DNA of 64,000 nt from Lingula anatina (taxonomy: Eukaryota; Animalia; Brachiopoda). The notes beneath the pieces were generated by a model. That model had not been told where the DNA came from. It saw only the letters and a list, made by a program, of their open reading frames with translations, and did no database searches. Shown here one piece after another: positions 1-64,000 of the stretch. The stretch's first letter is position 1, and each line of letters begins with the position of its first letter. The translations under genes were made by a program, and so were the position numbers. Where the stretch lies: the NCBI GenBank assembly GCA_051362555.1, contig CM120643.1:124001-188000 (forward strand), in the 5' to 3' direction.

Positions 1-1171
1 ATGAAGATCGTATTGCACACGAACAGGTGTTACATGTATAAAAATCAACAGTCCCTCGCTGGCGCCATCTGGTGAGCCCCCTACAGACCTCTGATTGATA
101 GTGACAGAGTGAGCTAGGAAGGATGGCGTGGACACACACACAGCCTAGTTTTCACTGGACAAATTAATAGCATAGTTTGACAGTTGAATATTGACGCTAC
201 AAACTGGTATATCCAATGTATCGAGATACTGAGGTTAGTGGATACATTTTTATCTTCCTGTCTCTTAATTTAATTCATACGCCTCTCTTTATCAACAGTT
301 TTCTGTTACTGTTCGCAGCTAGTAGAGATGGTTGCAAAACCACAAGTTAATGTTCTCAGCTTGCTTCATGAAAGTATTGGTGTCGTTACGTGTATCAGAT
401 CCTTTGGATTTTTTTCTTATCAAAAAGCTCAGTCTATACATATGTATGACCCAACTGCATTTCGTAAAACAATCTTGATTTAACACTGGTAGATATGTGC
501 TAATTGCTGTATTTATGGCCAATACTTTAAGCAGTAGACGTTTCTAAAGAAGATAAATCACAAGGTTTCTAGCAATATTTGTAATACTACGACGCCCAAA
601 AAAGTCCGCTATATCGTTGACATATATGAACGGTATTGGGTGAAACAGTAGTCAACGGCCCTACATCAACTATATACCTGAGGTGAATAACTGTAAAAGG
701 TTTCTGTCCAGCGTTCCCCGTATCTCCCACTCCAAGGTTATGCTATGTACAGTGTGGATACGCCGTATACAGTGTCCTCACATCGATATGCGATTTCCTC
801 CCTTATGCTTTCTTCTGTCAAAGAAACTGAAGTTCAGCCTAATCACCGATATGAGATACTTGCACCATATTTTCGTAATAAATCATGTTTCTTTCCGATG
901 AAAATGACGGCCGTCAAGCCCAATAGTTATTGATGTCTTTAGATATTTGCCTATTTGTCACTCTTGATGTGTCTGTGAAAAGAAAGATTTCAAGGACGGT
1001 TTAATGGTACTTAAGAAAGTATTGCCTTGTGGCTTTGGACTCTCACAAATGCCGATAAGCTTATCTAGATCTAGGGTTGAAAATAAAACTAATCTTGAAT
1101 TCTTGCAGAATTTTACAACTGAAATGCATGTAATTACAATAATAGCGAGTGCGTGATGCTCCATCTGTATA

Positions 1172-1445
1172 CACCCCACCGCCACCCCCCCACACTCCAC
1201 CGCCACCCCCCACACCCCCACATTCCACCCTCACTCCCCACACTCCACCGCCACCACCACTCCACCGCCACCCCCCACACTCCACCGCCACCCCCACACC
1301 CCCACATTCCACCCCCACTCCCCACACCCCACCGCCACCCCCACACTCCACCGCCACCCCCACCCCCCACCCCCACACTCTACCGCCACCCCACCGCCAC
1401 CCCCACCCCCCACCCCCCACACCCACACCCCACCGCCACCCCCTG
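1172..1445. repeat. C-rich low-complexity tandem repeat (CCACCGCCACCCCC/ACAC(T/C)CC variants)
   Basis: Repeated CCACCGCCACCCCCACAC motifs. They produce spurious Pro/His-rich and Gly/Trp-rich ORFs in several frames. Confidence 0.9.
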
Positions 1446-1760
1446 CCCATCCAATGGACACTGTCGAGATGTTCACCATTATTAGTAAGCAGCACCAGGT
1501 ACCTGACACAGAGGCCAAGGGAACACGTTGATCACGTGAGAAAGTAAACACATGCCGTAATTGTTTTAATTGAATAAACAAACAATACTGCTCATATTCC
1601 CATCACACAAATCGCAAAGACTGTTTTATTATTAGAAATGATTTTTCTCTCATTTGTCTACGATGAGATTCGTACGGCTGACCTTCTTTCTCTAAATGGC
1701 TCTGTTACTGTAATCTAGAAGCGTAAGTCTCACTGGGCGCGACCAGAAAGTGTTGTCCCC

Positions 1761-2796
1761 TACCATGGCCCATAGGAGCCTACGCGTGCGTCTTTTAGAC
1801 GCCCCTATACATGCGAAAACGACAAGGCCTATGCCGAGTTCGTCTTTTACTACAGAGCTTTGAGAGCCGAAAATGACATGGCTGTGTCTCTTTCACCACT
1901 TACTGAACTCCACAGCGAGATTGACACGACCCATGTCGCGTTCGTCTCTCAAATGACACTGTTATAAAACATGAAATAGGCATAACGTGTGATTTTCGCA
2001 GCTGAATAAGTAGACCCTTATAAACGAAGTTGACGTAACTTGAGAGTCATGTCGCTTTCAACTCTTACAAACCTCCAACAAAATCTATCTCCACACAGAC
2101 GCGCGCGATATGTACTATTGGACATGGGTCAGTTGAAACCCTATTAACCTAAAAGGCTCATGTTACTTTCAGCCAACTCTTATATGTCAAATCCAATTAA
2201 TTTGAAACAGTTTTGTGCTGTCCCAAAACATTTTTTTCATTTGAATCCCATCATTATTTAGTGCTATCTAGATAACAGTGTGGCTAATTGCTTGTAACAA
2301 TTATATGGCCTCATATTTTTATTTTCAAGGATTCAAATATAAAGGGTTTTAAGACGGTCCTTCTGTTTCAAATTAATTGGCTGAAAGTAACATGAGCCAT
2401 TTAGGTTAATGTCGCTTTCAACTGACCCATGTCCAATAGTACATGTCGCGCGCGTCTGTGTGGAGATAGATTTTGTTGGAGGTTTGTAAAAGTTGAAAGC
2501 GACATGACTCTAAGGTCACGTCAACTTCGTTTATAAGGGTCTACTTATTCAGCTGCGAAAATCACACGTAATGCCTATTTCATGTTTTATAACAGTGTCT
2601 TTTGAGAGACAAACGCGACATGGGTCGTGTCAATCTCGCATCTCTGGAGTTCAGTAAGTGGCGAAAGAGACACAGCCATGCCATTTTCGGCTCTCAAAGC
2701 TCTGTAGTAAAAGACGAACTCGGCATAGGCCTTGTCGTTTTCGCATGTAAAGGGGCGTCTAAAAGACGCACGCATAGGCTCCTATGGGCCATGGTA
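1761..2796. mobile_element. Non-autonomous foldback DNA element/MITE with ~430-450 bp inverted arms and a 6-bp TSD
   Basis: Arm 1761-~2210 (TACCATGGCCCATAGGAGCC...) is the reverse complement of ~2363-2796 (...GGCTCCTATGGGCCATGGTA). Direct repeat GTCCCC flanks it at 1755-1760 and 2797-2802. No transposase ORF. Confidence 0.9.
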
Positions 2797-4328
2797 GTCC
2801 CCAGCCTGGTGTTCAGAGTTTGTCTGATATTTGTGTTTTAACCGAGTAGACAGCTTTAATGGAAACTGTGTGTAAGCCACCGACAACTTTGGATTGTGGC
2901 GTTTTCAAAGAAGCTACTTTGCATCACCGTGTTCATTTATGTAACGACAAAGGTCTCAATATGCACTAACAGTATCACATCTCAGGCCTTATTGATTTCT
3001 TCAAAGACGCTCTCAAAGCGCCAACCTATCAGCGCCTGCGGTGTGTTCTATGTCTAATGGATTAATCCAGCAGATAAGGATATTAGGAAAGTGGTGGCAG
3101 TCTTCAAGAAGGCAAGGCAGTCTGATTGATGACACTCTGGTGATGTTTCATCTAGATTCAAGTGGCAAGAAATAAGAAGACAAATTGGAGCTGCTGGGGA
3201 GATGTAAGCAGATCATATGGCGGAGATCTGGCAGTCGGTTTATTATCTCCAACAAGGGAGGTTGTGTTTTTGCCGGCGTTGATTTCTTCTTCTTCTTCAT
3301 CTAATCTTATATTATTATTATAATCCTTCCTTATATCATTGCTATCAGCTCGGGAAAATTTGCAGTCTGATATGAGAACAAAGTCCCAGGGATAAGCGGC
3401 GCCCAACTTAATGTCAATTAACTTAATAAGCAATTTTCCGAAGACTGAGAACGAGTAGTGACGTGAGGAATGAAGCCACGCTACTTGACCCGTCTTATTT
3501 GCGATGAAAGTTGAGCCTGAGCCAATTATACGGACGGAAAGAGACAAGAGAGAAATATAATTTAATCAGCACGCTTATTAGACATGTTCAGCTTGATTAA
3601 GGATACAGTCGACATCTGATCTAGACACATATCGATATATAATAACTGGATCTACACTGATCACACTCCACACACACATCAAAGATTAACCAGACTTTTT
3701 TTTTACATTTTTGCAATTAATTAATTAACTAATTTGTTTATTTATTTATTAGGTACAAGTACATTTTCTCAGTTACTATGTCCTTCTGATATTGGTAGAA
3801 GTACGATAATCCAATTTTTTTAAAAAATCAGTGACATTCTAGATTGCTCAGTGACGTATGGTTTATGATAATCTTTGCTCAATCTCCTTCACCCCCTTCA
3901 TGTCAAGATACGTCAGCTGATCAGAAGTTTCTGATAAAATGGCCGACACTCCCCTCCCCCATCGCAATAGACTTTGGACTACTATCTAACCAGCAGGTGC
4001 TTGTGTTCCAGATCCAGGTGGTCTCTCCCAGACGCCAGCATGCCTGACTGACCGCCGTCCAGGTGTCTGTGCAGCCGTCCTCAGCCGCGCGTGACCTGAT
4101 CACGTGACCTGGTCAGCCAACAGGTGCTTCACGCCCGGTGATGCACACTTAGTGTAATAATTACTTCAACCGAAGAGCGATATCGATTCAAAGATATTTC
4201 ATTAAATGCCACAGTGTCAGATCCTCCATGAGTTTTCTGATCTGCGGTGAGCGTATCAGCTGTATTGTGTGCGTTGGGTCTAGAGGACAGCAATAGCGGA
4301 AGAGAGCAGCTCTACATACAAGTGCAGT

Positions 4329-5732
4329 ATGGTACTTTTTAAAGAGAAATGTTTGTATCTTATGATTGCTGGTATGGTGAACTATATCCTTGGATTAGGA
4401 GTTGTTTTATGGAAGATCAGCCACGCACCTGTGAGAGAATATTCAAAAGGATGCTTGGACTGTGCACGCACTCCCGGGCAGACGCACAGGGCCGCCCATG
4501 GTGAAAATAGGTCTTCAGGACTACCTGCTAGCGACCCAAACTTCTCCCATTGCGGACCGTTCAAAGACCCACAAGATACAGTGTTCGGTTACTGGAACTG
4601 GAAGAAGGTTTCTATGTGTGATGGACATCTAATAGCTTACAGAGATAAGTTTGCGCTTCTCCGCAATGTCATTGTTGACAGAAAAAGATCAAAAGAGTGG
4701 TCCGTTGCAGGTATTGCTCCAGATAGAGTACCACATCAAAAGGAAGAGAATGAGTTTATCAGTATAAAGAAAGGATTTTTCCAGATACTTTGATCTGGAA
4801 CATTAACAGCAGTATTCAATGAAACTCAGATGAAGCGTATGTGGCTCCAAAAGACAATGACGACAGACACCTCTCTTGACAAATACGCCATCATCCCTCG
4901 TGAGTCTAAAATGACCATAATTGTCACCAGGTTTGGTTACGCCAATGCATATTGGGCCATCGTCGATATGTACAATGCCTTTCTCCTGCAAAATTTCTTC
5001 GGCAAATCGTGTACTGAAGTGAAAGTTTTATTGCTTGACTCTCATCCCTGGGGTGCATTTGATGGGATGTGGAACACAGTATTTGGGAAAATGTTGCGGC
5101 TTACTGACCTCCACAATGTGACCTTGTTTAAGACAGTGGTTTGGGGAATGCAGTCCAATCAAAGTCCCATGCTGCGCCGACATATGCCTCATCTCCCGTT
5201 TGTGAGACCGTTCAGAGAAACCATGCTTCATCGCCACGGTGTGAGGCCACAGCACAGCCAGGCCTGCAAGACCAGCAAACTGAATGTCCTCTTCATATGG
5301 CGGCATGACTACGTGGCGCATCCCCGAAATCCCTCGGGGCGCGTAACAAGAAAGATTGCCAATGAAGGAGAACTTTTAAACCATTTACAAAAAACATTTC
5401 CAAGCTTCAACATCAGTGGAATTCAATTAGATAAACTTACTATTGCCAACCAGCTACAGCTAGTCTCAGCGACAGACATCCTGATTGCCATGCATGGTGC
5501 TGCATTGGCATTCACGGTCTTCATGACGCCGGGGTCAGGGGTCATTGAGTTGTACCCCAAAGGTCACGGGGTCAGTTGGCATTTTGAAAACCTGGCCAGG
5601 TGGAACGGTGTCCACTACACGCGCTGGCAGAACGTGGACTTCGATGCTGAGAACCAAGAGGCCACTTTTATCCCCCCGGCAGTGGCGTCACGCCTGGTGC
5701 GAGACATGAGTCAGCAGGTGTGTCCTGAATAG
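4329..5732 (+). CDS. Glycosyltransferase family 61 (EOGT/DUF563-like) type II membrane protein with an in-frame TGA at 4791-4793 (nonsense allele/pseudogene or recoding)
   Basis: ORFs 4329-4793 and 4830-5732 are in the same frame, separated only by the TGA (…KKGFFQIL*SGTLTAVFNETQMKR…). N-terminal TM anchor (CLYLMIAGMVNYILGLGVVLW). GT61-like motifs VTRFGYANAYW, LLLDSHPWG, FIWRHDY, TDILIAMHGAAL, VIELYP. Confidence 0.8.
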
Positions 5733-6319
5733 TGGACCTGTACATAGAAATAGAGCACGCTTGACAAAAAGTAGGATCAGCCCTACTTTCAATTAAGAAT
5801 ATTAAAACTTTTCTATGAAATGTATCTTATTATATCAGTGTTCTCATCCTGTCCACTTCTCCATGTTAAATGGTCTCAGTTCTTGTCAGTTGTCAAATTA
5901 GGTAGATCCAGCAGGGAAGCGTTAGGTTTAGTGTTTTAATATTTACACTGTATTCCATGAAGAAGCAAGTCAATTCCAAATATAGGCTGTAGGTTTTTAT
6001 AATATATTTATTATTGTTAAAAATACACTTAAAAACTTAAGAATTTGACCAATAATAACCAAATAGTTCCATTCATTGAAATTCAGTGCTTTAGGATTCT
6101 GATGGATTTACCAGTTGTTCCGACATGTGGCGCAGTTCTCAAGACATGACATATTTAGCCATTTCTGTCATTTACTGTATTAATGTTCAACTTGTTTAAA
6201 CTGTGCTCACCGTTTTCATTAAAAAGGGCAATTTTCTTGTTAAGTGTGGAACATAGACACGGCGTATTTTCCCTAAAAATACGCTTTAAATATAATATCA
6301 AAATATTGTTCACTATACA

Positions 6320-6320
<1 letters not shown>

Positions 6321-6373
<53 letters not shown>
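6321..6373. repeat. (TA)n microsatellite
   Basis: About 26 consecutive TA units. Confidence 0.95.
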
Positions 6374-6378
<5 letters not shown>

Positions 6379-7303
6379 CGTATATATAATTTTTTTCCTA
6401 CATAAGACTTCATTAAGGTACAGGCAATCCCGATCCCAACTTTGTAGTGTATATTGTGCTGACATATTGTGCTGTGTACGACCTCCTTTGCTCAAGTAAT
6501 TTCTAATACAATCAATATAATATATTTTTGAAATGTGTTAACATAGGCACCGTTTACCTTTAATATCAAGGTGTATGCCCAGCGTTCTGATGATTGCGCA
6601 CTCATAGTAACATTTAATGTTCTAGGAACGGCATATCAACCGTTATAAACATATATGTATTAACCATATGTTGTAAGGGGCCCTTCCTATCATTATCTGA
6701 CATGTACAGCAGGTATATGCTACTTATTTTACCCAGGTTACCCATGACATATATACACGTGTTTATTCCATGGTCAACCCACCTCCATGTTATGACAGAA
6801 TCTCTTTGAAGTCACGTGTAACTGTATAATTGTTTTAACTTATCAAAGGATAATTATGGTATGTTGTATTAGTAACATTGGACAACAATGTCATATTCTG
6901 ACCAGGAATTTATAACAGACCAGAGGACGTTGTTTGCTGATATTTTTATACGTGTTGATATAAGTATTGGTTGAATGTTTTATATGATATATGGGTATAA
7001 AATACACATGAGTTGGACAACTCACAGAGCTCTGTGCGCTACAACTTTGCGTGGTGCTTTATTTATTATTATTTTTTTAATAAACCAGTCTGAACAATCT
7101 TGTCAAATCTTAGTTAGACTAGTGGACTGTTCATTGCGTTTGTTACAGGTACACGTGTATACCAGATGGAAAAAATGATTCGAACTTACGGTTTTGATAG
7201 CTCAAATCTATCCATAATAATTTACATTATATTTCACGGTGTGGCCAAATAAAAGCTCGGACTTCATAGCTGCAATGCTATCTACGTGGTGTCCAAAACA
7301 ACA

Positions 7304-9420
7304 ATGATGACCCCAATAATGACCAAGAATGCTGCCCTTAGCCGTCTAGTAGCCACTTATGATGACCCCAATAATGACCAGGAATGCTGTCCTTAGCCGT
7401 CTAGTAGCCACTTATGATGACCCCAATAATGACCAGGAATGCTGTCCTTAGCCGTCTAGTAGCCACTTATGATGACCCCAATAATGACCAGGAATGCTGT
7501 CCTTAGCCGTCTAGTAGCCACTTATGATAACCCCAATAATGACCAAGAATGCTGTCCTTAGCCGTCTAGTAGCCACTTATGATGACCCCAATAATGACCA
7601 GGAATGCTGTCCTTAGCCGTCTAAATAGCCACTTATGATGACCCCAATAATGACCAAGAATGCTGTCCTTAGCCGTCTAGTAGCCACTTATGATAACCCC
7701 AATAATGACCAGGAATGCTGTCCTTAGCCGTCTAGTAGCCACTTATGATGACCCCAATAATGACCAGGAATGCTGTCCTTAGCCGTCTAGTAGCCACTTA
7801 TGATGACCCCAATAATGACCAAGAATGCTGTCCTTAGCCGTCTAAATAGCCACTTATGATGACCCCAATAATGACCAGGAATGCTGTCCTTAGCCGTCTA
7901 AATAGCCACTTATGATGACCCCAATAATGACCAGGAATGCTGTCCTTAGCCGTCTAAATAGCCACTTATGATGACCCCAATAATGACCAGGAATGCTGTC
8001 CTTAGCCGTCTAAATAGCCACTTATGATGACCCCAATAATGACCAGGAATGCTGTCCTTAGCCGTCTAAATAGCCACTTATGATGACCCCAATAATGACC
8101 AGGAATGCTGTCCTTAGCCGTCTAAATAGCCACTTATGATGACCCCAATAATGACCAGGAATGCTGTCCTTAGCCGTCTAAATAGCCACTTATGATGACC
8201 CCAATAATGACCAGGAATGCTGTCCTTAGCCGTCTAAATAGCCACTTATGATGACCCCAATAATGACCAAGAATGCTGTCCTTAGCCGTCCAAATAGCCA
8301 CTTATGATGACCCCAATAATGACCAGGAATGCTGTCCTTAGCCGTCTAAATAGCCACTTATGATAACCCCAATAATGACCAGGAATGCTGTCCTTAGCCG
8401 TCTAAATAGCCACTTATGATGACCCCAATAATGACCAGGAATGCTGTCCTTAGCCGTCTAGTAGCCACTTATGATGACCCCAATAATGACCAGGAATGCT
8501 GTCCTTAGCCGTCCAAATAGCCACTTATGATGACCCCAATAATGACCAAGAATGCTGTCCTTAGCCGTCTAGTAGCCACTTATGATGACCCCAATAATGA
8601 CCAGGAATGCTGTCCTTAGCCGTCAAGTAGCCACTTATGATGACCCCAATAATGACCAGGAATGCTGTCCTTAGCCGTCTAGTAGCCACTTATGATGACC
8701 CCAATAATGACCAAGAATGCTGTCCTTAGCCGTCTAGTAGCCACTTATGATGACCCCAATAATGACCAAGAATGCTGTCCTTAGCCGTCTAGTAGCCACT
8801 TATGATAACCCCAATAATGACCAAGAATGCTGTCCTTAGCCGTCTAGTAGCCACTTATGATGACCCCAATAATGACCAGGAATGCTGTCCTTAGCCGTCC
8901 AAATAGCCACTTATGATAACCCCAATAATGACCAGGAATGCTGTCCTTAGCCGTCCAAATAGCCACTTATGATGACCCCAATAATGACCAGGAATGCTGT
9001 CCTTAGCCGTCCAAATAGCCACTTATGATAACCCCAATAATGACCAGGAATGCTGTCCTTAGCCGTCTAAATAGCCACTTATGATGACCCCAATAATGAC
9101 CAGGAATGCTGTCCTTAGCCGTCTAAATAGCCACTTATGATGACCCCAATAATGACCAGGAATGCTGTCCTTAGCCGTCTAAATAGCCACTTATGATGAC
9201 CCCAATAATGACCAAGAATGCTGTCCTTAGCCGTCTAAATAGCCACTTATGATGACCCCAATAATGACCAGGAATGCTGTCCTTAGCCGTCTAAATAGCC
9301 ACTTAATTATGATAACCCCAATAATGACCAAGAATGCTGTCCTTAGCCATCAAGTAGCCACTTATGATGACCCCAATAATGACCAAGAATGCTGTACTTA
9401 GCCGTCTAAATAGCCACTTA
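7304..9420. repeat. 55/56-bp minisatellite, ~38 copies
   Basis: Unit ATGATGACCCCAATAATGACCA(G/A)GAATGCTGTCCTTAGCCGTCT(AG/AAA)TAGCCACTT, head-to-tail with no spacers. Confidence 0.97.
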
Positions 9421-12079
9421 TTTTGAATCACGGCGGGTGCAATAGATCGGTAAGGTCACAAGAGAACACTGGGGGTTTGGATAAAATTAAGATCTATATA
9501 TTTTTACTGTATGTGTACAACAAGTCCACACATCGGGTCCTTTGAAGTCGAAACAGTATCAACTAGAATCGAAGCTCTTTCAAAGGTGAGAAAACAATTT
9601 ACAAGTAAATAAGCAGCACATCTACATAAATAGAGCAAATGTAAAGCGACAGAGTAATGCATCAGCATTTCTTAGAAATAAACGCTAAATCAACGAAGCT
9701 GCGTGGTCACTACATACGGTGTGGCGTTGATGAACACGGTATTGAACTGACCGTCATGAGATGCCAGATGGTACGCCGCGGAGACGCTGTTATTGACCCA
9801 CAGCTAATATGTGTTAGATACATAGAAACAAATAAATTGGTATATTATAAAACGGGATTGAGTTATAATTTGTTTGAAAAAAGAGGCGAAGATGAATTTT
9901 ACCTCCCTAATTTCTCCATCTTACACAATCTGCTGCTATAGAGCTCTGGGCGACTCGAGTGCTTTATTCGACGAATGCAGTCATCATCTTGTGTACGTTT
10001 CATTGTCCCATTTCATACCACTTAATACGCGACAAATGGCGCTCTTTACATATATCAACCAGATATATATTGCTAGTAATCTAAATTTCCTCATTTAGGG
10101 ATTAGAATCCCAGTTGCATTATTATGAAATAGAACTGTTATTTAATCTGAAGTGAACAATGCAATGGAATCTTGTCAAAAAGGACAGCGTTTTTCTTCGC
10201 TACACATTATAAAATATCTATCGTTTGCAGGTTCACATTTATTGGTGATAAAAATATTTCACCGTTTTTCCACCATTTTTTCAAGTGCTTCTTTTGCACT
10301 TGATTAGATTGTATTTTCTATGTCTTCCTAATTGACTGATTCTAAATGTACCGCGTCCGCTAAGGATATCACCAGGATTCACTTATACTTTCGATAAATG
10401 CAGTCCATATACCTTATTAAAAAAAAAAAAAAGAAACCCCAAATAAGCCTAAATCTAAAATTAAATCTAAAACTCACATTACAAAAGCGTGTTGTACATT
10501 ATCAGAGCCCGTCGAGCTTTAAATGAAGGTTTATTATATATCAACCATATCACACACTGCCACCATGTTATGAGTTTATGAGTCCTTTTCCATTTCTAGG
10601 ATTCTGATGTATCCAACATCAAGGAGATTGTCGCTCGGCGTAGCATATATTTCAATAGGAAGGAGTAGCATACGTGTAATACTGTCAAATCAGCAAACTG
10701 CAGCCAGTATGCTCTAAGAATCATCTTTGCTTTGCAAAATAGGAGACTATTACAGTGCATCGTCTGAAATAATGGGGATATACATGTTATAATACCGCAC
10801 ATCATTATACGTCGTCATTCTTTATCTCTGATCGTGAACGCTACTATTTCCAGCACTTCGAACACAATCCTCTGTATGTTGCTAAGATTACCATGAAGGC
10901 GGGGGATATAGTAATAATACTGTGTTGGCCTCTGCTTCACTTGAGATTATATTTGATACAATTTCAACTGTTGAAATGCTGTGAGGATTTCAGCAGATTG
11001 CTCCTGGCTGAAATGCTTCCTGTCGCAACTAATGCAATGTTGAGAAAAAACAGCCTCATCCAACCTTCTCCAGTCGCTACAGCTTCGCCTCGTGGCTTGT
11101 TTCTTCTGGACTCTTTTTGTTTAGATATACAACTGTTTTTTTTTTTCTTAATTTTATTTTATCGAAATTGTAATGACAATAGCAATAAAATAGCTTAACT
11201 TCTGCGAGCTTTCTTCGGGTTTTATTTCCCCGAAAATGATGAGGAAAAGGCGCAAAAAGCTTTCTTTTTTTTCAAAGTTAAAAAACGCCTCTTCAACAGC
11301 CCTGTACAGACCGCTAGAAACCATTCTGGAAAACGATATTTTGTCCGACTCTAAGAGCGAATCTCTCTAAATTAAAAATAAGCGCTCGCTGTCTGCCAAT
11401 AGAAAGGGGTACTAGGCATAATAGGACTTTAACATCCAAAGCCTCGTTAATGTAAACGCCAATGATACTGATGAGCTCTCCAAAACCGTAATACGACCTA
11501 GGGAAATGGACGTAGTAAAGTTACTTCTTATACTTGTCCAAAAATGCATGGAAAGAAGAGTCCAGCCCATAGCTCCTGGTCATACGCAAAATTGATATTA
11601 GGTTAATTATAACAACTGTTTATTCTTTTGTTTATTCTAATAACCCCTGATGTTAGGGTGCGATATACACTCACTGTATGAGCAAGTGACTGGGGGAGTG
11701 GATCAAACCTTACACACGGTGTGATTACAACATGCTTTATTCATATGTATACTATGTAATTGTGTTGCTATCTATCTTTTGATTTAAATACTTATTTAAT
11801 TGATATAGTTATGTCCACGTCCAAGATCCGATGATTGTACCTTATATGTGAAGGTGTTTATCAATAACGAATTCCTATTCCTTCCTAGGTCACAGGGAAC
11901 GTTCTGTGCTTGTTTATTATATAATATATTATTGTTTGATTTGCGATTTATCAGTCTTTCATTTAAAAGAATGAAATATTAAAAACAATTAAACTTGACT
12001 GTATAGAACGAGATCTCTTAATAATAAAAATAATAAATAAAAAAGGAAAAAATATATCGAATCAAAATAATCAAAGAGT

Positions 12080-12160
12080 ACGACGTCACTGTACACGGCC
12101 GTTGTAGCACGTGATAACCTTCATGACGTCATGGCGTAGGCGTTAACGCGAAAGCACGTT
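12080..12160 (+). promoter_or_regulatory. CpG-rich proximal promoter of the HMG-box gene (CRE, E-box, E2F-like sites)
   Basis: TGACGTCA at 12124-12131, GCACGTGA near 12107 and CGCGAAA (TTTCGCG on minus) at 12147-12153, clustered ~100-170 bp upstream of ATG 12257. Confidence 0.45.
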
Positions 12161-12256
12161 TCTGCCGGTACACAATGAATATATTTACAAAGATGGGTGT
12201 TTACCGGTGAAATAAAATTATAACTATGACAGGAAGCAGCATATTGTAAAATTAAA

Positions 12257-15200
12257 ATGCCGTCGACAAGAAGAAAATCTTCATCGACGTCTTTAAAGAG
12301 GAGAATTGTTGAAAGTTGCTCCACGCTTTTCAAGCAGAGGAAAAAGAAGAAGGATCATACCAGCGCAGAGAATGTAGAGAAATACCACACACCAGAAAAG
12401 GTAGATCTAAGCTCTAATATTCGATTTAAATAGTTCAAAAGCCGAAAGTCTTTTTGATAGATAAAACATCACTTGAAAAATCTTTCTTCCGGGCCGTATT
12501 TATGTTACAACTTGTTATGTTAGCTCTACATCAAATTTATACACTTGCATGTACACAAAAATGCATGTGAATCTGTCAATGTATTCTATAAACCCTATTA
12601 GCTAGATAAGGAAGACGTTAAATCGGCATTATTAAGATGATTGTTAATGAAAATATAAACCAAATGTGCAATTTCCGCAAAGACAGAATTTAATAGTGAT
12701 ATTTATGAGTAACATTATTTCGGTGAGTTTTTAAATTTTTTCTATATTTGAAAAAATATTAAAAACAAGGTAGTTGACTCAAAATTACTTGTATTTTACG
12801 GTGTACAAATAGGCCGATGTTTGCCGTTAGGGAATAATGGTCGACCTAGCTGCATTTTTTAAGTTATATTACCATTACTTATTTGTTCATTTGTATATTA
12901 TTACATGATAGTATATGTCCAAGCAATAAAAACCCAGAACAATCTGATGAAAGCTGGATGTATCCAGCAAATGTAACAAAATAAGTATTAAATCGGGGGC
13001 GCTAAAGTTATTGTCTAGTGTTCAGTTTCGTTTTTCAAGAACGCACCTGGCAACCAGAAACTAGTGTCGTTTTTCAAAAACGATTCTAGTTCCACATCTG
13101 GTGGACTGTTTCGAGAGTACGGTGATGACAAGAGAACTTACGACAGAACTTTTCGACTGAATTTAGCTATGAGATAACGACTGCTTCGTGAAACACCCCT
13201 CGAAAATCATTCGAATCACGTGGCTAGCACGTTGCATTGGCGTTATAATGTGACAGCAACGTGCTAGCCACGTGGTCCAAACGTGACGTGTTCGCTGGGT
13301 AGACTCTGATCAGAGGTCGTCTCGGCCTCCCCGCAGGGCGGAGATTGACCGTAACACCCTGCCCAGCTTCCACAGTGAGGTTTACCTTTTCACTCTTGTC
13401 TCCTACCGCAAAAACGACTCTCGATTCTCAGCATTAGAATCGATTATTCTGAAAAACGACGCTAGTTTCTGGTTGCCAGAATAGCTTTTGAAAAATAACA
13501 CTGGTTACTATATTAATCTATATTAATCTATATTAATTTCTGGTTACTATATTAATCTTTAAAAAAAAGAAACTAGTTTCTAGTTGCCAATCAGGTTCGT
13601 TTTTCAAAAAAGGACACTGGTTTCTGGTTGCCAGAAACTATAAACTAGACACTAACTTCAGCACCCCCTATAAGTCGGCACATTGAAAGCAGCCCCTTCG
13701 TACTGGTGCCATAAGTACGCAGTCAAAATTATTTCAATTTTCCTTGTGGTGTGTAATATGATGTATGGCGCTAAAATATATTGTCAACTACAACGCAATA
13801 GGTAAGGACGCTGTTGTTTTAGATCTTAAATAGTAAATTTGTAAAGCATTTTAATCATAACTCGTAATTAATCAGAGGTCTAGACTGTTCACATCTGTAC
13901 ATGTGCCAAAGTTTTGTTTTCACACCCCAGGTGGACGCTACAGTTGATGGCGCGGGCTGTTCGTCCGCTGACGCCAGGGTAGACTGTGGTCAGATGCACT
14001 ATGCCAGCACACCGCGTTCTAAATCCCGGCTTCAAGATGCCAGCACACCGCGTTCTAAATCCCGGCAGTTGGACCTAATTAAGGACTACTGGACTGTCCG
14101 CGAAGATTTGTCACCTGGTTTGAGGAGTGGGAAACCATTGCACACTTTGTCTAATACAGACACCGAAACCCCGCGGAAATTGAAAAGTGATTCATCCCCA
14201 AAGACACAAGACAGTGCCAGAACAATACAAATGGCCGCTAACAGGACACCATTGACGGTCAATGACAGTTGTAAAGAGGCACAGTCCAAGAACTGCAACA
14301 CAAGACGAAACAATCCTGATAAAAACAACAATAAAACCTCAATCAGCGCCAAACGTCGCCTTCTCAGTCAGCCAATTACAGAGGACAGCCTTGAGTTCCA
14401 TCCCGCAAAAAGGCGCTTGCGGTGTGATAAAGTTGATGCGGGATGTCCTTTGTCTGAAAAAGAAATTTGTTCTCCAAAATCAGCATATCCAGCTCCAGAC
14501 AAAACAATTAATGCTTCTGAAACTACGCACCAAACACTGAAAATGAAGACACGCTCAGCATCTAAATTGAGTTCTTGCTTTTCTAATAGGCAAACTTCCG
14601 TGTACAAAGCAGATGATCAGACTACAGATGCAAATGTTTTCAAAACGAACCCAACATTTCCAAAAGAGACAGAAAATCATGTTTTGAAATCGAAGATCAG
14701 TTCTAGCCAAGCTAAGCCAGGTGCTAGTAATTGCCAATCAGCAGGTACTACAGGTCCAGGGAGGACAACTGGTGGAGATGGGGGTGCTGCTGGAAGTTAC
14801 TGTCCCTTCACTAACACCACTAACCAGGCATCACATATGTTATCATCCGGGACATGCAATCACTCGCTTACACACGGACCAGCCAGTATATCGCCTAGGT
14901 CACAGAGGGCTGCCCAAGAAACAACTTTTATTGCCGCCACTTCTAAAGATGGCGTTCGCGGCAGTAACATGCACATCCCGCGGTTAAAATTAAGAAGTGA
15001 AGTAGACACGGGTGATCTCTGGGGCGGTCTGCCAAATACCCCGAGAAGCAAGCGACAATATATTTCAAAAAAGAGAAACCTATCTGACGTCAAGGACGCA
15101 GGAGAAACAAGGTTACAAGTAGATCAGGAGTTCCCCAAGACATCTGACGACACATTACACAACAGTGACCCCAACACAGCCATCTTCTCCAGTGACACAG

Positions 15201-18200
15201 CTGGGCCAACCCCACGGCGGATTGATCAAAAATGCACAGAAGATAAATATACCTCGGACCGAGAGGAAATTGGAACCGAAGATGGAGTGCCAACCATGGC
15301 TCTTACAGCAGACGACACGAGAACTGGACACACAGAACATAAGTGTAAGAGGGTTGGCAATAACACGCCCAATAAACCAGTGCATTCACTGCTGACGAAC
15401 ACATATATCTATGAAACTTTACAAAAAGTTCTCAACTCGATTAAACCAAAAATACCCAAGAAATGCAAAGTGGTTCTTAATATTTCCAATGCAAGTAAAA
15501 CAGTTAGCCCCGAAAAGAAAATTAACATACATCAAAAACATGCAGGCAGGAAGACCACCGGTGTCCCTAAGTCGTCAATAGCTGCTGATAAGCGTGTAAT
15601 AGATAACCATTCAAAACCAAAAGAAGTGAATACAGAGGTCTTACCAAGAAAGTTGAACTCGACCAAAGAGGGCACAAACTCAGTTGTAACATCTTTTGAA
15701 TTAACAGATGCTGTTGAAACCAGTCAAATACACACGAATGCAACTTCAGGGTCTCCGTCTGATGGATCGCACTCAGAAAAATGCAGAAGTTCAATAACGG
15801 AGCCGCAATGTAGCCCTGTGGTAGTGAAGGACGATGTCAAAATATCAAGAGTAACAACCCCCACAGAAACAACAGAGTTTAACACCTCAGCTGATGAGGT
15901 GTCATGGACGCCTCTACTTGCCCATACCGGAAATCAGGAGAAGTGTGAAACACCGGCAATAACACTACACGGAGACGGTATCAAGACAGAGGAGTTTCAT
16001 GGGATATGTTCTAGGACAGAGGTACCGGAAGATACAACCAACGATGAAACGACTTCATTTTTGACTCCAAAGAAATATTTCGGAATCAAAACGCACACGC
16101 CGTCGTCCACGTCATCCCTAGAACGTGCAGAGTACCAGACAGCCTGTGCCCCCGTCGATAGGCATTCGGTTAAGCCACGTCTTATGCACGAGTCGATTTC
16201 AAATAAATCGTCAATAGTTGAAAACACAAACAAAGGCAGTGCTTTGATAAGAAGTATGCTGAGTCCTGTAACTGGCCCATTACCGCGGAGGATGACTGTG
16301 ACCACCACGCAGGATGAGTCGCTGACAACGGAAACAATGGAAAGAAATACAAACGTGAATCCTGAGAGCAACACCTCATTTCACGCGATGAAAGAATCTA
16401 AGGATAGGAAGCCAATCAGCCCACGAAGAACTAGTACTCCTACCGACAAGACACCGCCACAAAAGAAGACAGTGGCCATGGACGAGACGACACCCAAACG
16501 TAGCGCACGGATCAGCGAGAGGACTCTCAACAGACGGTTCCTGCAAGACTCCGAATTTGTGTATTTCTCACCTGGAAGTGGGAGGAAAAATACGCCTTTG
16601 GGAGACAAAAGGTTAACAATATCCGATAAAATGCCTGTCAGCGTAACGCCGATTCCACCATCAAATGCAAAGATGGCCGCACACCGTACGAAACTGAACC
16701 GAGCCTGCCGTAATACCAGTGGCACAAAAACCGAGTTATTTCCAGAGGATAAGACGGTCAGTACCGACACAGAATCTGGTTCAACCGCAGTTACTGCTCG
16801 TGACCGTCACATCGCAACATCACCAAAACTTCAGGCCAGCATTCAGGAACATAACACATCTACCGAGCAGGAGCGTCCTCCAATCCGTTTGAAAATAACC
16901 TTGCATCCGGAAGGGAACCCCAAGTGCATAAACAAAGATACCGAAGTGAATAAGACTAACGCACTTACAGGATGTAAAAAAGCCGTCGAAGTAAAACCTA
17001 TTACGTTTTCTTTGCCGAGAAATGGCATGTCGTCTACCAGTCAAAAGTCTCCTACTCTCTCCAAAGACGACAGCCCGATGACGGTGACACAGAGTTGCAG
17101 GCAAGTATAGACAAGCAGTGAGGCCCCATATGTTTGGCAACAAAATTCTTTAGCTAACTGTCAAACATACTGAAAAAAAATTCATCGAGTGGTAAAAAAC
17201 CCAATTTGTTATTTGGTACGTTTATGAAAGATTTGTAAAAAATCGACACCTAAAAAGTTATGCACATGTATGTTACGTATATATACTGTATCATCGCCAC
17301 CCTGTGTAAAATATATCGTTAACCAATATTAAACCTCGCACTGGAATTTATGTATATTTTCTGTATTTTCATGTAAAAACAGCTTGGAGGAAGTTGTGTC
17401 GTGCCTCTCTGTAGATAGACATAGTATCAGCGGGCCCTCAGTCGACTGTGTCTGTTCTAACAGAGAGAGAGAGAGTAAAACAATGCCCGAGAAAGACACA
17501 CAAATTGCAGAGGAGACCGTTCCCGGCAGTAACGATATGTCGTCAAATGCCAAGTCTTTGAACGACAGCAGTAATGAGTTGAACACTTCTACGTCATCAA
17601 CAACAACTCCCCCAGTATTACCAGCGCAGACATCTATCAAAAAGAAAGCTGAAATGCTCGGCCTTACCTCGCAGAGGAAACAAACCCAAGACGACACAGA
17701 TAAAGATCCTCATGGCACCATACGCCCCCTGGTGGCTGGCAGTTTACACACCCCAGCGCCCCCTGGCGGACACCCTGTGGCTGATAAACCAAAGGACAGT
17801 CAGAGGAACCTTAACCCGAGTGCATTTTTATTGTGGGCAAGGTAATTTCGTTTATTTAGGTGGAAAGGGATTACAATTGTATTCTTCTTGATACTGGAGT
17901 TTAGAAAACAGTGGATATTTGAAATGAGAGAACTGTGGGTATCTGATAAAATTACTTCACTTTTATTTTGACCAATCTACGAACTAGCCTACTCACTATT
18001 ATCGGAGGGAGTACGGGTAGGAAGGGCGACGGTGCTTCTGCTATAAGTGTGCACAAATCGAGGTCAAATCGAGTTTCTTTTAAAACGTTATACTTTTTTA
18101 GAAACTACACCGGTAATATCAAATTTTCATTGCGCAATGAATTTCATTATTTGAAGGTGACGTTCATAAATTGAAAGACCGTACTGGGGTAAGGCCTAAT

Positions 18201-20461
18201 TATTAAGGGGCTGCAAATTTGTAGTGCATCTCACATAACGAAAAAGCAAATCTGCCACATTTGGAATTCATAAGTTTTCTTTGGTGGACTATGTAGTTGT
18301 CTTCGTGTCATCTTAGTGAGCGCCGCTCTAAGTTCGAGCAAGGGTATCCGGCCAGTAGCGATGAGCTGGTCGATCTACTTCTTGAGCGGAAGTGGTGCGC
18401 CACGGAAGACAGCGAGAAAGCCCCGTATGTTGATCGGGCAAGACAAGCCCTGGGAGAACCTGTTGAACCCACCGCTTCACCGCTGGGCAAGAGAAAGAAA
18501 CGTATGTTTATAATGTTACTCACTGCAACAACTGTGAAAAGAAGGCTGCTCTTATTGAGATCGAAACGCTTCTTAGCAAATGGTAACGAGTTCCTATTAT
18601 TTCAAACCATTATATCCAAGATGTCAGAATGGAAAAGAAAAAAAGTTGGGTTTATGAAATATAAAAAATTACAGTATTTTAATATTTTCACATTGTATTC
18701 AGGAAAAAAGATCATAAAGAAAACGCCTCAGAAATCAGTGCGCCTATCAACCGATTCCCAAACTACAAACAGATGCCCGGGAAAATGCCCAAAGAGCCAT
18801 GACAATCCTGCGCCAGTCTCACAACCACTGGAGTCAGCAGCAGCATGTCCTGACACGGATGACGGACAGACCACCATAGGCCCCGAGCCTCCCTCTGTTT
18901 CCTCAGGCTCCTCGCTGCAAGATGATTCCACGATAAAAAGTTCCCGTAAAAACGAGCAGCTAGATCCATTTTTCCGGCTATCAGTAAGGGAGCAGTATAA
19001 AGTGATTGAGCAAAAGTTACAACGACTTCGGCGGTACCTTCAGAAGGACGAGTATGACCAAATCATAGCCGACTTCAAACAGGACTACAGCAAGGCCAAA
19101 CAACAACTGGTTCCAGAGAGAGGCGTCCCGCTGGGCAGGTGCACGAGGGAGTATCTTGACGAGGTCTCGAGGAACCTCCTCTACTACAAGATACTAGAGC
19201 TGGAGCCCAGAGTGTGCGAAATGAAATTCTTAAAGTATGTAGTTCTGAAAATGAACTTCGGTGGATTAAATTCATTGTTTTAACTAATGAAATCGTAGCA
19301 GAGAGTTCTCGTAATCAACCAAAAGCGTGGGGTTTGATCAGTTGAAAAAGCCTGGCTGTATGTCCTTATTATACACGTTTCATCATTTTATTTTTTCTTA
19401 GGCTGGAGAACCATCTGGACAGTCTGTTGAACCTTATCAAGCCGGCTGAGGCTCGAGGAACGCCAGGACAAACGGAACAGGAACAAACTTATGTTGATCT
19501 TTTATCCGTCCTAGAAACAGACCTGCAAAAAGTTTCTTTATCCGCCCAACACAAACCAAAACCTCATCGAACATCCAGTATGGAGAACATTTTGTCAGAG
19601 CTCAAGAAAACAGAGATGGGGGTGTCTTTCCCCTGCCCCTCCATCCTAGGAGGCGGTTCAAACATTGACACAAGCGCTGGCGATGTTGGTATAACTGGCG
19701 CTTCTAACAGAGGCAAGGCTCTACTGGTCGCCACACCGAGTGCCATCGGTGCAGCTCTGGGTTCGGACAAAGGTTTGACAATGGACCCCACAGGTGCGGT
19801 ACCCCACACCTCATGTTCTGATGTCATACCGCTGTCCTCTGAGCAGCTGCCACTTCAGTGTACCTGCAGTGAGCCCCTCCCGTTAATAGAGCAACATGTC
19901 TTAGACGAGCAACTCCGCGCAGTGGGATGTGGACAGGAAAATTCACCGCAACGACGGCGGTCGGACACAGAAATTTACCGTAGTTCCGCAGCTGAGAGTC
20001 ACTTTATCCACTTGGGCTATTTCTCCTCCAAAAGTTGCCTGTCTTTGGCCGGAACTGGTTTTCACTCACTCCGGTGTGGCGAAGAATGTGGCACCAAGAC
20101 CTTGGACGCAATGAATGGATCGTGTAACAGAATTTATTTCTCCGGCACGACTGCTAAACCAATGCGTTCTTCGAGAGAAGTTGGAAACAATGTTTTCCCA
20201 GCAGATTCATCATCAACATCAGCTTCGTTCTTTAAAACTCCCATGGAATACATGTCTTCGGCGTGTCCTTTAACACAGAAGATCACGCCTGACACAAAGT
20301 CTAACCAAATTGAGACAGCGTCCTCCGACATAATAAGTAGAGTGTGCAACCACCCCGGGCGTAGCTCCGACGTGGATAGCGTAACGTCGGATGAGTCGAG
20401 CGTCAGTAGTGTAATCTTGTCAATTGCAGACAAATGTATAGGAGCTGGGTTTAGTAATTAG
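12257..20461 (+). CDS. Large Ser/Thr-rich, mostly disordered nuclear protein with one HMG box (~1849 aa, 6 exons)
   Basis: Exons 12257-12400, 13931-17100, 17383-17841, 18317-18501, 18703-19234, 19402-20461. All phases match (0,2,2,1,2) and total 5550 nt. The spliced HMG box reads NPSAFLLWAS|ERRSKFEQGYPASSDELVDLLLERKWCATEDSEKAPYVDRARQ. Basic NLS-like stretches RKKKK and KRKKRKK. Confidence 0.8.
12995..13668. mobile_element. MITE-like element in intron 1 of the HMG-box gene
   Basis: GGGGGCGCTAAAGTTATTGTCTAG at 12995 matches the reverse complement of CTAGACACTAACTTCAGCACCCCC ending at 13668. Sub-terminal inverted TGGCAACCAGAAACTAG motifs. Internal 19-bp hairpin at 13217-13274. Confidence 0.65.
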
Positions 20462-20975
20462 ACCACAGAAGCTAAGACCCCTGAACGCTGAGTAAATATA
20501 ATTTAATAAAGCTAAGCACTTCTAGGGCTCTGTCTGATTGCATATGGTTACTGCATAAAATAGAACTTGAATATGTGTGAAATAAACTTTCGAGAAAGTG
20601 ACATTTTTTAATTACAATATTAAACACATTTCATCTTAAACGATTACCAGTAAATAAATTCCAACATTAAAAATCCTTTTTTCGTTTCACTTGGTAGTTT
20701 CAGAGATGCACCAACTAGCGTTCACTCTGATTATGGAAAAATGAACGGGCACTGTTTATATACTTGGTATCCTAAAATGTCCCTAAATAGTTAATGAATT
20801 TATACTATGCGCGTTTAGAAATTTCCCAAAGTCACATTTTCAAAGTTTCCTTCTGTACCAGACTGAGACTGATTGGTAGGGACTCGTATTATTTATTATT
20901 ATACCTGTAATAGGTTGGACAGTGTGAGATGACAAATGTCTCTAATAATAACGAACAGAACAAATTACGTGATAA

Positions 20976-21006
<31 letters not shown>

Positions 21007-21359
21007 CATTCGGAATGAACTAAACGAACTAAAAAATACTTATCTCTATAACAAAATAAGACTAAATTAAAATCTTAAAAAAACAAAAACAAACAAGCCA
21101 ATATTTACCTGCAATAGGTTGGACAGCGTGAGTTAACAAATGTGCCGCCAAATGAGGGAGGGCATGTATTTATAGTAAAACGGACGAATACGAACGACGA
21201 ACACAAACGAAAAGACACAAAAAGACACGATACATTACCACAATCACACCTCACACTTACACATGTTACACTTCAAAGCTAAAAATGATTCGTGTACTTA
21301 TGTTATAATATCTCAACTACTGTCTATTAATGCATTCTGGACAAAATAGCTCAATCATC

Positions 21360-21394
<35 letters not shown>

Positions 21395-23483
21395 ATGAGA
21401 GTACATGTAAAGATATAAAAATGCTTATCGACGCCGGTAACATCATAATTTTCCTAGGGAAAAAACACCGCCACATTGACATAAAGACCTTATATACTGT
21501 ACAGTGGCACTCTGTGGCTTTTACTGGGCTATTTGTAGTCTAACTTATATTTACTTCTCAAATTTAGGTTAATTGCCGTGGAAGTACCGGTCATAATTAA
21601 TCACTGACTGTTACTAAGAGAAACCGAAAATGTCAATGAACGCATTAAAAAAAAAAAGGTTTACAATCACCCCAATAAAATTTAAAACATGCTCGCAATG
21701 CAATGTCTGATTGCCTTGAACTCTTACTCAATACCAGGGTGCATATCTGTCTTTAGTGACGGTATTGTTATCAAGCCAGTGAAGCGTTACGTAACAGACT
21801 AACTGCAGCCCTTCTGGTCAGATACCTGGCCTAGTTTTAACAAGTTGCAAGCCTGTCAAGTTATCAATTAAAGACAAACAACCCAGTTGGAAGCCAGTCA
21901 ACTATTGAACGAAGACAAACAACCGCAGTAACCGTGTAGCTTGTCAGTGGGCTGAAGGCCGGCTACAACTGCCTCTAGTTACATACAACAATCAAAGAAC
22001 TTTTATTTCTTCAAATTTAACTTTATAAATATACTATATCAAAATGTATTTTGTTTCCCAAAACCCGTTGTCAATAAAAAAGCAAACTGGACGCTATGTG
22101 TGCGTGTTATTCCTTTTACTTGTCTACATCCATACTTGCGTGGCTGAAAATACGTGGAGTAAGAACAATACGCCTCCTCAGCCTGGCCCTGAAGTAGAAC
22201 ACGTTTTCACACATTCCTTATCTAACAGGTCAGGGTTGAGGTAGCCTTTTCTACAAAGGTGATCGAGGAGTTAGGCTCTATAGAAGCATATCGCACTTGC
22301 TGCGTCAGGTGGGGTATTTTACCTTAAAAATTATATGTCAGAGAGTAAGCGTCACGTCATTTCACCTACATTCCCAAAATAAAATCGTCACGTTGAGGGA
22401 CTGAGTTTCTATTTTTATTTACTGACCTAAATATTTCCTTCAAAGCATTTGGTTTAAGCCGGTTGGAGCAAGTAGGAGAATGGGGGTGTGTACTGGATAC
22501 TGTAATCTGATTGGTTATTTTTAGGTCATTGCGTAAACAATGGCTTTGCCTTCGAAAACACCAAAACAAATGAATCACAAGAGAGAAAAAGACGTATCTA
22601 TAGACTGAGGGAAAGTGAAGAGCACAGGTAAGTGTACGTATGTCTACCTGAGGAAGTCGTTTACAATCCTTAGTCATCCATTTTACCTGTACGTGTATGT
22701 GCTTCGTCAGTATACTAGAGCCTTTACGTGCATGTAAACAGGAGTTTGTTGTTTATTTTCCGATATAGATAAATATGAATCACAGAGCGACTGCTACATG
22801 GAGAGGGAAGTGAGGACTGTTTTCTTTAATTTTTTTCAAGACATCGACGATCGAGTCGGAACAAATAATGCTAACTTTATATCACAAATTAAAAACAATT
22901 AAAGGGGGTTGTACAGGTATTTCCACCTCTCAGTGGTTTCAGACGGGGTTGATGAGTTTTGCTGTAGTTCTCTGGTTAGTGCTATCTAATCTGGACATGT
23001 AATTCAGCGAACGTGGAATTCAGCAACAGTTTCATTTAAGTAGCGCCGTGGAGAGTTTTCTTTCGATGTTAAACATGTCAAACGTGTACTACATGTACTA
23101 GTATTATAGTGACGCGTAACTATGCATTAAGAAATCTTCTGTACACTTTTAAACACACTGTACAGAGTTACATGGGCTGCTATCTGTGCTGGGGTAAGCT
23201 GCCTGGACAAGAGGCAGTAAGAGGTACTGTTGTTGTCTTGGGGGGGGGGGGGGAGTTGGCACTGTACAGGGGTACCTGGACCGGTATCTCTGGGACGAAA
23301 TGCTTATTCTAAAATTTTAAAATTAGTTTTGTTTACCAGACGTGCCTACAAGCGCTGTAAACATTATTTTTTTCTCAATTTGCTACCAAGTAATCTGTGC
23401 TCTTGAGACCACTGGAGATCTAATCTCAAATTTGAAAAATGAGAAATGAAGGAAAGCGTCGGGTCTGTCCGGGAGTACTGCGA

Positions 23484-23647
23484 CCAGCTCCTTTGGCTCA
23501 GGTTTTATCACGGGTACCAGCTCCTGTAGCTCAGGTATTATCTCAGGTACCAGCTCCTGTAGCTCAGGTTTTATCTCGGGTACCAGCTCCTGTAGCTCAG
23601 GTTTTATCTCGGGTACCAGCTCCTGTAGCTCAGGTATTATCTCGGGT
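23484..23647. repeat. 33-bp tandem repeat, ~5 copies
   Basis: Unit GTACCAGCTCCTGTAGCTCAGGT(T/A)TTATCTCGG. Confidence 0.85.
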
Positions 23648-25042
23648 TCTACAATGTAACTTCCAGCTGTAGAGCAGCAGATAGTGTCTTGCAATAATTG
23701 ACCAGATGTTTACTAACGTCGTCTGTGTCATGAACAAAGAAAGGCGTTAACAGAGGAAAAACAGTATTTTGAAACTAACAGTCATCAGTCGTTTGAAAAA
23801 CGAATACGTTTTAATCATTTATTTTATTCTAAACAACAGTAGATTTACCTGATCTGCGATTAATTTATAACCCGAAAGCCATTCCTATTACACATATCAC
23901 AAATAAATATTTGAGTGCTGTATTTTCTCTACATATATCAGGTAAAATGTAATAGTACGACTAATTTTTCCACGATAATTATTTCTTAAAATGTTTGTCT
24001 GTCTTCATTATTCCACTGCACAGTGTTCGCCAGCGGCTACTAACCAGACAGTGAGCGAAGAGCGTCCTGTGTTACCGGTGCAGTACCATTCTGACTATTC
24101 TGTATGGCAATCTCATTCATAACCTGGTCAAGACGCTTCTTTTTGTTTTCAAAGTACACGTATGATCATCAGACTTTTTGTGTTTTACTCAGCGTTAGGA
24201 AGAAGTGTGTAAGTCTGTTAGTCTGGTAGCATTCAGCAAGAGTCCCCGTGGACTTAGTGCGCGGTAGCTAGGCCGATAAAATCCATTGTGAACGCCCCCT
24301 TTCAATCAGGACATGGACAGTATGGTGGACAGTTTGACCGGACTGTTAGCAGCTGGGATCAGTATAATAGCTGGTATAGATATGGGTTGTAAACAAACTG
24401 CTGACATTAAACAATTAAGTGTATGTGTTAAAAACAGAACTTCAAATATGAAATATAGCCAAAACATATCAATCATCTTTCTGGATTGATGAATACTGGT
24501 GCTTGTCTTTTTGGAGAGTTGCAGATGTACCCCATATAGGTAAACCATCATTTTGTTTTTGTAAATAACTGAATTGTATGTTTTCAGTTATTTTCTCTTC
24601 TCTGTGGATTAGTATCAGCATGATTTCTCTTGATGCTGTCATACTGTGGGAAACTGAATTTGCTCTCGTGCACGCAAATGATAGCCCCTTTTACACCGGA
24701 GCTTGCAGTTGCTTAGAAAACACATTTTTGCCCTCTCTAAATTTAAAGTTACGACTTTGACAATAATTGATAGTCATCTTCAAATTCACACAGAGGTGTT
24801 AATGCACCTAACTATTGCATCATTTTTGTTACATATTTGCGAGAGTGGGTCAAAGTTCGTTCTCCTAAGGGTCACAAACTCGGTCTGCGCTCTCTGAGTG
24901 CTTTTCTAGTTTCAACTGTAAGAACACGGATTTATCTACCCCAATGCACGTTTATGCAGTCCATCTATGAATATTTTAAATTTCATTTTGTAATTACAGG
25001 CACCTACGTCCTGCTTGGGTCATTGAACATAAATAAGCAAAA

Positions 25043-28000
25043 ATGAAACAAGTGGCACAAATGTTAATGGGGGTTGTACAGAGTGTGGCATGGACACGAG
25101 CGCCGTCTAGCGTTATGTCAGCACGTCAGGGCGACTTCAAAAGACTGCTGCATTCTGCCAGTCAACTGCTGCCTGATGGGGACATTGAGAGACCCAGAGT
25201 AGTCGATATGAGGAATGGAAAAAAGGTAAACATTGATAGAATAATATACGCGGCTCTTTAATTTTTATTGAAGAAAAGCTCTCTTAATTATAACGCATGC
25301 TCTGTTCAAAAATTGTCTCCATTTAGCCTGCAAGATGCGTTGTGGATCATTTTGTTTTTATTTTATTTATTTATTTATTTATTTATTTTTTTTTTGGGGG
25401 GGGGGTGCGCATAAACAGGGATTGTGACAGGATTGCAAAATGTTTGATTTCAGGTTAAACGAGTTTTCTCAGATGATGAGATGTCACGACGCCTTCACAA
25501 TCTACGGAAGTACATGGCAACCCACGCGATTGGCGGCGTCTTACTAACCTCTTACCACAACGTGAATTACTTCAGCGGGTTTCTGTACACCGCCTTTGGC
25601 CGTCCGTACGGTCTAATTGTCACTCCCGACAAGTGCCTCACCCTCGCTGCTGGCGTGGATGGCGGGCAGCCATGGCGTCAGTCCTACGGAGACTGTATTA
25701 CCTACACTGACTGGCAACGCGATAATTTCTTCACCGTCGTGAGAGAAGAACTTGGCGACATTACTGGATATCTAGGGATTGAATTTGATCACGTGAACAT
25801 TGAAAACTACCGGAAGTTAGACCACGTTGTCCCACACATATCAAAAGTTGACGTGGGAAAAGCGACCATGAAATTGCGCATGGACAAGTCAGACGAAGAG
25901 ATAGCACTAATCAGAGAAGGCGCACGTATAGCGAATATTGGTGGTTATGCAGCCATAGAGGTCCTTGAAGAAGGGATTCCAGAGTACGAAGTTGCCATGG
26001 CAGCTAACAGAGCAATGGTTCGTGAGATTGCTAAAACTTTTCCAGAGTCGGAATTGATGGATAGTAAGTTGAATGTATAGAACAGTGGCGGGTTTAGGGG
26101 GGATTGTCAAAGTGGGAGGGGGGGGGGGGTCCTGACCCCCTTTGATTTCCGAAAAACATCACACCAATGGTCCCCTATTGAAATCAGAATTTTTACTGGC
26201 TGAATCGTAGTTCTAAACCGTACCAAACGGCACCGTGCGCCCTCTAAAATACCAAACAATTTCGGGGCCCTTCAGCGAGCCAGGAGACCCACGTCAAGGT
26301 GGGTGGGGGGAATGTCAGCTGTGCATTCGCGGACCCCCCTTCAAATAATCCTGGATCCGCCACTGTACATCATATTGTACTCACTAACCTCTGCATTTCG
26401 TTTCCGGGCTGGATGGTAGCGTCTTGCTCGTTGCGGTGTCCCTCGGCCATCGTTAGCGAGTGTTTTTACAATTCTCCCCGAATATTACTAAAGTCACTTT
26501 ACGGAATCGCGTGCGAGCTTTCGCCAAATTTGTACTAACTTCTTAGCTATACCGCGGGTATAATCTAGACGCTAGGGGCTCTAATCCACCGTTGAAAGAT
26601 TCTAGGTTCGGTACGCGATTCCCGACTTGGGTTATGCCTGGAGAGAAGAGTAACGCAACACCACTGTTTAGTTACAAAAATCAAAACTCGTTTATTGCCA
26701 GGTCGCAGCCTGATTTTATACCTAACTTTGCGTGACAGACTTGTATCTTTATTGAGACTTTACTATAATTAAAGGAGATGAGATAAGAAAAGAGATTAAC
26801 TTTAGATAAGAGCTATAAACTTCTCTTGACACGTATTACGAGTCGCGCGCTGAAGCCTGCGACTCAGATTGAACAAATTACTAGTCTGAACAATATGGTA
26901 CGACAAGTAAACAAAAATAAATTCGCTTGTATGAGTTATGATGCTTCTTTGCAAGTGTTATCAGAGGTTAAGTAACTTCCAGGCCCGATTAAAAATGGTC
27001 TCTCCTACTTTCCAGCTTGTATGAGTTATGATGCTTCTTTGCAAGTGTTATCAGAGGTTAAGTAACTTCGAATTCCAGGCCCGATTAATAATGGTCTCTC
27101 CTTCTTTCCAGCTTGTATGAGTAATGATGCTTCTTTGCAAGTGTTATCAGAGATTTAGTAATTTCAAGGCACGTGTAATAATAATAGTGGTCTCTGCTCC
27201 TTTCCAGCTTGGACCTGGCTCCAGTCAGGCATCAACACAGACGGAGCACACAACCCATTGACCACAAAGAGGCTCCAGAGCGGAGAGATCCTCAGCCTTA
27301 ATTGCTTCCCTATGATTGCAGGGTAAAGACTTGTGTACTGAGTTATAGAGCTCTGTATTACACTCACATATACATGTTATAGCTATGATATAGTGTACCG
27401 AGTGATAGAGCTCTGTATTACACTCACATATACATGTTATAGCTATGATATAGTGTAACGAGTGATAGAGCTCTGTATTACGCTCACATATACATGTTAT
27501 AGCTATGATATAGTGTACCGAGTGATAGAGCTCTGTATTACGCTCACATATACATGTTATAGCTATGATATAGTGTACCGAGTGATAGAGCTCTGTATTA
27601 CACTCACATATACATGTTATAGCTATGATATAGTGTACCGAGTGATAGAGCTCTGTATTACGCTCACATATACATGTTATAGCTATGATATAGTGTACCG
27701 AGTGATAGAGCTCTGTATTACACTCACATATACATGTTATAGCTATGATAGATATTATGGAAAGGGGCATACAGTTTAAATTGTCTCTAAAATAGCAAGA
27801 AGGTGACAGGCGTTTATTATCTGTCTGTTCTTCCCGTCTTTTACGAGAGTGTGTCGAGCCACACCAGAAGACAGTGTTTCATAAAAGATGAAAAATAATT
27901 TTAAGACTTTTCATTAATTTTACAATGAACATTTTCACTGTTTTTTTTTCTAACAGATGGTTCGAAAGCGCGTGCAAGAGTCATTATATGTTTATTAAAT

Positions 28001-29115
28001 TTGTAATGAATCGTTTTCCCCTCTTGCTAGGTACTACACGGCGTTGGAAAGAACGCTCTTCCTGAACACAGTGCAGTCACATCGCCACCTACAGTTGTGG
28101 GAGATCAACTGTGAGGTCCACCGCCGTGGTCTGTCACTTATCAAACCGGGCGTCCGCTGCAGCGACATAGCCAACGAGTTAAACGAGATCTACCAGAGCC
28201 ACGACCTGCTCGAATACCGCAGTTTTGGGTATGGGCACTCCTTTGGCACGCTGTGTCATTATTACGGACGAGAAGCAGGTGTGTTAGACGAGGTTCTGCA
28301 GCAGGATTTCGTTATTTAATTTATAACCTCCACCAAGAAGGCTGTTTTTGGATCCGTCTGTTTGTCTGTCTGCTATCAAACTTATTCAAGTTATGGGTGG
28401 ATTTTGATGACATTGTCATGAACCATCCTGAGGGAACCGAGTAACAAATGTTTAGTTTTTGATATTTTGTTTGTTAGCAGACAATTAGTAATAGACGGGT
28501 TTTAAAGACATCTTTCGGTTAGGTCAGAAACGAGCTACAAAGTGGTGATGATTAATTTAAAAATTAATGAAGTAATAATGAGGATTTAGTTTATTACACA
28601 GTTAGATCATTGATAAGTAGTGCATGATTATTAATGAGAGCAGTGCTGCCTGGGCTGAAGTATGTGCATGCTCTCTGGGTGATTTTTTAGTTTTTTTTTT
28701 ACTTTGATATGACTCCCTTAAGTTCTGATATAGACGACTTTCAAAGTTCATTTAAGTTCTAAACAATATCTTACACTATATACATTTATCTGTCACTTAT
28801 CCAAATCCCTTGGTTTCGGTTTTTACACGTCGGCACCAACCCCCCCTCCTCCCCCAACCCGCCCTTGGATTCCTAATGAGGATTAAGTTAAAAAAAATTT
28901 TTTTTTGTTGTTCAGATCTTGAACTCCGAGAGGATATTGACACGGTACTGAAGCCAGGTAACGTAATTTCCATGGAGCCAATGATCGTGATCCCCGAGGG
29001 TCTGCCAGGAGCAGGAGGCTACAGAGAACACGATATCCTCATAGTTACAGAGAACGGGGCGGAGAATATCACCAAGTTCCCCTTCGGTCCTGAGCATAAT
29101 ATAGTGAAGAAGTGA
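25043..29115 (+). CDS. Creatinase (creatine amidinohydrolase, M24/pita-bread fold), ~451 aa, 5 coding exons, putative mitochondrial presequence
   Basis: Exons 25043-25225, 25454-26063, 27208-27322, 28031-28278, 28916-29115 (phases 0,1,2,1; 1356 nt). Motifs typical of bacterial creatinase: RNGKKV..FS..E, TSYHNVNY, FGRPYGL, DGGQPWR, YTDWQRDN, ELMDTWTWLQSGINTDGAHNP (catalytic His), LNCFPMIAGYYTALERTLFL, FGYGHSFG, HYYGREA.LELREDIDTVL.P, SMEPMI, GAGGYREHDIL, ENITKFPFGPEHNI. Confidence 0.93.
26083..26365. mobile_element. Short non-autonomous DNA element (CAGTGGCGG...CCGCCACTG termini)
   Basis: Terminal inverted CAGTGGCGG / CCGCCACTG. A related internal fragment recurs at ~54065-54215 (…TAGTTCTAAACCGTACCA…). 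No clear TSD. Confidence 0.6.
26926..27211 (+). repeat. ~90-96-bp tandem triplication of the creatinase exon-3 splice acceptor region
   Basis: TTTCCAG|CTTG occurs at 27015, 27111 and 27207 (the true acceptor), with shared GATGCTTCTTTGCAAGTGTTATCAGAG blocks. Confidence 0.85.
27332..27752. repeat. 60-bp minisatellite, 7 copies, just after the creatinase exon-3 donor
   Basis: Unit TGTACCGAGTGATAGAGCTCTGTATTAC(A/G)CTCACATATACATGTTATAGCTATGATATAG. Confidence 0.95.
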
Positions 29116-30794
29116 AATAAGCAACAGCAAAAGGCTGAAAGAGGACAGAAACTGCCATCTATTGGCCCTGAATATAAACTTTAGCACCCTCAGTTGGGAT
29201 TCTGATGTATTTCATATTAGTCACATTATGAGGAAGTGTTAGAGATTTAGAAAACACCAGTTCAATCCCGGGAGTAAATTGTGCGAACTTGATGGAATGC
29301 GCATTCGCACACAAGCATTTATCAATGTTCCAACATACTCTAAAGATTTTTGGAAAAGCGATTGAAGCTGGTCAAATACTCATTTTACTGTGTTCAAAGC
29401 TTTTATTTGCCAGTCTTTTAAAACGTTATGTATGTACGTTATATGTGCTGTTATATGACTTAAATAAGGTACACCTTTGAAAAAAGCAACAGTGCTCTAT
29501 CGTAAAGAAATAACTGCCACAAGGCCACCCACTCGCACCTTCTGACAATGTTTTATTGCTGTTGTTAGTTCTATACAAATACCATGTAGCTTGTGTTTCA
29601 CACATACAAGTGCACTATACTTGATACCTATATTTGACAGATAAGCTCATAAATACAGGAATCGCTATATACATGAATAAAAATTAAAAAATTTAATGCA
29701 TAGGATGACTTGTCGATACCTTAGCTGGTATATATATTTCAACAAATGTATACACACATCATTTAAAGTCCTGACGAATGTAGGTTTCTCCCCAATTCGG
29801 ATTAGTGGTGTACTACCAGACTTTGCAGGATGAAATGACTAATTCAAAAAGAAATTGCTTGGCACCTTAAATTGTATACAAATTGTAATATGCTTATAAA
29901 TGTTACCTGCTATCCCCCCCCCCCCAAGGGAAATAGACTGCAATTTATAAGATGGCAAAAAAGCTGCTGGTTGCACTATGCCGCGGAGAATACTCATGAT
30001 TACACTTCTTGTTTGGTTCAATATGTTGTCAATTCACGCCTTTGTCTTTTTTTTCTAAAAAATAATCACTCGGTTGTCTTCAATAGACCTACACATATAT
30101 GGAAATGTCGCAATTATGACGTCACACGTAAGATGACGTGCAAATGTTTTAACATTTAAATTAAAATTAATTTAGTCACTGAACGCTGAAGATTTATCTC
30201 TTACCCCCAAAAATGTATGTAGGCAATAAATAAGGAGGGTGCCAATATCGTTAACTGTAGCTGCATTGTATACTCAACGGAACAGTGTAAACTATCCACC
30301 AATACACTACAACACTAAAAACGAAATACTGTCCATCGCCCAACTTAGAAAAAAGTTTTAAAATGGCGATTTCAAGGTGTCAGAATCTCCTCCGAGCACA
30401 GCCGAGAATTAGTAAGAGCTTTGGAAGTAACTCACTCGCGATTCCAGTAATTACGCCGCGGGGTATTCAGGGCACAGACCGTGATCACAAGATACCGCCA
30501 ATAGATTTTTAGATTTTTAGAAAATAGATTTTTCATGAGAACGGTCCCTTAAACTAATAGGCTATCAAATTGAAGTACTGGTTATCAGTTAGTTACCAGC
30601 CAAGCATAATTCCCCTTAACCATGGACAGTCGCCTATTAGCCATATATTGTGTTATTTAAAGCACTCCAGAACACTTTTTTATACCTAAGCTCATCCAAG
30701 CCAATAAACTTTTTCAGTGCTGTGCTAGCCATAGCACAACTATACCAACATTTATGTGGTATTTGGTTTCCAATTTGTTTCACGCAAGAAATAT

Positions 30795-32992
30795 TCAGGA
30801 TTCACTGATATCAGGGTTGCGATATCCCGGTTTATAGTTTACTTGCGGCAGTTGAGGTGTTACTGGTTCATACCCCTTTTTCAGTGTTGGTTTGGCAAGT
30901 ATACTACCAACGTATGCTTCCAACTCTCTCTTTATCTGATTCTGATTAAGTCGCTCTTCAGGCTGACGTTGGGTGCACTTCTGGATAATCGCCCACCACT
31001 TGGTCTCCAGTCCCTGGGCGTTGGCACCGTGAACATCGCTGAGTGCTGACAGCACCGCCTCTCCTGTTAGGAGACGGTTAGTGAACTCTTCTACGGTGAC
31101 GTCACTGGCATCATCGTAGACTTGCTGACCGTTCCACAGCTCCCACATTATCAAACCAAAACCATAGATGTCGCCATCGTGTGTGTACACCCCGCCTTGG
31201 AGGACCTCTAGCGGCAAATATCTGCAGGCACCGAGGGGCTGTAGGCGTCCAGCTGAAGGGATATTCGCCGGTCTTGGACACCCAATGTTAAAGAGTTGAA
31301 TGTGTCCATGTTTCTCCGGCGGTTGATCCACCTACATGTATAAAAACCTTATTATTGTTCCTGGTTTGCAGACAAAGGGTATATAAAATTGTTCATAGTA
31401 AAATATAACAGCAAAAACAGTATACAGTATGTCCATATGTCTGGTTTCCAATCGAGATCCCACGTATTGACGTCATATGACAACTCTAAATCGACATCGA
31501 AAACAAATACCCATGGTAGTTTAAGACTTCTGTGGGGAATCCCAGCAGTAACAATATATGCATCATTTTTACCTCCATACTCACCATCACCGTCTCCATG
31601 GACAACTCCATATGAACAAAACCCTTTCGGTGAAGCCACTCCAACGCGTCTATCAGCTGCTGGAGAAGGGGGATCAAACTGACGAATAACCGCCACTTGC
31701 AATCCTCTTTTGATGAGACGTGGCCTATTTAACAGGAAAAAAAAGTAGGTGTAGAACCGCATTGCAACCAAACGCATCTTGTAACTGCAGTGCATTTTGA
31801 AATCAAAGTAAAACGTCAGCACGCATTTTACAACCGCAATTAATTTAGCCACTATTTTCTTTTCTAAGGCACTGTTTAAAACTCAAATATACGTTAGAGA
31901 AAAAAGGTGTAGGGAAGAGATTATTAGCTCAATGGCGTTGTATTGGGAGTGGGCCTAAGTAAGGGACTTGAAGCTAATAGGGAGATTAATAGCCCTATCA
32001 TTAGGGATGTGCAAGGGTCCTTTCGAAACAGCATGCCTCTGGCTGTCTCCGAGGGTGGGGGACTTTAGTTTTGCTCACTGTATACTTTTCTCAACCATAA
32101 CAGTGTGTATATTTTTTAACTTTTGGGATTGACAGGAATGTGCAATGGCACGTTTGTCGACACTAATGGTCTAAAAGGATACAGCGGAAATTACAAAATG
32201 GAAATGGAATCTTCCACCCAAAAGACAGCCCTCATTCGCACTATAAGAGGATTCATGTCTCTGACAATAAATGTATAAATCCTAAATGTTTAAATGTCTC
32301 ACTCAGCCCCGAACACATTCCATGTATCTCATATGTATCACTATACAACTTGAAATCGTGTCAGTGCCTTGGTTGCAAGGTGCGTTGCGGTTGCAAAAAG
32401 CGCAGTCACGCTTTCTGGCTTTCACGCTTTCCAGGTCAACAAAAGATAAATTCAACTGTTTGCATCGGTTCATACATTCATAAACCATTCAGCAAATTAA
32501 CCATTCATGTTCTGTTTGCAACCGAACACATTTTGCAGGTCGTCAACGGGTTCATTCAACTGTTTGCATCCGTCATACATACCTATTTTTCGGACACACC
32601 GTTTTCGCAAGCTCATTATTGTGCCACTGAACACCAAGGACGGCAGGCTGGTAGACGGGTCGTTGAAACTCCCCATTAGTGCAGGGACGTATATCTCCCC
32701 GGGTTTTCCCAAAAATCTGCAAATAACAAAACGTAAAGAACATTATAACATCTATTGCCTTTCCATTTAGAGTATAGTTACTAGTGTAATAAAAAGTAAT
32801 GACTTAAAAGGGCAAATAAGAACACTGCAAATTTGCACGTGTCGTAGTTATAGTTAGTGTGAGCTGTTTGCAGATTTAATTAAATGCATTCTGATATCCC
32901 ATATGAACATTTTATGTATGAATATTAATTTATAAAAAATAATTATACAAGAACCCAACACACACTTAATAAGCAATTTTACATTACATGCA

Positions 32993-33028
<36 letters not shown>

Positions 33029-36000
33029 TATTATTATTATAAAATTGAAAAAATAATAAAAGCAATAGTGGAATGCACATTTTGATTAAAACATTATTAT
33101 TATACACATAATCACGCACCAACGCACACACAGACAAAAACGCATTCAGCTACAGGTGCATAAACGCACATGCTAAAATACCCATTTTCTCACCTCAGAG
33201 CTGCAATATCATCTAAAACATCATCCTCCGTAACTTCTAGATATACCTTGATCATCACTTTCTCTCCGGAATCTTTCAGGTGTAATGGGTAGACCTGCGA
33301 CCAGATCCCGCTTCTAACAATGGAATCAGTTGGTTGGATGGTTGAAAAGCTTTCAACCCCATATGATTTTCTATCAATGAATTTCAAATAGAATCTCTCC
33401 AGGCGATACAAAGTTGATCCCTGGCCAATGCCAAGCGTTTCCACAAGGGGTCTGTAGGTATCAATTATTTTGTCTTTGGAACGCTGATCGTCCTGAATGC
33501 AGGTTAGAAGCCTTTGTGTGCCTTCTACTAACTTTGGAATGTGAGTTTTCATGATCTCGAGTTGGTGAGAGGCGTCTTCAAATCGGCCTTCCATGCACTC
33601 CTTGCAGTGGCCTAAATCCTGGAAGACTTCACATATCTTGTTAGCTTGTTTTGTCAGAAAAACTGTCGGGTTGGCACGATAGAGATGTACAACTTCGTCC
33701 TGTCTCTTGCGGCGTATCCATTTCTTAATACTGGAAAGTCCAAACAGGGCCATCGGAATTGCTGCAAAGATTCCAGCTACGAAACCAACGGGCAGAATTA
33801 CCGGTGCAAACAGACCAATGGCGACTTTTTCTTTTAATGTCACGATCGGCGTCCTGGCTACGTCATCATCCATCAATCCTTCCACATCGATTTGAAACTC
33901 ATCTGTGATGTCCTGCAAATTTCCCATGGGGTATGCATTCGTTTTTTCAATCAGTTCATCTTCTATCTGCTTCAGTTCACTTTCAAGCAGTTGAAAGAAC
34001 GTGGCAAACTTTTTAAACTGCGACTCCAGTGCAGCAGCCATGTAGTTCCCCTTTTTCTCCCAGCTAGAAATTATGGACATAAATTTTTCATTAATGGTTT
34101 CTTCTATTATCGATTCAAAGTCCTCAAAGAGTAAGCCACCTTGGGTGTCAGGCAATTTCCACTCCGTTAGTGCCCGTTTTACCTCAGATGTATAGAAGTG
34201 ATCTTTCAAACAAGTTGCCGTAAATTCTATTTTATCTGCTAAGTCTTTTGTGAGTTCCTCCATCTTGGAATCAGCATTGTCCCGAAAGGTCTGCAGCTTT
34301 TGCTCCACCTGGCGATGTACCTTCAGCAGGTCTTCCTTGGACAAAGACGCATTGGAGACGTAAACCTCGGCAGTGGTCATGGTTCTAGTCACAAACCGTC
34401 GCAACCAGCTGTAAAATGATGATGGCAGAATAAGTAAACCACGAAAGGTGACAGTTCACGGGCTGGGATGATGGTAGAATAAGTAAACCATGAAAGGTGA
34501 CTGTCCACGGGCTGGGATGATGGTAGAATAAGTAAACCATGAAAGGTGACTGTCCGCGGGCTGGGATGATGGTAGAATAAGTAAACCATGAAAGGTGACT
34601 GTCCACGGGCTGGGATGATGGTAGAATAAGTAAACCATAAAAGGTGACTGTCCGCGGGCTGGGATGATGGTAGAATAAGTAAACCATAAAAGGTGACAGT
34701 CCACGGGCTGGGATGATGGTAGAATAAGTAAACCATGAAAGGTGACTGTCCACGGGCTGGGATGATGGTAGAATAAGTAAACCATGAAAGGTGACTGTCC
34801 GCGGGCTGGGATGATGGTAGAATAAGTAAACCATGAAAGGTGACTGTCCACGGGCTGGGATGATGGTAGAATAAGTAAACCATAAAAGGTGACTGTCCGC
34901 GGGCTGGGATGATGGTAGAATAAGTAAACCATAAAAGGTGACAGTCCACGGGCTGGGATGATGGTAGAATAAGTAAACCATAAAAGGTGACAGTCCACGG
35001 GCTGGGATGATGGTAGAATAAGTAAACCATAAAAGGTGACTGTCCACGGGCTGGGATGATGGTAGAATAAGTAAACCATAAAAGGTGACAGTCCACGGGC
35101 TGGGATGATGGTAGAATAAGTAAACCATAAAAGGTGACAGTTCACGGGCTGGGATGATGGCAGAATAAGTAAACCATGAAAGGTGACTGTCCACGGGCTG
35201 GGATGATGGTAGAATAAGTAAACCATGAAAGGTGGCAGTCCTCGGGCTGGGATGATGGCAGAATAAGTAAACCATGAAAGGTGACTGTCCACGGGCTGGG
35301 ATGATGGTATAATAAGTAAACCATGAAAGGTGACAGTCCACGGGCTGAGATGATTGTACAATAAGTAAACCACGAAAGTTGACAGTCCACGGGCTGGGAT
35401 GATGGTAGAATAAGTAAACCATGAAAGGTGACAGTCCACGGGCTGGGATGATGATAGAATAAGTAAACCACGAAAGGTGACAGTCCACGGGCTGGGATGA
35501 TGGCAGAATAAGTAAACCATGAAAGGTGACTGTCCACGGGCTGGGATGATGGTAGAATAAGTAAACCAGGGTGGGAGACCACTTAGCCTCAGGCTGGGAG
35601 ACCACTTAGTTTTAGGCTGCTAAACATAAACAAGCTCACAAGTTTTTTCATTAAAATATTTTAAAATATTTTTTAAATTGCCATTGGACTCTTTAGTTTT
35701 GTAACTACATTGGGAGAATGTTTTACTAATTTGGGACGCATACTTGCAGAGCTAGGTCGCCACAGGTTTTAAGTCTTTATGGCGTAATACGCGGCATCAC
35801 CTAAGACTGAACGAGTGATCTAAAAATAAGAATCGCCAAATATTGATGAAATCGAATATCATTTCACGCTCTACATTACATTTTTTAGGTACTTGCCAGA
35901 TTATTGTTAAAATTCTAAAACTCACTCATAATTCAGTAGAATCCGCCTCTGCAAGCTGATTGGCACCAACTCCTTGATTCCATTTAGTAGAGTGTCATAG

Positions 36001-39000
36001 TCATCGCTTACATAGCCCAGTCCCATGCTGACCCGTGCTTTCTTTGCTGACATGGTGAACACCTGCTTCTCTGGACTGATGCCAGGCCAACATTTATCAA
36101 GATCCTTGATGATTTTTTCCTTCACCATTTTCCTGTCTTCCTTTGGAACCAAATCCCATCTATTACAAACGAAAATGGCGGATCTAGGATCGAATGAGTT
36201 TGTGCCCTCAGCGTCTTGATGTTCAACAAGCATTTTCAGCAGCTTTTGAAGCTGAAACGTAAAAGAAAATATTGAAACATATACCGGCAGTGCAGATATT
36301 TTCTGAAACCGATATCAGATAATTGAAAAATTGTTCCTTCTCTGTAAAATATAATGGTTAATTAACTGTAAGACAACTGGAAGTCAGTATAACCTTCATA
36401 TCCCCGTTTTATAAACACTGGATAGCGCTACTTTACACCTTACCTCTAACTGTAACCCTCTCATACACAGTTGGTCTAAATGGAGGGAATTAAAACACAT
36501 CATAGAGGCACTGTTTGTATACTGACAGTCAATGAAAATGCATCAGAAAACTTTACTTTTTTACCGATAATCGATTCCAACCATATAAACGAGCACAAAT
36601 GCACTTGTTTGGTCATAAGAGAGTGGGCTGACCACTCGGATGTTTAAAATTTCCGCTTCCGTGATTTTGTGATCAGCTGTTTTTTTCTGTCTCGTGATTG
36701 GTGTGATTTAATCAGGTTCAATACATGGTGATTAATTAAGCCTATTTAAGGTAGTCACCGAATCCAGTATGACACATAACAAAAAAAAAGTTCAGTTATG
36801 CCACGTCTGACGCTGGAAGAGCGACTGCGGGCCCTGGGGATGCTGGAGGATGGGCGGAACCAAAGATATTTGATCACGTGACCTTGCATTTTAATGATCA
36901 TTTCTGACCTTTATTTCACCTTGTGTGACTGAATAATGGGTCATATTTCACACGAAAAATATTATTTTCTTAATGTGACCAAAGGAACTTAGTATAGTAT
37001 TTGATAAATAAATGATGCGTTTTCATTGACTGTCAGTAAAGTTACTTGCATTATAATAACCCTTGTAATATTCTCGCTCAGATAAACCAAAAAATCTTCT
37101 CGACTTTCAATTTCCCAACTGCCACACGTGAGAAATGTCATGTTACCCTGTCTTCCTGCACGCCGCCGGCATTATCGCTTAGAATGACGTAAATGAAGGC
37201 AAATACACTGTTCTGGTCAATGAAATCTGTCAGTATCCGATCCATGATTTCACTCTCCCCTATACCAGGCGTGTCCACGATGTACACTCCACTCTGAAAT
37301 ACAAACGCGAACGATGAGATATGATTTCGGCAAAGATAAGAATTCGATAATAAGCGGTGATATGGCGGCCGGAGGCTGCACGTGACGGTTGGGGTCAGAG
37401 GTCAGGGATATGGTGGTCATGGCGATTGGGGTCAGAGGTCAATGCTATGGTGGTCATGGCAGTTGAGGTCAGAGGTCAAGGCTATGGTGGTTATGACGGT
37501 TGGGGTCAGAGGTCAGGGCCATGGTGGTCATGTTGGTTGGGGCCAGAGGTCAAGGCCATGGTGGGCATGTTGGTTGGGGTCACAGGTCAAGGCTATGGTG
37601 GCCATGTCGGATGGGGTCAGAGGTCAAGGCTATAGTGGTCATGGCAGTTGGGGTCAGAGGTCAAGGTTATGGTGGTAATGACTGTTGGGGTGAGAGGTCA
37701 AGGCTATGGTGGTCATCGTGGTTGGGGTCAAAGGTCAAGGGTGTGGTGGTAAAGGCGGTTGGGGTCAGAGGTCATGGCTATGGTGGTCATCACGGTGGGG
37801 GTCAGAGGTCAAGGCTATGGTGGTCATGGCGGTTGGGGTCAGAGGTCAAGGCTATGGTGGTCATGGCGGTTGGGGTCAGTGGTTATGGCGGTTGGGTTCA
37901 GAGGTCAGGGCCATGGTGGTCATTGTGGTTGGGGTCAAAGGTCAAGGCCATGGTGGGCATGTTGGTTGGGGTCACAGGTCAAGGCTATGGTGGCCATGTC
38001 GGATGGGGTCAGAGGTCAAGGCTATAGTGGTCATGGCAGTTGGGGTCAGAGGTCAAGGTTATGGTGGTAATGACTGTTGGGGTGAGAGGTCAAGGCTATG
38101 GTGGTCATGGCGGTTGGGGTCAGTGGTCATGGCGGTTGGGGTCAGAGGTCAGGGCCATGGTGGTCATCGTGGTTGGGGTCAAAGGTCAAGGCCATGGTGG
38201 GCATGTTGGTTGGGGTCACAGGTCAAGGCTATGGTGGCCATGTCGGATGGGGTCAGAGGTCAAGGCTATAGTGGTCATGGCAGTTGGGGTCAGAGGTCAA
38301 GGTTATGGTGGTAATGACTGTTGGGGTGAGAGGTCAAGGCTATGGTGGTCATCGTGGTTGGGGTCAAAGGTCAAGGGTATGGTGGTAAAGGCGGTTGGGG
38401 TCAGAGGTCATGGCTATGGTGTTCATCACGGTGGGGGTCAGAGGAAAGGCTATGGTGGTCATGGCGGTTGGGGTCAGAGGTCAAGGCTATGGTGGTCATC
38501 GTGGTTGGGGTCAAAGGTCAAGGGTGTGGTGGTAAAGGCGGTTGGGGTCAGAGGTCATGGCTATGGTGGTCATCGTGGTTGGGGTCAAAGGTCAAGGGTG
38601 TGGTGGTAAAGGCGGTTGGGGTCAGAGGTCATGGCTATGGTGGTCATCACGGTTGGGGTCAGAGGTCAAGGCTATGGTGGTCATGGCGGTTGGGGTCAGA
38701 GGTCAAGGCTATGGTGGTCATGGCGGTTGGGGTCAGAGGTCAGGGCCATGGTGGTCATGTTGGTTGGGGCCAGAGGTCAAGGCCATGGTGGGCATGTTGG
38801 TTGGGGTCACAGGTCAAGGCTATGGTGGCCATGTCGGATGGGGTCAGAGGTCAAGGCTATGGTGGTCATGGCAGTTGGGGTCAGAGGTCAAGGTTATGGT
38901 GGTCATGGCGGTTGGGGGTCAGTGGTCATGGCGGTTGGGTTCAGAGGTCAGGGCCATGGTGGTCATTGTGGTTGGGGTCAAAGGTCAAGGCCATGGTGGG

Positions 39001-42000
39001 CATGTTGGTTGGGGTCACAGGTCAAGGCTATGGTGGCCATGGCGGTTGGGGTCAGAGGTCAAGGCTATGGTGGTCATGGCGGTTGGGGTCAGAGCTCAGG
39101 GCCATGGTGGTCATGTTGGTTGGGGCCAGAGGTCAAGGCCATGGTGGGCATGTTGGTTGGGGTCACAGGTCAAGGCTATGGTGGCCATGTCGGATGGGGT
39201 CAGAGGTCAAGGCTATAGTGGTCATGGCAGTTGGGGTCAGAGGTCAAGGTTATGGTGGTAATGACTGTTGGGGTGAGAGGTCAAGGCTATGGTGGTCATC
39301 GTGGTTGGGGTCAAAGGTCAAGGGTGTGGTGGTAAAGGCGGTTGGGGTCAGAGGTCATGGCTATGGTGGTCATCGTGGTTGGGATCAAAGGTCAAGGCTA
39401 TGGTGGTCATGGCGGTTGGGGTCAGAGGTCAAGGCTATGGTGGTCATGGCGGTTGGGGTCAGTGGTCATGGCGGTTGGGTTCAGAGGTCAGGGCCATGGT
39501 GGTCATTGTGGTTGGGGTCAAAGGTCAAGGCCATGGTGGGCATGTTGGTTGGGGTCACAGGTCAAGGCTATGGTGGCCATGTCGGATGGGGTCAGAGGTC
39601 AAGGCTATAGTGGTCATGGCAGTTGGGGTCAGAGGTCAAGGTTATGGTGGTAATGACTGTTGGGGTGAGAGGTCAAGGCTATGGTGGTCATGGCGGTTGG
39701 GGTCAGTGGTCATGGCGGTTGGGGTCAGAGGTCAGGGCCATGGTGGTCATCGTGGTTGGGGTCAAAGGTCAAGGCCATGGTGGGCATGTTGGTTGGGGTC
39801 ACAGGTCAAGGCTATGGTGGCCATGTCGGATGGGGTCAGAGGTCAAGGCTATGGTGGTCATGGCAGTTGGGGTCAGAGGTCAAGGTTATGGTGGTAATGA
39901 CTGTTGGGGTGAGAGGTCAAGGCTATGGTGGTCATCGTGGTTGGGGTCAAAGGTCAAGGGTGTGGTGGTAAAGGCGGTTGGGGTCAGAGGTCATGGCTAT
40001 GGTGGTCATCACGGTGGGGGTCAGAGGTCAAGGCTATGGTGGTCATGGCGGTTGGGGTCAGAGGTCAAGGCTATGGTGGTCATGGCGGTTGGGGTAAGTG
40101 GTCATGGCGGTTGGGTCAGAGATCAAGGTTATGGTGGTCATCGTGGTTGGGGTCAAAGGTCAAGGGTGTGGTGGTAAAGGCGGTTGGGGTCAGAGGTCAT
40201 GGCTATGGTGGTCATCACGGTTGGGGTCAGAGGTCAAGGCTATGGTGGTCATGGCGGTTGGGGTCAGAGGTCAAGGCTATGGTGGTCATGGCGGTTGGGG
40301 TCAGAGGTCAAGGCTATGGTGGTAATGACTGTTGGGGTGAGAGGTCAAGGCTATGGTGGTCATCGTGGTTGGGGTCAAAGGTCAAGGGTGTGGTGGTAAA
40401 GGCGGTTGGGGTCAGAGGTCATGGCTATGGTGGTCATCACGGTGGGGGTCAGAGGTCAAGGCTATGGTGGTCATGGCGGTTGGGGTCAGAGGTCAAGGCT
40501 ATGGTGGTCATGGCGGTTGGGGTCAGTGGTCATGGCGGTTGGGGTCAGAGGTCAAGGTTATGGTGGTCATCGTGGTTGGGGTCAAAGGTCAAGGGTGTGG
40601 TGGTAAAGGCGGTTGGGGTCAGAGGTCATGGCTATGTTGGTCATCACGGTTGGGGTCAGAGGTCAAGGCTATGGTGGTCATGGCGGTTGGGGTCAGAGGT
40701 CAAGGCTATGGTGGTCATGGCGGTTGGGGTCAGAGGTCAAGGCTATGGTGGTCATGGCGGTTGGGGTCAGAGGTCAAGGTTATGGTGGTAATGACGGTTG
40801 GGGTCAGAGGTCATGGCTATGGTGGTCATCACGGTGGGGGTCAGAGGTCAAGGCTATGGTGGTCATGGCGGTTGGGGTCAGAGGTCAAGGCTATGGTGGT
40901 CATGGCGGTTGGGGTCAGTGGTCATGGCGGTTGGGGTCAGAGGTCAAGGTTATGGTGGTCATCGTGGTTGGGGTCAAAGGTCAAGGGTGTGGTGGTAAAG
41001 GCGGTTGGGGTCAGAGGTCATGGCTATGGTGGTCACACGGTTGGGGTCAGAGGTCAAGGCTATGGTGGTCATGGCGGTTGGGGTCAGAGGTCAAGGCTAT
41101 GGTGGTCATGGCGGTTGGGGTCAGAGGTCAAGGCTATGGTGGTCATGGCGGTTGGGGTCAGAGGTCAAGGTTATGGTGGTAATGACGGTTGGGGTCAGAG
41201 GTCAAGGCTATGGTGGTCAGAGGTCAAGGCTATGCGTCAGATGTCAGGGTTATGGTCTCATGCTCTCACGTTCTCCGTCGTTAACCAATGGCAAATTGAC
41301 AACCATATACGGATAAGACGGATTTTTTACATTGAAAAGAAATATGGGAAGATGTATTACTAAAGTGTGTTCAAACCTTTAAGACATCCAACGGTAGAAA
41401 TATGTCAACAGTATATGCTAACTGCTTGGATCTGTCCTCGGGAAAAAGGTACGGCTTAAGAGCGTCATGGATAGATACACCAGCGTTTTTTAATGGTATA
41501 ACTGTTTCCATTTCGTCGTCTGTATGAGCACAGGCGTTCACTTGGCGAATAACAATGCGTTTTTCATTAGGCGGGGCGTATTTGATGCGTGTGATGGTAG
41601 CCGTACAAGGGAGGTGATCCTCCGGAAGGACCTTGTCTTGAAGGAGCACATTCAACAAGGAACTTTTACCCGAGGATGTCTCACCTTAATTAAAAGGAGA
41701 AATGTTCTAACAAGACTTTCAAAGAGGGCCTGTGTGTTTTTAGGGAGATTGTTTGTGGTTATACCACTTATTCAAAAAGCGACGTGAAATACCACAGAAG
41801 TTCATAGAACAACATTTTTTTATTATGCCATGGATTAGATAGAGTTGTGTTAAACAGTTTCATGTGCTATAAGTTTTTGGTAAACAAAAATACTGTTTTT
41901 AAAATTTCTGTTACATTTTTCTATAGCTATTGATAAATAAACTGTTTATGTTTATGGTTGGAATTGAAAATGAAGGGTGGACCTTTGCATTGCAGATGTC

Positions 42001-43260
42001 TTTAGTGTAAAATTATCTGACATAATGTATGAAAACACAAACGTATTTTACATACCCGCTACAAGTATGGGACACTCCCCGCTGTCCAGTGTAGCTCGTC
42101 GCATCATTAACTCTTCTGTTGCTGACTGTCCCTTCAGCAGCGACTCGGCGCGAAGACGTTCAACTATGACGCCCTCGTGGTCCAAAAACGCCGTCTGATC
42201 TATGACGTCACTGAAAATAGCTTGCAGATGGCTGCGTCCTTCGTCATCAATGTCTTTGATGTGTGAAAACACTTGACTGCCCTAAGACATGGAATAAAAA
42301 TTAACAAATCAATAATGTACAATCAGTGCAAAGAGGACAGATTTGATATTGCTCAAGAATGTGTAACAAATTGAGACAATCATTTTTTCCTAAGCTGACT
42401 CAAGGATACAATATACCAAATTATATATGTCAGTCTATATTGAAATAAATAAATAATAAAGAGTTATTGAATCTTATTAAAACTAAACACGTGTATATTC
42501 AAGTTTGCTGAATACTTTAGTTTTCGTCAATTTCAGGACATTTTGGAGACTTTACACTACTCCAGTTACTAACACGTGGATCTTTTTTTCTACATATGCA
42601 TGCATGCATGTATGATATGCCCCTATTTCTAGCTATTTCCCGTTCCCGTTGGGCATATAATGAGGCCAGCTTCCCTGCCAGGCTCTCATATCACATCTGT
42701 ATGTTGCTTGAAAGTTTCTTGTCCTCAGACAATTGGTGTATTAAAACAAACCTCGTTTGGTCGTCCGCCGGTTTCCATTTTATTTCGATGGAGTTCCAGT
42801 CTTTCCAACGCGTCGTCCAGAGTTTCGATACCTTCCATTGAAACTTGCATCTCTTCCATTAGGTCCATGGCTCCACTGAGATCTTCTACCTGTTCAATAT
42901 CCCCAGACGTAAGCCTTGCCGTAGCTTTGTGGAATGCTTGCAACTGAAAACATATATAGTTTATTATTTTAGTAAAATGTATCAAACTTACAGGTAGAAA
43001 TTGCATGTGAGAACTGAGAAGGCGTTTCCCTTTCTAAATACACAATAAAAGAAATCGTGGCTCCAGACGTGTTCAGAACCGCCTGTAATGGTTCATCCGA
43101 TGCATCCATTGATCATTTTAGTGTGAATATCTGTCTGTGTATGTCAGTGTATTTGCCAACAATGAAAACAAACCTGAAATGACTGTCCATCACATGTGGG
43201 ACGCTGGTTCGGGTTTTCTTGGTCGGCATCTGAATGACCCGGCTCCTCCGTCAAGTCCAT
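30795..43260 (-). CDS. Mitofusin/bacterial-dynamin-like GTPase + hydrophobic hairpin + C-terminal pseudokinase (DSTYK-like architecture), ~1103 aa, 10 exons
   Basis: Exons 43260-43174, 42943-42752, 42281-42056, 41684-41377, 37293-37147, 36251-35926, 34408-33194, 32716-32583, 31724-31585, 31331-30795 (all GT-AG, phases consistent, 3312 nt). G1 ILVAG|ETSSGKSS, G2 LPEDHLPCTATITRIKY, G3 VDTPGIGE, G4 FVCNRWD. Hydrophobic VAIGLFAPVILPVGFVAGIFAAIPMALFGL. Kinase fold with VMIK but HMELSMETV (no HRD) and NIG (no DFG). The start codon is tentative because the frame stays open upstream. Confidence 0.85.
32993..33040. repeat. (AAT)n/(ATT)n microsatellite
   Basis: An AAT run followed by an ATT run, forming a short palindrome. 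Confidence 0.85.
34416..35567. repeat. 49-bp minisatellite, ~23.5 copies, intronic and abutting an acceptor
   Basis: Unit ATGATGGTAGAATAAGTAAACCAT(G/A)AAAGGTGAC(T/A)GTCC(A/G)CGGGCTGGG. It ends 6 nt from the minus-strand acceptor AG at 34410-34409. Confidence 0.97.
36520..37038 (+). mobile_element. Internally deleted Tc1/mariner element
   Basis: TIR TACTGACAGTCAATGAAAA(T)GCATCA with its complement TGATGCGTTTTCATTGACTGTCAGTA. Internal ATG at 36798 encodes MPRLTLEERLRALGMLEDGRNQR, a Tc1-type transposase N-terminus, then is truncated. Confidence 0.8.
37383..41235. repeat. G-rich 37-bp satellite (~100 units) with higher-order structure, inside an intron of the minus-strand GTPase-pseudokinase gene
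   Basis: Consensus GGTTGGGGTCAGAGGTCAAGGCTATGGTGGTCATGGC, with recurrent variant units and shorter ~22-bp units. Variant blocks recur at a 1583-bp offset (for example 37706/39289 and 38040/39623). Confidence 0.97.
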
Positions 43261-44731
43261 CGCCAGTGAAATAGCTTGTAGCTGTTTGTTTTTATTTGCC
43301 TTGAGATTGTGTGAGGCCTGCTCCTCGTCTCTTAGCTGACTACCAGTATGCCTTTGTCAATTACAACTGTAAAGTTCAATTTTATGACAATGTACTGGAT
43401 TCACAGTATGGTTTACTACAATACACTGCAATACAATACAATACTCCACAATGCAATGCAATGCAATACAATAGATTTTATTTCATGTCGGTTATAATTT
43501 AAACGGAAACATTAGCTTTGCAGCTATTCACCGACTGAATTACTGCTCATGTAAGGCATATACTAGTTTTAACCCAACGTTTGATAGATACCATCGTTAA
43601 TATCAGAGAAGAAACGGCACATTTACCAAGTCGATTATGTTGGGGTGTTGCAATGTTTACTTTGAATTTCAGATTATAAGATTCAGCCATGTGAGAATAA
43701 GTTCGAACACTCGCGTGTTAAGACGCACTAATACTATATTATTACGTCGTCACAGTAACGAAGGGCACATCAGGTCAGCAGAATGGAAAACACACCACTT
43801 CATTCCTAAGCTGGTTATGTATGGGGACATTAGAAAAGGCAGGTAACAACGTTTTAATCACGCTTTATCAAGACACATGAAAAAGTGAATACCAACAGAG
43901 ATAAATGAGAAAATCGAGGCAGGTAACAAAAACAAGCGGAGGAGCACCATTACAGAGACTGCAAAGATAGTATAGGAGGACAGAGTCAATATCTACAAAT
44001 GTGCTCGTGAGAGAAGACACACTATTCCCACCCTCAATGCTGCTCTCAAATGCGATTTCTGTGGCAAAATCTGCAGACCGCGTCATGTTTATGTAGTATT
44101 TGTTATCCTGTTTGCTCATAGCTGCTCACTTTATTATCACAACCTATATAAATGTAATGACTTAAAATTTAATATTGACTTCCTCAGTTTAAAAGATGCG
44201 TCCAGGTAAAAAGGTAACATTCTTAAAGATTTCTATTTCATGTGAGATAGAGTAGGTACAGATAAAGAAAAAGATAAATAACTAAATAAATATCTCTCTC
44301 ACTCACTTTTCTTTACAAACAGACACTCAGTCATTTGCAAAAATATAGATATATAAGTACTGTAACTTTTACAATATGTGTCAACAACGATATGTTGATA
44401 ACCTAATAGTACGAGACCTGATAAAACTTTATAAATAATACAAAGCTTTATGATCTAATACAGATAGAAAGAAATATGTGTTTTACTATCAAATAACGGC
44501 AGGGGAACATACGCAGATAGAAGATATCAGTCCAGAAAGAGAGGATGCAGCTTTTTCCATTTTTCATTAAATTTATCTATTGTCATGTTTCTCAGACTTA
44601 TATTTCTCTCTGCGATGTAGGCCTGTCTCCATTCTATTTTTATATTTTCTATGTGCAGGGTAAGTTTTTCATTTTGAATTTATATATAATAAATTTTGTT
44701 ATAATCAGCAAACTGTTGAGCGCATTGCACT

Positions 44732-45705
44732 TCATATTTGGAATCCTTTTATACCTCCATTTGAGTACGATTGTGTCATTATATGTCGTTTTACTCTTTC
44801 AATTTTTCCATTCCATAAGAAATTAAAGCACATTTTTTGTATTTTGTCTGCATATTTATTTGGTATTGGCAATGTGGAAAATAAATGAGTCATTTTTGGA
44901 AGGATCATTGATTTAAGAATTACATTTCTCCCCAAAACTTAGCGATCGGTGAGTCCATTATTTCATAATTCTTTCCATATCTTCGAGTTTCTCTCTAAAA
45001 ATTTTCTCAATCATTTCATGTAAATTTACTGAGAAATCTATTCCAAGGATTCTGAAAAAACGTTCATTCCAATCGAGATTCAACTCTTTACACTCTTGTG
45101 AGTCTTTCTTGCTTCCGAACCAGTTTAATATAGTTTTTTGATTGTTCATTTGTAGTCCAGAGAATTGTGAGAATTCATTTAGAATCTTTAGGGTATTTCT
45201 TAAACTTTTTTTCAGTCCCATCCAACACAATAGTCGTGTCAATAGCATACTGGGAGATGAGAAAAGTTTGATTATGTATTGTAATGCCTTTTATGTCTAT
45301 TTCATTTTTAACATGATACTTAGTATCTCAGCACAAAGAATGAAAAGGTATGGGGAGATGGGGTCCCCTTGACGGCAACCCCGAGAAAGATTGAAGAAAG
45401 AAGAGGCAAAACCATTAACCAAGGCACACGAAGAGGAGTCTTTAAGGAAGAGCTTTATCAATTTTATGATAGATTCTCTAAAGCGAAAGAATTCAAAGGT
45501 TTTTTCGATAAAACCCCAATCGATTGAATCGAAAACATTAGCAAAATCGATTTGCATCAACAGACCTGGTATTTCATGCGAGTCACAGTATTCAATTAAA
45601 TCGAAAATGGTCCGTGTATTCTCACCTATGTATCTGCCCGCCATAAACTCATTTTGGTCTTCATTTATTAATATTGGTAGTACTTTCTTTATTCGATTCG
45701 TTGAA
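44732..45705 (-). mobile_element. Degenerate L1/Tx1-type non-LTR retrotransposon reverse transcriptase fragment
   Basis: GRYIGEN, IDFANVFDSIDW, RGCRQGDPISPYLFILCAEIL, decayed SQYAIDT (YADD), FSQFSGLQMN, ILGIDF, LKSMILPK..HLF, FLWNGK, GGI. Contains frameshifts and stops. Confidence 0.88.
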
Positions 45706-46256
45706 TAACGAATCGAATCATCTAAAAATATGACTTATTGAGAACTCTTTCGATCAAAGCACACAAACCAAACAACCCTGCATGAGTTAGTAAGTTAATG
45801 AAGGGGTCAAGGGAAAGAAAACAAAAATTGTTTACTCTCAGTGAAACTGAAAAATATTAGAAAGTACGCGTCATTAAGCCTTTTGGGGCGCAGTTTAACA
45901 TCTGTAAGAGAGACAGCACTGTTCACACGACCAAGTTAAAATATTTGCTCAGTTCAACCAATTCAGTACAGATCACAAAATACCCTCCCTGGTCCACAAA
46001 TTCCGCCGTGAAGATGCACATAGCAGCCAGGGTCTTGAATTAGCTGCACTCTATGCTACTGAGACTAGTATCTGTCGCAGAGAGGAAATATCAGTAACAC
46101 TAGATTTAAGACAAAAATCACAAGTGCTGGATTATAGCTGGCAAATTAAATGTTAAACGCCAGTGAACGCGCACCTGTCACTTAAAGTCACTACTTAATT
46201 TGCCCTCTTTTCTTCAATCTGCCCTGAATCACGGGTCTACAGCATTTATGACAGCT

Positions 46257-46366
46257 GGCCTAGATAATAACACAATCACTCAACTTAAGGATAATCAATC
46301 AATACTTCACTTCAGCCGGCCTAGATAATAACACAATCACTCAACTTAAGGATAATCAATCAATAC
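46257..46366. repeat. 61-bp period tandem duplication
   Basis: GGCCTAGATAATAACACAATCACTCAACTTAAGGATAATCAATCAATAC occurs at 46257 and 46318. Confidence 0.85.
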
Positions 46367-48388
46367 AATTCCACTTCAGTGGCTGTCTAATTTCTTTAAA
46401 TATACAGGAAACCCACTGGGCCACAAAATAAACACAATAAATTTATTTACGATATAATTGCCCTTAACATCAATTTTCCTTGTCAATTAATTCAATAGAC
46501 CAGAGTCTATTTGTCTGCTTAGTCGACTTTTCCAAGAACCCAACTTCTTTCACACCGGCTGAGCAGAGCTGATGATGGCAACATTTCAGTAATCTTTCAA
46601 AGTCATCAACGGTATGTAGGTCAGTCGCATAAAAATTTCAATGGCAAAAGGCGGTCATACCCCCCTATTTAAAGCTCTCAAAATACTCGAAAATAAACAC
46701 TTTTTACTCTGCAGATATATTTCATAGGGGTTATAAACAGTATGAAATAAGGATGTGATAAGTACCAAGGGACAAATAAGGTGTTTTTTCATAATGGACA
46801 GTGTCTCCCTGGCAATAATCTAAGCCCGTGAACAAAAAAGAGAGTGCACAAAAAATCTCAATAACTAAAACCTGAAAAGAAAAAACGAATTTTTGTTAAA
46901 TACTTAAAATCTGAAGGATTCTTGCGACAGATGTGCAACAAGTTAATAATGGAATAAGATATATGAAAAATGGGAGGAATCCCTGTCGATAGCACTCCCG
47001 TAGTAACATCTGAAACCCAAATTGAATAGGCGCTGCTGAATATTATTTCAAAATGAGATGTTAAAACCTAGACCAAAACTCTCCAAAGGACTTTAAACTA
47101 AAACCTTCAATTTAGTGCTGTGCACATCTGAAACGCCTGATAAACCCCAATTGTATAGTTTACTGTATACTGACTAACAGACTTACATGGTTTTAGAAAC
47201 AGACCGGAAGTTTAGCGAAGGAGAGGATTTTAACCCTGTTACTGCACGCCTGATAACATATTCACTCTTTAAGTTAATCGTTAACAGACATTTGTTTTAT
47301 GGGGAAAAAACACTCTGAATATCCGAATATAAGTATGCAGGGCAAAAGGTTCTCTTATAATTACCTAAACTATGTAGCAAACGTAAATATGGTGCAATCC
47401 ATTAAGTAAATGCAATTCGTGATTATAGGCATATCAGTAGATGGTGGCTACACCCAGCATTTTTTTTAAATCAAAAACTGGTATGATGCAAGTACCGTAC
47501 ATGTAGCCCAGCCCTGTCCAGCATCTTTATATGCGACATAGAAACTAACTGAACTAAAAACACCGCTATTCAACAAGTCTGGAAGAACTTATTCGCACAA
47601 TAATGTTTTCAATGCAGGAATTTTTCTAATTTACACTGCACAGTTCTCTCGTTGAGGTCACTGGGGTGTTACTGCGATGTTGTTATTGATATCAATACAG
47701 ATATAACTGAGGTCTTGGTGCATACGTGACAGGATAGATATGTTGGAACGTATTGTGTAGTGTGTTGTGAGTATACTTACGTTTGGTTTCAGCCGCTGAT
47801 CAGATGACCCTATTCGACGTAGTACACTCGGAGATGGGCGCTATTCATTAAGTAATATGACTAAATTCAATTTCACTTCCTCTGGTCCTCTGTGACCCAT
47901 TCCAATGAACGATGGACTTAAAGTTAATGGATACATTGAGGCCGGTCTTCTTCAATCTTTGTATTTTATGATCTGGCCGAAAACTTGAATAATAGTAGCT
48001 CTTGATTATCACTTATCTGCTACCTGCCGCTTTATCACAGCGGATGAGCAGCTACCGGTTGTACGATGCTGTGCCCACTGATTTTGCAAAGTGAAAGTAC
48101 CTGGGTGGAAATTGGACAGCTTTAACTAAAGCAAATAACACTTAGTCACTAAAAAGGTACGTAACACCCCAACAGAGGACGTGCGTGCCCTTATTTGTAC
48201 CTATCCGTCTCCGGTGAACGTGACAGACCTTATCGTTTTGTAAATGCAGGGATTTACACCTACTCAATTTCCGTTGAACTTTGTACCTTTCTGTGTCACC
48301 GCTAGACTTGTAAGTATGTCACGGCAACTGAGGGTGTTTATTCACTATCACAACTTGTCTCGCGCAGTCACTGTGCCACAGCAACAAA

Positions 48389-51279
48389 ATGGCGTCTGAA
48401 GACGAAATAAGCCGCCTAACTAACCTGATGGACTTACGAAGAAAATTCAAAGAGTTGGGACTACATTTTCAGGGTGTGAAAAGCATTGAAGAGGGGCGTG
48501 TAATATTACGAAGACATCTGCAAGAAGAGAAATACCAGCGGATGAAACCAAACGTACCTGTAAGTATACTCTCAGCATACTACACAATACGTTCCAACGT
48601 ATCTAACCTGTCATGTATTCGCCTCAGTTTTCTCTGTATTGATATTACACAATTACAATGTCTCATCTCAGAGCGTGTAAAGCACGGTGGAGGGGGGGGG
48701 GGGGACTGATAGCTGTTATCGTTGGTGGAGGGATGTGTATACATGTACTCGGCTCGAGTCTTAATGTGTGGACTTTTTTTTCTTTTCTTTTTTTCTTTCA
48801 GTATTTTGTAAGATGTTATGTTTATCCAAAGGTTTCATTTCTTAACATTATTAATAAAATGAAACAGTTCGTCATAAAGCGTCAGATTTCATTTATTTTA
48901 TGAAACTCCAATAAATTGTTCCACAATCTGTCTTGTCAGTAGTGTTCTCCAGCTGTGGATAACCTTACTTGTGCTAGGTAGATAAATCTGAAAGAACAGA
49001 TTGTAATCTGTTGGGCAGTGAGCCAATCCTCCTAACACAGCCTTTTATTTACCAATTCCTGGAATTACTTCTGCGTCACTTTATTTTCTTTTAATTCTAT
49101 TTATATCCTGGTGGGAACAAGGGGTACACGTGCAACCCCGTGACATATAACAGGAACGCACCTTTTTTTGCTTAATCCTCCATTGCCAATTTTTTTAACG
49201 AGTTCCAAAAACGAAAAAATGTCCTTTTAGACATCATTTTAAAGTTGAGAAACAACATGTGGCTGAAATGGGCATTTTTAAAGGGGGTAGGGAAAGAGAG
49301 TCGTTCATAACTTGTAATTCAAATAAGATATAACAATGATAAATACACAATTCAAGAGCTAAAGGAAGACACTTTACAAATTAGTAATGGAAGCTATATA
49401 ATCTTGAATGAGGTCTTCGATAAATGGGGTCAATAAAGGTCACTGTGGTATTTTCATTTTAAAAAAGGGCAGTAAAGATTACCTATTCAGAGCATAAAAT
49501 CTGATTTTAGGGCATTTTCGATAAATTTCATCTATATTGCAAAGAAGAAATGGCTTATTGGGAGTGTGTTTTACAGTCGATTATACAGCCTGTTTACATT
49601 ATAGTTTATTGTATGCAATGAATACAAATCATAATACTTGGAATTTCAAACGGCTGACTTATATGCTGTCAATTTTACAAGACTGTGGATTAAACTATAT
49701 ATGGATATCCCAAAATGTACAAAAAAGGCTTAATCCTGAGAACTGAGCAAACCCTTTCGGGAACAGTTTATACAAAAGTGGTATAACGATTGTAATAGTT
49801 CATCAAAAGGTATTTTTTACAAGTTGTTTACAAAAATGAATTTTGTTCGCGTAATTATTTAGAATTGGACCTATCAAAAAGAGTAATCGCACTACTTGCC
49901 AGATTTAGAACTAGTAACCATAGACTACCAATTGAGGTAGGTCGATGGAATAAAACTGAAAAAAACCATAGAATGTGTATTTTATGCGAACATATAGTAT
50001 ACATGTAGGTGATTAGTTTCATAATATAATGGATTGCGATTTACTCACAAATTATAGAAAAAAGTTGGTACCCGGCTATTTTATAAACAGACCTAACACT
50101 TATAAGTTTTACAATCTTTTTGCTTCAAAAAATATCAATATATTGACAAAAACTGTGTATATCCATAAACTAATCAATGAGAGATTTAACCCTTCGGGTT
50201 AAATAATACCGTTATATGTTCTCAATGTGAAAACTTGAGAAATAAATAAATGAAATGGAATGAGATTTGCAACTGATAAGGAGACAGGTACTGCAGATAT
50301 ATTCAATTTAATTGCAGAAGAAAAGAGTACACATGTGACGAAGCTATTCACTTGTCTTCGTCATGTTACGCGAGGTAGCAAATACAACTCTGATATTATC
50401 TTTCTTATTATTTATTGAACTACTGTCCAGTTATTACACGCGCCGCTTCCTTCCTTTCTATTCCTACCTCATGCAATCTCTAACGGCCTTCTCTCTGTTT
50501 ACACTACCCGCACGAAAATGCAGTAGTATCGAAGTAGCAAAGAAGCATTAACGCAGTAGTGGTGTGGAGCATATTTGCAGTAGAAATGCAGTATACCCTA
50601 CTGCAATTCTACTTCAAAAATTACATAGGGTTGCACAGAGGAGGAGCATTAATGCAGTAGATTAGCAGCATGATAGAAGCATGTTTCAAATATGCTAATT
50701 AGCTCCCAATGCGAAGCAGATTTGAGGCATATTTGCAGTATGATTGCAGTAGTCTACTGCGCTGGAGCATCTACTACGTTTTCGTGCGGGTAAGCACAGT
50801 TGTATAAATACCATAAGAGCATGTCAATCAACTTAAGTTACTCTACTAAACACTCCCCGCTCTTATTCACGGCATGCTGTCACTTACTAACGTTACACAC
50901 AGAAAAGAAGGTAAAATATATCTGTGATTTATGCATCATTATGTATATTATCGATATTTTCATCGAATATATACTGATTAGTTAATTGGTTACATTTTAA
51001 AGTTATCATCAGATGAGCACATAATGGTTATAGCAATTTGGCATCTCCACACATGTACACCATTTATAATACTCATAAACTAATTGAAAAAAAAACTTTT
51101 TAAAAATGTATCATCGTGTAGGTTAAGTAGTGTTTTAAACATATAACTAGATCATATATGGCAATGATGTATGCCAACGAAAAAAATATGGTCAAATTTG
51201 AGACATTCTCATGAAAATGAACCAATATATTTCCTTTATTCGGAGATAAGTTAGTATACGATATGATATTTTAAAATCC

Positions 51280-51322
<43 letters not shown>

Positions 51323-54300
51323 TTAATTTCATCTCTTTTACAAATATTTAATATGCTAATTAATTGTAAAGACTTGGTGACCTTTGGTGAGTCGTTTTAA
51401 TTTTATGGACAATTTTACCTACGTGGAAATCATCGTGGAACATCAGAATCTTGAGAGTTGAGGGGGTGCTCGTTATAAATGTCACAAATAATATAAAATA
51501 TGGAAATCTTTACCGGAAATTGTGCATTTTTTGTACCATTAGACATGTAAGATACAGTATCTGAAAAAAACATTGTTCAGGATAGTTTTCAGATATGAGT
51601 GATCGTTTGTAAACAAAAACACGTGGGGATGAAGGTGGAACAACATTTGACCAAGACTGTACGACACATGATTATTGTAACATTTTATATTTTAGCTGGG
51701 CAACCTCAACATCATCCATAACAGTGTGAAGAAGGATCGACGGGTGAGGCAAGAACTCAGAAAGCACCTTGAAGGCCTTAATGAATACCTGACAAAGTTG
51801 CCTCCGAATAAAACTGACAACCTTAATAAAGAGTTGATGCCATCCACCGTGGACGAAGTTGTGCAGAACTTGCTTCGTGAAGCAGATTCACCGGCTAGCG
51901 CTATCCTTGTCGCCGGTAAGTGAAATAACTTTGTTATTACATGTCTTTTCAGAGAGGCATGGACAATATATTCCAACTGTAAATAGTATATATTGCTTAT
52001 TTAAGGGAAATCTTGATTTGATTGCATATGTTCATGTATATTGTTTATGCCAGTAAAAGAAAACAACCATGACTCAGCTTTCGCTATTACAAGTATTATC
52101 ATTTTAGTAAATTTTAAAATCAATATAAAACACTATTATATAAAAAGGGCTCACGTGCTGCATACTGCACTTGGACATGGTAACACTCAAATCGATATGT
52201 GGTACATTTCCGGAATCAAAGTTAATGTAGTTATTGAAGATATGTGGTACATTTCCGGAATCAAAGTTAATGTAGTTATTGAAGATATGTGGTACATTAC
52301 CGGAATCAAAGTTAATGTAGTTATTGAAGATTTGTGGAGTTTTGGTTGCATTGTGATGTATCCTAGGTATAAGTAAAGTTAACAAATAGCAATAAGACTG
52401 CAACATGGTTCCAATATAGTTGTTTTGTCTCCACTAGTGGGGTTAACCAGCTCCGAAATTCTGCCGCTAGATGGCGTGGAAGCACTTTCAGTACTACTAA
52501 AATCTCGCGTTTCACACCATAGTTTTACAGGTATTGTTAACATGCGACACTGCTGTATATATACTCACTTTAAGGCAAATTATTCAAATGTGGTCCCCGT
52601 GACAACGAGAAAAAAAAGGCGAATTGAATAATATACAGTGTCGTCACTATATATATTTACCAACAATGGAAATAAAATCGTTATACATAGCTGACTTAGT
52701 TTCTGTTCACATATCTCAAATGGTGACATTGACGATTTCACGTACCTTTTTCACATGAATCCATTTCAACATTGAAATTCAGTCGTTGTTTTTTTTTCTG
52801 AAAAGTTTATTTGAGTAATTATATCTTAAGAAGTTATTTCAGCATGACATGTAGCCATCTATCGAGGTCACGTGGTTTGATGGCAAGCACAGATTCCAGA
52901 ATAATTACGAAAAAGACCGTTTGGTTGTAAGATAGAATTTATTTTATTGCTGCGAGTTAATTTTTGTTTACAGTGTATTGCTTGTGAAATATGGATCTCA
53001 TCCGAAGAATTTTTATCCCTTTAATTTTCCGACAACAAGACAGACTAAATCTATAATGAAAATGACACTAAAATTTTAAAAAATTAGTTAAAATATTGTA
53101 AAAATTATTTTTATGAGAATAGTAAAACGTAAATTCAATTAATTTTTTTCAAAATCAGTAAAAACGCACTTTTTTGTTTACGTATAAAATGAGCGATTTT
53201 CTGTGCATTCATTTTAATAAATGACAAAGGCTATGTGCTTTACTGCAAGGACTAAAAGCTTTTTATATTTCTCTGAATTTACACAAAATGTCAAAAGTCA
53301 CATTAATATATTCCTTCCTACTTTCCTTTTACCTTGAGAAAATATAAGTTCATGTGTCAGAAACCTTAGCACACAAAATAAACCGGGTGAGATATTATCT
53401 TGGCTGTCTAGGGATGAAAACATAGATACGTGACCCCTACGATCTTTTATCATTAAACCAGGGTACCAAGGGTGTTTTATCTTTGTGCACACACGGTTGG
53501 TGGCAATCCTTTATTGAAGACGAAGTCCTGAATTCTAGTGAAACTGATTCCCACCTTGTCGATTTTAACATCCAGTTATGCAGCAAATATTTTGGCATGT
53601 TAAAGGGGATTCGGCACATTAACAAAATGTTTTGCACGTTGCATATTCTTCAGAAAACGTGGTCAAATAACGATGTACATATCGATATATACAAACTCTT
53701 AAATGTCATCATTTCCTGCAGACGAGGAGGAAAATTCGTGTCCTGAAAATAAAGGATGGTAATGGAATGTAGCTTTGTTGACAGTTGTGTGACGCTCGAA
53801 TATACTGTAGCGATTGGGGGGGGGGGGGGGGGGGGGGGGATAACACCAGGCTCGACCGGGATTTGAACCCGGGACGCTTGCAAAGCTTGCGACTGCTCTC
53901 CCAACTGAGCCCGTGCCAATCCCGGTCAGCTACTACAATACAAACAAAATGGATTTTTTTTTTATGTCGAAAGCCATTTTTTTTTTTTTTTTTTTGCATT
54001 AACAGCAATACACTTTTCTTACCCAAGTAGTTTAACTATTATCCAATGCACTGAGACATATAACCTGTGGTGGAATTAGAGTGGGAGGGGGGACAGGAGT
54101 GTCCGGTCCCCCCCTTCGGTTTCTGAAAAATATATCACACCAATATTCCCCATATTGAAATTGAATTTTGCCTAGCTAAATCATAGTTCTAAACCGTACC
54201 AGAAGGCATTGTTTTCTCTCCAAAACCCATATCCATTAGTATTTTTTTTTTATACTGGTAGCGTTTATAATTTTATGGGTAATCGATTTTCAGTTTAGTT

Positions 54301-57300
54301 GTAATAAAGTCTACAGGTCAAGTGATGTGCCTCTAAAACTAGTAAACTTGTGTTTACCGTGTCACTTCCTCTTTAAAGTTGAACATTTCTAGTACACACA
54401 CTGGACAAAAGAAGTGTCACCCCCTAACTCAGAGTAATAAAAGTAGGCAGATCTTGGGTACTTATAATGCCTGGTCTACTTATAATGTGACTAATGAGTA
54501 TAAAACCGCTATACCATGGAATTGTATTGTTGGTCTTGTACATGTACATCAAATGTTATTCCTGTCTTCCTCCAATATGGCAAGATACAGGCAATTATCT
54601 AACAGTTATAGGTGCAAGTTATTAACCTGAAGAGGCGGAATATAAGCAATGTCAGAATATCGATACAATCGAATTGTTCAGTCAGAACCGTGCAGAGGGT
54701 CTTGTCTCAGTATAGAAACACTGGATCAAGAGACAAATTGCCTCTGATGGGTCGTCCAAGAAAAAATACTGACCGTGAAGACCGACGACTAATTTTGATG
54801 TCCAGGTTGTCAAAGTTCGACACTGCTTGTCAGTTGACAACACAGTGGAACAATTTCACACATAAGAATGTGTCTGTGAAAATTGCTAGGCGTCGGTTAC
54901 ATGCTCAGAGAGTGTACATCAGGGTAGCAAGACTGAAACCTCTTATACCGTTACAAAACAGGCAACGTAGAGTAAACTAGGGTCAACAGGATCTGGAACT
55001 GGACAGTTCATGACAATTGGTCCTATATATTTTTTTCTAATGAGTGTCGCTTTGGTCTGACCTCTGATGACAGACGGGTACTATGCTGGCAAACTGCTGG
55101 TAAAGCATTTGAACCACATGCACTGAATTTTCGAACCCGGAGCAGCATATTCATCATGGTGTGGGGCTGCATCGGCATCCATGGCTTGGGCGAATTTATA
55201 GTGGTTAATGGAAACATGAATCACTAGAAATATATCGATGTTTTGGAGTCAGGCTTGCTACCATCTATTACTAACATGTTTGGTGACAGGAATTATCCAT
55301 TTGTTCACCAGGATGACAATGCTCCTTGTCACAGGCCCAGAGCAGTTGATGATTGGTTTGACCAACTGGACATTCGCAGGAGGATGTGGCCTGCCCAGAG
55401 TCCGGATGTTAACATAATAGAAAATGTGTGGAATGATATGTCAAAACTTTTTACAAATGTCCGTCTAACCAGCAGAGAAACTGATATATTCAGTGTTTCA
55501 TGCTTGGGCCAGCATAAGCCCTGAACGCATCAGACAATTATATGAATCCTTGCTTCGTAGACTGGCACCTATTATTAGGTCACGTGGCTATGCCACTAAG
55601 TACTAATTTTGGACCTGAAACTGCATATTATGGTAGAATGTATATTTTGTTCTCATTTTATGATTTTTTGTGAAATTTGATGTTAATAAAATGATACCAG
55701 GAGCATATCATTCCACAGTCATTTATCTCCCCCATAGTATTGTCTCAGTAGGGGTGACACTTCTTTTGTCCAGTGTGTGTACATTTAGTATGTAACGGAC
55801 AAAATGGCGGCTGTAGGACTGAAAGCGCAACAGCAGGCTGGTATATTATATTATATTATATTATATTATATTATATTATATTATATTATGTGCAAAACCA
55901 CTTCCTGTGTTTAGGAGAAACATCTGCAGGAAAGAGTTCTCTCATCAACCTTCTCCTTGGAGAGGAAGTTCTCCCGACCTCCTTCATAAGTAATACGTCG
56001 GTAATCTGCGAGATCAAATACGACACCCAGAAGAGAGCGGACGTCTACAGATTCGGTTCAGATACACCTGACGTCACTTTTCCCCTGGAAAAGACAAAGT
56101 CCGTGGAACAACTGAAGCCATACCTGACCCAAACTGACAGCAGCCGTGATGTGGAGGTCTTCAAATATGAGAGAGTTGAAATATTTTGGCCATTGGATCT
56201 ACTAAAGGTACGTATAGTAAATTAATTTCAGATTCTTTGGTCATATGCCGCATGATAAATTTAGATATTTACTGCAACTAGCTTATCTGTTTAACGCATG
56301 GAGACACCTGTCATTACATTTATTACATATTTTATGAGACACAAAAAAGGTAATTGAATGCAGATGAATGACTACTCATCTAAGCACAAAAATACTACCG
56401 TTTTTATACTACTGGTTATACCTTAGATAATAACTTCATGTAACACCTTAGATACTAACTAATACCTTAGATAACAACTTACACAAGGCTTAGATACTAA
56501 CTAATAATACCAGCTTAGCATTAGTGAAAAATAACTGCAGAGTAATCCTCTGGAGGAAATACCAGTTTGTTATCGTTTTTGTATTATAATTTTCAAGAAT
56601 GTTTATCATATACCTATATAGTGCTTTGAAATGAAATAATATGCACTTCATAATTAAGAAAAATGCATACTGTCATCATTATTTTAATACTCTTAGCCGG
56701 CAGACACAAAAGGTAACCTTAGCTTCTTATACATGTATATCTGCTCTGCTCCTATCAGAGGTCTCAATCATTGCTTGTTATAAACCTGCTATTTATTAGA
56801 AAAATATAATAATGAACCTTGAACCGAAACCGTTCGTCTTCTAGCACTCCGTATTCTTGGTGGATAGTCCAGGTGTTGGGGAAAACCAGAGAATGACCAA
56901 CCTCGTTAAAAGCTACATACCCAAAGCATCCGCCTTCATCTATGTTATTAACAGTATGAACGCAGGAGGAGTACAGGAGGGAAGGGTAGGTGTAACTGAC
57001 GTGTAACTTTATATGTCAAGGCAAATACTGGCCGATTAATAATGTATCAATTTTACTGTAACTTCTGCCACAACTTTCTTTTCAGGGCAAAAGTAAATTT
57101 TGGGCGAATATACTAAATATTATGTATTGGTTTAAATAGAATTTAAAAAGCTACTATTCTTTCTTATCCCATCAAAGTATAGAACTAATCTTTGAAGATA
57201 AGTTAATATACGGATACAATGAAAAATGATCATTTTGGGTCGGTATATTCTATCCAAAATTCTTGTTGTGTAGCGAAGGTTTTGTGGTTACACAGTTACA

Positions 57301-60300
57301 CAGTCATGAGATGTGTGAAGCCATGATTGTCTGTTCTTTTTACTTTTACAGTTGAAAAAACTACTAGAAACTGCTGTGAAAAACTCACATAAGGGTGCTC
57401 AGGATCGAAGTGTGTTTGATCCAGCGTCTAGCATATTTGTGTTAAATCGATGGGACCAGGTCGACGCAGACAACAAAAAAGCTGTTTTTGATGACACACT
57501 TAAAAAGCTGAAGAACATCAGCACAAAGTTTCATGAAGGTCAATTATTTCCTATGGCCACAACTCAAGTACGTTACATTTGATTTCTCTAAGTGCAGTTA
57601 TCATAGTTTTAATGTTGTATTCTAATTACATTTTACCTACATGTATATCTACATGTGTCGAAACGCGTCTTCTAAGTTGTATATTTTACATAACAGCATT
57701 TGCGATGATGTTGTAATTGACCTTTTCACTTTGTAAAATCGGTGCAAAACGAAATATATTGTTATGTGCCCTTCGTATATAATTCGTAGCATCATATAAA
57801 GACAATGGATTTGATTTTGAAATGTTTATTTTACATACTAAAGGCCTAAGCTACTAGTACAACTAGTGGCTACTAGTACATGAACACTGTGGACATGTGA
57901 TATATATGTTTAATGAATCATCATTTATATAAACCACAGATTACAGTAAAATTACAATCGGTCTTCAGATCAGAAATACGATAATCAGCTCTTCTTAACT
58001 GGACATTTCAGGCCTACAGCGCATTACAACAGGACGTCGTAAATCCGGACTATGCAGCATTGCTTCATGGCATAGAACTTCTGATCCCCAGGACCCAGAG
58101 GGTTAAACAGGAGACCATATACAGGTATGCATTGGCAATTATTTTCCTCAGCATTATCTCGGTATAATTTGCCGTTTGATCTCTAAAGCTGTCTTTCAGC
58201 CTAGTGCATTTACCTCTGTTCTTGACAAACAGTGTTGATTCCCCATGGATTGAAGTTGAATATTCTGAATGTTTTACCGTCATTTCAGGAGAGCGACGTA
58301 CCTTCTGCAACGCTCATCTTTCCATCTGCATTCCACAATACGCCAGAAAAGAAACTCCATGAGTCAGGACGAACGCTTAAGAGACATTCTGTCACAGCAG
58401 CTGCAGATTCTGGAGCGCCAACACGGGAAAGAGGTAGACGAGATCAATGCCGCCGTTATTAAGGCAAGTGAAGACGCGGCAAGAGAAATACTAGGTCTTC
58501 TTAAAAATGGAAGCATACGAGAGGCCATTCTGCGCTTTGAAGGTGAAGACTTTCCCGACTGCAAATCAGGCAGCCAGTGGTCAGCATTCTACAAAGCAGC
58601 AAAAGAAGCCACAAATAGGAAAATAAACACTGAGGTAGACAAATGGCTGACACAGAAACATTACTTTGAAAATATCCGCAATCAACTTTGGGAGGATATC
58701 GCTAGCAAATACCAATTATTAGAACACCAACAAAACTTGATAGAAGCCCAGATAGCTTATAATTATGGAGAGTCGGAGGAGGTTGGCGGAGGAGATAACA
58801 CCACTGCGTTGCAAATCAACGAAAGCATAGGACCAAATATACGGATCAATAAAACCCAGAAGGTTCTCGTGGCAGCTACTGCACCTCTGTGGATCCCTGT
58901 TGGTCTCGTGGCGTCCGTGTTTCTTATCCCTGCAGTGTCAGCATATGCCATTAAGGACAAAGTAAGCTCCGTCAGGTACAATAAAGATAAATCAAAAGCA
59001 ATGCATTCTATTGCTGAAAAACAGATTGCCAAGTGCTGTGAAAAGGAGAACCATTTGGCAAAGAAAATTGAAGAAATGTTGAGATCCCAGCTGAAGCCAT
59101 TGTTTGAGTCTTATAACATGATCAAACAGATTGTCCAGGTTGACGTGGAGCTGTTAAAAGAGCAAGCACTGTTTCACAGCGAAGAAACTGCTCGAATCTA
59201 CGACTGTTGCAAGGAAAATAGGCGCATTACATCTAGATTTGACATTCTGTACATTGCGGCAATACGGGACTACTGCATCGCATACACAGACATCTGCTGG
59301 GGGGAGAGGGTCGCGAGCGGGATGTTTGGAGATGTGCGCAAGGCGACACACGAGCAAGAAGATGTTGCTGTGAAGGAGATGAAGTGTTCATTTTCGGCCT
59401 TCGATTACACTGATAGCGACTCCAGGAGGTAAGAACGAGACCAAATTGATATTCTAAACTCGAACGTTTGGGTTTTTTAGTGCATCGAAAAAGAAACAAC
59501 CACTGCACCTGTACAAGTAGAGTTTTTTTATAACCGAGTACTTAAGATGAGAAGTAGCCTATATGTGAGACTATAAAGAACTAGTGTATACTGCAGTGTA
59601 GGACATGTCAATCATCTACCGTATATAAGGTGTGTAAAGAGATAACCATTGTGTGTGTTCATACATGCCCCTCTTCTTATTGCAGAGCCAGTGATTTCTT
59701 GAATGAAGAAGAAGCATTAAGGTAATCTCAACTCATTTGTCATGCTTACATGTACAAAGATTGACTGACCCAGGTTATAGTTTATCTCGGGCTGCTGATA
59801 GTTATAAAAGTAAACAGTCTCCAGCCATATTGGTTGATGTCCTCATTGTGGACTTGGTTGCAGGTATCGGTGACGACTATGAAAACAAAGCATTTGCTCG
59901 TTACAGAGTTAATAAAAAGGTTGTGTGGTAACGCAGATGTAAACTTGCAGCGTATCTAGCCTATATAATACCCGATGCTGACAGAGTGAATGTTGTGATT
60001 CTCCTCGTCGTGTTTTAACTTATTATATATATATATACAGACTTGACATTTAATATGGAATATTTTTTTCCAAATCATAATTCATCAGTTTTTTTTCCTA
60101 TTTTGCTGACTGATAAATGAAAATAAGGATTAAAATCGTGTTTTAATAACTTTTGAAAATCTATTCGATGTCAGTGTGACATCAGTTCATTAACTGAATT
60201 CGCCAGTGAAGCATACAAAAATACATTGCCTATTTTAAGTCATACGACAACCATTGAAAGCGATATTTTGGATCTCCATATTTTCCAAATTATTGTCTAT

Positions 60301-63300
60301 AAAAGAGTTACACGTCCCACAAAGGCCCCCCATGTCAGTCTCTAGTCACAGCAACAGTCGCTGTTACGCTTTACCTCATCTTGCTGCTACCAGAGGTTTC
60401 AAGCCGCAAGGTATTCCTTATGATAGGTTTTTAGAGTTCAATCTGAAATAAAATCCGGGCAACGGTTAAAACTTGTCCAATTTGGCTCAGTTTTGTTGTA
60501 GGACATGCAGGCCGTTGATACGGCGAGTAATGACCAACCGACATATTGGCTATGTGGTTCAATTATGGCGATTTTGATGACCAAGGTAGCTACTCATTCC
60601 CTTGGTTCTGTAAGTTATCTGCTATTAAAAGTCCTCTGTGTGAACCGGCAATCTCATCGTGCAACCTAAAATTGTTCCTAAGTTGCCCCCTATCAAATGA
60701 TAGTCAAGTGGTTCCCAGATTATTCCTTTATTTGATCTGGTTCAGGTTTTCATCGATGACTACTATTGGTGTTTTGGCACCAATGTGGTATCCACTCCAA
60801 ATACTGACACTGTCAATGACCCTGGTCACTTAAGAAGTGGCACACGTTTCGTCGTAGGCCTCTTCAGGATGTCTGTAAACTCTGTTTTGACCAGTTTAGC
60901 GGTACAGGTGAAGTTTGACCCCAATAAAGAAAGCCACGCGGTTTCAGTGTTCTACCCAGAAACGGTCATGGTCCCCAATTCATTAGAGAACCAGACTGCG
61001 CTGTTTTGTTGTTTACAGTGGCTTCCTCAGAGGTCATCTGGTATCTTAACCTGCTGAAACCAGTTTGGTGTACGATAAGAGCCTTGAAAAACGCGTTTTG
61101 GTGACAATTTACCCCTCATTCAAAACGGACTGGGTGGTTTTGGTTTAATTGCAGCAGCATATCCTGAAGGACAGTGAGTCCTGTACCCTGGTGGTAATAC
61201 GCCAATGCATTGGGCGTGGTCTCTGTGTAGGTACATCAGTCTGGGCATTACTCTATAAAACTGTATAGACCATTCCGTTTGACACAATAATCTGTCTGGC
61301 AATGTCTGTGCTTTTTGCGCCATTCTGGCACAGCTTAACAATTTTGTAAAACACTGCTTACTTCATTTTACGCACTGCAAAACCGACCTCTTGCATACAA
61401 AATTTCAAATTCGTCTATGCAGTAGTTGCCGATATATGGATACTTTTTTGACAGAACCATGCTTCGCCAAAGCCAAGCTTTGACCAGCCCAAAGGAGCAC
61501 TGCCCAATTAAATCACTGCATATTACACAAGACAACAGAGCAACAGACTAGGTAGTCAGTTAATTGGCAGCGACACACCTGACTACACACTTCTCCAGTC
61601 AGATGTCTTATATGAGATCTGAATTTTTTGAAAAAAGAACGCATTTTTACCTAGGTATACCTTTAAAACTGAAATATTCCATATTAAATGTCAAGTCTGT
61701 ATATACATATATAAGTAAAGAAAAATTGAATCTGATACTGGATCTTACTTGAAGCGAGTAATCCCGCGTGGGCTGCCACCACGTGACACCAAAGCGTGCA
61801 TGTATGTGGTAAACCATAAGATCAGACGCTAGTCCACCACTACGCCCTAGACCTCGAAATTTTTTAAAAACATGTTTAAAATATATGTTTAAAATCAAAT
61901 ATTTAGCAATTTAACTGTTACTGAACCTTTAGTTATCAAATTCCATTTTGCAGAAAATTAAGCCACAAGAACATCATTGAATATCGCGGGACTGCAGCAC
62001 AGCGGGTTGCCGGCGGCAGTGTGAACGTTGCCATTATCATGGAATACGTCGACTTCACCTTAGCCCAGCGTATCATTGTCCCAAATCAACACAACCAGTT
62101 TGAGGAAAGGCGTAAAACTAACCGTCGCGTCGACCCTCGTTTCTTGACCACCGCGGTGGCGTTCTTTGGCCAACAGATATTCCAGGGTCTTCACTATATC
62201 CACAGACAAGGTTATGCACATAGGGATCTGAAGCCTGAAAACATCTTGGTAAGGTTTTATATGACTTACATTATTATATTGTATTGTTTTATGACCCTCC
62301 CGCGCACTGATGGGCACATAAACATAGGCATATGGTAAAGAAATCTTAATTGGTGTGTCTCCGGTTTATAACAACATGGTGTAGCATGAGTTGCCGAGGA
62401 AAACGTGCTTTTTCGCCTATTTTCACCGACTATTTCATCCAGTGTCTTATGTAAGAAAGGAGTAGCATGGAAGCTACTCGCCCTATTTGTGTTGTGAATA
62501 GACAGTAGCTAAATACAATGCAGACTTATGGTGGACATGCTTAGCCGAAACGTGTAACATTCTTCAGATGGTTGCGCCCCGGCCCTTCCCTAAGTCGCTT
62601 AAGTTGGTTGCAATTAAGCGAGAATCCCCTTGGAGATAGAACAATCTACACTTAGTATATTGAGTCTGGGAATGATAATAAAACTTTCAAATTACCTTCA
62701 ATGTAAATAATAGTTTTACGTTCTAAACCTACTGTTTATTACCTTCAACGAAAAAATAAAGAGAACATTACAAAAATATAATTATCATTAGAATAATCCT
62801 GAAAAAATGTTCAAGATTTAAAAATTTAAAACCAGAATCCACAAAACTATTTTATACTGAAACAATTATTGTTTGTGTGACGTGAGATGGCCCATACATT
62901 TATGTATTAATATTACATATAGTTTATTAATATAATCTAGAATGCGTTAAAGGATTTAATGTTAAACTCATTTAACGGGCAGTCAACCTAAAGACGTGTT
63001 TGGAAACTGTTAAAAGAATAAAAAAAACCTGCTCCTGACAGCTAAATCAATAATCATCTTCATCTAATACGTTTAAATGTTGTTTAAATGTGTGGGTATT
63101 TTATGTTTAAGATCAGTAGAGATGATCAAGTAAAATTGGCAGACGTTGGGCTGTGTAAACCAATCAACGATATTCTCGGCACTACCTGCGGGACTAACCT
63201 TTATATGGCACCGGAAGTGAGAAGAGGTGACATCTATGGTTTTCCGTCAGACATCTTCAGCATGGGGTTGATACTGTGGGAGATGTGGTTTGGGATGAGA

Positions 63301-63492
63301 GCAAACCAGGACATAGCGTTCAGAGATGTCAATGACATGTCAGAATGGCGTCCACAGTTTGAGCAACCTGGACTTACATCACCTCCTCATGATCTGAGAA
63401 GCCTCATTGAAACATGCTGGGTACCCGACCCCCGAAAGCGCTTGAGATCAATGGCCGCAGTAGCGCGGTTGGAAAAGTTAGATAATATGTAA
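48389..63492 (+). CDS. Mitofusin/bacterial-dynamin-like GTPase + hydrophobic hairpin + active Ser/Thr(/Tyr) protein kinase (DSTYK-like architecture), ~1001 aa, 10 exons
   Basis: Exons 48389-48559, 51696-51915, 55915-56207, 56845-56985, 57352-57567, 58012-58124, 58289-59428, 59686-59721, 61954-62248, 63112-63492 (GT-AG, phases consistent, 3006 nt). G1 ILVAG|ETSAGKSS, G3 VDSPGVGE, G4 VLNRWD. Hydrophobic VLVAATAPLWIPVGLVASVFLIPAVSAY. Kinase motifs ASGMFGDV, VAVK, FLNEE, HRDLKPENIL, LADVG, GTNLYMAPE, SDIFSMG, CW..DP.KR. Confidence 0.9.
49640..50265 (+). mobile_element. 3' fragment of a non-LTR retrotransposon (degenerate ORF2 C-terminus)
   Basis: Translates in pieces to ILQDCGLNYIW..Q, FIQKW, ARFRTSNHRLPIEVGRW...RMCILC...VGD.FH..MDC...RKK, followed by an AATAAA/(TGAAA)-like tail. 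Confidence 0.7.
50507..50790. mobile_element. 284-bp MITE
   Basis: TIR CCCGCACGAAAA(T/C)G(C/T)AGTAG with complement CTACTACGTTTTCGTGCGGG. Flanked by TA on both sides. Confidence 0.8.
52194..52337. repeat. 45-bp tandem repeat, ~3 copies
   Basis: Unit GATATGTGGTACATTTCCGGAATCAAAGTTAATGTAGTTATTGAA. Confidence 0.9.
53845..53932 (-). mobile_element. tRNA-derived sequence (SINE head or tRNA pseudogene)
   Basis: Minus strand carries an A-box-like GGCTCAGTTGGGAGAGC and a B-box GGTTCAAATCCC, but no clean cloverleaf acceptor stem. Confidence 0.5.
54395..55779 (+). mobile_element. Full-length but defective Tc1-family transposon (DD34E) in intron 2 of the kinase gene
   Basis: TIR CACACACTGGACAAAAGAAGTGTCACCCC at both ends with TA TSD (54393-4, 55780-1). 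Transposase pieces GRPRK.T.REDR.L, FSNECRF, MVWGCIG, QDDNAPCH, WPAQSPDVNIIENVW, broken by stops and frameshifts. Confidence 0.93.
55842..55888. repeat. (TATTA)n microsatellite
   Basis: About 9 pentamer units upstream of the exon-3 acceptor. Confidence 0.85.
60450..61330 (-). mobile_element. Highly degenerate Tc1-like transposase relic
   Basis: Minus-strand pieces RVYRHPEEAYDETC, SVSIWSGYHIGAKTPIVVIDENLNQIKY, FRLHDEIAGSHR (QDDNAPxH-like) and LPWSSKSP*LNHIAN (WPSxSPDLNPIE-like). Boundaries are approximate. Confidence 0.65.
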
Positions 63493-64000
63493 ATGACATT
63501 GTTTGCCATATGAGCATATACACGCATTAATACATGTACAGACGCATCTTTCACAATATACAGGGTATGATTAATTTTAATTAACGTTAAAACGTTTAAA
63601 CATGACTTTTTAAATTTGACGGAGCGCATCTTGTGCCCCAATTCATTCAGGCGATTTCATTACGACCATACTAGGAATAAATTGTGATCTGTAAAATGGC
63701 TATGGCCTTGTGTAGAACTAGGTGCCCGATTTCATAATTGCATGGGGCCTATAACGACAACAGATATAGTGGCTTTTGATTTTTTCTTGTTCATTTTTTA
63801 CTTTTTGACAGACCATACATTAGTTTTATGTGTGATAATACGAAGGACAATCTTGTACACGTGTACAATGTAGCTCAAGCATTTGGCGTTGTATTTTGTC
63901 AAGGTAAAATAGGGTAATTACAAAATATGGATTTATTGAACGTGTGCTTTGCAAAACATTTTGACAGTTAATCTGAGTATTTCTAACTTTTTATTTTTTA

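Follow-up and report, generated by a model that had tools for sequence, protein, structure and literature searches.

Active and catalytically dead kinase folds are maintained together in RIPK3-MLKL, LKB1-STRAD, EGFR-HER3 and RAF-KSR. Roco proteins such as LRRK2 combine a GTPase with a kinase in a single chain, and the nucleotide state of the GTPase may regulate the kinase. Most bacterial dynamin-like proteins (DLPs) are encoded as side-by-side pairs, and Cj-DLP1 and Cj-DLP2 are mutually required for GTPase activity and lipid binding (PMC6104087). Heterotypic isoform pairs are also known among mitofusins (PMC6104087).

Here, we analysed a window of 64,000 nucleotides of the Lingula anatina genome (assembly GCA_051362555.1, contig CM120643.1, positions 124,001 to 188,000), where two intact genes, A and P, lie head-to-head on opposite strands. 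They define a widespread invertebrate family of dynamin-kinase fusions of about 1000 aa, which splits into a live clade and a dead but conserved one, with genes of the two often neighbouring each other. Database labels on family members are misleading (FGFR4, MAP3K12, Fer-like, mitofusin, MYO3B). We found no description of the family or of the pairing in the texts searched, which included few subscription papers.

The Lingula anatina locus

The initial annotation had proposed two divergent genes with starts about 5 kb apart, very different in sequence and sharing six named introns in position and phase, and all of this held. Each gene model has 10 coding exons (Table 1), an open frame and a single terminal stop, with GT-AG at 18/18 introns, and the two ATGs are 5,128 bp apart. 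Global identity between A and P is 26.3% (249/946). The six introns align in position and phase, three others being unique to each gene, and random placements of nine against nine introns never shared more than two in 200,000 trials. The splicing of gene A is given independently by RefSeq models P0001 and P0073 (96.4-96.8% identical), and the gene matches L. anatina LOC106163463 (96%) and LOC106166300 (99.6% over 673 aa). The exon-1 donor of P0073 is 6 nt upstream of the one in our model. The model of gene P comes from this analysis. Scanned exon by exon, gene P gave Pfam matches to Dynamin_N (exon 4) and to kinases (exon 10).

Table 1. Features of the A/P locus, in positions of the window
Feature	Positions	Strand	Evidence
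Gene P: BDLP-like GTPase, stalk/hairpin, pseudokinase	30795..43260	-	10-exon model, 1103 aa
P exon 1: predicted ATG (putative start)	43174..43260	-	gene model
P exon 2: small N-terminal three-helix module, common across family	42752..42943	-	gene model, family alignment
P exon 3: neck helices to ILVAG, shared phase-1 intron	42056..42281	-	gene model
P exon 4: G1 and G2	41377..41684	-	Dynamin_N E 8e-10; top solved-structure sequence matches Fzo1, BDLP
P exon 5: G3 and GGVQ motif	37147..37293	-	gene model
P exon 6: G4	35926..36251	-	gene model
P exon 7: stalk, hydrophobic hairpin, pseudokinase N-lobe (VMIK)	33194..34408	-	model; sparse RNA in X7, X9
P exon 8: pseudokinase	32583..32716	-	model; sparse RNA
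P exon 9: altered catalytic loop HMELSMET	31585..31724	-	gene model, motif alignment
P exon 10: NIG replacing DFG, C-lobe, tail, stop	30795..31331	-	PK_Tyr_Ser-Thr E 1.6e-9; RNA in X9 only
Region between ATGs	43261..48388	.	5,128 bp; broken LINE fragment and inverted copy of plus exon-1 donor region
Gene A: BDLP-like GTPase, stalk/hairpin, kinase with catalytic motifs intact	48389..63492	+	10-exon model, 1001 aa
A exon 1: N-terminal three-helix module	48389..48559	+	model; RefSeq donor 6 nt earlier
A exon 2: neck helices to ILVAG	51696..51915	+	model; RNA joint 51916-55917, 9 reads
A exon 3: G1 and G2	55915..56207	+	Dynamin_N E 3e-11
A exon 4: G3 and GGVQ motif	56845..56985	+	gene model
A exon 5: G4	57352..57567	+	gene model
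A exon 6: G domain end	58012..58124	+	gene model
A exon 7: stalk, hydrophobic hairpin, kinase N-lobe (VAVK)	58289..59428	+	RNA depth ~4-5 in X7, X9; joint 59426-59685, 8 reads
A exon 8: 36-nt exon with alphaC Glu	59686..59721	+	model and RNA
A exon 9: up to HRDLKPEN	61954..62248	+	Pkinase E 2e-14
A exon 10: DVG, APE, C-lobe, stop	63112..63492	+	Pkinase E 1e-16

Motifs G1 to G4, claimed for both copies, could indeed be read in both, as GETSAGKS, T, DSPG and NRWD in A and as GETSSGKS, T, DTPG and NRWD in P; Dynamin_N scores above the Pfam curated cut-off in P0001 and in both G1 exons. The kinase motifs of A are VAVK, HRDLKPEN, DVG and APE. Those of P are VMIK (with the beta3 Lys kept), HMELSMET, NIG and PLE, so that the plus copy alone keeps HRD/DxG/APE, as first annotated. 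The kinase fold of the P type is nevertheless retained, with a Pfam kinase match in gene P and a kinase fold in the model of its amphioxus relative P0127. Judged by the loss of the catalytic-loop Asp and Asn and of the metal-binding Asp of DFG, with the fold kept, gene P is a pseudokinase.

Predicted structures (pLDDT 78, pTM 0.72-0.75) were obtained for A and, as the P-type model, for P0127 rather than for gene P of the window. BDLP (2j69) is the top structural match of both A (E 1.8e-16) and P0127 (E 9.9e-20), with target TM of 0.52 and 0.57, and in these predicted models the neck and trunk bundles are arranged as in BDLP. Together with the Pfam domains, this agrees with the architecture of dynamin-superfamily GTPase, stalk and kinase proposed at the outset. 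A and P are thus predicted to belong to the BDLP/mitofusin class of the dynamin superfamily, with a paddle-like hairpin and the kinase joined to the last neck helix. A hydrophobic segment containing Pro/Gly (19-aa Kyte-Doolittle mean 2.07 in A and 2.38 in P) sits at the expected place of the trunk tip in both, where pLDDT is below 50 in both models. At a Kyte-Doolittle cut-off of 1.8 the hairpin is missing from 27/61 active and 26/46 pseudo members. The N-terminal three-helix module, which may resemble SAP/HeH, had no Pfam match in P0073/P0001, the window exons scanned or a 48-member alignment.

Exonic reads for both genes are found, sparsely, in two of the four RNA runs (X7 and X9, which look unstranded); coding exons have none in X4 and almost none in X1. 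Most of the mapped reads fall on repeats. The reads on exon 10 of gene P differ at 12-15 places each and hence may derive from a divergent allele or a close paralog. Between the ATGs we counted 2 kappaB-like (shuffled mean 0.5), 3 ISRE-like (0.73) and 4 GAS (3.6) motifs, but the patterns are loose, the shuffles simple and some matches lie in or near the LINE fragment, so these counts are not used as evidence.

Age and recurrence of the pair

Gene P is a member of one clade of bilaterian pseudokinases, represented by 46 sequences, in which the loop HxELSxDT is fixed. In this clade the catalytic Asn is replaced by Thr in 41/46, the Lys by Ser in 35/46 and the Asp by Glu in 30/46, and the beta3 position is Lys in 24/43 and Arg in 19/43, while GK of G1, DxPG of G3 and Asp of G4 are each kept in 46/46. 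Since gene P sits in this one clade, with its fixed loop and intact G1-G4, it is not decaying. The initial annotation had raised the possibility that the minus copy is untranscribed or drifting; it proved to be a conserved pseudokinase with sparse exonic RNA. No clade of this bilaterian type was present among the coral members retrieved.

Trees were built from subsets of 37, 51, 28 and 8 of 127 rows, leaving out fragments shorter than 800 aa. The pseudo members fall on one side of the kinase tree after removal of the motif columns (19/19, 99/99), and group together without the kinase columns (13/13, support 96) and at full length (13/13, support 100); the 51-row non-kinase tree holds together 14/19 only, and the 127-row FastTree needs seven changes. 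AU tests reject neighbours as sisters in the four completed cases, i.e. the window pair (p=1.6e-4) and three amphioxus pairs (p=4e-4, 3e-10 and 1.3e-3). With non-kinase columns alone, the sisterhood of window A and P is not rejected (p=0.067). By sequence, A and P belong to two old sister subfamilies of GTPase-kinase fusions. The duplication predates the protostome/deuterostome split, older than the initial annotation could see when it called it old.

The closest sister of each window gene differs from tree to tree. At full length, window A clusters with active genes of molluscs, among them ACJMK2_017082 (99), and window P with mollusc pseudokinase genes such as ACJMK2_017076 (94). The lineages of the two partners appear to mirror each other in part: a test on eight pairs gave rho 0.78 (p=0.011), on poorly resolved trees and with two pairs of unconfirmed adjacency. 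One-to-one orthology with the pair Bbelb_390260/270 appeared in one tree, was unstable in two others, and was discarded.

The annotation had also proposed testing for recurrent head-to-head adjacency of active and pseudo genes. Adjacency recurs in other phyla, as judged by the order of gene identifiers, not by coordinates, and with the type of each member checked by motifs; the orientation of the active gene could be read at one amphioxus locus. Neighbouring identifiers occur at four amphioxus loci and in two freshwater mussels (CAH1255337-9/340, LOC109482623/625, LOC109478780/781, KAI8516162/3, LOC144902179-182, LOC144875471/472, Bbelb_390260/270, Bbelb_403050/060, LOC144912205/206, ACJMK2_017076/082, CHS0354_009099/105). 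Of about 34 named pseudo records, 11 had an active partner with an adjacent identifier; for about 23 none was retrieved, retrieval through cluster representatives being incomplete. A metagenome scan gave nine short family loci, none with two family genes. This gene numbering suggests recurrence in amphioxus and clams, and live/dead pairing is thus likely to be old. At one amphioxus locus the 3' end of the active gene runs into an FMO gene, on the side opposite to the pseudo gene.

What the pair might do

On balance, we favour an ancient membrane module in which two GTPase-kinases form a heteromer, comparable to the paired DLPs of bacteria and related to DSTYK. Both subunits would bind GTP and their hairpins might dock on the membrane. 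Contacts between GTPase domains could join A to P, by analogy with the bacterial pairs, and this would bring the two kinase folds together. The pseudokinase might then gate the signal of A without catalysis, as an allosteric partner or a scaffold. That the products of the divergent pair co-assemble on a membrane, with the pseudokinase controlling the active kinase, we place just on the probable side. Membrane stress or innate defence at endomembranes would be the most likely setting, by analogy with DSTYK, and here the chances seem evenly balanced. An old two-part membrane signalling module in marine invertebrates is likely. One might go further and speculate that bilaterians inherited an undescribed system of two genes, whose BDLP-type GTPase-kinases A and P work as an obligate heteromer. 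The two genes would have been duplicated together several times ahead of the protostome/deuterostome split, and the system would link membrane remodelling or the sensing of damage to an innate defence based on phosphorylation. It would be to animals what paired DLPs are to bacteria and might represent the ancestral context of DSTYK, but taken as a whole this proposal is tentative and rather doubtful.

Alternatively, the genes might be linked and yet independent, an ancient local duplication kept together by a common regulatory region or by slowly rearranging clusters, with each product a homo-oligomer and the dead kinase of P binding other partners. Both A and P keep a full GTPase and hairpin, and thus each subunit could assemble alone. 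For many pseudo records no active neighbour was retrieved, the A and P genes of Mytilus californianus (LOC127728682 and LOC127698716) appear unlinked, on contigs that differ in length, and some clusters have several members (LOC144902179-182, Oculina LOC144663376/380). Yet, it is A-P rather than A-A neighbours that recur in separate pair lineages. The hairpin is also gone from both partners in the unionid pairs (0.77/0.64 and 0.76/0.46, counted as one event); it is retained by both in five other pairs, including that of the window, and one amphioxus pair is discordant (2.18/1.38). Moreover, paired bacterial DLPs as a rule depend on their heterotypic partners (PMC6104087). Independence of the two products thus seems unlikely to us.

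It is less likely still that the genes form a sensor or decoy immune pair, in which P, as bait or inhibitor, restrains A until a pathogen factor or membrane damage strikes P and sets A free to trigger defence or cell death. The catalytic-loop substitutions of P are fixed across phyla, as would be expected of a structural role more than of a rapidly evolving bait. Fused gene models may account for some of the extra domains, the FMO case being an example. No Pfam family of the NB-ARC/NACHT-LRR, RHIM or four-helix-bundle executioner type was found in P0073/P0001, the window exons scanned or the 25 families shown for the 48-member alignment, and the parallels with paired NLRs and RIPK3-MLKL are analogies only. 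Finally, gene P is most improbably a decaying duplicate with a drifted kinase: its RNA depth is very low (0-2.3, no spliced joint listed), its terminal branch in the kinase tree is long (1.69) and minus exon 7, used as a database query, retrieved nothing near-identical among proteins of 708-2020 aa, itself weak evidence, but its 1103 codons are open, its introns canonical (9/9), its substitutions the same as in relatives from amphioxus, hemichordates and bivalves, where they are fixed, and its top BLASTP matches, pseudokinase-type homologs (E 1e-131), are closer than gene A (E 3e-68).

If the products of A and P do partner, the heteromeric module would tie the principle of bacterial paired DLPs to kinase/pseudokinase signalling in animals and offer a testable model for a dynamin-type GTPase cycle switching a kinase. 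A dynamin-like N-terminus would then be worth seeking in human DSTYK. The A/P family also provides candidate defence genes in bivalves.

Comparison with described systems

Paired bacterial DLPs (Campylobacter jejuni DLP1/DLP2, PDB 5owv/5oxf; Nostoc BDLP, PDB 2j68/2j69) resemble A and P in having side-by-side genes, G1-G4 motifs in both partners and, as far as predicted folds tell, a G domain of BDLP type together with a neck, trunk and tip. In contrast, A and P are animal genes with introns, transcribed divergently and not as an operon, and their products both have a kinase fold, live in A and dead in P. Mitofusins MFN1/MFN2 and Fzo1 are of the same structural class and have a hydrophobic hairpin at the stalk tip. 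A and P differ from them by a C-terminal kinase, and the ~14-17% identity in structural alignments to the mitofusin class indicates likeness of fold without implying orthology.

DSTYK (Dusty kinase), of similar length, provides the nearest named clusters by language-model features (0.91-0.93), and some family members are auto-named DSTYK-like. Yet, DSTYK clusters have no Dynamin_N match and a separate mollusc DSTYK-like cluster exists, so that the A/P family, compared by cluster features and not by alignment, is probably not orthologous to DSTYK. We know of no paired pseudokinase for DSTYK. As for pairs such as RIPK3-MLKL, in A and P both the live and the dead kinase folds are fused to a dynamin-superfamily GTPase and encoded by genomic neighbours. 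Relative to Roco proteins and LRRK2, the GTPase of A and P is of BDLP type with a helical stalk, instead of Roc-COR.

Two paralogs, one with a pseudokinase domain

The two genes were modelled from six-frame translations and splice sites, then verified by script. Gene A encodes a dynamin-like GTPase followed by a kinase with intact motifs, and gene P its pseudokinase paralog. All 18 introns have GT-AG borders. The ATGs lie 5,128 bp apart, in agreement with the ~5 kb of the initial annotation. Identity between the two proteins is 26%. Six introns coincide in both position and phase, precisely the six previously listed; more than two common introns occurred in 0 of 200,000 random placements. The motif claims also hold: both genes retain the GTPase motifs G1-G4, and only the plus copy keeps HRD/DxG/APE (VAVK, HRDLKPEN, DVG and APE in A; VMIK, HMELSMET, NIG and PLE in P). 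Splicing of A is confirmed by L. anatina RefSeq proteins 96-99.6% identical to it. The protein database search found no near-identical protein for P, and the tandem repeats filling two of its introns may explain why no full-length model was retrieved.

Pfam assigns Dynamin_N and kinase domains, and the score of the hydrophobic stalk segment (hairpin) is 2.07 for A and 2.38 for P. For the Lingula A isoform P0073, AlphaFold2 (alignment of 48 sequences, pLDDT 78, pTM 0.75) predicts a small N-terminal module of three helices, neck helices, a G domain, long trunk helices, a hydrophobic segment (543-609) that is poorly modelled, and a kinase directly after the last long helix. Structurally, this model matches Nostoc BDLP best (E 1.8e-16); the predicted amphioxus P-type protein P0127 matches BDLP, IniA, MFN1/2 and Cj-DLP1/2, then kinases.

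At E <=1e-20, a word-indexed search identified 71 matches, the named ones from amphioxus, corals, molluscs, one hemichordate and Lingula. HMMER against 50% representatives gave 156 at E <=1e-30, 150 of them among the matches listed. Both domains occur in 172 of the 270 retrieved proteins plus the two window models, and the motif rule sorts this redundant set into 85 active-type, 67 pseudo-type and 20 unclassified proteins. By language-model features, DSTYK clusters are the nearest named look-alikes (0.91-0.93), behind two unnamed Dynamin_N+kinase clusters. Some relatives (P0042, P0114, P0115, P0028) carry extra domains: HEPN_DZIP3 in Oculina, four SAM repeats in Mytilus and a C-terminal trypsin-like domain in amphioxus.

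Age of the pseudokinase clade and its neighbours

The initial annotation took the duplication to be old. In BLASTP, P scores highest against pseudo-type proteins from Ptychodera and amphioxus (E 1e-131 to 1e-107); its match with the neighbouring A is far weaker (3e-68). Across 46 pseudo representatives (excluding four outliers), compared with 64 actives, HxE/DLSxDT is the fixed form of the catalytic loop, with Thr replacing Asn in 41/46 and Ser replacing Lys in 35/46, and GTPase motifs are conserved to the same degree as in actives; absence of the DFG Asp is part of the class definition. All trees were built without an outgroup. With motif columns removed, the kinase tree places 19/19 pseudos on one side of a branch (support 99/99). 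All 13 pseudos group together in a 37-row tree that excludes the kinase columns (96) and in a 28-row full-length tree (100). Results are weaker in a larger non-kinase tree (14/19 together at 91) and a 127-row non-kinase FastTree (7 changes required). On non-kinase columns the AU test of topologies rejects neither one pseudo clade (p-AU 0.55) nor A and P as sisters (p=0.067); on full-length columns it rejects the latter (p=1.6e-4). Among the corals retrieved, some members are active and others separately degenerate, and none falls within the bilaterian pseudo clade. Judged from these sequences, P belongs to an old clade.

Whether active and pseudo genes recurrently adjoin elsewhere, as the initial annotation had asked, was judged from identifier order, not coordinates, with types checked by motif; they do at four amphioxus loci and in two unionids. 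GenBank locus tags and accessions are usually in positional order. Identifiers are consecutive or one apart in amphioxus (nine assembly records) and six tags apart, on contigs of equal size, in Sinanodonta and Potamilus. By hand count, 11 of ~34 named pseudo records have an active neighbour by identifier; for the others none was found among the proteins retrieved. Some of these lie on the same chromosome as an active gene, or on a scaffold of the same 329-kb size; Mytilus A and P appear unlinked. The two B. lanceolatum genes have consecutive numbers in GenBank and non-consecutive ones in RefSeq, hence non-consecutive RefSeq numbers are weak counter-evidence. Recent tandem duplication as the source of these neighbours is ruled out because they fall in separate deep clades; three amphioxus pairs were rejected as sisters (AU test, full-length columns). 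One amphioxus locus reads pseudo, active, FMO, and fused gene models there place FMO C-terminal to the active kinase. Thus, it is the 5' end of the active gene that points at the pseudo gene, consistent with either a head-to-head or a pseudo-then-active tandem arrangement.

The histories of the partners are suggestive of co-evolution, and no more than suggestive. In the 28-row tree, the sister group of A consists of mollusc actives, the unionid ACJMK2_017082 among them (99), and that of P of mollusc pseudos, among them ACJMK2_017076, the neighbour of ACJMK2_017082 (94). Amphioxus P0005 falls with a different set of mollusc actives (85), and P0031, its neighbour by identifier, with a different set of mollusc pseudos (94). 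A mirror test on 8 pairs gave rho 0.78 (p=0.011) from poorly resolved trees. The hairpin is present in both partners of five pairs (one borderline, 1.79), discordant in one, and absent from both in two unionid pairs, a joint loss that counts as a single event. It is also gone from mollusc-rich active and pseudo lineages (P0034, P0036, P0138-P0167; P0175-P0253), which suggests a soluble version of the pair.

Intergenic region and expression

Features of the window
Feature	Position	Strand	Details
Glycosyltransferase family 61 coding region	4284-5729	plus	stop at 4791-4793 separates two long in-frame ORFs
Long low-complexity Ser/Thr-rich exons	13868-20458	plus	1080-aa ORF, no Pfam match; following segment presumably resembles an HMG box
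Creatinase-like gene	25037 onward	plus	converges on gene P 3' end; Creatinase_N E 5e-17
Short repeat with inverted-repeat joints	30370-30550		just downstream of gene P
Gene P (predicted model)	43260-30795	minus	10 coding exons, 1103 codons
Tandem repeat, 49-bp x 23.5	34418-35568		fills intron 6 of gene P
Tandem repeat, 37-bp unit, ~3.9 kb	37386-41254		fills intron 4 of gene P
Broken LINE reverse-transcriptase fragment	about 44500-45750	minus	between the genes; RVT_1 E 2e-14
Inverted 116-bp copy of A exon-1 end and intron-1 start	47689-47798	minus	80% identical
Gene A	48389-63492	plus	10 coding exons, 1001 codons
Frameshifted Tc1/Tc3-type transposase	54612-55521	plus	intron 2 of gene A

The inverted copy of A exon 1 keeps an intact GTAAGT directed toward P, 590 bp upstream of the A ATG, and an acceptor-like site is present at about 43366. 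This GTAAGT could serve as the splice donor for a non-coding exon 1 of P, in which case the two start sites would be less than 1 kb apart.

Reads of four of the nine listed RNA runs (X1, X4, X7, X9) were mapped over P exons 1-4 and 7-10 and A exons 1-8. In X7 and X9, A exon 7 has a depth of ~4-5 and P an exon-centred depth of 0-2.3. Two spliced joints agree with the A model. P has no exonic reads in X1 or X4 and no spliced joint above the listing threshold in the four runs, and its exon-10 reads are ~10% divergent. This fits, without proving, low-level expression of both genes together. The transposase in A is covered by reads from related copies, and the short repeat downstream of P, probably a MITE-like element, exceeds a depth of 1000 in X7 and X9.

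A probable functional pair of dynamin-like proteins

The literature searched, mostly non-subscription papers, yielded no description of a dynamin-kinase family or of the active/pseudo pairing; the passages of PMC9573974 on DSTYK discuss it purely as a kinase, separate from the RIPKs. The A/P pair is likely, though unproven, to be a functional unit. By analogy with Cj-DLP1/2, A and P may assemble together on a membrane. In each protein the kinase fold would adjoin the neck and G domain, and G-domain contacts would therefore bring the two folds together, such that the dead kinase domain of P might gate the live kinase of A. According to PMC6104087, bacterial dynamin-like protein (DLP) genes are mostly paired, and heterotypic assembly of Cj-DLP1/2 triggers GTPase activity and lipid binding. 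The A/P pair, real and conserved, is apparently an undescribed variation on this paired-DLP theme.
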